Made by a program: the position numbers and the translations under genes
Shown: one piece after another, positions 1 to 29,990 of the stretch
Numbering within the stretch: position 1 is the stretch's first letter
Layout: every line of letters begins with the position of its first letter
Notes under the pieces: model-generated
Database searches by the model: none
Told to the model about the DNA's origin: nothing
What the model saw: the letters and a program-made list of their open reading frames with translations, nothing else
DNA from: Candidatus Vampirococcus lugosii
Lineage (GTDB): Bacteria; Patescibacteriota; Gracilibacteria; Absconditabacterales; Absconditicoccaceae
DNA: 29,990 nucleotides
Assembly (NCBI RefSeq): GCF_018420025.1
Contig: NZ_JAEDAM010000009.1
Location: 1 to 29,990 of the forward strand
Direction: 5' to 3'

Positions 1-205
1 AATTGGAATAAAAAATGATGAGAATTTGATGTTGTTTATGAAAAATAATTAATTTGGAATTATTTAAAATTAATTTATTACTTTTTTTTATGTTATAAAA
101 AAAATAATTTTATCACTAATCTTTTGATTTGTAGTTTTTGTTGTTGCTTATATAAATATAAGTTCATTAAAAAAATAATTTTTAAAATTTAATAATAAAA
201 ATTTA

Positions 206-2287
206 ATGATAGAAAAATATGAAATACCAACACCAGATTATATAAATATTATAAGTAAAGAGCTTAATTTAGAAAATTGACAAGTCCAAACTGTGATTGA
301 GCTTACATCTCAATGAGCAACAGTTCCATTTATTTCTCGTTATAGGAAGGAACAAACTTGAAATTTAGATGAAAATCAAATAAGATCTATTTTGGAAATT
401 CAAAAATTTCAAGAAAATATAAATAAAACAAAACAAACTGCAATAAATTGAATTGCTGAACAAAATAAATTAACTGAAGAGCTTTTATCAAATATACTTG
501 CTTGCAAAACTTTGAAAGAAGTAGAAGAAATATATAAACCTTATAAATCAAAAAGAAAAACAAAAGCTATGATTGCAATAGAAAAATGATTTCAAATAGT
601 GGCAGACAATATTAAATTAAATAAATTAATAATACCAAATGAACTTTTGGAAAAATATAGTCAAGAAGAAATATTGGAATGAGCAGTACAAATAATATGA
701 GCAGAAATAACAGCAAATTTAAGTATTAGACATTTTGTTTTGGATGAATTAAAAAAATATTGAATTATAAAATCTAATAAAAAGTCTGATAAAATGCTTG
801 AAAAACTTAATGAAAAAAATAAAAAACAAATATATAAATTTGAAATATATTTTGAATTTGAAACAAAAATAAAAGATATAAAAGCTTATCAAGTATTGGC
901 ACTAAATAGATGAGAAAAATTATGAATTTTGAATGTTAAAGTAATTAAAGATATTGTAATTCAAGAAAAAACTTTTTCATATTATTTAGATATTTTATGA
1001 TTAAAAGAAAATAAAATAAATGAATTTTTGGAATGATTTAAAATATGATTTGATTCATTATATTCATCTATTGATAGTCAGATAAGAAGTGAATTGAATG
1101 AATTTGCAGAAAATGAATCAATACAAACTTTTCAAAATAATCTTTCCAATTTACTTATGACAAAACCACAGTATTGACAAAAAATATTAGCTATTGATCC
1201 TTGATTTAAAGCAGGTTGTAAAATTGTTTTATTAGATGAATTATGAAATCCATTAAAATTTGATAAAATTTTCTTAAATCAAACAGAATCCTCAAAAGAT
1301 AAAATTAAAAATTTAGTAGAAGAGTTTTGAATAGATGTAATTGTAATATGAAATTGAACATGAACACAAGAAATACAACAAATAGTTTCTGAAATTTTTG
1401 ATAAAGAAATTTATATAGTAAATGAATCTTGAGCATCAGTTTATTCTGTGTCAGATATAGCTATAGAAGAATTTCCCGATTTAAATGATTTGGATAGATG
1501 AACAATTTCTATAGCTAGAAGATATATAGATCCACTTTCTGAGTTGGTAAAAGTTCCAGTATGAAGTATATGAGTTTGACTTTATCAACATGATTTAGCC
1601 AAAAAAAAACTTGAAGAAAAACTTTGATATGTAGTAGAAGATAGTGTAAATAAAGTATGAATAAATGTAAATACAGCAAGTATTTATTTATTAAATCATA
1701 TATCATGAATTGACAAAAAACAAGCAAAAAAAATATATAAAAATAGACCTTATAAAAATAGAAAAAATTTGGAAAAAATATTGTCATCAAAAGTTTATGA
1801 ACAAGCAATATGATTTTTGAGAGTCCCTAAAAGTGATGAAGAACTTGATCAAACTGATATACATCCTGAACAATATGAACTTGCAAAATATATTATCAAA
1901 AATAATAAAAATAAACTTGATGAAAAAATGAAAGAAATATATCCAAGTGTAAATCAAATAACTATTGATTTTATATTAAATTCTTACAAAAATATTGCCA
2001 AAGATCCTAGAGAAAATTTTGCACATACCAAAATAAATAAATCAATAAATATAGATGAATTAAAAGAATGAGATATTTTGGAATGATTGGTAAGAAATGT
2101 AGTTGCTTTTGGTGCTTTTGTTGATATTTGATTAAAAAATGATTGATTAGTACATATATCACATCTATCAAATGAATTTGTAAAAGATCCTATGGATATA
2201 GTAAAAGTATGAGATAAAGTTAAAGTTAAAGTTATAAAAATTGATTTGGAATCTTGAAAAATTAATTTAAGTATGAAAGACTTATAA
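206..2287 (+). CDS. tex: Tex-like transcription accessory protein (Tex N-terminal, YqgF-like, HhH and S1 domains)
   Basis: 693 aa with TGA=Gly, ends TAA. Motifs: GATVPFISRYRKEQTGNLDE near the N-terminus; YqgF-like AIDPGFKAGCKIVLLD and IVIGNGTGTQE; SIGVGLYQHD; C-terminal S1 domain [29 protein letters not shown]. Standard-code fragment 1817..2071 is in the same frame (start mod 3 = 2). Confidence 0.9.
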
Positions 2288-2354
2288 TTTTTTATATATT
2301 AAATTACTTCTCTTTATTATCTTTCAAAAGTTTTTTTCAAAAAAATACAATTTT

Positions 2355-2405
2355 AAATATAATAAGAATTTTTACAATATCCAAAATATAATAAGAATTT
2401 TACAA
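2355..2405. repeat. Two tandem direct copies of AAATATAATAAGAATTTT(T)ACAA in a 389-nt intergenic spacer
   Basis: Copy 1 is 2355-2377 and copy 2 is 2384-2405. They are identical except for one extra T, with a 6-nt gap between them. Confidence 0.6.
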
Positions 2406-2489
2406 ATTTAAGTTTATTATTTCTTTTATTAATATTTTGATATAAAAAATTTATAATATAATTTTTAATAATATTAGCAAAGATAGAAT

Positions 2490-2515
2490 CTTATAATTTT
2501 ATTATAAGTTTTTTT
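2490..2515 (+). terminator. Hairpin plus T-tract (terminator-like) in the middle of the tex-downstream spacer
   Basis: CTTATAAT (2490-2497), loop TTT, ATTATAAG (2501-2508), then TTTTTTT. The 8-bp stem has only one G:C pair, so it is weak. Confidence 0.3.
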
Positions 2516-2676
2516 ATTAATCTATGGAGTGCATAAATTGTATTTTTTTTGAAAGATATTTAATATTTAAATTTTCAATTTTTGATTGATTAATTAATAT
2601 TAAGTTTTTTATATTTGACATAAAAAAAAATGAATATATAATAATATATTATTTTATATTAAAAATAAAAATAAAA

Positions 2677-3777
2677 ATGATTTCATATAAAGAAATAAAT
2701 TATATAATTGATTTATTTAGAGAAGTTGAAAGTTCAATATCAGAAATTGATTTTTTTGATTGTAAATCAAATAATAATTTTTTATATAGTTTTTTGTATA
2801 TTATAAATTTTAGACAATTTATTATAAATAAAATTTATGAAAATAAAAATATGAGATTTTATTTAAATGTTTTTAATTTTCAAAAAAATTTTAATAGTTT
2901 AGACGATATTGAAAATATTATTAAAAATAACAATATATTTGAAATTGATTTTGATAAAAATAATTTACATAAAATATATTCAAAAAATTTAGTAACTATA
3001 AGTTTTTTTATTAGATATTTAGAAAATAATAATATATTAAACTTAAATAATTTATTTTTAAAAAAACTATCTTTTTATGAATTTGAAAAATTTAAAAAAA
3101 ATAAAATAATAAATTATAAAAATCCTATATATGATTTTTATAAAAATAAATTTCTATGGAAAAATAATTTTGATAAATTTTTTGATGAAAAATATGAAGA
3201 AGTAAAAATTGAATATAAAGATAAACTTAAAAATAAAAAAGATATATGATATACTGAATATAAATTGATGCGACTTTATAATTATAATATACTTTATAAA
3301 TCTTATCAAAGTATAAATAATTTTAATTTTATAAAATATTTTATAGCAAAATATATATTTGATATATGAAATTATTTTAAATATAATTCAAATCAAATTA
3401 AATTTTTGTATTTATTTCATTTTTGTAAAAATTATGAACAATATAAAAAATTTCATAGTTTGTTTTATAAAAAAATCTCTCAAAAAAAAATTGATTTATA
3501 TCTAATTTGATTTTTTTCTTTTGTGTGAATATTTACTGCTTATTTTATAAATTTTAATATTTGATTTTTTGTTTTCTTAATAATTTTTGTTGTAATAATT
3601 ATAGGAATATATTCATATAAAAGAAATTTTTTATCAATTTTGCCTACAATAAGAGCTATTTGTTTATGATGAATATTAATTTCTGTAATTTATTTTTGAT
3701 ACGAAATAAATATAAATTTTAGTAAAGATAGTTTATTAAATATGACTGTAAATATATTGTCTTGAAAAAATAAATAA
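2677..3777 (+). CDS. Hypothetical membrane protein: Asn/Lys/Phe-rich N-terminal half, C-terminal transmembrane helices
   Basis: 366 aa. Standard-code ORF 2677..3249 continues in frame through several TGA codons to TAA at 3775. Hydrophobic helices include GFFSFVGIFTAYFINFNIGFFVFLIIFVVIIIGIY and AICLGGILISVIYFGY. No family recognised. In-frame CGA at 3271. Confidence 0.6.
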
Positions 3778-3920
3778 TTTTTTGCTTACAAAGATGAGTT
3801 TAATATTGTTGACACAATAAAAAAAGCTTGATCTTGTATTTTTTAAAAAAATCATTATAATGAAATTTATAATTTATTTTTTGTAATTATTTTTTTATAA
3901 CTAAATATTCATAATATATA

Positions 3921-4496
3921 ATGAATGAGAATTTTAATAAAAAAATATTCATAATATCAGGTCCTTCTGGTGTATGAAAAACTACTATTTGAAATTATGT
4001 AATAGATGCAGATGATCTTGATTTTGAAAAAATTATTACTACTACAACTAGGGAGCCAAGAGCAGATGAATTTTATTGAATACATTATTATTTTGTTGAT
4101 GATGAAAAATTTAAAAGACAGATTGAAGCTTGAAAATTTATTGAATATGCATTAGTTCATTGAAAATATTATGGTTCTACATATGAAGAATTAGATAGAA
4201 TTTTTTCAGATTGAAAAATTCCTTTTTATATAGTAGATCATCAATGAGCAGTTTTTCTAAAAGAAAAATTATCAAAAGAATATATTGTAAAATTGATTTT
4301 ATTAGTTCCACCAAATGAAGATGAATTAATAAATAGATTAAAACAAAGATGAACTGAATCTGAAGAGGAAATAAAAATAAGATTACAAGATTCTAAAAAA
4401 CAATTACAATACAAGGATGTTTATGATTATCAAATTGTCAATAATGATTTGGAAGATGCTATTGAAAAATTTATTAAAATAATTAATAATGATTAG
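3921..4496 (+). CDS. gmk: Guanylate kinase
   Basis: 191 aa. P-loop GPSGVGKTT, whose second Gly is TGA at 3975-3977. Also TTTTREPRADEFYGIHYYF, GKFIEYALVHGKYYGST and RGTESEEEIKIRL. 8 of 11 Gly codons are TGA. Ends TAG. Confidence 0.92.
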
Positions 4497-4528
4497 TTAG
4501 TTTTAATAAATTAAATTTTTTTATTTTG

Positions 4529-5941
4529 ATGGAGTTCAAAAAATATATAATAGTTTGAGTTTTATGATTGTTGTTGACTTTATGATTATGAATTTTTGTT
4601 TTTAAAGAACATTATGAATCAAATAAATTAAATGATTCAAATTTTTCTTATATTCCATCAAATTTTTCACAAGTATTTCATATAAACTTTGATGATAATC
4701 TATATTGATTCTTGGATGAAGCACCTGATGATATTTATGGTAGTCAAAATATTGTTGAAATATCTGATGGTTTAAATAGTGTTACTGCATATCAATGATC
4801 TTTGGATTGAAGTGATATATCGTTTATGATTTTTGATGTGCAAGATGATTTTGATTTTCAAAATTTATTAGATTCATGATTTTTGTATAAAGATTGAGAT
4901 TATGTTTATGAAAATATATCTAATAATAAATATATATATATAAAAGAATCTTTACTTGATTTGTTTTTGAATTATACTTGAAAAAGTATGGATGATTTAA
5001 GTTCATTGTCTTCGTATATTCAAGATTTAAAAAGTTCCAAAAAAAATATTTGACTTTTTTCAGAACCTAATGTAGAAAGTATTACTCAAACTAATTTTAA
5101 TTCTATATTTCCTTATTTGGATGATTTGGGTTATACTATATCTACTGCTAGACTTTCAAATAAAGATTTTGATTGATCAATCTCAGTTCTTTTTGATGAA
5201 AATATTGATCTTTTTCAAGATTATGAATTTGAATCTAAATATTCAGATAATTTGTTGGAAGATACTATAGCTTATCTTGAAGTTTGATCAATAACTGATT
5301 TGATATGAACTGATTCTATATGAGTTGATCTTAAAACATTAATAATGTCTATTGAATTATCACTTGAAGAATATTTTTGAGATTTATGATTATGACTTAC
5401 TGATTCAAATTATTCTGATTTGTGAAAGTCTTTATCCTCAAATATTTGATTAGTTGTAAATAAATGAAATAATGAAATGGGTGTATGAGCTAGGATTATA
5501 TTTGATGATATTTGAGTGTATAATGTTTTGGATGTATTTTTTCCATTTATTGTTCAATTTATTGAAGATTTAGATATTGAGTGAGAAATTTCAAAATTTA
5601 CTTGAGATAACGAATTTTGAATTAATTTCAATATACCTTATGTTTGATTAGTTGCTTTGGAGTCAAATATTATTGTATCTAATGATTGAGAAAGGACATA
5701 TATAGATATATTGGAGCCCAAATTGGATTCTGAATCAATAGATTTTGATTATAATAAATCTTCTATTTTATCTTATTATTTAAATTTATCAAATTTGTTT
5801 GATATAATGTATCCTGTTGGGTGATTCCAAGAATTCTGATTTACTAAAGAACAATTTGAATTTTTTCAAGATAAAAAAGTATTTTGAAATTTAGATATTG
5901 ATTGAAATAAAATAATATTTAATTTTAATTTAAAAAATTAA
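4529..5941 (+). CDS. Hypothetical acidic exported or membrane-anchored protein (single N-terminal hydrophobic helix)
   Basis: 470 aa, continuous frame with many TGA=Gly, ends TAA. N-terminus MEFKKYIIVGVLGLLLTLGLGIFVF followed by a long Asp/Glu/Ser/Asn-rich domain. No family recognised. Confidence 0.65.
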
Positions 5942-5942
5942 T

Positions 5943-6206
5943 ATGGCTATATATTTAAATACTATATTAAAAAATTATTTAATTTTTTGATTTGCTCTGG
6001 CAATATTTGTAGTATTATTATTTAATAGTATTTTTAATACTGAATTTGTTGATTTTTTAACTTTTTTTTATGGAGATATATTGTTTTGAGATAAATCTAA
6101 TCAAATAAATTTAATGGATTTTTTTAAAATATTGTTAATACTTATTATTGAAATAAGTTTAATTGGTTCTTTTTTTAGTTTTATAATAAAAAAATTATTT
6201 AATTAA
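5943..6206 (+). CDS. Small hypothetical membrane protein
   Basis: 87 aa. Starts 2 nt after the previous stop. Two hydrophobic segments: LIFGFALAIFVVLLF and ILLILIIEISLIGSFFSFII. Confidence 0.5.
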
Positions 6207-6210
6207 AAAT

Positions 6211-6444
6211 ATGAAAATTCGCATTAAAGTTAATTTATTTTCAAAAAAAGATTTGATTTTATATCAATGAAAAGATATTTTTGGATTAGATTATTATATA
6301 GTGTATACTAAATCTAAACCTATATGATGACAAGCAAATAAATCAATTATTAACTTAATATCTAAATATTTTGATAAAAATAAATCTGATGTCTTTATTA
6401 AATCTTGATTTAAATCAAAAGAAAAAATCATTGAAATAAAATAA
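6211..6444 (+). CDS. DUF167 (YggU/UPF0235) family protein
   Basis: 77 aa. KPIGGQANKSIINLISKYFDKNKSDVFIKSGFKSKEKIIEI parallels the YggU core PPVDGQAN..L..FL.....s.v.i..G..sr.K.i.i. Both Gly of GGQAN are TGA. Confidence 0.75.
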
Positions 6445-6495
6445 ATTAATATTATAATGCATATATAATTATTTATATTACTTAAATATTGATTT

Positions 6496-6822
6496 ATGAA
6501 AATACTAACTACTTTTGTTGTTGCATTTATTATTTGATATTTGTTTTGAGCATATTCATCATTTAGTATATTGGTTGATTTTACTTCTGAAACAGCAAAA
6601 AATTTATTTGATGAATCCATACAAGAATTATATACTTGAGATAATCAATTAGTAGATTGAGATTTTGATGTAAATATTTCATCTTATTTGGATCAACAAA
6701 AAGAAAAATTAATAAATAATTTTAATGAAGAAGTTGCAAAAGCTAAAGAAAATTTATATAGTCAGCTTAGAAATTATTTGCAATCCAAAATTGATGAATT
6801 GTTTACAAGTTCTGAAAATTAA
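6496..6822 (+). CDS. Small hypothetical membrane-anchored protein with a helical acidic C-terminus
   Basis: 108 aa. N-terminal helix MKILTTFVVAFIIGYLFGAY, then a coiled-coil-like tail (QQKEKLINNFNEEVAKAKENLYSQLRNYLQSKIDEL). Confidence 0.5.
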
Positions 6823-6856
6823 ATAATATTTTATATAATAACTTTAAATTAACCTT

Positions 6857-7969
6857 ATGTTATACATAATATTGTGAATTGTTTTGTTAATTATGATACT
6901 TATTATATTTTTATATAATATATGGAAAGATGAGGATTTGTTGGATAATAATGAATCTGGTACTCAAGATGAATTTGTTGAAAAATTAAAAAATAGTTCT
7001 ATTGATAAAAAAATATTTTTTGATGGTTTAAAAAATTTAGATATAAAAAATGAAACTGTAATATCTTTAAAAAATGAAATAAATAAATCTATAGTTGGTA
7101 TGGATGAATTTATTAATTCTATTTTGATTAATGTATTTACATGATGACATTTATTAGTTGAATGACCTCCATGATTGGCAAAGACCAAAACAATAACAAG
7201 TATATCTAAAATTATGAGTTTTAGTTCAAAAAGAATTCAATTTACTCCTGATATGCTCCCCGCTGATATTATGTGAGTAGAAATTTTTAATACGAAAACT
7301 AATGATTTTGAAATAAAAAAATGACCTGTATTTACAAATATTTTGTTGGCTGATGAGATAAATAGAACTACTCCCAAAGTTCAATCGGCATTATTGGAAT
7401 CTATGCAAGAAAAACAAGTTAGTATTTGATGAGAAACATTTAATTTGCCTTATCCATTTTTTGTTCTTGCAACACAAAATCCTATTGAGCAAGAATGAAC
7501 TTATCAACTTCCAGAAGCTCAATTAGATAGATTTTTGATGAAAGTTATAGTTGATTATCCAAATATAAAAGATGAAAATAATGTATTGAATGTATTAGAA
7601 AACGAAAATAATATATCTTTACAAAAAATAATAAGTATATGAGATTTTGAAGAAATAAAATCAGAAATTGAGGATATAGTTATTAGTGATGATATAAAAG
7701 ATTATATTGTAAGATTAGTGAATTCAACTAGAAAAAAGGACGAAAGAGTATTGTATGGTGCTAGTCCTAGATGATCAATATCACTTATGAATGCATCAAA
7801 AACACTCGCTTATATTTTATGAAGAGATTATGTTATTCATGAAGATATTCAAAAATTAGCATTATTAGTTTTGAGACACAGGGTAATTCTTACTTATGAT
7901 GCCATAGTTGATGGACTTAATGTTGATGATGTTGTTTGTGATATGTTAAGTAAAGTTAGTTTGGAATAA
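6857..7969 (+). CDS. MoxR-family AAA+ ATPase with an extra N-terminal hydrophobic helix
   Basis: 370 aa. Walker A GGHLLVEGPPGLAKT (TGA-coded Gly at 7142, 7145, 7163, 7172). Walker [52 protein letters not shown]-terminal GASPRGSISL. N-terminus [23 protein letters not shown]. An alternative in-frame ATG at 6893 keeps most of this helix. Confidence 0.88.
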
Positions 7970-7994
7970 TTTATAATTTCAGTGTTTCAAGATT

Positions 7995-8026
7995 AAAACA
8001 ATAATTTTTTATTGTTTTTTTGTTTT
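7995..8026 (+). terminator. Hairpin plus T-tract downstream of the MoxR gene
   Basis: AAAACAATAA (7995-8004), loop TTTT, TTATTGTTTT (8009-8018), followed by a T-rich run. The 10-bp stem is AT-rich. Confidence 0.45.
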
Positions 8027-8284
8027 TATATATTACATAAATTTTATAATATTATTATAAAAAATTTAAATATTTTTTCTTGATTTTATTCATTATAAAT
8101 AATAACTTCCTAATTAAGATATAGCAATATTTAATATTATTTTTATTTATGAAGTTGAATTTAATATTATTTGTATATAAAATATATTTAAATTTTTGCA
8201 AAAAAAATAATTATATATATAATATACTTATAATATTTTCCTTAAGAAATATTTATTTAAATAAATTAAAATAATAATTATATT

Positions 8285-8602
8285 ATGAATAATTATGAAA
8301 AAAAACAAAAAATTATTGAAATTTTGGAAAAAGATGAAGATAAAAAGATTTATAATTTTTTTGTAAAAAATATTGATAAAATATCAGATGAAGATATTGA
8401 TGATATATATACATCTTTTACTACGGATGATAAAAATAAAATAAATGAAATTATAAAAAAAGATAATGAAAAGCTTAGTGAATTAATCTTAAAATTGGAA
8501 GAAATAGATACAAAAATAATAAAAAAAATATTACAACATAAAGAAGAAAACGAATCTCAAGAAGATATGGAAAATATTGAAAATTTATTTGATAAAATAT
8601 AA
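8285..8602 (+). CDS. Hypothetical small acidic coiled-coil protein
   Basis: 105-aa ORF intact even in the standard code (ATG to TAA). Very Asp/Glu/Lys-rich. No family recognised. Confidence 0.55.
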   Translation: MNNYEKKQKIIEILEKDEDKKIYNFFVKNIDKISDEDIDDIYTSFTTDDKNKINEIIKKDNEKLSELILKLEEIDTKIIKKILQHKEENESQEDMENIENLFDKI

Positions 8603-8609
8603 ACATAAA

Positions 8610-10253
8610 ATGACAATAGATAATTTTTCAGAAAATACTAGAAAAGCGGATGAATTTTTGGATAATTTGGAAACAGAAACTAAAGATTCTATAAGTGAAT
8701 CATTAAAGGTTGAAACAGAACATGCAATACCAGATATTGATTATGAAATAGAATTATATAAAAATGCATATAAAAAATTATCAGAGATGGAACAGAAATT
8801 TTGAGAAGCATTATGAGACTATTCTTTTGATCATTATGATTGAGAATTAGATACTAAATATAGTTATACTGAATTTGAAAAACTTGCAAGAGGTTTAAGA
8901 CAAGAATTAATAGATTTACAAAATACTAAAGAAGATATAGGTTTTCTTGAATATAAAGCTTCTGTAATATGAAGAAAAACATGATTGTATAAAAATCCTT
9001 TAAATTTTGATTATCTTTTATCAGAAAAACTTGGTAAAGAAACTAAACAAGAAAAACTATTTAATAAGATGGTTGATAAGTTGTTAGATGTTGAACGAGA
9101 AGTAAAAAACCATATAGTTAAAAGTTTAGAAACAGATTGAAAGTTGCCTGAAAGAGAAACAAAAATTAATTCGGATATTGAAAATTTAGAGTTTGAGACA
9201 GATTTATGAAGAATAAAATTTTCAGAAATTGAAGATTATGAACCTGAAACAACTACAGAAAAAATTGATTTATGGCGAAGTCAAAGAGAATATTTTGAAT
9301 GACCTGATTTAGTTATTGATTTGGGGCTTGATAAAGATGAAAATGAATCTAATATTGATGCAACAGATATTAATGAATTTACTGATTTACTTGTAAACTT
9401 ATTGGAAGAGAATCCAAATGTTTTGAAAGAGCTTGAAATACAAGATATTTATAATTTGTCTCCAAAAGAAGCTATTTTACTTTCATCAAAAATAGTTAAA
9501 GATAAATTAGAATTTTCTCTAACTAAAAGTTCTATTGATAAAAATGTAAATAATGATTGATTATTAAGACAATTTATTTGACTAATTAATACAGATTGGA
9601 TAAGTGATTATAAATTAAATGAAAGTGTTCTATCAAAATTACCACAAGAAATGCAAGATGAAATTAGAGAAAATCCTAAAGAAGCATACAAAAAATATTC
9701 TTCTGAGATAGATCAAGTATCTATGAACGAACTTTTTGAATCAAATAGTGAAGTAAGTTCCAAAAATTATTCACAAGCTGTAAAATTAGTTTTTGATATA
9801 CTTAAAGAAATGCAAGATCCAGATACAACACAATTGAAAAATACTTACTGTAAACAACATACAATAGATCTTTGAGAATTTGATGATTCAGAAATTGTTA
9901 GTAGTAGTTGGAATACTTTTTATACAATATCACCACATTATAGAAGTAATGTTGATGTAGTAATAATTGATGCAGCACATGCAGATTCTTGATTAGAACT
10001 TGATTGAAAAATTTCTTATTCTGAAGATAAATTTTTATTTAATTTAATTAATTTGGAAAAACAAGGTCTAATTTCAAAAGAAGAAAAAATTTATCAATTG
10101 GAATATTGGGCAAAATATAATGAAAATCGACAAACTCCTTTATACAAAAGTGTTTGTTCTTATATCGCAAATTATTATAAAGAAATATGAGAAACATATA
10201 AATATTTGAAATGGATGTGATATACAGATACTGAAAAAGAATATAATATATAA
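8610..10253 (+). CDS. Hypothetical large acidic protein (orphan)
   Basis: 547 aa. Standard-code fragments 8577, 9321 and 9651 are all in frame 0 and are joined only by TGA codons. Checked codon by codon with no TAA or TAG until 10251. Contains three in-frame CGA codons (9096, 9276, 10128). Confidence 0.7.
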
Positions 10254-10289
10254 AAAAATTTAATTTTAATAATTTAAATTTATAAAATA

Positions 10290-11417
10290 ATGTATAGGCA
10301 ATCTAATTTATTTTTGGAAAAAATTATAAAAGAAAATATTAATAATTTATGAAAAATAAATTGAATATCTATAATTATAGTTTCTCATATTTTGCCAGAT
10401 AAATTAGATTTTATACAAATATTATCAAAATATTTCAAAATTGAGTTTATAATTCCTAAACCTAAATCAATAGATAAAAATACTTTTGATAAACTTAAAA
10501 ATGAATTTGATATTTTACAAATAACGAGAGATGAAATATATAAAAATCAAGAAATTATTTTTGAGAAAATAAAAAATATACAAAATAAAATAATCATCAT
10601 AGATATATGATGATATTTTTCAAAAATAATAAAAAAATTAGAAGAAAAATTTAATAATAAAATTATATGAATAATTGAAGACACTGAAAATTGACATCAA
10701 AAATATGAAAAAATAATAAAAAATATTTCAATTCCTATAATATCGGTAGCAAGAAGTGTTTTGAAAAATTGAGAAGATTTTTTAATATGACAATCTATAG
10801 TTTTTTCTACAGATTATGTTTTGAGATTAAATAATATTTTATTGCATAATAAATATGCTGGTATAATTTGATTTTGAAAAATATGAAAAAGTATTGCAAT
10901 TGATCTAAAATGAAAAAATATTCAATTATGAATTAATGATATAAATCCATATAAATGAATAGAAGTATTAACTTATTGATATAATTTTTTGAGTAAAGAA
11001 GAATTATTTACAAAATCAGACATTATATTTTTGGCAACATGAAATTATTGACTTAAATGAGAAGATTTTGAAAATCTAAAAAATAATGTTATTTTGGCAT
11101 CCGTTACCTCATCAGATGATGAAATAAATATAAATTATTTAATAGAAAATTTTGAAACTAAAATTATAAACGAATATACAACAAAATATACAAAAAATTG
11201 AAAAAATATTTATTTATTATATTGATGAAATGCAATAAATTTTATAAATAATGCTGTAGTTTGAGAATTTATATATTTAGTACAAGCAGAAATTATTCAT
11301 ATAATATTTAAATTATACAAAAAAAATTGATTAAATAATGAAAATAATTCTATATATAGTATAGAAAATAACGAAAAAATATATATTCCTCAACTTTGGC
11401 TAAAATATTTTATATAA
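10290..11417 (+). CDS. Adenosylhomocysteinase-fold (AdoHcyase-like) NAD-binding protein, divergent paralog
   Basis: 375 aa. Colinear with SAHH landmarks: IIDIGGYF vs ilDDGGDl; GIIEDTENGHQKY vs GvSEETTTGvhRL; IPIISVARSVLKNGEDFLIGQS vs fPAInVNDSvTKSKFDNlYGcr; Rossmann GIIGFGKIGKSIA vs vvGYGdvGKGcA; LATGNYGL vs tTTGN; LLYGGNAINF vs LLaeGRLVNL. The GHFD His is replaced (VTSSDDEI). Confidence 0.55.
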
Positions 11418-11694
11418 AGTAATATATTATCTTGAAGATAATTCATAAAGAAACAGAAAATTTACTATACAAAGATGAAAGATTAAAATATTTTCTCTTA
11501 AAAAATATTCTGTATAATTTTTATTTTGATATATTATGTTTGTCATTAAATTACATTTTAATATTGTTTATTACATATTACTTATTAAATTTTTATAGGA
11601 ATTATATAATAAAAATAATAAAAATAATAAAAATCTTCTTTAAAAATAGTTTTATTTCTTTATATATATTTTTATTTATTTTTTTATTTAAAAA

Positions 11695-13059
11695 ATGTTT
11701 TTTAGTAAAAAATATATTTTATATCTTCGTTTATTGAGACCTATTTTTCATATACTTTTGATACTTTTATCGTTTTGGATAGTTTATAATATTAGATTTT
11801 ATGATTTTGTAGAAAATATTTTTCTTGATTTGCCAGATATTATATTTAATGAAACTTTAATATTTACATTAATTTCATCTTTTTTATTTATTTTAATTTG
11901 ATTTTTATTTTCTATTTATGAAATATTTAAACCTATACATTGATATTATAAAGAATTTTTAAAAATTCGATTTTTTTGGATGATTATAATATCTTTTATA
12001 GCTTATTTGTGACAATGATTTATTTTTCCTAACGGTATTTCTAGATTTATACTTTTAATTGGATGATTTTTTTCATTATTATTTATTACTATTTTTGATA
12101 TATTATTAAATAATATTAATTCTTATTTGGAAAGAAAAAATCCTTATAAACTTTTATTTATATATTCTACAGAAAGTTTTTATAAAAAAATATTTAATAG
12201 TTTTAGTGATTACAAAATTTATGATATTACTTGAATTTATGTAGATGATTTATTAGATTTAAATAAAGAAATTAAAAAATATGATATATTTGTTACTGTA
12301 GGTAATTTTGATAAAAATTTTTTACAAAATTTAATGGATATAATAAGACTTTATAATAAACAATTTTATCATATATCAGAAAATTTTTTCTTGGAAGATT
12401 TAGTATATTCATCTTCTAGAATTGGTCCAGTTTTGGCATATGAACAAAAACCTTCTCCATTGGATTGATGGTTCAAAGTAACTAAAAGAATTACAGATAT
12501 ATTATTTTCTATATTGTTTATAACAATTTTTTCTTGGCTTTATATATTAATATCAATTTTTATCTTTATTAAAGATTGAAGACCTATTTTTTATAAATCC
12601 GAAAGAATAGCTAGATGATGAAGAAAATTTTTTATGTATAAGTTTAGAACTATGATAAAAGATGCTGATAAACAAAAACAAAAATTAATAAAACAAAACG
12701 AAAGAAAATGACCATTATTTAAAATAAGTAATGATCCTAGAATTCCTAAATGGTGAAAAATATTGAGAAAAACTTCTTTAGACGAAATACCACAATTTCT
12801 TAATGTAATAAAATGAGATATGTCAGTAGTAGGACCTAGACCTCATTTGGATTTTGAAGTTGAAAAATATGAAAAATGGCAAAAAAGACTTTTGAGTGTT
12901 AAACCTTGAATTACTTGATATGCTCAAATATTTGGAAGAGATAATTTAGATTTTGACGAAGAAGCGAAATTAGATCTTTATTATATTCAAAATTGGTCAT
13001 TATTTTTGGATGTTTTTGTTATTATTAGCACTATTAAAGTTGTTTTTTCTGGTAGGTAA
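11695..13059 (+). CDS. Polyprenyl-phosphate sugar phosphotransferase (WbaP/Bac_transf family)
   Basis: 454 aa. Four N-terminal TM helices, a central soluble region and a fifth TM. C-terminal catalytic domain [103 protein letters not shown], and KPGITGYAQI. In-frame CGA at 11968. Confidence 0.88.
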
Positions 13060-13210
13060 TAAAAATTATTTGATCTATACTGAAATAATTAAATAAAATA
13101 AAAAATCAAATTTTAAATAAGTTTTGACAAAAAAAATAAATTACTTGAATATAAGTATAATTTTATTATAATCATATTTATAATTTTAGTTATTTATTAA
13201 TAATTTTTTT

Positions 13211-14566
13211 ATGGTAAATTTGGAAGATATAAAATTGCCTCCTAATAATTTAGAAGCTGAAAAATGAGTATTATGATCAATCATTTTGGACAATGATGTT
13301 ATGTATATACTTGATAGTTTCGTTATGACTGAAAATGATTTTTATCAAAGACAACATAAAGATATATATTCTTGTATATTAGAACTACATTGAGAAAATA
13401 AAACTATTGATATAGTTACAATTTCAAATCAACTTACAAAAAATCAAAAATTGGAAGATTGTGGTGGTATTGATTATTTATATGAATTATCTAGTAGTAT
13501 TATTAGTCCTACCGTAGCATGAGATTATGCAAAAATTGTTAAAGATAAATCTATTTTGAGATGAATATTAAAAACTACTCAAATTATTTCTTGAGAAGTT
13601 TATGAAGAAAAAGATACATCTGAAATTCTTGATAATATAGAAAAACAAATTTTTAATCTTACACAGATAAAAACAAGCAATAGTTTACAACATATTAAAG
13701 ATATATTAAATAGAAGAATTGAAGATTATATGGAAATAGTAGATGATCCTGATAAAATAAATAGAAATAAAGTTTTGTCTATGTATAATTATTTGGATAA
13801 ACTTTTGTGATGATTTAAACCTTGAGAATTACATATATTAGCTGCTAGACCTAGTATGTGAAAAACATCTTTTGCTATTAATTTGTTAGTAAATGCGGCT
13901 ATTAAACAAAATAAATCTGTAGCACTATTTTCTTTGGAAATGTGAAATGAACAAATTGTTGATAGAATTCTTTCGGCAGTTGCTGATATACCGATTTATA
14001 AAATACATAAATGACAACTTGATGAAGAAGATTTTGCAAATATTTGAGAAGCTATGGAAAAAATTTGACAAGTAAATATTTTTTTGGATGATAAATGATG
14101 AGCTAGTATTCCAGAAATTAAATCAAAACTTAGAAGATTAAAAATAGAAAAATGAGCTTTGGATATGGTAATTATAGATTATTTGCAACTTATGAGTAGT
14201 GCTTGATCTAAATTTGCATGAAATAGAGTGCAAGAAATATCTGAAATATCAAGATGATTAAAAGAAATGGCAAGAGAACTTGAAATACCAATTATGGCAT
14301 TATCTCAATTATCTCGTGCTGTAGAACAAAGACCTGATAAAAAACCACAATTATCTGATCTTAGAGAATCTTGAGCTATAGAACAAGATGCAGATGCAGT
14401 AATGATGCTTTTTAGAGAAGAATACTACGATCCTGATACTGATAGACCATGAACTGCCGATGTATTGTTGAGAAAAAATAGAAACTGACCTACATGAGAA
14501 GTTGAATTAAGTTTTGTTAATGAAATAATGAAATTTTATGATAAAGTTCCAGAACAAGAAGACTAA
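13211..14566 (+). CDS. dnaB: Replicative DNA helicase DnaB
   Basis: 451 aa. [19 protein letters not shown]. Walker [17 protein letters not shown] (Gly is TGA at 13859). Walker [54 protein letters not shown]. Confidence 0.93.
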
Positions 14567-14598
14567 AAAATTTAATTTATTATATTATTTAAATAATT

Positions 14599-15165
14599 AT
14601 GTTAGTAGTAGATATTGAAACAACTTGACTTGATACAGAAAAATGTAGTATACTTAGTATATGAGCTTTATGTCTTGAACAAATAAATAATACATTTTAT
14701 TGAGAATGTAAAATTTGGGATTGAGCTGATATATATGAAGAATGACTTGCGATAAATTGATTTACTAAAGAAAATATTAAAGATTCTAAAAAACAAAATG
14801 AATGAGAATTAATTTTCAAATTTTTGAAATGGCTTGATCAATTTGATAATAAAATTATAGCTTGACAACATCCTATGGCTTTAGATATTCCTATATTGAA
14901 ATCTGCTTGCAAAAGAGCAAATATTGATTATAAGTTTTCTCATAAAACTATAGATTTACATTCTTTGGCATATTGATATTTTTTGAATAAATGAATACAA
15001 ATTCCATTGAAAGAAGATTGAACTAGTGATATTAGTTTGGATTATATTGCAAAATATTTTGATTTATGAGAAGAACCAAAACCACATAATGCACTTAATG
15101 GTGCCAAATATGAAGCAGAATGTTTTGGTCAAATTATTTATAATAAAAAACTTTGAATAATTTAA
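14599..15165 (+). CDS. DnaQ-like DEDD-family 3'-5' exonuclease domain protein
   Basis: 188 aa. ExoI VVDIETTGLD. ExoII-like GQHPMALDIPIL. The ExoIII-like motif HNALNGAKYEAE has Gly where the canonical H-x4-D Asp is expected, so activity is uncertain. Confidence 0.7.
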
Positions 15166-15176
15166 AATAATAAATT

Positions 15177-15920
15177 ATGTATATTTTTACTTTTAATTTG
15201 TATTTTTCTTTTGATAAAATTGTTTATTTACAAACTTCAACAAAATTATCTATAGGTGATTTAATATATATTAAATGATCTTATGCAATAGTTTTATGAG
15301 ATAATATTTCTTTTAAAGAATTATATTATAAATATAATTTATCTTATGAAACTGTAGAAATTATATATAAAAATTTTTTGAATAAAAATTCAATCAAATT
15401 AATAAATTATATAGTATTGGAGTATTTTTCTACATTTAGAAAAGTTATTCCATTGTTTGTTCCAGATAATAATATAGATAAATTATTAAAAAATAAATTA
15501 AAAATTAAATCAATTAAACTAAATTCATTAGATATTATTGACAACAAAATATCTATTTCAAAAGAAATAAATAAAGAAAAAAAAATCTTTATTTTTCCAA
15601 ATGTTTGGTCTGCATACAATATTATAAATAATAATAAAATTATTGAAAATTATTGAATATATTATTGATCTACTAGTATTTTGTCAAAATCAAAATTATT
15701 TTGGGAAATATCAATGAATAAAAAATTAGATTTATTATGTACTCATTCTCAAATATTTCAGAATTGGTCAAATTTAAAAAAAATATATATATTTAATCCA
15801 CATACTTGGTATTACAAAACTCAACAAGAACCGAGATATAATATATGTAATATTATTGAATATATGTCAAAATTATATAAAAATGATTTAATATATATAA
15901 ATGATCTTCGTTTATTTTAA
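15177..15920 (+). CDS. PriA-like (primosomal protein N') remnant lacking Walker A, DEAH and the entire C-terminal half
   Basis: 247 aa. Standard-code fragments 15378 and 15681 share frame 0. Colinear with PriA landmarks. N-terminal barrel: LSIGDLIYIKGSYAIVLG. LINYIVLEYFSTFRKVIPLFVP vs l..w.a.yY....g.vl...lP. IFIFPNVWSA vs lvLvPEi.lt. SKSKLFWEISMNKKLDLLCTHSQIFQNWSNLKKIYIFNPHTWYYKTQQEPRYNICNI vs s..eR...W..i..G...iviGtRSAlF.P..nLglIivDEEHd.sYKq...PrY.aRdv. No GxGKT motif, and DEEH is replaced by FNPH. Confidence 0.5.
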
Positions 15921-16134
15921 ATTGAAAATTATTGAAATTATGATAAAATTTATACTAGATTTTTTAATATTTCCTTTTAAAAAAAATAAAGAAAATAATA
16001 AATTCAATGAACTTATTGTTTTTCTTTTTAGAAAATATCCTGCATATTTATGGAAAAATATTAGTTTTTCAAAAATTTTATGGAAAATCATAGCATTACC
16101 AATTTTTATATTATATATTATATTCAAAAAATAA
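15901..16134 (+). CDS. Possible small membrane protein
   Basis: 77-aa standard-code ORF overlapping the previous gene by 20 nt. An alternative ATG lies at 15940. Hydrophobic ends: FILDFLIFPF and IIALPIFILYIIF. No homology evidence, and in this AT-rich DNA it could be spurious. Confidence 0.3.
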   Translation: MIFVYFKLKIIEIMIKFILDFLIFPFKKNKENNKFNELIVFLFRKYPAYLWKNISFSKILWKIIALPIFILYIIFKK

Positions 16135-16470
16135 TTTAGATCTTTTAAATTAAGAGAAAGCTCTTTTATTTAAAGATAATCTTACAAATAAAAAAATTGG
16201 GATATAATATTTATGATTATTAAAAATAATAAATGTTGATTATATTCTGATACATAATTACAAAAAATCTGTTTAATCTAGAATTATAGATTTTACTGAT
16301 AATTGCAAAATTTTGAGATAATTTTTTTAGTTTAAATTAGTATAATTTTTTGTTTTAAAAAATTTTGAAATAAAAAACAATATCTTGTTGAAATAATATA
16401 TTGAATTATTAATAATATTTATTATATACAAATATATAATTAATTATTTTTATTTAATAAATTAAAAAAT

Positions 16471-18222
16471 ATGTTAAAATTAGATTTATCTGAAAAATAT
16501 TTTACAAGTCATGACAATAAAGATATCTATTACAAATCTTGGACAAATAATGAAAATAAAAAAGCTATAATATTGATACATAGAGGACATGAACATTCTT
16601 GAAGAATAGCACATTTGGTAGATGAGTTAAATACAAAAGATACAAATTTTTTTGCATGGGATGCTAGATGAAACTGAAAAACTGAATGAAAAAGATGATA
16701 CAGTCCAGATTTTTCTTATTTAGTAAAAGATTTAGATTATTTTGTAAAACATATTACAAAAGAATATTGAATTGAAGAAAAGAATATAATATTGATAGCA
16801 CAAAGTGTTTGAGCTGTAGTAGCTTCTACTTGGTTGCATGATTATGCACCCAAAATAAAATGTGCAGTATTGGCATCTCCTGCTTTCAATGTAAACCTAA
16901 TAATTCCATGACTTAAACATATTCTTAAATTATGGCAAAAAATAAGATGAAATTATACTGTAAAATCTTATGTAAAATGAAAAGATTTAACTCATGATAT
17001 AGAAAGAAGTAAATCTTATGATACTGATCCTTTAATATCTTTAGATATTTCATCAAATATTTTATTGGAATTATATGAAAATTCTGATAGGGTAATAAAA
17101 GATGCATCGGCTATAAATATTCCAGTACTTTTATTAACTTCATGAGATGATAAAGTAGTTTTTAAGAAAGAACAAAAAATATTTTTTGATAATTTATCGT
17201 CCTCAAATAAAGAACATCATATATTAGAATGATTTTATCATGATACATTATGAGAAAAAGATAGACATATTGCTATGAAATTAATAGAAGATTTTATTGA
17301 AAAATTAGAATCTTGAGATAATGAAAATAATAATATAAATTTATTTGATTCATACAAAAAATGATATACTTATGATGAATTTATAAAATTATCAAAACCT
17401 TTAAATAAATTTTCATTAAAAAATATTAATTTTGCTACAACAAAATTTTTTATGAGAACATTATGAAAATCTTTATCAAAAGGTATAAACATAGCAGAAA
17501 AAACATGATATGATTCCTGATCTACACTTGATTATGTATACAAAAATCAAGCAGAATGAAAACTTTTTATATGAAAAATATTAGATAAATCATATTTAAA
17601 TAGTATTTGATGGAAATGAATTAGAAAAAGAAGGGAAAATTTGGAAAAAGCTATAAATATAGTAATTAATAAATTAGAAGAAAATAAAAAATCTATTAAA
17701 ATAATGGATATAGCAGCATGACATTGAAGATATATATTAAATTCTATTTTGCCATATAAAGATACAATAAATTCTGTTATACTTAGAGATTATAGTGATA
17801 TAAATGTTGAATGATGAAAAAAATTAATACAAGAGAAAAGTTTAGAAAATATAGTTAATTTCAAAAAAGCAGATGCATTTGATAAAAAAAGTATATCTGA
17901 TGAAAAAAATATAACTCTATGAATTGTTTCCTGATTATATGAATTATTTACAGATAATAATATGATAAATTCATCTTTGGAATGATTGTATAATGCAATA
18001 GAAAAAGATTGATATTTAATATATACAAATCAACCTTGGCATCCACAAATTGAATTTATTGCTAGAGTTTTAACAAGTCATAGACAATCTCAAAATTGGG
18101 TTATGAGAAGAAGAACACAAGCTGAAATGGATAGTTTAGTTGAAAATGTATGATTCAAAAAAATTGATCAATTTATTGATAAATGGTGAATTTTTACAGT
18201 TTCTATCGCAAAAAAAATATAA
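16471..18222 (+). CDS. Bifunctional alpha/beta hydrolase (lysophospholipase/monoacylglycerol-lipase-like) / class I SAM-dependent methyltransferase fusion
   Basis: 583 aa, checked codon by codon. Hydrolase half: ILIHRGHEHSGR (HG oxyanion region), nucleophile elbow IAQSVGAVVA, TSGDDKVV, GFYHDTL (Ser-Asp-His triad). Methyltransferase half: motif I IMDIAAGHGRY, followed by LGIVSGLYELF and GYLIYTNQPWHPQ. Confidence 0.8.
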
Positions 18223-18249
18223 AATATATTTATATAATTTAAATAAATT

Positions 18250-18669
18250 ATGAAATATAAATTAGAAATTATATCTATAATAATGAAAACAATTAGTTTG
18301 TTGTCATTTGTAATATTTCTAACATTTTTTGTTATGTTTTTGATTTATTTAAAGTCATCAAATCTTTTTTTACATAGTTTTATTATATTAAATTTTTTAA
18401 TTTGATTAATATTGACAATTATTTGATGGCATTTGTATTTTGACTCAAAATTATTTTTTTATCTTTGAAAAAATCAAGAATCTACTTATTATATAGATAA
18501 TTTAATTGAATCTATTTTTGCTAAAAAAATAATACAAAATAGAACTATTGATGATAGAATAAAATGATCTATAAAATTAACCAAAAAATTTATTTATATT
18601 TTTATATTTCATATAATTATTTTTATTATAATTATTCTCTATTTTTTATTATTAATGTTTTTTAATTAA
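18250..18669 (+). CDS. Hypothetical integral membrane protein
   Basis: 139 aa. Hydrophobic helices: TISLLSFVIFLTFFVMFLIY, FIILNFLIGLILTIIGWHLYF, FIYIFIFHIIIFIIIILYFLLLMFF. Confidence 0.55.
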
Positions 18670-18698
18670 TATTTTTATAAAATAAAGTTTAAATTAAT

Positions 18699-19463
18699 AT
18701 GAATAAATTAAGAAAATTTTTGAGAAAAATTTTTTTGAAATGTTGATTTTCTCAAGAACAAATTGAAAAGTTTTATATAAATATTTACTGAAAAATAAAA
18801 AGAATAAAAAATCCATTTTTTAAATTTACAAATTATTTTTTATTCAAAATTTGAAAAAGAAGTAAAATTGAATATGATCTAAAATCAAAATTACTAAATA
18901 GTAAAGAAGTTTTTTGAGATAATGAATTTTATCAATCATATCCTCCTTTATGATTTGATTGAGAAAGAGATACATTATTAAGATTTCAAAATTATAATAT
19001 TAAAAAATATATAAACAAAAATACTAATATACTAGATATATGATGAAATATATGATTTTTTTCTTTATACATATCAAAATATGTAAAACATATAGATCTT
19101 GTTGAATATAGTCAAGTATTAGTTGATATGTGAAATATATTAAAAGATTATGAAAATATAAAAAATGTATCTATTATGCAAAAAGATTTTAAAAATTTTT
19201 GTACAGATAAAAAATATGATGTAATATTTAGTTTTGCTGTACATAAATGGATATGATTGCCTTTCCTTGATTATATAGAGAAAATTTATAATTTATTAAA
19301 TAAAGAATGAATTTTATTTATAGAAAGTCAAAATTTGGATATAGATCCAGATTTTGAATATAATTTAAATAATTGTCAAAAATTTTTCAAAATTATAAAT
19401 ATAAATAGTACTAATGAAAAAAAATCTTATTTAAGAAAAATTGCTATTATGAAAAAAGTATAA
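18699..19463 (+). CDS. Class I SAM-dependent methyltransferase
   Basis: 254 aa. Motif I NILDIGGNIGFFSLY (three TGA-coded Gly). Acidic-loop region IDLVEYS. DVIFSFAVHKW. GILFIES. Confidence 0.7.
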
Positions 19464-19580
19464 TTTGATACTATAAATTTAAAGATATAAAATGTTAATA
19501 TAAATAATTAAATTCATTTGATTTTAGATAAAAATTGATTATATTATTTAATAATATTTTATTAAATAATTAATTTTTAT

Positions 19581-21260
19581 ATGAAAAAATTATCATCAGA
19601 AGATTTGAGAAATATTTGGAAAAATTTTTGGGAAAATTGAGAAAAAGATCATAAATATCTTAAATATTCATCATTAATACCAGATAGTAAAGATAAAACA
19701 GTTCTTTTCAATACTGCTTGAATGCAACAGCTTGTATCATATTTGCTTGGTAAACCTCATCCTTTATGAAATAGGCTTTATAATATTCAAAAAAGTTTGA
19801 GAACTTGAGATATAGATGAAGTAGGAGACGAAAGACATCTTACATTTTTTGAAATGTTTGGAAATTGGTCTTTATGAGATTTTTTTAAAAAAGAATCTTT
19901 GACTTGGTCTGTAGAATTTTTAAATAAAGAAATTTGAATTTCTATAGAAAAAATTTGAGCAACAATTTTTGCTTGAGATGAAACTTTATGAATATGAGAA
20001 GATATAGAAGCTAGAAAAATTCTTAATGAAATATGAATTCCTAATTCAAGAATTAAAGCAATATGAATGGAAGATAATTTCCGAGGACCAGCAGGGGAGT
20101 TGGGACCTTGTTGACCTTGTTCAGAATTTTTTGTTGATAGAGGTGAAGAATGGTGAAAAAATAATTGGGATATGTGAGAAAATGATAGATTTATAGAAGT
20201 TTGGAATAATGTTTTTATGGAGTTTTACAAAAATGAAGATTGAACTTTTTCAAAATTAAAACAAAAAAATGTAGATACAGGTATGTGACTTGAAAGACTT
20301 GCTATGATTTTACAAAATAAACAAACAGTTTTTGAAACTGATTTATTTGAATTTATTATGATAAGTTTACAAAATTTTGTTTGAAAAAAATATGCACCGT
20401 TCCAAAAACATGAAAATGAGTTTGATCAACAAGAAAAAAATGATACAAGGCATTTCAGAATAATAGCAGATCATATAAGAACAGCTATTTTTATGATTTG
20501 AGATTGAGTAATTGCTAGTAATGATGGTAGATGATATGTACTTAGAAGACTTATCAGAAGATTTTATTATTCTCTTATTTCTCTCAATGAAAATATTAAA
20601 TTAGATGATTTTATTAATGATTTGGTAAATAAAGTAAACCAAAAATATTGAACTTATTATATAGAAATTTCAAATGGTGTAAATAATATTATTTCATCTA
20701 TATTAAACGAAATTTATCAATTTCAAAAAACAATTAATAATTGAATAAGAGAATTTGAAAAAATAGTAAAAGAAATAAAAAATTCTGATAATCCAAATAG
20801 GAATTATTTGACATGAGAAGAGGCATTCAAATTATATGATACTTATTGATTACCAGTAGATATGATAGAAGAACTTGCTTTCCAAACTTGATTTTCAGAA
20901 AAGTGATTAAATCCTGTTTCTTTTATTGAATTTGAAAAAGCTATGGAAAAAGCAAGAGAAAAATCTCGTAAATCTTCAAAAGATATGTTCAAAAGATGAA
21001 TTGATTGGGCAAAATATTTGGATTGAATTAGTCCTACAGAATTTGTTTGATATGAAAATTTGGAATTGGAATGAATAAAAATTTTGAAAGATTTTGAAGT
21101 AAACTGACAAAGAGTTATTATTTTTGATAAAACTCCTTTTTATGCAGAATCTGGAGGTCAAACTTCTGATATTGGAATTTTGGAATTTGATGATAATAAT
21201 GTATTAAATATTTATGAAGTTCAAAATTATTCTGGTGTATTTTTACATTTTATTAAATAA
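19581..21260 (+). CDS. alaS: Alanine--tRNA ligase, catalytic and tRNA-recognition domains only (no editing or C-Ala domain)
   Basis: 559 aa. VLFNTAGMQQ; HLTFFEMFGNWSLGDFFK; EDNF-[CGA][91 protein letters not shown]. Ends TAA at 21258, just inside the beta-barrel and before any HxxxH/CxxxH editing motifs. Confidence 0.9.
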
Positions 21261-21316
21261 TTAAAGATTTTAATTTATTATTTATTTAAAATAAAAAATT
21301 ATTTATTTAAAAAGAC

Positions 21317-21344
21317 TTGACATTAATAAAAAAAATATTAAAAT
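21317..21344 (+). promoter_or_regulatory. Candidate sigma70-type promoter for the pilin-repeat gene
   Basis: Perfect TTGACA (21317-21322), 16-nt spacer, TAAAAT (21339-21344), about 40 nt upstream of ATG 21386. -10-like hexamers are common in DNA this AT-rich, so this is tentative. Confidence 0.3.
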
Positions 21345-21385
21345 TAATTTAATATTTTAAATATTAAATATTAAATATAACAAAA

Positions 21386-23518
21386 ATGAGAAATAATAAA
21401 TGATTTAGTATGATAGAAACTGTGGTGTCAATATGAGTAATTGCTATATTGGCAATAATTGCAGGATTAAGTATTACTATTTGGGTAAGTAAAGCAAGAG
21501 ATGCAGAAGTGGTAAATAATGTAACGACTATAGCATGATGACTTGAAAGTTATCATGTAACAAATTTTGAGTATCCAGAACCAGATGGAAATATTTTAAC
21601 ATGAAATTTGGAGCAGTGAATAATGTGAACTTGAGTTATTGAAGAATTATCAAGTTTTGTAAATGTAAAAAATTTATCAAATTCTAATAAATATATTTAT
21701 AGTACTTATCAAATTTATGATCATTATCAAGTAGTATGATTATTGGAAAATGATGTTCAAATACAGGCATATGATTATATGATAGATAAGGCATATGCAA
21801 ATACAGATGCAACTATAAAACTATGAAATAAAGGATACTATTCAAAATGAACTATTGGAATGCATTTAATAGCAAATCAAGATAATACTTTGGTGCTTGA
21901 ATGAAATGATTTAAAATCAAGTTATAAATTGATAAGTAATATTTGAAATGAAGATATTGTTTTAAATAATTTAGATGATGTTAAAAAAATTTCAGAAACT
22001 ATTGTTAAAAATTGATGATCTTGATGAGATTGATGAAATTCGGATTTGTTATGAACTATTGAATGTAGTGATAAAACAGTTTGAACTACATTTGAAATAT
22101 TTTGAGATACATATTATGTAGCAAGTGATAAAAAAGATATTCAAGATAATATTGATGGAGAAATAGATGGAAGTAATTTTATATGAGATTATCCAGCTAA
22201 TAGAATATGTACAAGTAATGTTACTGATATGAGTAGTTTATTTAATTGAGAAGAAAATTTCAATCAAAATATATCAAATTGGGATACAAGTCAGGTTACT
22301 ACTATGAGACAAATGTTTTGGAATGCAAGTTCATTTAATCAAGATATAGCAAATTGGGATACAAGTAATGTTACTAATATGAAACAAATGTTTTTTAATG
22401 CAAGTTTATTTAATCAAGATATAAGTACTTGGGATACAAGTAATGTTACTACTATGAAAGAAATGTTTTGGAATGCAAGTTTATTTAATAAAGATATATG
22501 AGATTGGGATATAAGTCAGGTTGATACTATGAATATGGAATGAATGTTTAGATGAGCAAGTTCATTTAATCAAGATATAGGTGATTGGGATACGAGTAAT
22601 GTTACTACTATGAGATCGATGTTTTGGAATGCAAGTTCATTTAATCAAGATATAGGTGATTGGGATACAAGTAATGTTACCACTATGAGATCAATGTTTA
22701 GATGAGCAAGTTTATTTAATCAAGATATAGGAAATTGGGATACAAGTAATGTTGATACTATGAGTTATATGTTTAAAGATGCAAGTTTATTTAATCAAGA
22801 TATATCAACTAAAAAAGTAAATGAATGAAGTGATGATGAATATATAGCTTGGGATACGAGTAATGTTACTACTATGAGATCGATGTTTAATTGAGCAAGT
22901 GTATTTAATCAAGATATATGAAGTTGGAATACAAGTAATGTTACTAACATGGAAGATATGTTTTATTGAGCAAGTTCATTTAATCAAAATATATGAAATT
23001 GGGATACAAGTAAGGTTGCTACTATGAATAGAAATAGAGATGGTTGAATGTTTAGATGAGCAAGTTCATTTAATAATGGATGTGATGAATGAGATCTTGG
23101 TTGTGATTTAAATAATTGGGATACAAGTAATATTACTACTATGAGAGAAATGTTTAGATGAGCAAGTTCATTTAATCAAGATATAGGTGATTGGAATACA
23201 AGTTATGTTAAAGATATGACACATATGTTTAACTGAGCAGATAGTTTTAATCAAGATATAGGTGATTGGAATACAAGTAATGTTACTAATATGAGTTATA
23301 TGCTTAAAGCAGAAAATTTTAATAATTGATGTGATAAATGAGTTTCAGGTTGTCCTTTAGGTTGGGATACAAGTAATGTTACTAGTATGTTTCAAATGTT
23401 TAATGATGCAGAAAGTTTTAATCAAGATCTATCATGATGGTCTGTTAGTAGTGTAACAGATAATCGGGCATTTGATGATTGAGCCAATGCACGAACAGAA
23501 CCAAAACCACAATGGTAA
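21386..23518 (+). CDS. Type IV prepilin-like protein fused to a DUF285 / BspA-type leucine-rich repeat domain
   Basis: 710 aa. Class III signal MRNNKG|[22 protein letters not shown] with the -1 Gly encoded by TGA (21401-21403), Glu at +5 and a hydrophobic pilin helix. Then a ~230-aa unique region and ~15 repeats of consensus [11 protein letters not shown].MF.[10 protein letters not shown] (DUF285 signature). Standard-code fragment 22304..22501 is in frame. Confidence 0.85.
22208..23470 (+). repeat. Coding tandem repeat array, 75-nt (25-aa) unit with occasional insertions, about 15 units
   Basis: The Trp codons of successive WDTS motifs at 22280, 22355 and 22430 are exactly 75 nt apart. Neighbouring units (for example from 22583 and from 22658) differ at roughly ten of 75 positions by hand comparison. 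Confidence 0.85.
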
Positions 23519-23537
23519 GCTTGTCCATAATTGAAAT

Positions 23538-23569
23538 AAAAAAACATTTCTATTAAGAAATGTTTTTTT
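23538..23569 (+). terminator. Rho-independent terminator after the pilin-repeat gene
   Basis: Perfect 14-bp inverted repeat AAAAAAACATTTCT (23538-23551), loop ATTA, AGAAATGTTTTTTT (23556-23569). It lies 20 nt after the stop codon and its T-run is part of the 3' arm. Confidence 0.6.
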
Positions 23570-23683
23570 AATAAAAACAAATAAAAAATGATTTTAATCT
23601 TGAAAATATATTAATTTTTAATATATATAATTTGATTAAATGTTTTTTATGAAGTTTTAAATATATAAAAATATTATTAGAAA

Positions 23684-24256
23684 ATGATAAAATATTTTAT
23701 TAGTTTTATATTGTTTTTTTGATTATTATCTTTTGTAAATGCAGATTGTATAGATTTTGATGAATGAAAATTATGTTTAAATTTGGAAAATACTTGAAAT
23801 TGAAATTATAAAGTAAATAAAAATTTTGATAATAATTCTTCAAATAATATTTTTTTGTTATCATGTAGTATATTGACTCCATCTTGAATTTTGAAAGAAT
23901 TATGAGCTTGTGATTGAAGTTTTGAATATAATTGAACTTGAATAAACGATATTAGATATTATGTAGATTTTCAAGACCAAAGAAAAATATTGAATACTAA
24001 AGCTAATTTTGTTTATTTTAAGTATAGACAATGGCAAGAATTTATTTGAGTATATTCTATGTGGCAAGATTTGGTAGATAAATTATGAAATAAATTTCCT
24101 AAATTGGCAAATAATCAAGAATGGATAAATATAAGTAATAATCTTTATAAACAAATGGATAATCTTGTAAATACAGAAAAATCTACTATTGATTCTTATC
24201 AAAATTTTTATGATTTAATAGTTGATTATGTTAGATACAGTATCTCAAAAAAATAA
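23684..24256 (+). CDS. Hypothetical secreted protein (signal peptide, Cys-containing N-domain, helical C-terminus)
   Basis: 190 aa. Signal-like MIKYFISFILFFGLLSFVNA|DC. Five Cys in the first ~90 mature residues. C-terminal helical segment QEWINISNNLYKQMDNLVNTEKSTIDSYQNFYDLIVDYV. Confidence 0.6.
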
Positions 24257-24923
24257 TAAAAAACCTATAATAGAAATTGAAAAATTATCATTTTCTCATA
24301 ATAAATGACAAGAATGTTTTTTTGAAAATTTGGATATTAAATTATCAAAAAGTGATTTGTTAGTTATTTTTTGAAAATCAGGCTCTTGAAAAACTAGTTT
24401 TTTGAATATATTATGAAGTTTAAATAAACCAATTAGTGGTAAAATTTTTTATAATTGATTAAATATTTTTGAACAAAAAAAATCTTTTTTGCAAAATTAT
24501 AGAAATTCCAAAATATGATTTGCTTTTCAAGATTTTAGAATATTAGATGATTTTTCTGTTTATGAAAATATTGTTTTGCCATTTTATATATGAAAATTTA
24601 AAAAAGATATTGACTGGATAAATTATTTGATAGATTATTTTGAAGTTTCTCATTTATTAAATAAAAATATTAAATATATTTCTTGATGAGAAAAAGAAAG
24701 AGTAAGTTTACTAAAATCATTTGCTCATAAGCCACAAATAGTTTTATTGGATGAACCTTGATCTTATTTAAATCAAGATCTTAAAAATAAAATATTTGAT
24801 TTTATATATGAATATTCTCAAAATAATATTTGTGTTATAGTATCTCATGATAATTATTTAATTGATTATTTTTCTTTAAATAAGTTTATTGAAAATAAAG
24901 ATTTAACATTTTATAAAAAATAA
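24228..24923 (+). CDS. ABC transporter ATP-binding protein (MacB/FtsE/LolD-like)
   Basis: 231 aa. The ATG at 24228 overlaps the upstream CDS by 29 nt. Walker A GKSGSGKTS (two TGA Gly), Q-loop FAFQDF, signature ISGGEKERVSL, Walker B IVLLDEPGS, H-loop VSHD. Confidence 0.85.
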
Positions 24924-24926
24924 TTT

Positions 24927-26168
24927 ATGTTTTGGAAATTTATTTATAATGATTTTGTACAAAATAAGTTCAAAAATATTCTTGTAATATTTACATTTTT
25001 TATAGTTATGTTTTTTTCTATTAGTATTTTCATACTTGATAAAAATTTAAATCAATTTATATTTGATCAGACATGAATTTCTGAAAGATTAAAAAATCCA
25101 AATATGCTAGAAGTAATGCCAAAATCTTGAACATTAGAAGCTATTTTATTAGATCGTGAAGATGATAGTAATGATGAAATAATTTCTTTGGAAAATGATG
25201 ATAGAGTACATAAAATATATTATTTTTATAATACTAGATTTCCAAATTCTTTATGAATTAATTTATTTTGAACTGAAATAAAAACTGATTTTTTGATGTA
25301 TATTGCATCTGATGAATTGTTTACTAAATCAAGTTTTAAAAATGATGATATACCATTATGAATATCAAAAAAACTTTTGGATTTATATAATTTTGAATTA
25401 TCAAATAATTCTTTATTTCCAAGAATTACTGAATCACAACTTTCATTATTAAAATTTGATTTAAAATTTAATCATTCAAATATTTTTAATATTAAAGGTA
25501 ATGATTATTCTTGAGCTTGAAGAATAAATACGGTAGATAATAATTTTCCTTTATTATGATTGACTATTCCTTATTCAAAAGCTAAAAAAATATTTGAAAA
25601 TATTTGAGAAAAAAAAATAAATATTCATAAATCTTTGGTTTTTTTGAAAGATAAAAATATGATTAATTCCTTTGTTCAAGATTATCCTAATTTGAATATT
25701 AAAACTTTGGAGTCAGAAAAAGAAAATATAACAAATAAATTATTTGTAATAAAAGCTTTTATGTTTTTTGTTTTGTCTGTTGTAGTATTTGTTTTAATTA
25801 GTTTTATGTTTTTCTTGACTCATTCTATAGTTTTTGATAATAAAAATATATTTAAAATATTGATAAGTCATGGTGCATCGTCTTTATTTATATTTTGAAT
25901 AATTTATTTTAAAATATTTTTTTCTTTTTTGGTGGCATTTATTATATTATTAATATATGTTTATATTTTGAATAATTTAGTATTTATATATATTAGTAAA
26001 TATATATATAATAATTATTCTTTAACTATTGATTTCGTTCCAATATCTTATTTAAATATTTTAATATTATTTTTGTCTTTTTCTATTTTTATTACTATAT
26101 TAGTATTCTTAATATCAAGAAAATCTATTTTTATGAAATATTTAAAAAAATATTTAATATTAAACTAA
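24927..26168 (+). CDS. FtsX/MacB-type ABC transporter permease
   Basis: 413 aa. Starts 4 nt after the ATPase stop. Topology: TM1 (ILVIFTFFIVMFFSISIFIL), a ~230-aa extracytoplasmic domain, then three C-terminal TMs. Standard-code fragments 25635 and 25929 are in the same frame. Confidence 0.75.
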
Positions 26169-26240
26169 TTTTATATTGAAAATAGAATATAAATATATAT
26201 ATTTTATTAGTAAATAATTTTATGAATTTAAACTAAAATA

Positions 26241-27656
26241 ATGAATCTTACATTAGAATCTTATATTAATCATATTAATTCTTGAGAATTAAAAGCTGTT
26301 GATGTTCTTAATAATTATTTAAATAAATCAAAAGATTTAAATAAAGAAAATAATGCATTTGTTAGATTTCATGAAGAATATGCAAATGAATTTATAAAAA
26401 ATTCAGATTCAACAATTTTGAAATGAGCTCCTATTTGAGTAAAAGATATATTTTTAACTAAATGATTAGTTACTAGTTGTTGTTCAAAAATGTTACAAAA
26501 TTATATATCACCTTATAGTTCAACTTGTTTTTTAAATTTGGAAAAAGCTTGAGCATGTATGATATGAAAAACAAATATGGATGAATTTGCAATGTGATCT
26601 AGTACAGAAAATTCTTTTTTTGGTCCTACAATTAATCCATATTGAAAAAATAGAATACCTTGATGAAGTTCTTGAGGTAGTGCTGCTGCTGTTGCTAGTG
26701 ATATGTGTATTGCTTCTTTGTGAACTGATACATGATGAAGTATTAGACAACCTGCAAGTATGTGTTGAGTAGTATGATTTAAACCAACTTATTGAAGAGT
26801 TTCAAGATATGGAATACAAGCTATGGCTTCATCGTTGGATCAAGCTTGAGTTTTTACAAAAACTGTAAAAGATGCGGCTATACTTACTAAATATATGTCA
26901 TGAAAAGATAAAAAAGATGCAACATCTTTAGATTTAGATTTTTCTGATAGTCTAGATTTAGCTTTACAAAAAGATAATTTGAAGTGATATAAAATAGCAG
27001 TAATTAATCAATTTTTTTCTGAAGGTCTAGATCAAGGAGTAAAAAAAATAATACTTGACAAAATAGAAGAGATAAAAGATAAATGAGCAGAAGTAGAATA
27101 TATTGATTTTTCTATATTGGATTATGCTTTGAGTGTTTATTATATTATAATGCCTGCTGAATTAAGTACTAATTTATCAAGATTTGACTGAATTAGATTT
27201 GGTCATCAAGATGAAACTTTTAAATATGATGATATTTATTCTTATTATTCTTCAATAAGAAATGAATGATTTCAAGATGAAGCAAAAAGAAGAATTATGA
27301 TTTGAACTTATGTATTAAGTGCAGGTTATTATGATGCATATTATTTGAGAGCTCAAAAAGTAAGAAAATTAATAAAAGAAGAATATGATAAAATATTTTC
27401 TAAATATGATGCCATAGTTTGACCTGTATCTCCGACTCCTGCTTGGAAAATTTGAGAAAAAATAAATGATCCTATCAAAATGTATTTATCAGATATTTAT
27501 ACTATACCAGTTAATTTAGCTTGATTGCCAGCTATGTCTTTACCAGCATGAAATATTGAAAAAGATTGAGAATCTCTTCCTGTATGATTACATATAATAG
27601 CAAATCAATTAAAAGAAGAAAATATATTTTCTATAGCTTCTGTATTGGAAAAATAA
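26241..27656 (+). CDS. gatA: Glutamyl/aspartyl-tRNA amidotransferase subunit A (amidase signature family)
   Basis: 471 aa. GAPIGVKD; [26 protein letters not shown]; GGSSGGSAAAVA (TGA Gly at 26661, 26664, 26673); [31 protein letters not shown]; [11 protein letters not shown]; [17 protein letters not shown]; LAGLPAMSLP. Confidence 0.92.
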
Positions 27657-27677
27657 TTTAAATATAAAAATATTATA

Positions 27678-28133
27678 ATGGAAATTAATCTTTATGATTG
27701 AGAAAAATTTGAGAGAACAAAAGTTCGGTATATTAGTTTTGTTACATTATATGTATTTTTTATACTAATTTCGTTATTATCTTGAAATATAACTTGAGTA
27801 ATACTACTTTTTTTGTTTCTTGGTTGATATATGTTCTTTAATTTACTTTGAAAAAATAATATAAAAGCAAAAATTTTTGATGAATGATTAAAAATTTGAA
27901 ATAAATTTATTGCTTGGAGTAATGTGCATTGATTTGTACTTGAACTTGATGACAATACAAATCTTATTAAAAATATTGTATTTTTGGTAAATAATACTAA
28001 ACTTGTACATACTCTAAATGATGATAATGAAAAAATAAAAGAATTTATTTTAAATCTTAATGATAAATGTGAAATGTTATCTTATTATGATCAAACTTTT
28101 GTGGATAAAATTATAAGAAAATTAAAAATTTAA
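27678..28133 (+). CDS. Hypothetical membrane protein (two TM helices plus a soluble C-terminal domain)
   Basis: 151 aa. YISFVTLYVFFILISLLSGNITGVILLFLFLGGYMFF. In-frame CGG at 27726. No family recognised. Confidence 0.5.
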
Positions 28134-28152
28134 ATTTTAAACAAAATTAATA

Positions 28153-28434
28153 ATGTCATACAATGATATATTTGAATCTAAAGAAAATGATATAAATGAA
28201 ATTGAAGTATTAAAAAAAGATTTAAATTCTTTGCAAGAATTAGTAGTTGATCAGATTGTAGAAGATTTGGTCTATAAGTTTAAAAATAAAGATTTTGATT
28301 CTTTTCAAAAAAATATCAAGAAAGCTGAAAAATTTAAAAAATGAGTAATAATAACTAAATTTAAATCTTGTTTTGAAAATAATATGAATTCTTTGAACTC
28401 AAAACAAAAAGAAATTATAAATAATTTGAATTAG
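28153..28434 (+). CDS. Hypothetical small protein
   Basis: 93 aa. Standard-code ORF 28153..28344 continues through one TGA to TAG at 28432. Charged and helical-looking. Confidence 0.45.
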
Positions 28435-28533
28435 TATTGAGTGGTGTTTTTATTTTTAATCTAATATTTTAATTTTAATATTAAGTAAATTAAAGTATAT
28501 ATATCGTATATTTATTTTTTAAAATAAAAAATT

Positions 28534-29142
28534 ATGGAATTTAAACTTGTTGATTTGGAATATTGATATGATGAATTTGAGCCGTATATAGATAAAGAAA
28601 CTATGAAAATACATCATAGTAAACATCATCAAACATATGTGGATAAATTAAATAATTCTATAAAATGAACTGATGCAGAATGAAAAAGTTTAGAAGAAAT
28701 ATTTGAAAATATGTCAGATTTTTCTGATGCAATAAGAAATAATTGAGGTTGAGTTTATAATCATAATATTTATTGGTCAAGTATTTCTCCAAATTGATGA
28801 TGAGAACCTAAATGAAAACTTTTTGAAGATATAGTTAATACTTTTGGAAGTTTTGATTTATTTAAAAGTGAAATGGAAAATGCTTGATTATCTCAATTTG
28901 GATCAGGTTGGGCTTGGTTGATAGTTGATAAAGACTGAAATCTTAAAATAACTAAAACACAAAATCAAGATAATCCACTTATGAATATTTTGAGTTCGGA
29001 TAATAGATGAAAACCATTATTTTGTATTGATGTTCGGGAACATGCTTATTATTTGAAATATAACAATAGAAGAAATGATTATTTAAGTAATATATGGAAT
29101 ATTATAAATTGGGATAAAATAAGTGATGATTATAATAATTAA
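28534..29142 (+). CDS. sodA: Fe/Mn-family superoxide dismutase
   Basis: 202 aa. [29 protein letters not shown]; [11 protein letters not shown]; FGSGWAWL; DV-[CGG][15 protein letters not shown]. All four metal-ligand positions are present (H in KIHHSKHH, H in YNHN, D and H in DVxEH). Confidence 0.9.
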
Positions 29143-29164
29143 TATAGCTTTTTTAAATTTAATA

Positions 29165-29199
29165 AAAAATACACTGAAAATAAAATTAGTGTATTTTTT
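29165..29199 (+). terminator. Hairpin plus T-tract after the SOD gene
   Basis: AAAAATACACT (29165-29175), 12-nt loop, AGTGTATTTTT (29188-29198), about 22 nt after the stop codon. Confidence 0.5.
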
Positions 29200-29517
29200 A
29201 TTAAACTCATTTTTGTAGAACAAATTTTCTAAATCTTTAATTTAGAGAACTATTTGCGAGAAATTAAAAATAGATTTATGTACTACACAAATTTTTAGTT
29301 TGCAAATATTCTATTTATAGACATTAATATATGATTGATATAAGTTTTTTAATTATATTTGCGAGTACTTTTTTAATAAACATATTATGATTATTTTTAT
29401 TAAAAATAATAAAACACAAAAAATAATACATTATAATAAAAAAATTATAATTTCAATAGCGAATATTATTATATTCTCTATTGCAGTATAAATTATTTTT
29501 GATTACAGAATATTAGT

Positions 29518-29990
29518 TTAAAACATATATTCATATAAATCAATCAAAACTTTTTTATAATTAAGTAATAATTCATTATTTTGAATTGATCTAAATATTT
29601 TATTATCAAATATATTTGATAAGTTTGAATAAAATTCATATATATTTACTTCTCAATCTGGATTAAATTTATTATTTTCTGTTCATAAAATTCAAACTCA
29701 ACATGCCCATCTAATACTTGAATCATAAACTCAATCCAAATTTCAAATATCTGTAATATAACATCATTTATTTGCATTTAAATTAATTATTGAAGTATTA
29801 TCATTTATAGATTTCATTAATTTTGCTAATTCTTTTTTTGTAATAATATTATCTAATTTATTAAATATATTTTCTTTTACTACTCAATTTTTTATGTAAT
29901 AATTTATAATATTTTCAGTATTATTTTCATCTTTATTATTTTTTTTATCTATAGTTTTTTTATCTTGATTTTTTATATTATTCTTTTTTT
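29518..29990 (-). CDS. C-terminal part of a hypothetical protein with an SLH-like motif (5' end outside the window)
   Basis: The reverse-strand frame is open from the window edge to TAA (complement of 29518-29520) with TGA=Gly. It has an Asn/Lys-rich low-complexity stretch, then DSSIRWACGVGILGTENNKFNPDGEVNIYEF. This resembles the S-layer-homology pattern W.....g...G....F.P....t..E. The match was made by eye only. Confidence 0.45.

Follow-up and report, generated by a model that had tools for sequence, protein, structure and literature searches.

Tryptophan positions encoded by CGA and CGG in Candidatus Vampirococcus lugosii: support for a previously predicted genetic code

Introduction

The closest described system to the one studied here is the genetic code that Codetta predicts for Absconditabacteria, where UGA is translated as glycine and both CGA and CGG as tryptophan (Shulgina and Eddy, eLife 2021; PMC8629427). 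CGA was inferred to be tryptophan in 10 out of 10 Absconditabacterales genomes analysed, while CGG was inferred to be arginine in one genome (PMC8629427). The tRNAs expected to decode CGR codons (CGA and CGG) were reported for 8–9 of these 10 related genomes (PMC8629427). In 2026 the reassignment was found again by an independent k-mer method applied to 2.7 million assemblies. According to the literature, reassignments of arginine codons are still predictions, and no peptide evidence has been reported (PMC8629427).

Related changes are found in other bacteria. CGG is read as tryptophan in Anaerococcus and in RFN20 Bacilli (Onthovivens), and as glutamine in Peptacetobacter (PMC8629427). Like the present case, these are low-GC lineages that captured a nearly extinct arginine codon of the CGN box, and in the two tryptophan cases the codon is read by a tRNA(CCG) that carries Trp identity features. 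However, only CGG changed in these lineages, which keep CGA as arginine via tRNA(ICG), whereas both codons change in Absconditabacterales. The published explanation is that CGA and CGG are hard to separate because Absconditabacterales carry tRNA(GCG) and tRNA(UCG) (PMC8629427). In Mycoplasma capricolum CGG is unassigned (Oba et al. 1991, cited in PMC8629427). The likeness to our case is that a CGN codon falls out of use under AT pressure, presumably as the opening step towards codon capture. The difference is that CGG has no decoder in M. capricolum, whereas V. lugosii uses CGR codons, and does so at functionally essential tryptophans.

The predatory bacterium Candidatus Vampirococcus lugosii belongs to the same order as the Codetta genomes (Absconditabacterales, also SR1) and shows the same three reassigned codons, but is absent from their 10-genome table. 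Its genome paper reports UGA to glycine as the sole reassignment. NCBI translation table 25, which was used for its annotation, shares UGA = Gly but keeps CGA and CGG as arginine, which the evidence from our window contradicts. An earlier note on this DNA, made from the sequence alone, proposed that CGA and CGG are tryptophan on top of UGA = Gly, and its account of the Codetta prediction is accurate. The proposal is correct but already known. Since the reassignment was predicted for the order in 2021 and has been re-found since, the present analysis is a confirmation and not a discovery.

Source, base composition and gene models

The window, that is, the whole stretch of DNA analysed, is a complete contig of V. 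lugosii with a length of 29,990 bp. NCBI proteins of V. lugosii, encoded on a 29,990-bp contig, match the products of the window exactly. In the taxonomy V. lugosii is placed in Absconditibacteriota, and the closest relatives of the window's DnaB are found in SR1 genomes (56–70% identity).

The GC content of the window is 20.2%, compared to 0.29–0.38 for the genomes in the Codetta table. CG dinucleotides are rare, as the earlier note had claimed, with 82 observed and 288 expected (ratio 0.28). Gene models were rebuilt independently with TGA read through, and every gene lies on the + strand. Per 10,000 codons these models contain 8 CGA, 3.4 CGG and 81 TGG. The Codetta genomes contain 13–37 CGA and 35–76 TGG, which places TGG in the window slightly above their range, although the Codetta values count aligned Pfam domains only and ours count all codons in gene models. 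The window further shares with Absconditabacteria the rarity of CGR codons, the dominance of AGA among arginine codons, CGY as arginine, and low GC. Besides CGR there are 198 arginine codons: 179 AGA, 12 AGG, 6 CGT and 1 CGC.

UGA encodes glycine

1–29990, + strand: whole contig, UGA = Gly (ORF coverage, DnaB columns, exact NCBI protein matches)

That UGA encodes glycine is fully borne out in the window. ORFs of at least 100 amino acids cover 3.5 kb with code 11 and, summed over six frames, 34 kb with TGA read through; this sum is greater than the window itself, since ORFs overlap between frames. Of the 9 conserved DnaB columns with TGA, 8 are glycine columns. NCBI table 4 (UGA = Trp) is rejected, because these DnaB columns hold glycine and not tryptophan. 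Gene calls from Logan made with TGA as tryptophan (P0001 and P0124) show W at positions where homologs have G. Altogether TGA accounts for 406 of the 491 glycine codons (83%), which illustrates how far recoding can reach under AT pressure.

Census of CGA and CGG codons

Our own gene models contain ten in-frame CGR codons, seven CGA and three CGG, at exactly the coordinates given in the earlier note:

3271–3273, + strand: CGA, hypothetical protein g2524 (2524–3777), no Pfam family
9096–9098, + strand: CGA, lineage-restricted g8577 (8610–10253, no Pfam domain), polar variable column among 31 homologs
9276–9278, + strand: CGA, g8577, immediately 3' of TGG, polar variable column D/R/K/Q/P
10128–10130, + strand: CGA, g8577, variable column, ln W/R = +0.44
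11968–11970, + strand: CGA, WbaP-like sugar transferase (gene 11695–13059), N-terminal membrane region, outside the alignable domain
20082–20084, + strand: CGA, alanyl-tRNA synthetase (AlaRS, gene 19581–21260), Trp of DNFW, by alignment to homologs
23465–23467, + strand: CGG, DUF285/BspA-like repeat protein (gene 21386–23518), C-terminal tail, variable column with E, Y, F, S, T, N, R and other residues
23492–23494, + strand: CGA, same DUF285 tail (gene 21386–23518), subfamily tail column
27726–27728, + strand: CGG, hypothetical membrane protein g27678 (27678–28133), R in the NCBI record
29035–29037, + strand: CGG, Fe/Mn superoxide dismutase (SOD, gene 28534–29142), Trp of DVWEHAYY, by alignment to homologs

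Counted as tryptophan, these codons make up 10 of the 81 tryptophan codons of the contig (12%). Independent Logan assemblies of two sequencing runs (SRR13241708 and SRR13241709) cover seven of the ten and reproduce each of them. Tryptophan columns underlie three sites (20082, 23492 and 29035), and the remaining seven give no tryptophan signal. No CGR codon of the window falls on a conserved arginine, just as had been claimed.

Other arginine codons remain on arginine columns

338–346, + strand: control, Tex 'SRYRKE' with CGT at 338 and AGG at 344, Arg of FIARYRKE in P. aeruginosa Tex
14315–14317, + strand: control, CGT of DnaB 'SQLSR', Arg in 64 of 64 standard-code outgroup DnaB sequences
6220–6222, + strand: sole in-frame CGC, small ORF 6211–6444, from our own gene models

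The arginine controls named in the earlier note (Tex, DnaB, GatA and WbaP) are all correct. The arginine of SIRQPA in GatA is AGA at 26745 and that of GPRPH in WbaP is AGA at 12838. In DnaB, AGA falls on arginine in 11 of 13 conserved columns. Tryptophan columns are free of every arginine-type codon tested. Judged by conserved arginine columns, CGT, AGA and AGG keep their arginine meaning in the window. The note was also right that CGC occurs in frame only once, but its coordinate of 6227 has to be corrected to 6220.

CGA and CGG at tryptophan positions

In conserved proteins CGA and CGG are found at tryptophan positions, where they exchange with TGG from one ortholog to another. The CGA at 20082 aligns with the W of 'EDNFW' in AlaRS of Aquifex (1riq) and human (4xem), and the CGG at 29035 aligns with the W of 'DVWEHAYY' in Mn/Fe-SOD (6gsc and related SODs). 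Every aligned homolog shown has W at these two positions, which to our knowledge are invariant. The SOD codon is the only CGG at a tryptophan column within the window.

The exchange with TGG runs in both directions in AlaRS. An SR1 ortholog (L011) has TGG opposite the CGA at 20082, followed by a TGA glycine codon. Five of the seven CGA codons in this ortholog in turn lie opposite TGG in the window, one of them at the W of E(I/V)WN-VFM. Column 66 of DnaB is TGG in 11 SR1 relatives and CGA in two (L001 and L013).

The earlier note had counted only two alignable motifs, both with invariant tryptophan. AlaRS and SOD are indeed such motifs, and a third tryptophan column has to be added, that of the CGA at 23492. 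Among 21 tails of its own subfamily (FDxGAxxW-TxPxPxW), this column has W in 15 and R in none. In a broad DUF285 profile that mixes subfamilies the signal at this site is weak (ln W/R = +0.3). The choice of profile also affects a strict likelihood for CGA calculated from the window only: with the broad DUF285 profile it is a near tie, and it clearly favours tryptophan only when DUF285 subfamily column counts are used. The inputs of this likelihood were HMM emissions for g8577 and DUF285 together with an emission for the conserved AlaRS tryptophan that was assumed and not computed.

CGR codons outside tryptophan columns

Two of the CGA codons in g8577 fall on columns that resemble those of arginine codons. 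The column at 9096 contains E, S, N and Q, and R or K where the sequence context is most similar. Its ln W/R is -3.06, and that of the codon at 9276 is -3.92. For reference, the AGA codons of g8577 have a median of -3.4 and its TGG codons range from -0.6 to +5.1. Hence, both CGA codons score like AGA and unlike TGG in the same gene. The homologs behind these columns are distant (about 30% identity), and some come from standard-code organisms; one standard-code homolog (L132) likewise has CGA at the position aligned with 9276. The earlier note had missed these Arg-like polar columns, which are mild counter-evidence.

For three sites the earlier note had suggested contexts that favour tryptophan. 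This holds for 23492, but not for 9276, with its polar column (D/R/K/Q), nor for 11968, which has no alignable counterpart: only the catalytic domain of the WbaP-like transferase (residues 261–451) aligns to solved WbaP/PglC structures. The CGG at 23465 has a profile ln W/R of -2.8. A search for g27678 among 5.8 billion proteins returned self-hits only.

Codon pairing across the clade

A clade-wide tally was made from 472 orthologous gene pairs drawn from 16 SR1 loci and the window. CGA (n = 249 aligned codons) is paired with TGG in 47% of cases, with CGR in 34%, with Phe or Tyr codons in 8% and with arginine codons in 0.4%, such that TGG or CGR stands opposite CGA in 80% of aligned codons. 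CGG (n = 29) is paired with TGG in 45% of cases and never with an arginine codon. In contrast, AGA (n = 5506) is paired with arginine codons in 80% of cases and never with TGG, and arginine codons make up 82% of the partners of CGT.

Counting sites instead of codons gives the same contrast. A TGG partner is found at 60 of 108 CGA sites and 11 of 23 CGG sites, compared to 0 of 974 AGA sites and 1 of 204 CGT sites; hence, the preference of CGR for TGG exceeds chance. An arginine-codon partner is found at 1 of 108 CGA sites and 0 of 23 CGG sites, and at 161 of 204 CGT sites and 45 of 50 CGC sites.

Alternative explanations

Tryptophan columns, exchanges with TGG between orthologs and the clade tally all support the proposed code. 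From these alignments we conclude that V. lugosii very probably reads CGA and CGG as tryptophan and UGA as glycine, with CGU, CGC, AGA and AGG remaining arginine. The reassignment could instead be ambiguous or incomplete, with CGA and perhaps CGG translated partly as arginine and partly as tryptophan, or with their meaning still shifting. On this reading, certain CGA codons would serve as arginine (g8577) and others as tryptophan (AlaRS). Tryptophan-type CGA (20082 and 23492) and Arg-like CGA (9096 and 9276) do coexist in the window, and CGR usage is lower than in most published genomes, with CGA below all ten, as expected for weakly selected codons. Codetta made no CGG call in five of the 10 related genomes, besides the one arginine call, and Shulgina and Eddy themselves allow for ambiguous translation pending experiments (PMC8629427). 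Yet in conserved orthologs across the clade only one of the 108 CGA sites faces an arginine codon, and random arginine at the active-site tryptophans of AlaRS and SOD would be costly. The Arg-like columns of g8577 are variable and derive from homologs that are about 30% identical and partly standard-code. Ambiguity is not needed to account for these sites, which would be best explained as tolerated AGA to CGA missense changes (Arg to Trp) under weak constraint. We therefore regard ambiguous decoding as unlikely. The specific form in which V. lugosii reads CGA as arginine at 9096 and 9276 and as tryptophan in AlaRS, depending on context, would be a long shot; if true, it would provide a living 'ambiguous intermediate' of sense-codon reassignment, open to study in host enrichment.

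It is less probable still that table 25 is right and that V. lugosii carries ordinary arginines in place of tryptophan. The genome is annotated this way (Prodigal, table 25), and two or three CGR sites do lie in polar columns where arginine is common. However, this reading needs tryptophan to arginine replacements in AlaRS, SOD and the DUF285 tail, always via the two rarest arginine codons, while the 198 other arginine codons stay off tryptophan columns. It also leaves the TGG–CGA exchanges and the clade tally unexplained, so that CGA and CGG as arginine is strongly disfavoured. Least probable, to the point of being negligible, is that sequencing or amplification errors, pseudogenes or RNA editing produced the CGR codons. 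The DNA was reportedly amplified by MDA/MALBAC from micromanipulated consortia, and whole-genome amplification of such material speaks for this possibility. But all covered codons are identical in the independent assemblies of two runs, AlaRS and SOD are encoded by full-length, well-conserved genes, and the same codon behaviour recurs in 16 loci from independent relatives.

Consequences for public records

Public V. lugosii proteins show arginine for tryptophan because they were annotated with table 25. The SOD record (MBS8121687.1 / WP_213348464.1) reads 'DVREH' and the AlaRS record (MBS8121679.1 / WP_213348448.1) reads 'DNFRGP', each with arginine at the tryptophan position. Such records affect proteomic searches most of all, and also structure prediction and phylogenomics. 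V. lugosii is among the few Absconditabacterales that have been observed alive with their host, and the CGR codons in SOD and AlaRS, which are abundant and conserved, are concrete targets for proof at the peptide level.

Proposed decoding and evolutionary history

No tRNA genes were found in the window. A pattern scan for a Trp-like tRNA(YCG) gave no clear SR1 example, and the fetched SR1 loci yielded tRNA-Trp(CCA) only. As no tRNA with a UCG or CCG anticodon was retrieved from V. lugosii or its relatives, the decoding mechanism proposed here follows published work on Absconditabacterales. According to this literature, the CGN box would be split because the order is without tRNA-Arg(ACG/ICG). 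CGU and CGC would be read as arginine via tRNA(GCG). A tRNA(UCG), usually accompanied by a tRNA(CCG), would carry Trp identity features (G73, no A20), be charged by TrpRS and read CGA and CGG.

Extreme AT pressure (20% GC) may have pushed CGR codons near extinction, which would have made their capture possible. TGG could then change to CGG and CGG to CGA, each by a single transition that is synonymous in the new code. This chain fits the greater number of CGA (7) than CGG (3) codons. Of the clade members compared here, V. lugosii has the highest AT content.

Codon usage in the contig

The window has a GC content of 20.2%, and CG dinucleotides occur at 0.28 of their expected frequency over the 29,990 bp. 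ORFs of at least 100 aa cover 3.5 kb under the standard bacterial code, whereas with TGA as a sense codon their six-frame sum is 34 kb, and the genes tile the plus strand once TGA is a sense codon. In a protein search the superoxide dismutase (SOD, 28534-29142), the alanyl-tRNA synthetase (AlaRS, 19581-21260) and the hypothetical protein g27678 (27678-28133) are identical to NCBI proteins of Candidatus Vampirococcus lugosii. NCBI taxonomy places this organism within Absconditibacteriota, and the closest relatives of its DnaB (13211-14566) are found in SR1/Absconditabacterales genomes, at 56-70% identity. An Rfam scan of the window gave no matches.

The recoded stop TGA has nearly displaced the GGN box in the window: it makes up 406 of the 491 Gly codons (83%), and within DnaB 24 of 26. 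Among 15 SR1 relatives its share of the DnaB glycine codons varies between 4% and 78%; the value tends upward at lower GC, with exceptions such as L014.

We enumerated all 82 CG dinucleotides. This reproduced exactly the ten in-frame CGA and CGG codons (together CGR) of the earlier note; the single in-frame CGC lies at 6220 and not at 6227. Among 8,790 codons there are 179 AGA, 12 AGG, 6 CGT, 1 CGC, 7 CGA, 3 CGG and 71 TGG. Seven of the ten CGR codons are covered by independent Logan contigs from two sequencing runs. All seven are identical, which excludes assembly error for them. L081, L082, L130 and L131, Logan contigs from this organism, all fall within the window and none extends it.

In-frame CGA and CGG codons of the window, with ln(W/R), the profile preference for Trp over Arg, where a family profile was scored
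CGA 3271, plus strand: g2524 (2524-3777, no named family)
CGA 9096, plus strand: g8577 (8610-10253, no named family); ln(W/R) = -3.06
CGA 9276, plus strand: g8577; ln(W/R) = -3.92
CGA 10128, plus strand: g8577; ln(W/R) = +0.44
CGA 11968, plus strand: N-terminal membrane region of the WbaP-like protein (11695-13059); no alignment to solved structures
CGA 20082, plus strand: AlaRS; aligned to W of EDNFW in Aquifex and human AlaRS
CGG 23465, plus strand: C-terminal tail of the DUF285/BspA-like protein (21386-23518); column variable
CGA 23492, plus strand: same tail; W in 15 of 21 same-subfamily tails, R in 0
CGG 27726, plus strand: g27678; no homologs found in a protein search
CGG 29035, plus strand: SOD; aligned to W of DVWEHAYY in Mn/Fe-SOD

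Site-by-site comparison

Arginine and glycine positions served as controls. All 64 standard-code DnaB sequences have Arg at the position of CGT 14315, in the motif SQLSR. Of the conserved DnaB columns where the window has AGA, 11 of 13 are Arg; of those where it has TGA, 8 of 9 are Gly. CGT 338 and AGG 344 of Tex align to both Arg of FIARYRKE, and the motif arginines of GatA and WbaP are encoded by AGA. Conserved arginines in these four proteins are hence written with AGA, AGG or CGT, as the earlier note had it.

All CGR codons were masked as X in the translations before alignment, so that the site test is independent of the assumed answer. Over the ten codons we scored three sites as Trp-type, three as polar-variable (two of them Arg-like), one as neutral and three as unclassed; none falls on a conserved Arg, again in line with the earlier note. 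The two motifs that it had read as Trp sites both align to W in homologs. They read AIGMEDNF[W/R]GPAGELGPCGPCSEFFVDR around CGA 20082 and PLFCIDV[W/R]EHAYYLK around CGG 29035, with W or R depending on the decoding; the R reading would add a tryptic cleavage site that the W reading lacks. The latter position we take to be W, rarely F, in the SOD family signature. Given the site scores, the further claim that 9276, 11968 and 23492 sit in Trp-friendly contexts is upheld for 23492 alone.

For CGA 23492 the result depends on the tails compared. The 15 of 21 count applies to the subfamily defined by FDxGAxxW-TxPxPxW. When all tail types are pooled (n=60), the column holds W 17, F 12 and K 10 times, and the profile gives ln(W/R) = +0.3.

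An exhaustive representative search collected 31 members of the g8577 family, and the profile excludes the window's own sequence. The three CGA columns are variable and mostly polar, and W is absent from them. For reference, the AGA/AGG codons of g8577 lie near -3.4, and those for TGG at -0.6, +1.9 and +5.1. The 'R' of one homolog that we checked (P0131) is encoded by CGA, but a hidden Trp behind it is unlikely: this organism has no in-frame TGA, so the residue is probably a true Arg. The homolog at L132:902-2212 (GCA_023143935.1, 27% GC) carries CGA at the position aligned to 9276. In its organism the genes for S13, L36, IF-1 and a Mur ligase contain no in-frame TGA, and the standard code is apparently in use, so that the g8577 family spans recoded and non-recoded lineages.

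Codon partners in related genomes

A contig search with DnaB yielded 16 SR1 loci with 10-kb flanks. Apart from dnaB itself, none of the 16 has gene order in common with the window, and AlaRS is present in L011 alone; we accordingly used them to tally codons between orthologs and not for the window's unsettled sites. In a first crude codon-to-column comparison of SR1 ORFs with outgroup loci, antisense dnaB ORFs gave spurious R/L columns. We discarded it, kept the true DnaB ORFs and redid the tally on overlap-filtered ORFs.

Tryptophan and CGA replace one another between orthologs. At DnaB alignment column 66 the codon is TGG in 11 SR1 relatives and CGA in two, L013 and the closest relative L001. 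At column 482, L014 has CGA versus W (34) or F (30) in the outgroup. The AlaRS of L011 has TGG at the codon aligned to CGA 20082; five of its own seven CGA codons lie opposite TGG of the window, one of these at the W of E(I/V)WN-VFM, and a sixth lies opposite Tyr.

Partners of aligned codons in 472 orthologous ORF pairs from 16 SR1 loci and the window (AGR, AGA and AGG; CGY, CGT and CGC)
CGA (249 aligned codons): TGG 47%, CGR 34%, Phe/Tyr 8%, AGR/CGY 0.4%
CGG (29): TGG 45%, CGR 21%, Arg 0
TGG (734): TGG 62%, CGR 17%
AGA (5,506): Arg codons 80%, Lys 12%, TGG 0
CGT (1,075): Arg 82%

Counted per site, TGG is a partner at 60 of 108 CGA and 11 of 23 CGG sites versus 0 of 974 AGA and 1 of 204 CGT sites. 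An Arg partner occurs at one site among CGA and CGG combined, and at 45 of 50 CGC sites. Judged by these partners, CGA and CGG act as tryptophan codons in the clade and CGY as arginine codons.

Strength of the case and the possibility of ambiguous decoding

From the window alone, the case for CGA is less clean than the earlier note implied. One invariant Trp and one subfamily Trp are set against two g8577 columns, at 9096 and 9276, which each prefer Arg over Trp by about 3-4 nats. With the broad DUF285 profile the likelihood is a near tie, where the AlaRS term is an assumed conserved-Trp emission and not a profile-derived one; with the DUF285 subfamily column Trp is favoured by roughly two orders of magnitude. 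For CGG the window offers one site, SOD 29035. The constraint is asymmetric: Arg would be intolerable at an invariant active-site Trp, while Trp would be tolerable at a variable surface site. This breaks the tie in favour of Trp, and the ortholog swaps and the clade tally break it as well. Partial ambiguity of CGA decoding in V. lugosii, which would account for the g8577 codons, we regard as improbable.

CGA and CGG are thus very probably read as Trp in V. lugosii, as the earlier note had proposed from Trp columns and as ortholog swaps and clade tally now support. It is homology that shows this meaning, and the relatives' codons raise a suggestive result in the window to a firm conclusion from sequence comparison.

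Published predictions and public annotation

The reassignment is already known as a prediction for the whole order, and V. lugosii is a further, phylogenetically expected instance. Codetta assigned UGA to Gly and CGA to Trp in 10 of 10 Absconditabacterales genomes, and CGG to Trp in four, with five undetermined and one Arg (Shulgina and Eddy, PMC8629427); the earlier note had stated the CGA/CGG prediction correctly. Three of our relatives are in that table (SKJI01 = L014, UBA3291 = L012, RAAC1_SR1_1 = L007), and V. lugosii is not among its ten genomes. The window lies below these published genomes both in GC (0.20 compared to 0.29-0.38) and in CGA usage per 10,000 codons (8 compared to 13-37). 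The reassignment was restated for Absconditabacteria in a 2026 NAR paper, and a k-mer method applied to 2.7 million NCBI assemblies recovered it again. According to a 2026 preprint, these arginine-codon reassignments are still without experimental verification.

The V. lugosii genome paper (Moreira et al. 2021, PMC8080830) describes 38 tRNA genes, called genes with table 25 (UGA = Gly, CGA/CGG = Arg) and reports UGA to Gly as the sole change. Our literature search found no paper tying Vampirococcus to CGA/CGG = Trp. The public proteins are table-25 translations, in which the invariant Trp of both SOD and AlaRS appears as Arg. The Trp reading corrects these annotations and supplies peptide targets for verifying the code by experiment for the first time, in a bacterium accessible to observation together with its host.

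Logan copies of two window genes, P0001 (8610-10253) and P0124 (27678-28133), are translated with TGA = Trp (code 4) and have W where Gly belongs, at 15 and 8 residues. Any W in database matches from SR1-like organisms is hence suspect.

Predicted decoding tRNAs and a possible route

ARAGORN found no tRNA in the window and solely tRNA-Trp(CCA), with A1:U72 and G73, in the 16 SR1 loci. A scan for TAGCTCAGN{1,5}GGTAGAGCNNNNNNCTYCGAA, a Trp-like D-arm without A20 plus a YCG anticodon, matched 1 viral and 45 metagenome loci, none clearly SR1; they comprise tRNA arrays of phages, archaeal-type tRNAs with introns, and bacteria of high GC. In Absconditabacteria tRNA-Arg(ACG/ICG) is absent and CGU/CGC are read by tRNA(GCG), while the identity elements of tRNA(UCG) and tRNA(CCG) fit tryptophan (G73, no A20); in ten genomes ACG was counted in 0, GCG in 9, UCG in 9 and CCG in 8 (PMC8629427). 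Since tRNA(UCG) reads both CGA and CGG, the two would change meaning jointly (PMC8629427). From this literature on the order we infer a Trp-type tRNA(UCG)/(CCG) as the decoder in V. lugosii.

AT pressure may have driven CGR codons near extinction, followed by codon capture. Under the new code TGG to CGG to CGA would be single synonymous transitions, a path that fits the excess of CGA over CGG. As AGA makes up about 2% of codons, the Arg-like CGA codons in g8577 could plausibly stem from single-step AGA to CGA missense changes (Arg to Trp) where constraint is lacking.

Three metagenome loci from the tRNA search carry other elements. L085:2576-2649 (minus strand, contig Ga0137410_10050995, 66% GC) holds a tRNA with CCG anticodon and a classical tRNA-Trp body (A1:U72, G73, no A20; AGGGGCGTAGCTCAGTTGGTAGAGCGGCGGTCTCCGAAACCG...), and L086 (44% GC) a similar body with CCG, but A73. 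Both could be further CGG to Trp candidates beyond low-GC lineages, or mutated copies. Reading TGA through raises ORF coverage in L089 (41.5% GC) from 0.38 to 1.88. On this contig a near-perfect hairpin of 135 nt and a tRNA-like element that scores 38.9 bits in Rfam lie at 3035-3171 and 4439-4510; the element has CCG in its loop and a poorly paired anticodon stem, and ARAGORN does not call it.

Other features of the window

The AlaRS has 559 aa, and bacterial and human structures align up to about residue 484; the L011 ortholog is of similar length. A typical bacterial AlaRS has about 870 aa, with a C-terminal part that normally includes the editing domain. Given the short product, this part may be missing or encoded elsewhere.

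The DUF285/BspA-like protein (710 aa) has at its start an N-terminal methylation motif resembling that of type IV pilins (PF07963, E = 1.4e-5), and its layout suggests a pilin-type leader joined to surface repeats. Its gene has near-identical internal repeats at 22593 and 22857.

The motif TATTTGCGAG occurs twice, 105 bp apart (29251-29260 and 29356-29365), in an AT-rich intergenic stretch. The SOD gene lies on one side of this stretch, and on the other a minus-strand gene (29518-29988) that runs off the contig end. The two copies hold two of the very few CG dinucleotides outside the genes, and the pair may be a regulatory or promoter element.

What the first reader, a model, noticed from the sequence alone, without database searches (positions are those of the whole stretch)
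20082..20084. In-frame CGA sits on the invariant Trp of the AlaRS 'DNFW' motif
The alaS model reads ...[25 protein letters not shown]. In bacterial AlaRS this block is ..DNFW.[12 protein letters not shown].., and the residue after DNF is a strongly conserved tryptophan. The surrounding alignment is unambiguous: GPCGPCSE follows directly and [13 protein letters not shown] lies about 30 residues downstream. Read as standard Arg, this codon would put a charged residue in a conserved aromatic position of an essential enzyme. Read as Trp, it restores the consensus. Conserved arginines in the same gene use AGA (ADHIRT, RRLIRR).
Basis: partly seen in the sequence, partly recalled or inferred. Interest (0 to 1): 0.85.

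Follow-up and report, generated by a model that had tools for sequence, protein, structure and literature searches.

The report
Known CGA-to-tryptophan recoding in Absconditabacteria

Summary
CGA at 20082-20084 is in frame in the alaS gene (19581-21260, +), read with UGA = Gly. It occupies the Trp of the DNFW motif, which corresponds to E. coli AlaRS W170.

All 74 standard-code AlaRS orthologs I recovered have TGG in that column. Fourteen distinct Absconditabacteria genes have CGA (6), CGG (2) or TGG (6), and never an AGA, AGG or CGT Arg codon.

Across these genes, CGA/CGG occupy Trp-conserved columns 20 times and Arg-conserved columns 0 times. AGA, AGG and CGT occupy Arg columns 119 times and Trp columns 0 times (Fisher p = 1.4e-24).

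The window holds a second case. CGG at 29035-29037 sits on the Trp of D-V-W-E-H-A-Y-Y in the Fe/Mn superoxide dismutase.

The organism is a 20% GC relative of Candidatus Absconditicoccus praedator, whose AlaRS is 70% identical and carries CGA at the same site.

It is the CGA/CGG-to-Trp reassignment of Absconditabacteria reported by Shulgina and Eddy (eLife 2021) and recovered again in a 2026 preprint.

I found no tRNA gene, so the decoding tRNA is taken from the literature. Nothing I read in the literature reports an experimental test of the reassignment.

The parts
20082..20084 (+). The in-frame CGA codon, codon 168 of alaS counted from the ATG at 19581. It lies on the Trp of the DNFW motif.
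   Evidence: sequence. (PDB AlaRS have W here). (74 of 74 standard-code orthologs TGG; Absconditabacteria CGA 6, CGG 2, TGG 6).
19581..21260 (+). alaS, a short 559-aa alanyl-tRNA synthetase made of the catalytic and tRNA-recognition part only. It is intact when UGA is read as Gly.
   Evidence: ORF. (E = 1.6e-76 to Aquifex AlaRS). (its database entry P0001 and all listed close relatives hit PF01411 only; the nearest named relative is Ca. Absconditicoccus praedator at 70% identity).
29035..29037 (+). An in-frame CGG codon on the Trp of the D-V-W-E-H-A-Y-Y motif of Fe/Mn superoxide dismutase. This is a second case of the same recoding in the window.
   Evidence: codon and context. (the three PDB SODs shown read IDVWEHAYYL; E = 2.8e-68).
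28534..29142 (+). Fe/Mn superoxide dismutase gene (202 aa).
23465..23467 (+). CGG in the C-terminal tail of the DUF285 protein. The position is not conserved, so the meaning cannot be tested here.
23492..23494 (+). CGA in the C-terminal tail of the DUF285 protein. Not testable here.
9096..9098 (+). CGA in a lineage-specific protein (8610-10253). The only distant homolog has Glu here. Uninformative.
9276..9278 (+). CGA in the same protein. The distant homolog has Lys here, in a poorly conserved stretch.
10128..10130 (+). CGA in the same protein. The distant homolog has Lys here, next to a gap.
3271..3273 (+). CGA in a hypothetical AT-rich membrane protein. Not tested.
11968..11970 (+). CGA in the unconserved N-terminal membrane part of a bacterial sugar transferase (context KI[CGA]FFWMII). 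Not tested.
27726..27728 (+). CGG near the N-terminus of a small membrane protein that matches no family. Not tested.

Best explanation
The window comes from a very AT-rich (about 20% GC) member of the order Absconditabacterales (candidate division SR1), related to Candidatus Absconditicoccus praedator. In this lineage UGA is read as glycine, and the two arginine codons CGA and CGG are read as tryptophan. CGU, AGA and AGG still mean arginine.

The CGA at 20082 therefore encodes the conserved active-site Trp of AlaRS, and the enzyme is normal.

Shown here:
- CGA/CGG behave as synonyms of TGG in alignments, never as synonyms of AGA, AGG or CGT.
- They are rare codons in a genome where AGA carries almost all arginine.

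Inferred from the literature, not shown here:
- Decoding is done by tRNA(UCG) and tRNA(CCG) genes that carry tryptophan rather than arginine identity elements (G73, no A20).
- A tRNA(GCG) keeps CGU and CGC as Arg.
- AT mutation pressure made CGA/CGG nearly extinct, which allowed their capture.
For: 1. Focal column: 74 of 74 standard-code AlaRS orthologs have TGG. Fourteen distinct Absconditabacteria genes have CGA 6, CGG 2, TGG 6.

2. Five Trp-conserved AlaRS columns in those 14 genes: TGG 36, CGA 18, CGG 2. Arg-conserved columns: AGA 90, AGG 27, CGT 2, CGA 0, CGG 0. Fisher p = 1.4e-24.

3. In a nine-gene codon alignment of this clade, CGA/CGG share most of their columns with TGG or Phe/Tyr codons and never with AGA, AGG or CGT. 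The column profile of CGA (W 16, Y 4, F 3, C 1) mirrors that of TGG (W 27, Y 9, F 9, C 8).

4. Second gene in the window: CGG on the Trp of DVWEHAYY in SOD.

5. CGT and AGG in the window fall in motifs I recognise as conserved Arg: Tex SRYRKE, DnaB SQLSR, Gmk TTTREPR (conservation from my own knowledge of these families). The alaS CGT at 20967 lies on a column that is 88% Arg.

6. Codon counts over 8,550 codons: CGA 7, CGG 3, CGT 6, CGC 0, AGA 178, AGG 12, TGG 72, TGA 396. TGA falls on Gly columns 159 of 184 times.

7. Taxonomy: the best named AlaRS hit is Ca. Absconditicoccus praedator at 70% identity, and it has CGA at the same site.

8. Published: Codetta infers UGA = Gly and CGA = Trp for the Absconditabacterales rows I read, with CGG called Trp, undetermined or (one genome) Arg. 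tRNA(UCG), tRNA(CCG) and tRNA(GCG) are present in most of them and tRNA(ACG) is absent (PMC8629427). A 2026 preprint re-found the reassignment, and NAR 2026 treats it as established.
Against: No tRNA gene lies in the window or in about 200 kb of related Absconditabacteria DNA that I fetched. The decoding tRNA was therefore not examined for this organism.

Eight of the ten CGA/CGG codons in the window lie at unconserved positions and say nothing either way. For the three CGA codons in ORF 8610-10253, the only distant homolog (30% identity) has Glu, Lys and Lys. That is slightly more Arg-like than Trp-like, but it is weak evidence in poorly aligned stretches.

All the evidence is comparative. 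Neither these tools nor the papers I read provide peptide-level proof, and Shulgina and Eddy state that only experiment can exclude ambiguous decoding.
Confidence: 0.93

Rival explanations
1. CGA keeps its standard meaning, and this lineage's AlaRS tolerates arginine in place of the DNFW tryptophan.
For: Public annotation, including NCBI's table-25 translation of the Ca. A. praedator protein, shows R here. In one lineage-specific protein, two of three CGA codons face Lys in a distant homolog.
Against: The column is TGG in 74 of 74 standard-code orthologs. Within the clade the site alternates among TGG, CGG and CGA but never uses AGA, which carries about 90% of arginine. CGA/CGG occupy 0 Arg-conserved and 20 Trp-conserved AlaRS positions. 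The same pattern appears between what I recall as the two metal-ligand residues of SOD. A review lists the equivalent E. coli residue W170 among the conserved substrate-binding residues of AlaRS.
Confidence: 0.02
2. Position 20082 is a sequencing or assembly miscall of TGA or TGG.
For: None found. CGA differs from TGA by one base, and from TGG by two.
Against: Logan assemblies from two runs (SRR13241708, SRR13241709) match the window at 99.9-100% over about 25 kb, and the SRR13241708 contig L022 covers this codon. The complete genome of Ca. A. praedator and six other lineages have CGA or CGG at the homologous codon.
Confidence: 0.005
3. Decoding is ambiguous or transitional. CGA/CGG are read partly as Trp and partly as Arg, for example through competing tRNAs or a tRNA charged by both synthetases. 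Essential sites yield enough functional protein, and tolerant sites still carry old Arg-type CGA codons.
For: The codons are still rare: 10 against 72 TGG. The published work calls this an early-stage reassignment and does not exclude ambiguity. Glu, Lys and Lys face the CGA codons in the one distant homolog of ORF 8610-10253. In the published table Codetta calls CGG undetermined in several Absconditabacterales genomes and Arg in one.
Against: No CGA/CGG falls on any conserved Arg column in 14 AlaRS genes. Placing an ambiguous codon on what appear to be active-site residues of AlaRS and SOD in many lineages would be costly.
Confidence: 0.04
4. C-to-U editing of the mRNA restores a tryptophan codon.
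For: Editing CGG to UGG would give Trp.
Against: Editing CGA gives UGA, which is Gly in this organism, yet CGA is the codon most often found on Trp columns (18 of 20). I know of no reported mRNA editing of this kind in these bacteria (own knowledge).
Confidence: 0.005

Closest known systems
CGA and CGG to Trp reassignment in Absconditabacteria / order Absconditabacterales (Shulgina and Eddy 2021, eLife 10:e71402, PMC8629427)
   Same: Same clade and same codons. The signature matches: CGR on conserved Trp columns of single-copy genes, CGU and AGR remaining Arg, low GC, AGA-dominated arginine usage, rare CGA/CGG, and UGA = Gly. Window frequencies of about 8 CGA and 3.5 CGG per 10,000 codons lie inside the published ranges of under 37 and under 7.
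   Different: This genome is more AT-rich (0.20 GC) than the reassigned clades described there (0.26-0.38). It belongs to the Absconditicoccus lineage, which was cultured after that study (own knowledge). The tRNA component was not observed here.
CGG to Trp in Anaerococcus and in RFN20 Bacilli (same paper; also NAR 2026, PMC13092985)
   Same: An arginine CGN codon captured by tryptophan in low-GC bacteria. The new anticodon is one base away from CCA.
   Different: In those lineages only CGG changes. tRNA(UCG) is absent, and CGA stays Arg through tRNA(ICG). Here both CGA and CGG change, consistent with the loss of tRNA(ACG) across the Candidate Phyla Radiation.
Genetic code 25: UGA to Gly in SR1/Absconditabacteria and Gracilibacteria (Campbell 2013; Rinke 2013, as cited)
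   Same: The window uses it heavily. TGA accounts for 396 of 478 Gly codons.
   Different: Table 25 as implemented in public databases does not include the CGA/CGG change. Deposited proteins therefore show Arg at these sites.
Unassigned CGG in Mycoplasma capricolum (Oba 1991, as cited)
   Same: AT pressure drives a CGN codon to near extinction.
   Different: In that case the codon is unassigned. Here it is used in what should be indispensable genes and has acquired a new meaning.

Membership tests
Absconditabacterales CGA/CGG-to-Trp genetic code variant | The organism belongs to Absconditabacterales and reads UGA as Gly. | tested here: met
   Genes are intact only when TGA is read as sense. 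TGA lies on Gly columns 159 of 184 times. The nearest named relative is Ca. Absconditicoccus praedator.
Absconditabacterales CGA/CGG-to-Trp genetic code variant | CGA and CGG codons align with conserved Trp columns and not with Arg columns. | tested here: met
   AlaRS: 20 CGR on Trp columns and 0 on Arg columns, p = 1.4e-24. SOD: CGG on DVWEHAYY.
Absconditabacterales CGA/CGG-to-Trp genetic code variant | CGU/CGC and AGA/AGG keep the Arg meaning. | tested here: met
   At conserved columns, CGT falls on R 10 and K 3, AGA on R 102 of 122, and AGG on R 27 of 29.
Absconditabacterales CGA/CGG-to-Trp genetic code variant | Low GC, rare CGA/CGG, and AGA as the dominant Arg codon. | tested here: met
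   GC is about 0.20. Counts: CGA 7, CGG 3, AGA 178 in 8,550 codons.
Absconditabacterales CGA/CGG-to-Trp genetic code variant | tRNA(UCG) and/or tRNA(CCG) with Trp identity (G73, no A20), tRNA(GCG)-Arg present, and tRNA(ACG) absent. | not testable with these tools
   No tRNA gene lies in the window or in the related Absconditabacteria loci. The only evidence is published presence/absence tables.
Absconditabacterales CGA/CGG-to-Trp genetic code variant | Trp is actually incorporated at CGA/CGG in the protein. | not testable with these tools
   This needs proteomics. The authors of the original report say experimental confirmation is lacking.
Class II alanyl-tRNA synthetase (AlaRS) | Catalytic domain PF01411 carrying residues equivalent to the E. 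coli pocket residues listed in a review (M43, R69, W170, N212, D235, G237). | tested here: met
   PF01411 is the recorded Pfam hit of this protein's database entry P0001. E = 1.6e-76 to Aquifex AlaRS. Window residues M48, R74, CGA168, N209 and D232 are invariant in the clade alignment, and G234 follows in the DTGMG motif. Their spacing matches the E. coli list given; the E. coli numbering map is from my own knowledge.
Class II alanyl-tRNA synthetase (AlaRS) | Canonical bacterial architecture with the editing domain (tRNA_SAD, PF07973) and the C-Ala domain. | tested here: not met
   The gene ends after 559 aa. Absconditabacteria homologs are mostly 524-602 aa with PF01411 only. The full-length hits of about 860-880 aa, one of them labelled Gracilibacteria, carry PF07973.

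The most novel reading that the evidence does not exclude
In this extremely AT-rich Absconditicoccus-like lineage, CGA/CGG may not be cleanly reassigned. They could instead be decoded ambiguously as Trp and Arg, or by a tRNA set different from the one published for other Absconditabacterales. CGA codons at tolerant sites, such as those facing Lys in ORF 8610-10253, would then be relics of the old meaning. That would make this lineage a living intermediate of a sense-to-sense codon reassignment.
Probability: 0.06. Interest if true: 0.6.

Novelty: already known. Interest (0 to 1): 0.22.

Why it matters
In practice, public protein databases translate these genomes with table 25, table 4 or table 11. 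They therefore show Arg at every CGA/CGG, including residues that appear to be catalytic in AlaRS and SOD, and Trp or a stop at UGA. This corrupts alignments, structure predictions and conservation scores for the whole clade.

Scientifically, sense-to-sense reassignments in bacteria are rare, and nothing I read reports an experimental test of this one. Cultured Ca. Absconditicoccus praedator carries CGA at this same AlaRS codon. The tryptic peptide spanning DNF-x-GPAG in that organism is therefore a concrete target for the first direct proof.

As a discovery, though, the finding adds only another lineage, and a more AT-rich one, to a published phenomenon.

Tried and rejected
1. Scan of GTDB genome contigs with the AlaRS protein. 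It returned only distant, mostly standard-code hits of 43% identity or less. These served as reference orthologs but gave no close relatives.

2. Metagenome scan with a clade alignment. Most of the 80 loci were standard-code bacteria; six were Absconditabacteria-like.

3. tRNA search with ARAGORN on the window and on all 111 loci. No tRNA gene turned up in any Absconditabacteria locus, so Trp identity of tRNA(UCG) or tRNA(CCG) could not be checked.

4. I suspected that L030, L031 and L090 (GC 0.40, no TGA in AlaRS) were a lineage with CGA = Trp but UGA = stop. I rejected this: a 1,587-codon ORF in L030 has 19 in-frame TGA, so they do use UGA as a sense codon, only rarely.

5. I first counted L022 as an independent lineage. 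It is the same organism as the window (100% DNA identity). The reported 94% protein identity is an artefact of TGA being translated as W in the database.

6. Homolog search for ORF 8610-10253, which has three CGA codons. It found only the same organism and one homolog at 30% identity, with Glu, Lys and Lys at those sites. Uninformative.

7. Homolog search for the C-terminal tail of the DUF285 protein, which has CGG and CGA. One hit with a different tail. Uninformative.

9. An Rfam scan of the window found nothing.

Full report
**What is at the site.** Bases 20082-20084 read CGA. They lie in frame in an ORF that is open from 19566 to 21260 only if TGA is read as a sense codon. From the ATG at 19581 it encodes a 559-aa protein. 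That protein matches solved alanyl-tRNA synthetases end to end over the catalytic and tRNA-recognition domains: Aquifex 1riq at E = 1.6e-76 and human 4xem at E = 6e-74. In both alignments the residue opposite the CGA is Trp, in EDNFW and KDNFW. The flanking blocks GPCGP(C/S)SE and E(V/I)WN.VFM leave no freedom in the alignment.

**What organism this is.**
- The window has about 20% GC.
- In 8,550 ORF codons, TGA occurs 396 times, which is 83% of all Gly codons. AGA occurs 178 times, AGG 12, CGT 6, CGC 0, CGA 7, CGG 3 and TGG 72.
- The closest named AlaRS is that of Candidatus Absconditicoccus praedator at 70% identity. It belongs to the order Absconditabacterales.
- Contigs from Logan assemblies of SRR13241708 and SRR13241709 are 99.9-100% identical to the window over about 25 kb, and one covers the CGA. 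The base call is therefore reproducible.

**Test of the column.** I collected AlaRS genes as DNA from public genomes and metagenomes.
- The regex scan recovered the motif in 89 loci. The codon was TGG in 81, CGA in 6 and CGG in 2, and all 8 CGR cases sit in low-GC contigs that read TGA as sense.
- With explicit grouping and the duplicate of the window removed, 74 of 74 standard-code orthologs have TGG. Fourteen distinct Absconditabacteria genes have CGA 6, CGG 2 and TGG 6.
- Ca. A. praedator has CGA, a sister lineage (L023) has CGG, and another (L024) has TGG. This is the pattern expected of synonymous drift among Trp codons.

**Generalising beyond one column.** I used the 74 standard-code orthologs to define conserved columns.
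- In 12 code-25 AlaRS genes, one of which (L022) duplicates the window, CGA falls on W 16, Y 4, F 3, C 1 and R 0. CGG falls on W 2, Y 2 and R 0.
- CGT falls on R 10 and K 3. AGA falls on R 102 of 122, AGG on R 27 of 29, and TGA on G 159 of 184.
- The TGG profile in the same genes (W 27, Y 9, F 9, C 8) matches the CGA profile. CGA therefore behaves like TGG specifically, not like a generic aromatic codon.
- Restricting to the five columns with at least 85% Trp and to the columns with at least 85% Arg gives CGR 20 versus 0, and AGA/AGG/CGT 0 versus 119. Fisher p = 1.4e-24.
- In protein databases the same effect shows as R/W alternation. Of 121 close homologs, 44 have R and 77 have W at this position. 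The motifs NNRRSP (for DNWW) and FYRVG (for FYWVG) recur.

**A second case in the window.** CGG at 29035-29037 encodes residue 168 of a Fe/Mn superoxide dismutase (28534-29142). It lies in ...CIDV[CGG]EHAYYLKY. The three solved SODs displayed read IDVWEHAYYL. From established knowledge of Fe/Mn SOD, the Asp and His flanking this Trp are metal ligands.

By contrast, CGT and AGG codons in the window sit in motifs that I recognise as conserved arginines: Tex SRYRKE, DnaB SQLSR and guanylate kinase TTTREPR (the conservation is from my own knowledge). The remaining eight CGA/CGG codons lie in unconserved positions. For three of them the only distant homolog shows Glu, Lys and Lys in poorly aligned stretches. 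I record this as weak, unresolved counter-evidence.

**Functional weight of the residue.** By spacing to the invariant Asn and Asp (window W168, N209, D232 and G234, against E. coli W170, N212, D235 and G237), the focal Trp corresponds to E. coli AlaRS W170. A review lists W170 among the conserved substrate-binding residues. The numbering map itself rests on my own knowledge of the E. coli sequence. An Arg at this position would be hard to reconcile with an enzyme the cell should not be able to do without.

**Mechanism.**
- Shown: CGA and CGG are synonyms of TGG in this clade.
- Taken from the literature: the Candidate Phyla Radiation lacks tRNA(ACG). CGU and CGC are read by tRNA(GCG)-Arg. CGA and CGG are read by tRNA(UCG) and tRNA(CCG), which Shulgina and Eddy describe for Absconditabacteria as consistent with the Trp reassignment, using G73 and no A20 as their Trp criteria. 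Low GC made the codons rare enough to be captured. Because tRNA(UCG) wobbles onto both codons, they changed together.
- Not verified here: no tRNA gene occurs in the window or in any related locus I could fetch.

**Comparison with what is known.** This is the CGA/CGG-to-Trp reassignment of Absconditabacteria reported by Shulgina and Eddy in 2021 (PMC8629427). An independent k-mer method recovered it again in 2026, and an NAR 2026 paper takes it as given. All sequence-level defining features tested here are met. The tRNA feature and the protein-level feature could not be tested.

This window differs in two ways. Its GC of 0.20 is lower than the 0.26-0.38 of the reassigned clades described, and it belongs to the Absconditicoccus lineage.

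**Verdict.** The phenomenon is already published, so novelty is low. Its residual value is twofold. It warns that deposited proteins of this clade carry Arg where the cell most likely inserts Trp. It also points to the AlaRS and SOD sites as good targets for the experimental confirmation that is still missing, especially since Ca. A. praedator shares the AlaRS CGA.

Noticed in passing
window 19581-21260; homologs: The AlaRS is a short form of 559 aa that ends just after the beta-barrel domain. It has no editing domain (PF07973) and no C-Ala domain. Most of the Absconditabacteria-type homologs listed are 524-602 aa with PF01411 only. Full-length homologs of about 860-880 aa, one of them labelled Gracilibacteria, keep the editing domain. 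The next gene is unrelated (a DUF285 protein). Whether a free-standing AlaX editing protein exists elsewhere in the genome is unknown.
   Followed up: partly
whole window: TGA is by far the main glycine codon: 396 of 478 Gly codons, or about 4.6% of all codons. GGC and GGG are almost extinct, at 1 and 3 occurrences.
   Followed up: partly
P0001, P0121 and many hits; L022/L109/L110: Public protein collections hold this organism's proteins translated with TGA = Trp and CGA = Arg. DNA that is 100% identical therefore appears as 94-97% protein identity, and Gly columns show spurious W.
   Followed up: yes
L030 (ERZ773035 NODE-198), L031 (ERZ773070 NODE-449), L090: These belong to an Absconditabacteria-type lineage with GC about 0.40. 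Its 555-codon AlaRS has no TGA at all, which looks like a standard stop code. A 1,587-codon ORF with 19 in-frame TGA shows that UGA is still a sense codon, only rarely used. CGA in its AlaRS also sits on Trp or aromatic columns.
   Followed up: yes
window 21389-23518 (+): A 710-aa protein combines an N-terminal prepilin-type methylation motif (PF07963) with six stretches matching DUF285 (PF03382, E = 2.5e-151). It looks like a pilin-like leader fused to a surface-repeat protein.
   Followed up: no
window 16471-18222 (+): A single 583-aa protein fuses an S33-type alpha/beta hydrolase (PF12146) to a putative methyltransferase (PF12147, E = 1e-124).
   Followed up: no
window 9096, 9276, 10128 (ORF 8610-10253): Three of the window's seven CGA codons cluster in one lineage-specific, highly charged protein. 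The only distant homolog (P0122, 30% identity, GC 0.36 contig L111) has Glu, Lys and Lys at those positions. This is not what a Trp reading predicts, but the alignment there is poor.
   Followed up: partly
window 2001-4000: GC drops to 0.138 across a 417-aa hypothetical membrane protein (about 2524-3777). This is the most AT-rich stretch of the window.
   Followed up: no

Follow-up and report, generated by a model that had tools for sequence, protein, structure and literature searches.

Several described systems are close to the gene analysed here. One of them is the class of modular pilins, which is characterised both in structure and in function. Modular pilins are defined by the signal IPR012902 together with a domain that is not specific to pilus biology, and PilB (vWA module) and PilC (lectin module) of Streptococcus sanguinis are tip-displayed adhesins of this kind (Raynaud et al. 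2021, PMC8179133; Shahin et al. 2023, PMC9934059). The combination IPR012902-IPR005046, that is N_methyl-DUF285 (we confirmed that IPR005046 corresponds to DUF285), is catalogued in Dataset S1 of Raynaud et al. 2021 (PMC8179133) with 22 proteins in 9 architectures and up to 9 DUF285 matches per protein, as counts alone, without description, taxa or function. Beyond this table, our literature search found nothing that ties DUF285 to type IV pilins or to CPR bacteria. ETEC CofB, Thermus ComZ and T2SS GspK are large minor pilins at the filament tip whose additional domains, without a match to any domain signature, either interrupt the pilin fold or are joined to it; in ComZ, a beta-solenoid module is implicated in DNA binding (PMC8179133). 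The CPR episymbiont Nanosynbacter lyticus TM7x has the minor pilins PilX1 (beta-jelly-roll) and PilX2 (RCC1 beta-propeller), and deletion of pilX2 halves host binding (PMC11623550). DUF285 itself occurs in the PARCEL surface proteins, among them Mycoplasma lipoproteins and Listeria surface proteins (Roske et al. 2010, PMC2996958). These carry lipoprotein or Sec signals or TM anchors; the paper mentions no prepilin-type signal and uses the word 'pilin' 0 times.

The window analysed here, 29,990 nt in length, is one whole contig from Candidatus Vampirococcus lugosii. This CPR bacterium preys on other bacteria, and its genome was published in the same year as Dataset S1. One gene of the window encodes a protein with the same two signatures, in the same order, as the Dataset S1 entries; the architecture, which the earlier note did not recognise as a described family, is therefore a described one. 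As in S. sanguinis PilB and PilC, the N-terminal IPR012902 signal leads into a pilin module of small size, which a short linker connects to a bulky non-pilus domain at the C-terminus, and the predicted role is that of a tip-exposed adhesin. However, the head is a DUF285 solenoid of 15-16 units instead of a vWA or ConA-like lectin domain, the organism is a predator of bacteria whereas S. sanguinis is an animal commensal, and the protein is described by its sequence and predicted structure. Like PilX1 and PilX2 of TM7x, it would be a large minor pilin of a CPR episymbiont with an extra C-terminal binding domain, and the RCC1 head of PilX2 is also present in its pilin-module family. The heads differ, however, and the pilX genes lie within T4P loci whereas the present gene is unlinked to pil genes. 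In addition, SignalP found no PilD signal in PilX1 or PilX2, whereas the present protein has a canonical G|F...E5. It shares with CofB, ComZ and GspK a pilin module with extra structural domains; ComZ is linked to DNA, whereas the present head is acidic. It has in common with the PARCEL proteins the tandem 25-residue units and their consensus, a number of units that varies, targeting to the membrane and signs of having spread horizontally (PMC2996958). Tannerella forsythia BspA and other LRR_5 (PF13306) proteins are solenoid repeat surface adhesins, as the present protein is predicted to be, but they have a different repeat consensus.

The gene and its parts

Read with code 25, in which UGA is glycine, positions 21386-23518 of the forward strand form a single ORF of 710 aa, exactly as the earlier note had placed it, and these coordinates are exact only under table 25. 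A reading under table 11 was rejected, since it meets 42 in-frame TGA 'stops', all at Gly-compatible positions. The frame contains 42 TGA, no TAG and one TAA, the terminator, and in the contig's other 24 genes TGA makes up 84% of the Gly codons. The genome paper of V. lugosii likewise gives UGA as Gly. The product is already public (MBS8121680.1 / WP_213348450.1) with both Pfam domains precomputed, and the gene is most likely VAMP_13_272, one of the 126 HGT genes listed for V. lugosii. Its features are the following.

21317..21344, + strand: sigma-70-like promoter match TTGACA-16-TAAAAT, with 11/12 matches the region's best, 42 nt before the ATG
21386..23518, + strand: complete coding sequence of 710 aa with its TAA terminator, open only if UGA is Gly; product MBS8121680.1 / WP_213348450.1
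21386..21403, + strand: predicted class III leader MRNNKG; the codon of the -1 Gly is TGA (21401-21403)
21404..21475, + strand: predicted mature N-terminus FSMIE... with Glu+5 and hydrophobic alpha1-N (aa 7-30), by N_methyl and TIGR02532
21404..22009, + strand: pilin module (aa 7-208), alpha1 plus predicted antiparallel beta-sheet head, by alignment A4, GspG/EpsG profile matches and AF2
22010..22048, + strand: Gly-rich flexible linker (aa 209-221, GGSGGDGGNSDLL), read from the sequence; pLDDT <50
22049..22201, + strand: DUF285 N-terminal cap (aa 222-272; Cys227, Cys272), aligning with the start of all three P0051 cassettes
22202..23437, + strand: predicted solenoid of DUF285/PARCEL repeats (aa 273-684), with a degenerate unit before 14 full ones of 25 aa
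23438..23515, + strand: degenerate last unit or C-terminal cap, plus tail (aa 685-710), by repeat parsing and structure model

The N-terminus carries the cleavage motif MRNNKG|FSMIE, with a short basic leader, Gly(-1), Phe+1 and Glu+5. PF07963 (N_methyl) matches aa 1-26 with 24.9 bits against a curated cut-off of 21.2, and TIGR02532 scores 18.0 against a cut-off of 16.3; the class III signal proposed in the earlier note is thereby borne out. The alpha1 helix, which starts with about 20 hydrophobic residues, was predicted over aa 9-60 by each of the two AF2 models and reaches a pLDDT of 96, and the profile aligns with alpha1 of solved pilins, including Geobacter PilA-N. Upstream there is no alternative start, as an in-frame TAA lies 7 codons 5' with no start codon between. 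The NNKG|F of the leader is conserved in three paralogs (P0001, P0122 and P0247). Initiation at Met9 was rejected, as it would delete this conserved leader.

Between signal and repeats the earlier note had seen a unique region of about 230 aa. This region is in fact a conserved pilin head (to about aa 208), the linker and the DUF285 cap. The motifs YPxPD, QGxxG, YxYS, YQ...LE and YA of the pilin module are kept in the family alignment (A4) beyond alpha1, to about aa 150. A profile of the module matched solved type IV pilins with E values of 1e-17 to 1e-8 and the GspG/EpsG heads (3gn9, 3fu1, 4lw9) with E values of 0.002-0.009. The AF2 model of the module has a pTM of 0.72 and shows alpha1 followed by a beta-sheet; aa 120-150 are poorly predicted (pLDDT <50 for aa 125-144), and so are aa 176-272. 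Foldseek comparison of the pilin-module and DUF285-bearing models with the PDB gave no significant match for either. By sequence homology, the product belongs with the prepilins and has a genuine pilin module in addition to the signal. It fits the modular-pilin definition by N_methyl at aa 1-26 plus DUF285, and P0001 homology, linker and P0051 homology mark two distinct modules. The P0001 homology stops at aa 175 and the P0051 cassette starts at aa 222; the linker region between them contains a GGSGGDGG stretch at aa 209-216.

The complete DUF285 cassette comprises aa 222-710; behind its cap lie 14 full units of 25 aa, flanked by a degenerate unit at either end. The cap pattern GTIEC...G.TYYVA.D...YPANRIC is also found in P0291. 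The full units bear W(D/N)TS, and the degenerate first unit occupies aa 273-298; with 14 full units, this first unit and a C-terminal cap, the earlier count of about 15 repeats was right. PF03382 (DUF285) matches with E=2.5e-151, and the TIGR02167 PARCEL repeat matches in 11 stretches with 224 bits against a cut-off of 30, which agrees with the repeat domain proposed before and assigns it to DUF285/PARCEL and to no unrelated intracellular family. The C-terminal 490 aa are confidently predicted as a solenoid, with pLDDT mostly >90 over aa 273-684. Insertions occur in units 7, 10 and 13, two of them bearing Cys pairs (C565/C571 and C658/C664), and the head is strongly acidic (D+E 57 against K+R 25). 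The paired Cys and the acidic composition suggest an extracellular fate of the head.

A PDB sequence search with the DUF285 part gave no match; the best PDB folds for the model, not significant, were the Bacteroides 'putative cell surface proteins' 4fd0 and 4fdw. The 'BspA-like' label in the earlier note is not supported, as PF13306 (LRR_5/BspA) has no match in the protein at E<=0.01 and 'BspA family LRR surface protein' is just the NCBI product name for DUF285 matches. We take DUF285 to be placed in the Pfam LRR clan, and any resemblance to BspA to be at most clan-level. To our knowledge, no DUF285 domain anywhere has a known function, and the binding role of the present head is therefore assigned by analogy.

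A carrier module shared with other pilins

At least four V. lugosii paralogs contain the same pilin module. P0001 is 71% identical to the present protein over aa 2-175, after which the two part and P0001 continues with an Lcl_C-like C-terminus; additional copies are P0122 and P0247. The one complete paralog has another C-terminus, and two paralogs end at contig ends. The DUF285 cassette in turn has a Sec-secreted paralog in V. lugosii, P0051, whose three cassettes show 45-51% identity to aa 222-710, including the cap and the Cys-loop insertion. These copies fit a carrier-plus-effector logic in V. lugosii, in which paralogs reuse the same carrier module and the cassette is found on a Sec-secreted protein. 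In addition, an independent code-25 contig (P0291/L003) joins the same pilin module to a DUF285 cap and units.

The module is common to hundreds of CPR pilins, and matches to its family number at least 1,600. It was found in 106 of the 148 representative matches, 93 of the 106 being at least 250 aa long, with a median length of 464 aa. The heads on the long members include Laminin_G_3 (20), Lcl_C (13), Fibrinogen_C (6), EPTP, RCC1, TSP1 and DUF285 (1). Judged by these matches, the pilin module belongs to a large family in CPR bacteria that recode UGA, and most of the pilins in this family are long. A homology search by word index with aa 1-297 gave P0001 as its single match and did not recover even the query protein, so this negative is weak. 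The module alignment, scanned against a genome collection that does not contain V. lugosii, found only an unrelated Glaciimonas pilin, and a metagenome scan found no relatives.

Profile searches found no pilus machinery or prepilin peptidase genes on the 30-kb contig, and none of three family members in relatives has pil genes beside it. The genome paper ascribes to V. lugosii a rich T4P repertoire, presumed to serve host attachment; because the contig itself has no such genes, T4P machinery in V. lugosii is taken from this one sentence. The earlier note had named three observations that would speak against its proposal, namely a genome without pilus machinery, a different true start and repeats of an unrelated intracellular family. 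None of them was made, the machinery being judged from the genome-paper sentence.

Proposed display on a type IV pilus and its alternatives

We propose, as the probable reading, that the gene encodes a modular type IV pilin in which a carrier module, a flexible Gly-rich linker and a predicted binding cassette, the LRR-like DUF285 solenoid, are combined for display on the T4P and for prey binding. The protein is probably a prey-contact adhesin displayed on the pilus. We infer its cleavage, incorporation into a filament, tip position, ligand and role in predation as follows. The hydrophobic alpha1-N segment would insert the protein into the membrane, and the prepilin peptidase would cut after Gly6, with N-methylation of Phe7. 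The T4P machinery of V. lugosii might then lift the pilin module into the filament, where the bulk of the 490-aa head makes a place at the tip or close to it the most likely one. The acidic, disulfide-stapled solenoid, held off the cell, would bind a surface ligand, most likely on the envelope of the anoxygenic phototrophic Gammaproteobacteria that serve as prey, and retraction of the pilus would draw predator and prey together. Several points count against this proposal, namely the contig without pilus-machinery genes, the family members in relatives away from pil genes, the Foldseek comparisons without a significant PDB match, the poorly predicted stretches and a binding role assigned by analogy. 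In addition, some systems have a foremost tip subunit without Glu+5, GspK being an example, whereas the present protein keeps it.

Surface display without a filament is an unlikely alternative. The class III signal would then serve membrane insertion and perhaps processing, the protein would remain attached to the cytoplasmic membrane or lie just outside it after release, and the solenoid would be part of the fibrous sticky coat seen on Vampirococcus cells. Archaeal binding proteins with class III signals are thought to be displayed at the cell surface in such a manner. The missing linkage to pil genes, here and in relatives, agrees with it, as does a 490-aa head that fits a filament shaft poorly. 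P0051 exports the same DUF285 cassette by an ordinary Sec signal, and therefore a pilus is not required for display of the cassette. In addition, the genome paper ascribes the fibrous surface of V. lugosii to many membrane proteins with adhesion domains. However, the protein keeps, by its sequence, a full conserved pilin head and Glu+5, beyond what a mere hydrophobic anchor needs, and the conservation of the head motifs over more than 100 family representatives argues for selection on filament contacts; characterised modular pilins, moreover, are filament subunits. If the protein is displayed on the pilus, its ligand might still not be on the prey, and adhesion of predator to predator in the stacked 'stalks', or to another substrate, seems to us improbable. 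Stalks of piled Vampirococcus cells and a sticky surface crucial for transmission are reported in the genome paper, the sequence gives no pointer to the ligand, and with several alternative heads on the same carrier in V. lugosii, different paralogs may serve different partners. Nevertheless, in the sole functional precedent from CPR bacteria it is host binding that a modular minor pilin is linked to.

A role as accessory subunit in a Com-type competence pilus or in a T2SS-like pseudopilus, for DNA capture or for secretion and by analogy with ComZ, is very unlikely. V. lugosii does encode ComEC and ComEA, and its T4P have been proposed for host DNA uptake (genome paper); the pilin module resembles GspG, and the literature counts ComZ, with its solenoid module, among the modular pilins. 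However, ComZ-like DNA binding is unlikely because the head is acidic, and published descriptions of DUF285/PARCEL proteins are of variable surface proteins and not of binders of nucleic acids (PMC2996958). We give scarcely any credence to the fusion being an artefact, either a chimeric assembly of a pilin gene and a DUF285 gene or a decaying pseudogene. The genome assembly is fragmented and the sample non-axenic, the genome has several paralogs of both halves, and two paralogs are cut off by contig ends. Nevertheless, the frame is open over 2,133 nt with uniform code-25 usage and TGA as Gly in all three parts, and the junction is a purpose-like Gly-rich linker without a repeat common to both parents. 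The same type of fusion recurs on the independent contig of P0291, and the 22 N_methyl-DUF285 fusions have been catalogued elsewhere.

The recognition of bacterial hosts by CPR episymbionts and predators is an open question, for which type IV pili are leading candidates, and the proposed modular pilin is a concrete and testable candidate for this step in V. lugosii, which is among the few predatory CPR bacteria with known prey. DUF285 is widespread without an assigned function, and a pilus-displayed copy would provide a clean system for a ligand search. The value of the proposal is incremental, because modular pilins and a modular minor pilin in Saccharibacteria host binding are already published; new here are the specific candidate and the comparative evidence for head swaps on a shared carrier, within one genome and across a large family. 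A wider and tentative proposal is that in the UGA-recoded CPR bacteria (Absconditabacteria, Gracilibacteria, Vampirococcus) one carrier pilin module may be a plug-in scaffold for swappable binding cassettes, acquired by intragenomic shuffling from Sec-secreted surface proteins, and that the at least four V. lugosii paralogs may form a combinatorial prey-recognition toolkit at the pilus tip. If so, the paralog set would fix the prey range of V. lugosii, and the DUF285 pilin would be the first assignment of a ligand-binding role to DUF285. The cassettes named for such a scaffold are DUF285, Lcl_C/DUF1566, ConA-like lectin, fibrinogen-C, RCC1, EPTP and others.

Promoter match and repeat DNA

The promoter match lies within the 125-nt gap 3' of alaS and is suggestive at most, because such sites are no commoner in this AT-rich region than in shuffles. 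Within the repeat DNA, no inverted repeats of at least 14 nt within 80 nt were found, by a test cruder than the dyad-symmetry test of the PARCEL paper. TRF detected a 75-nt period in the repeat DNA. The antisense strand holds a 164-codon open frame with its own 25-aa periodicity.

Reading frame and published record

In the standard bacterial code, 21386-23518 is broken into short fragments. All 42 internal stops of this frame are TGA and none is TAG, and the terminator is TAA. UGA is read as glycine in this organism according to the V. lugosii genome paper, and TGA makes up 356 of the 424 Gly codons (84%) in the other 24 genes of the contig, whose G+C content is 20%. GGC and GGG are nearly extinct as Gly codons on the contig. 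Translation with code 25 yields a 710-aa protein (the target) with the leader MRNNKG↓ (arrow, predicted cleavage site), the -1 Gly of which is itself encoded by TGA. There is no earlier start, because a TAA stands seven codons upstream, and the leader NNKG↓F is kept in three paralogs. The earlier note had placed a prepilin with DUF285 repeats at 21386-23518, and both the feature and its coordinates were borne out by the code-25 frame, the profile scores and the repeat units.

The window covers one complete 29,990-bp contig of Candidatus Vampirococcus lugosii. Its target protein is MBS8121680.1 / WP_213348450.1, named 'membrane protein' in GenBank and 'BspA family leucine-rich repeat surface protein' in RefSeq, and both Pfam domains are already precomputed in its public record. 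V. lugosii, which is related to Absconditabacteria, preys as an epibiont on anoxygenic phototrophic Gammaproteobacteria. Its genome paper mentions neither the target protein nor DUF285 pilins or individual Pil components, and lists 126 horizontally acquired genes. The gene numbers in this list interpolate linearly along the contig, placing VAMP_13_272 'membrane protein' at about 21.2 kb; therefore, it is most likely the target gene.

Pilin module and DUF285 cassette

By motifs and profile matches, the N-terminal part of the target (aa 7-208) is a pilin module, not a signal alone. The target scores 24.9 against Pfam N_methyl (cut-off 21.2) and 18.0 against TIGR02532 (cut-off 16.3). With the paralog P0001 as the query, 1,623 matches were obtained among 1.84 billion representatives; in 106 of the top 148, the N-terminus consists of the target's module, with an alignment over approximately aa 2-125/150. 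The trimmed alignment conserves the motifs YPxPD, QGxxG, DP...YxYS, YQ...LE and YA past the hydrophobic helix, nearly all of which are present in the target. The alignment profile matches solved type IV pilins with E-values of 1e-17 to 1e-8, and its positions 42-124 match the GspG/EpsG globular head (3gn9, E=0.002; 3fu1 and 4lw9, <0.01). In the AF2 model of aa 1-209 (pTM 0.72), aa 9-60 form a helix and several beta-strands come after it; Foldseek found no significant PDB neighbours for this model. The following elements accompany the module and the cassette.

aa 209-216: linker GGSGGDGG, directly after the pilin module
aa 222-272: cap with Cys227 and Cys272, preceding the DUF285 units
22189-22683, - strand: antisense open frame of 164 codons (code 25) opposite the repeat region, itself periodic at 25 aa

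The target's E-value against DUF285 is 2.5e-151, and 11 of its stretches match the PARCEL repeat model. The repeat region begins with a degenerate unit, continues with 14 full 25-residue W(D/N)TS units and closes with a C-terminal cap; a 75-nt period was detected by TRF. Three units contain insertions, two of them with Cys pairs. The repeats had been taken as BspA-type, yet by profile the target is not a BspA/LRR_5 member. The units are predicted to stack into a solenoid, each contributing one short strand, with pLDDT mostly >90. No significant PDB neighbour was found for this model, the top non-significant matches being two Bacteroides 'putative cell surface proteins', and a sequence search of solved structures gave no match. 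A search for inverted repeats of 14 nt or longer in the repeat region found none. The antisense frame is probably a by-product of PARCEL-type repeat DNA and not a gene. Standard GGN codons are relatively enriched in the repeat part (10/28 vs 68/424, Fisher p=0.016), consistent with the cassette having arrived later or having come from a higher-GC source.

Relatives of both halves and the wider family

The V. lugosii paralog P0001 (421 aa) shares 71% identity with the target over aa 2-175, beyond which its C-terminus diverges completely, with a weak Lcl_C/DUF1566 match. Two further V. lugosii copies of the module, P0122 and P0247, are each cut by a contig end. Target aa 222-710 is 45-51% identical to each of three cassettes of the V. 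lugosii protein P0051, and the alignment covers the cap (G.I.C...G.T.EI.G..YYVA.D ... [VI]TDM) and the insertion FNNGC.EGD..CDLN.WDTSN. P0051 has an ordinary Sec-type signal. Besides a Fib_succ_major domain, this partial surface protein of 1202 aa contains at least three complete DUF285 cassettes, all with the identical cap type. It resembles a store of cassettes similar to the one joined to the pilin, and may be 'VAMP_368_47 DUF285' of the published list. Since both halves have relatives in V. lugosii, the target reads as a putative carrier pilin module with a grafted resident DUF285 cassette, joined via a flexible linker. In another sample, a code-25 contig (L003) encodes a protein, P0291, that joins this pilin module to a DUF285 cap and two units. 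A word-index homology search with aa 1-297 missed the target's own entry P0002, which the full-length query retrieved; therefore, negatives of this search need caution.

Among the best 148 of the 1,623 matches, 93 of the 106 representatives carrying the module reach 250 aa or more; the median length stands at 464 aa. The named carriers are from Gracilibacteria and Absconditabacteria. About half of the carriers are Trp-rich and Gly-poor, as is characteristic of code-25 genes whose UGA codons were translated as Trp.

Domains in the extensions past the module, 93 long members (number of members)
Laminin_G_3 lectin domains: 20
Lcl_C: 13
Fibrinogen_C: 6
EPTP: 3
RCC1-like propellers: 2-3
DUF285, TSP1, CARDB, Flg_new and others: 1 each

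These predicted extensions follow a 'carrier plus interchangeable effector' pattern. The added insight is modest: one carrier pilin module is reused with many different heads in V. lugosii and its relatives. The -1 residue in many or most family members (alignment A4; P0261-P0389) is Ala, not Gly (...K/Q-A↓FTLVE...); in the V. lugosii paralogs it is still Gly. The prepilin peptidase of these lineages may thus be less selective at -1.

Modular pilins were defined from S. sanguinis PilB, and their catalogue holds 1,219 proteins in 264 architectures, with many examples from CPR bacteria (Raynaud et al. 2021, PMC8179133). In its Dataset S1, the architecture IPR012902-IPR005046 has nine variants with 22 proteins in total, and IPR005046 was confirmed to be DUF285. 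The suggestion that this architecture was undescribed thus fails, N_methyl-DUF285 having been catalogued. Beyond this table, we found no literature tying DUF285 to type IV pilins or CPR bacteria. The PARCEL/DUF285 paper (PMC2996958) describes the 25-residue repeat, membrane targeting and horizontal spread, but nowhere mentions a prepilin signal. Two minor pilins of TM7x (Saccharibacteria), PilX1 and PilX2, bear extra C-terminal domains, and host binding falls by half when pilX2 is deleted (PMC11623550).

Possible function and neighbouring genes

The best-supported reading, of which we show the sequence-level parts, is that the target is a modular type IV pilin. From characterised modular pilins we infer its processing, assembly, position and ligand. 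The protein would insert into the membrane via alpha1-N and be cleaved after Gly6, with N-methylation of Phe7. The pilin module would let it join a type IV filament; with a head of 490 aa, its place there would probably be the tip or close to it. The acidic, Cys-stapled solenoid would bind a ligand, most plausibly on the prey envelope, and retraction would draw the cells together. Two points count against the modular-pilin reading: no pil genes were found on this contig or adjoining three family members in relatives, and we know of no DUF285 domain with known function.

Two rival readings are less likely: surface display without a filament, which would fit the Sec export of a like cassette in P0051, and a pilus-borne head that binds something besides prey, which would fit the cell-to-cell stacking described for V. 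lugosii in its genome paper. The acidic head (D+E 57 vs K+R 25) makes a role in a competence pilus unlikely. An assembly chimera is also unlikely, since code-25 usage is uniform, a linker is present at the junction and the fusion occurs independently (P0291/L003; Dataset S1 of PMC8179133). The host-recognition idea is reasonable and agrees with current knowledge, and the modular pilin proposed here is a good, specific candidate for prey-recognition experiments in a CPR predator.

Other genes on the contig are as follows.

2524-3777, + strand: 417-aa predicted membrane protein, 12% G+C, no Pfam match
4526-5941, 8577-10253 and 15177-15920: ORFs without family match
16471-18222, + strand: 583-aa fusion of Hydrolase_4 (lysophospholipase-like) and Methyltransf_20
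19581-21260, + strand: alanyl-tRNA synthetase gene directly upstream of the target, only 559 aa
23684-26168, + strand: directly downstream of the target, a 190-aa protein, then overlapping ABC ATPase and FtsX-like permease genes

The short alanyl-tRNA synthetase comprises the catalytic core (tRNA-synt_2c, aa 9-558), apparently without the editing and C-terminal domains of the full-length bacterial enzyme. The 190-aa protein has an N-terminal signal-like helix, several Cys and no Pfam match. In the Gracilibacteria relative L002, ABC and MacB/FtsX genes lie 7-9 kb downstream of a long pilin; the sharing of such genes is probably a coincidence. The 583-aa fusion matches 'VAMP_13_214 lysophospholipase' of the published horizontal-transfer list, which also includes the contig's AdoHcyase-like gene, ABC transporter and SOD.

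What the first reader, a model, noticed from the sequence alone, without database searches (positions are those of the whole stretch)
29035..29037. In-frame CGG sits on the invariant Trp of the Fe/Mn-SOD 'D-x-W-E-H-x-Y-Y' motif
The SOD model reads [24 protein letters not shown]. The family signature is D-[VM]-W-E-H-A-Y-Y. In it, Asp and His are metal ligands and the Trp between them is conserved essentially everywhere in the family. CGG differs from TGG by one base, so a lone case could be a mutation or an error. This is the second independent conserved-Trp hit in the window, after AlaRS at 20082. TGG is still used for other Trp residues in the same gene (GSGWAWL, NIYW), so CGG would be an additional Trp codon, not a replacement.
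Basis: partly seen in the sequence, partly recalled or inferred. Interest (0 to 1): 0.85.

Follow-up and report, generated by a model that had tools for sequence, protein, structure and literature searches.

The report
CGG read as tryptophan, known code
The CGG codon really does sit on the invariant tryptophan of a superoxide dismutase gene, most likely because this very AT-rich SR1/Absconditabacteria-type bacterium reads CGG and CGA as tryptophan, a genetic-code change already predicted by computation for this clade in 2021.

Summary
CGG at 29035-29037 is codon 168 of a 202-codon Fe/Mn-SOD gene (28534-29142, +). It aligns with a Trp that is present in all 114 standard-code reference SODs.

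The window (GC about 0.20) uses code 25: TGA supplies 418 of 504 Gly codons. It holds only 10 in-frame CGA/CGG codons.
- Three lie on strongly conserved Trp: SOD, AlaRS EDNF-W, and a DUF285 C-terminal motif.
- None lies on a conserved Arg.
- Conserved Arg is encoded by AGA, AGG or CGT.

The same CGG is present in an independent Logan assembly of a strain that differs by 0.5%.

Across 185,579 species genomes, CGA/CGG at this SOD site occurs in 48 low-GC SR1/Absconditabacterales-type genomes. In those genomes the five other invariant Trp columns of SOD use TGG, CGA and CGG interchangeably. In their flanking genes CGA and CGG behave like TGG, not like AGA.

DnaB is 75% identical to that of Ca. 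Absconditicoccus praedator.

Shulgina & Eddy (eLife 2021) predicted CGA and CGG to Trp in Absconditabacteria, and later work re-found it.

The decoding tRNAs are not in the window, and no peptide evidence was found.

The parts
28534..29142 (+). Fe/Mn superoxide dismutase gene: 202 codons, 12 in-frame TGA (Gly), stop TAA
   Evidence: Pfam Sod_Fe_N plus Sod_Fe_C. Full-length alignment to PDB SODs at E=3e-68. Metal-ligand residues H28, H77, D166 and H170 are present.
29035..29037 (+). The CGG codon (codon 168) on the invariant Trp between ligands Asp166 and His170
   Evidence: The column is W in 114 of 114 references. It is TGG in A. praedator and GCA_964532625.1. It is CGG in the Logan strain contig L001.
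19581..21260 (+). Alanyl-tRNA synthetase gene (559 aa, catalytic and tRNA-recognition parts only)
   Evidence: Pfam tRNA-synt_2c, E=2.5e-139. PDB 1riq alignment.
20082..20084 (+). CGA codon on the invariant Trp of the AlaRS EDNFW motif
   Evidence: It aligns with the W of 'EDNFW' in Aquifex AlaRS.
21386..23518 (+). Gene for a pilin-like N-terminus followed by DUF285 repeats; it carries one CGG and one CGA near the C-terminus
   Evidence: Pfam DUF285 (6 stretches) plus N_methyl.
23492..23494 (+). CGA codon on the conserved Trp of the DUF285 C-terminal motif A-W-T-E-P-K-P
   Evidence: W in 7 of 9 aligned homologs.
23465..23467 (+). CGG codon in a variable polar column (S/D/N/Q in homologs); uninformative
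   Evidence: Alignment A3.
27726..27728 (+). CGG codon in a 151-aa hypothetical membrane protein, just before a hydrophobic segment; untestable
   Evidence: No Pfam hit and no homolog in the fetched loci. The codon is kept in strain contig L001: no difference at this position in the window/L001 comparison.
9096..9098 (+). CGA codon 163 of the 547-aa hypothetical gene (8610-10253); variable polar column
   Evidence: Family column E7, R2, N2, S2, K1, A1, no W.
9276..9278 (+). CGA codon 223 of the same gene; variable polar column
   Evidence: Family column K6, D6, Q4, S4, R3, no W.
10128..10130 (+). CGA codon 507 of the same gene; Lys-rich variable column
   Evidence: Family column K in 7 of 14, no W.
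11968..11970 (+). CGA codon in the N-terminal membrane part of a WbaP-type sugar transferase; not alignable
   Evidence: Only residues 261-451 align to WbaP/PglC structures.
3271..3273 (+). CGA codon in a 417-aa hypothetical protein; untestable
   Evidence: No Pfam family.
14315..14317 (+). Control: CGT codon on the conserved Arg of DnaB (LSQLS-R-AVE), showing that CGY keeps the Arg meaning
   Evidence: It aligns with R in DnaB structures. The codon is also CGT in A. praedator.
338..346 (+). Control: CGT and AGG codons on the conserved Arg residues of Tex (PFIS-R-Y-R-KE)
   Evidence: They align with R and R in P. aeruginosa Tex 3bzc/2oce.

Best explanation
The window comes from a very AT-rich (about 20% GC) member of the SR1/Absconditabacterales lineage. 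Its closest named relative is Ca. Absconditicoccus praedator. The lineage uses a doubly altered code. UGA is Gly (translation table 25). The CGN box is split: CGU and CGC remain Arg, while CGA and CGG are read as Trp alongside UGG.

Under this code the SOD is an ordinary, presumably active Mn/Fe-SOD with the canonical D-V-W-E-H-A-Y-Y active-site motif. The TGG to CGG change at codon 168 is a synonymous transition.

Shown here:
- the codon-to-column correspondences in three genes of the window;
- interchangeability of TGG, CGA and CGG in about 50 related genomes;
- retention of Arg meaning by AGA, AGG and CGT.

Inferred from the literature, not seen in this window: decoding by tRNA(CCG) and tRNA(UCG) that carry Trp identity features (G73, no A20) and are charged by TrpRS. 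Also from the literature: no tRNA(ACG) gene was detected in this clade, so CGA would not be read through inosine wobble, and low GC drove CGR codons to rarity before they were captured.
For: In the window:
- There are 3 CGG and 7 CGA among 9,219 in-frame codons, against 73 TGG and 182 AGA.
- CGG 29035 lies on the W that is 114/114 in SOD. CGA 20082 lies on the invariant W of AlaRS. CGA 23492 lies on a DUF285 C-terminal W found in 7 of 9 homologs.
- No CGR codon lies on a conserved Arg. Conserved Arg uses AGA (SOD R68, R180), CGT (DnaB) and CGT plus AGG (Tex).

Not an error:
- Contig L001 from SRR13241708 is 99.46% identical over 5.7 kb with 29 mismatches, 14 synonymous against 10 non-synonymous, and keeps CGG at 29035 and at 27726.

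In the clade:
- The pattern GAY NTN CGR GAR CAY GCN TAY TAY hit 59 places in 185,579 species genomes. Forty-eight are SODs of low-GC genomes, most labelled SR1, Absconditabacterales, Gracilibacteria or 'Peribacteria', the rest unlabelled.
- In those SODs the five non-ascertained invariant Trp columns use TGG, CGA and CGG interchangeably, for example 19/27/4 and 25/20/5. The invariant Arg column is AGA 46, CGC 1, AGG 1, AAA 1, and never CGR.
- In the non-SOD flanking ORFs, 53% of CGA sites and 53% of CGG sites lie in Trp-set columns. The figure is 48% for TGG and 1% for AGA.

Relationship:
- DnaB is 74.7% identical to A. praedator DnaB. That locus has CGA on the conserved W of UppS (STEN-W-K).

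Literature:
- PMC8629427 predicts CGA and CGG to Trp in Absconditabacteria. Its Figure 4 source data show tRNA(UCG), tRNA(CCG) and tRNA(GCG) present in most genomes and no tRNA(ACG).
- The prediction was re-found by KACI (10.64898/2026.04.02.715157) and is cited in PMC13092985.
Against: - No tRNA gene or other Rfam family is in the window. The tRNA(CCG) and tRNA(UCG) of this organism could not be retrieved, so the decoding step is not shown for this genome.
- No peptide evidence for CGR as Trp was found. The eLife paper itself says that only experiment can settle in-vivo decoding and possible ambiguity. A Gracilibacteria metaproteome paper does not mention CGG, CGA or tryptophan.
- Four of the seven testable CGR codons are in variable polar columns. 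The three CGA codons of the 547-aa hypothetical gene fall in columns that look like that gene's own AGA columns (K, E, D, Q, R; never W). About half of the TGG codons in related genomes are also outside Trp-dominated columns.
- Three intact SOD ORFs in standard-code genomes carry CGG (Arg) at this site, so Arg there is not strictly impossible.
Confidence: 0.9

Rival explanations
1. Ambiguous or incompletely reassigned decoding. In this extremely AT-rich lineage CGR codons, CGA in particular, would be read partly as Trp and partly as Arg. Alternatively, some CGA codons would be relics tolerated at surface positions.
For: The three CGA codons of the 547-aa hypothetical gene sit in columns rich in K, E, D, Q and R that resemble the gene's own AGA columns. 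A. praedator also has CGA in Lys-rich contexts (M-CGA-KKIG, FFKK-CGA-VF). The eLife authors leave ambiguity open. In sister order BD1-5, Codetta gives CGA as Arg or '?' alongside CGG as Trp or '?'.
Against: At clade level CGA is in Arg-set columns at 7% of sites, against 5% for TGG and 61% for AGA. There is therefore no excess over true Trp codons. Partial Arg insertion at the AlaRS and SOD active-site Trp residues would be costly. According to the literature, both CGR-reading tRNAs of the order show Trp features.
Confidence: 0.05
2. A genuine Trp168 to Arg substitution under plain table 25 (CGG = Arg). The SOD would then be an inactive, altered or decaying copy.
For: NCBI table 25 translates CGG as Arg. 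Intact SOD ORFs with CGG at this site exist in GC-rich standard-code genomes (L016, L018, L040). Six further such sites lie in frameshifted or fragmentary copies.
Against: All four metal ligands and every other conserved column of this SOD are intact. The gene shows 2 synonymous changes and 1 conservative change between strains. Under this reading the essential single-copy AlaRS would also carry Arg at its invariant active-site Trp. Forty-eight related genomes show CGR at this site and at the other Trp columns.
Confidence: 0.03
3. A sequencing or assembly error, or a transient mutation, T to C at 29035.
For: CGG differs from TGG by one transition. This is a single site in a metagenomic sequence.
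Against: The same CGG is in Logan contig SRR13241708_681. That contig differs from the window at 29 other positions, 3 of them inside the SOD gene. Two other conserved Trp residues in the window are encoded by CGA, which is two changes away from TGG.
Confidence: 0.01
4. C-to-U mRNA editing restores UGG from CGG after transcription.
For: None was found here. It is considered only because a single C-to-U change would restore Trp at CGG.
Against: The same editing applied to CGA would give UGA, which is Gly in this code, not Trp. Yet CGA sits on conserved Trp in AlaRS and DUF285, and is the commonest Trp-column codon in related SODs.
Confidence: 0.005

Closest known systems
CGA and CGG to Trp reassignment in Absconditabacteria / candidate division SR1 (Shulgina & Eddy, eLife 2021, PMC8629427)
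   Same: The same two codons take the same new meaning, on top of UGA = Gly. Shared features are low GC, AGA-dominated Arg usage, rare CGR codons, CGY still Arg, and TGG still in use. The closest named relative of the window organism, A. praedator, is in this order.
   Different: This organism has lower GC (about 0.20) than the 0.29-0.38 listed for the order. Its CGR usage is lower: about 8 CGA and 3 CGG per 10,000 codons, against 13-37 CGA and 1-24 CGG. Its tRNAs were not seen here.
NCBI translation table 25 (SR1 and Gracilibacteria: UGA = Gly)
   Same: In-frame TGA falls on conserved Gly columns. The ORFs as delimited here close with TAA or TAG.
   Different: Table 25 still translates CGA and CGG as Arg. 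Database proteins of this gene therefore read DVREHAYY (P0001).
BD1-5 Gracilibacteria with CGG as Trp or '?' and CGA as Arg or '?' (Figure 4 source data of PMC8629427)
   Same: Very low GC (0.21-0.29), UGA = Gly, very rare CGR codons, and low CGU and CGC usage similar to the window.
   Different: In those genomes tRNA(UCG) is missing and CGA is mostly inferred as Arg. In the window CGA sits on conserved Trp in AlaRS and DUF285, and DnaB and SOD point to Absconditabacterales.
CGG to Trp in Anaerococcus and in RFN20 Bacilli (Onthovivens); CGG to Gln in Peptacetobacter
   Same: A rare CGG is captured in low-GC genomes through a dedicated tRNA(CCG).
   Different: Those are Bacillota with a standard UGA. 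Only CGG is reassigned, and CGA stays Arg.

Membership tests
Fe/Mn superoxide dismutase (Pfam PF00081 + PF02777) | Both the N-terminal alpha-hairpin domain and the C-terminal domain are present above the curated cut-offs | tested here: met
   Sod_Fe_N 99.8 bits (cut-off 27) and Sod_Fe_C 130 bits (cut-off 20.9). Alignment over residues 2-200 to PDB SODs at E=3e-68.
Fe/Mn superoxide dismutase (Pfam PF00081 + PF02777) | Four metal ligands (His, His, Asp, His) | tested here: met
   H28, H77, D166 and H170 sit in their conserved contexts (alignment).
Fe/Mn superoxide dismutase (Pfam PF00081 + PF02777) | Signature D-x-W-E-H-x-x-Y with Trp between the Asp and His ligands | tested here: inconclusive
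   The codon on the Trp column is CGG (W in 114/114 references). The feature is met if CGG = Trp, which is strongly supported, and not met under table 25 as published by NCBI.
Genetic code 25 (UGA = Gly) | In-frame TGA at conserved Gly columns, with long ORFs closed only by TAA or TAG | tested here: met
   There are 418 in-frame TGA in 29 ORFs. Ten of the 12 TGA in SOD fall on columns where Gly is majority or co-majority. In related SODs TGA aligns with G 134 times, D 11 and A 10.
Genetic code 25 (UGA = Gly) | tRNA-Gly(UCA) present and release factor 2 absent | not testable with these tools
   No tRNA gene in the window.
Absconditabacterales code variant (CGA and CGG = Trp) | CGA and CGG fall on conserved Trp columns and not on conserved Arg columns | tested here: met
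   Three of seven testable CGR codons lie on conserved Trp and none on conserved Arg. In the clade 53% of CGR sites are in Trp-set columns, against 1% for AGA.
Absconditabacterales code variant (CGA and CGG = Trp) | CGU, CGC, AGA and AGG retain the Arg meaning (split CGN box) | tested here: met
   CGT on the DnaB Arg. CGT and AGG on the Tex Arg residues. AGA on SOD R68 and R180.
Absconditabacterales code variant (CGA and CGG = Trp) | tRNA(CCG) and tRNA(UCG) with Trp identity (G73, no A20); no tRNA(ACG) | not testable with these tools
   No tRNA in the window or in about 60 related loci apart from Cys, Ser, Thr and Pro. The feature is known only from the literature for the order.
Absconditabacterales code variant (CGA and CGG = Trp) | Phylogenetic membership of the order Absconditabacterales | tested here: inconclusive
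   DnaB is 74.7% and SOD 61-63% identical to Ca. Absconditicoccus praedator. No marker-gene phylogeny was made. The organism is not among the GTDB species representatives reached by the AlaRS peptide scan or the SOD pattern scan.
Absconditabacterales code variant (CGA and CGG = Trp) | Peptide-level proof that CGR codons are translated as Trp | not testable with these tools
   No proteomic evidence was found in the papers searched.

The most novel reading that the evidence does not exclude
In this roughly 20%-GC lineage the reassignment may be incomplete or ambiguous. CGR codons would give Trp where it is needed (SOD, AlaRS, DUF285). The CGA codons in Lys/Arg-like surface columns of the 547-aa protein would still be tolerated as Arg or as a mixture. 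That would make this a living 'ambiguous intermediate' of a sense-codon reassignment in a bacterium.
Probability: 0.05. Interest if true: 0.7.

Novelty: already known. Interest (0 to 1): 0.3.

Why it matters
Sense-codon reassignments in bacteria are rare, and this window is a clean textbook instance. The active-site Trp of SOD and of AlaRS is written with 'arginine' codons.

The practical consequence is that table 25 (like tables 4 and 11) mistranslates these genes. The database copy of this SOD reads DVREHAYY. Annotation, structure prediction and proteomic databases for SR1/Absconditabacterales genomes need a code with CGA and CGG = Trp.

The biology itself was predicted in 2021, so the finding adds a new, unusually AT-rich example and an independent confirmation. 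It does not add a discovery. What remains open in the field is experimental proof of the decoding, and this organism's enrichment or reads could help supply it.

Tried and rejected
I went round this through homolog P0001.
- The AlaRS-based search of GTDB genomes found no relative. Back-translated peptides containing Gly or Trp cannot match TGA or CGA.
- The Tex-based search of JGI metagenomes found only distant S1-domain matches, so neither the source contig nor close relatives could be extended.
- tRNA scans of the window and of about 55 related loci found no tRNA(CCG) or tRNA(UCG). Rfam found nothing in the window.
- The supplements of PMC8629427 and PMC13092985 hold presence/absence tables and tRNA-Trp(CCA) sequences, but no tRNA(YCG) sequences for this order. 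No search pattern could therefore be designed.
- The N-terminal membrane part of the sugar transferase does not align to WbaP structures, so CGA 11968 stays untested.
- The accessions SRR13241708 and SRR13241709 are not mentioned in the paper library, so the sample's origin is unknown.
- The terminator scan after the SOD gene found nothing by its G+C-rich criterion.
- C-to-U editing was rejected because CGA would become UGA, which is Gly.

Full report
**What is at the coordinates.** The window is extremely AT-rich, with GC of 0.14-0.25 per 2 kb. The ORF 28534-29142 on the + strand has 202 codons. It is open only if its 12 in-frame TGA codons are sense codons. With TGA = Gly it reads as a complete Fe/Mn superoxide dismutase. 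Pfam finds Sod_Fe_N and Sod_Fe_C, and the protein aligns end to end with solved SODs at E=3e-68. Codon 168, at 29035-29037, is CGG. It lies between Asp166 and His170 in ...LFCIDV-[CGG]-EHAYYLK..., opposite the W of IDVWEHAYYL. That column is W in 114 of 114 standard-code reference SODs, and ten of the 12 TGA codons fall on columns where Gly is majority or co-majority. The five other conserved Trp residues of the gene are TGG.

**All CGR codons of the window.** In 29 ORFs delimited by TAA or TAG (9,219 codons) I counted the following:
- TGA 418 and GGN 86;
- TGG 73;
- CGG 3 and CGA 7;
- CGT 7 and CGC 1;
- AGA 182 and AGG 13.

The ten CGR codons were examined one by one.
- CGG 29035 lies on the invariant SOD Trp.
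- CGA 20082 lies on the invariant W of the AlaRS motif EDNFW.
- CGA 23492 lies on the W of a DUF285 C-terminal motif (A-W-T-E-P-K-P) that is W in 7 of 9 homologs.
- CGG 23465 lies in a variable polar column.
- CGA 9096, 9276 and 10128 are all in one 547-aa hypothetical gene. They lie in variable polar columns of a family of 128 HMMER hits.
- CGA 3271, CGA 11968 and CGG 27726 could not be tested.

No CGR codon lies on a conserved Arg. Conserved Arg residues are written AGA (SOD R68 and R180), CGT (Dna[10 protein letters not shown]), and CGT plus AGG (Tex PFIS-R-Y-R-KE). The CGN box is therefore split into CGY = Arg and CGR = Trp-like.

**Not an error or a pseudogene.** Among the 120 best database homologs, the only protein with Arg at the site is P0001. 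This is the same gene called with TGA = Trp from a Logan assembly of SRR13241708. Its contig is 99.46% identical to window 23540-29260. The contig carries 29 mismatches, 14 synonymous against 10 non-synonymous, and 3 of them are inside the SOD gene. It keeps CGG at 29035 and at 27726. Other Logan contigs are 99.93% and 100% identical to other parts of the window and keep all CGA codons.

**Related genomes.** A scan of one genome per 185,579 species for GAY NTN CGR GAR CAY GCN TAY TAY gave 59 places.
- Forty-eight are SOD genes in low-GC genomes (0.25-0.43), most labelled SR1, Absconditabacterales, Gracilibacteria or 'Peribacteria' and the rest unlabelled. Of these, 43 have CGA and 5 have CGG.
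- Nine are SOD-like sequences in GC-rich standard-code genomes.
- Two are chance matches.

I analysed 50 low-GC SOD genes: these 48, the window, and GCA_964532625.1. The five invariant Trp columns that were not used for ascertainment show the following TGG/CGA/CGG counts:
- 19/27/4;
- 25/20/5;
- 35/13/2;
- 33/13/1;
- 18/31/0.

The invariant Arg column is AGA 46, CGC 1, AGG 1, AAA 1, and never CGR.

I then compared the non-SOD ORFs flanking those genes all against all. The table gives the share of sites that lie in columns dominated by the Trp set or the Arg set in other genomes.

| Codon | Sites | Trp-set columns | Arg-set columns |
|---|---|---|---|
| CGA | 368 | 53% | 7% |
| CGG | 131 | 53% | 10% |
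| TGG | 497 | 48% | 5% |
| AGA | 1,652 | 1% | 61% |

CGA and CGG behave like TGG and unlike Arg codons. With the AGA baseline of 1%, three of seven testable CGR codons of the window on conserved Trp has a probability of about 3e-5 (my calculation).

**Who the organism is.** The nearest SODs are from GCA_964532625.1 (66%; it uses TGA = Gly and has TGG at the site) and Ca. Absconditicoccus praedator (61-63%; TGG at the site). DnaB is 74.7% identical to the A. praedator protein. That locus has a similar codon profile: TGA is 5% of codons, and there are 6 CGA and 1 CGG in 6,014 codons. It carries CGA on the conserved W of UppS (STEN-W-K), on the aromatic position of the PAP2 H-[W/Y/F]-P-x-D motif, and on BCAT positions that I recall as Trp and Phe in E. 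coli IlvE (own knowledge, no alignment run). The organism was not reached in the GTDB species set or in JGI metagenomes.

**Comparison with what is known.** Shulgina & Eddy (eLife 2021, PMC8629427) predicted that Absconditabacteria (SR1) read both CGA and CGG as Trp, in addition to UGA = Gly. They reported supporting positions in single-copy genes and tRNAs consistent with the reassignment. They classified tRNAs provisionally as Trp acceptors by G73 and the absence of A20. They noted that this clade appears to lack tRNA(ACG) and relies on tRNA(GCG) for CGY and on tRNA(UCG) and tRNA(CCG) for CGR. They argued that low GC drove these codons to rarity first.

Their source data list ten Absconditabacterales genomes. 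CGA was inferred as Trp in all ten. CGG was inferred as Trp in four, as '?' in five and as Arg in one. GC is 0.29-0.38. Usage per 10,000 codons is 13-37 for CGA and 1-24 for CGG. In the sister order BD1-5 (GC 0.21-0.29, no tRNA(UCG)), CGA is Arg or '?' and CGG is Trp or '?'.

The reassignment was re-found by a k-mer method on 2.7 million assemblies and is taken as known in a 2026 NAR paper. The window is thus another, more AT-rich example, with roughly 8 CGA and 3 CGG per 10,000 codons.

No experimental proof of the decoding turned up. The eLife authors say explicitly that only experiment can establish it and exclude ambiguity. A Gracilibacteria metaproteome study does not mention CGG, CGA or tryptophan.

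**Mechanism, and what is shown versus inferred.** Shown: the codon-to-column statistics in this window and in about 50 relatives, retention of the codon in a second strain, and the Arg meaning of CGT, AGA and AGG. Inferred from the literature: Trp-accepting tRNA(CCG) and tRNA(UCG). No tRNA or Rfam family is in the window. None of the related loci I fetched carried these tRNAs.

Under the reassigned code, TGG to CGG at codon 168 is a synonymous transition. The SOD is then a normal enzyme with the active-site Trp in place.

**Rivals.**
- A real W168R substitution is contradicted by three results. The rest of the gene is intact. The essential AlaRS shows the same pattern. The clade-wide data point the same way.
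- A sequencing error is contradicted by the second strain, and by the CGA sites, which are two changes away from TGG.
- C-to-U editing would turn CGA into UGA (Gly), so it cannot explain the CGA sites.
- Ambiguous decoding cannot be excluded. The three CGA codons of the 547-aa gene lie in columns rich in K, E, D, Q and R that look like that gene's own AGA columns. However, about half of true TGG codons in the clade are also outside Trp-dominated columns, and CGA shows no excess of Arg-type columns over TGG.

**Verdict.** The phenomenon is already known for this clade, so interest is modest. The remaining value is practical: correct translation tables for these genomes, and targets for the still-missing experimental proof.

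Noticed in passing
window 1-29990 (all ORFs): TGA is by far the main glycine codon. There are 418 TGA against 86 GGN, which is 83% of Gly codons and 4.5% of all codons. The A. praedator locus L065 is similar, with 309 TGA in 6,014 codons.
   Followed up: partly
window 19581-21260: The alanyl-tRNA synthetase ORF is only 559 aa. It has a Pfam tRNA-synt_2c hit only, with no tRNA_SAD editing core and no DHHA1/C-Ala part. The next gene starts at 21386. The editing function is either encoded elsewhere or lost.
   Followed up: no
window 21386-23518: A 710-aa protein begins with a type-IV-pilin N-terminal methylation motif and continues with at least six DUF285 repeats. It may be a pilus-tip or surface adhesin of an episymbiont or predator.
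   Followed up: no
L016 3097-3120, L018 3011-3034, L040 3848-3871 (GTDB genomes): Standard-code, GC-rich genomes carry CGG (true Arg) at the same 'invariant' SOD Trp in ORFs that look intact. They are two Gammaproteobacteria MAGs from sample MFD02416 and Halomonas sp. I1 (a divergent SOD-like paralog). Six further cases are frameshifted or fragmentary (L005, L028, L043, L046, L054, L058). These may be natural W-to-R variants, pseudogenes or base-calling errors.
   Followed up: partly
window 8610-10253 (CGA at 9096, 9276, 10128): Three of the window's seven CGA codons are in one fast-evolving hypothetical gene. All three lie in polar, variable columns (K, E, D, Q, R; never W) that resemble the gene's own AGA columns. 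This is unexplained. It may reflect tolerated Trp at surface sites, recent mutations, or residual ambiguity.
   Followed up: partly
window 28534-29142 compared with L003-L061: The window's SOD is of a Bacteroidota-like Mn type (58-59% identity). It shares this type with A. praedator and GCA_964532625.1. The SODs of the other 48 low-GC loci are less similar to it. Horizontal acquisition in this sub-lineage is possible.
   Followed up: no
window 6161-16260, 26-11885, 23540-29260: Public Logan assemblies of SRR13241709 and SRR13241708 contain 100%, 99.93% and 99.46% identical contigs (L063, L062, L001). The organism, and a second strain of it, is therefore present in those runs. In L001 the ORF 24927-26168 ends six codons early (AAA to TAA at 26148).
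   Followed up: partly
L064 3001-4904: The gene pair 8285-8602 / 8610-10253 has a syntenic pair of homologs in a 36%-GC contig (Logan SRR12762304). That contig uses TGA as a stop, so it comes from a standard-code organism.
   Followed up: no
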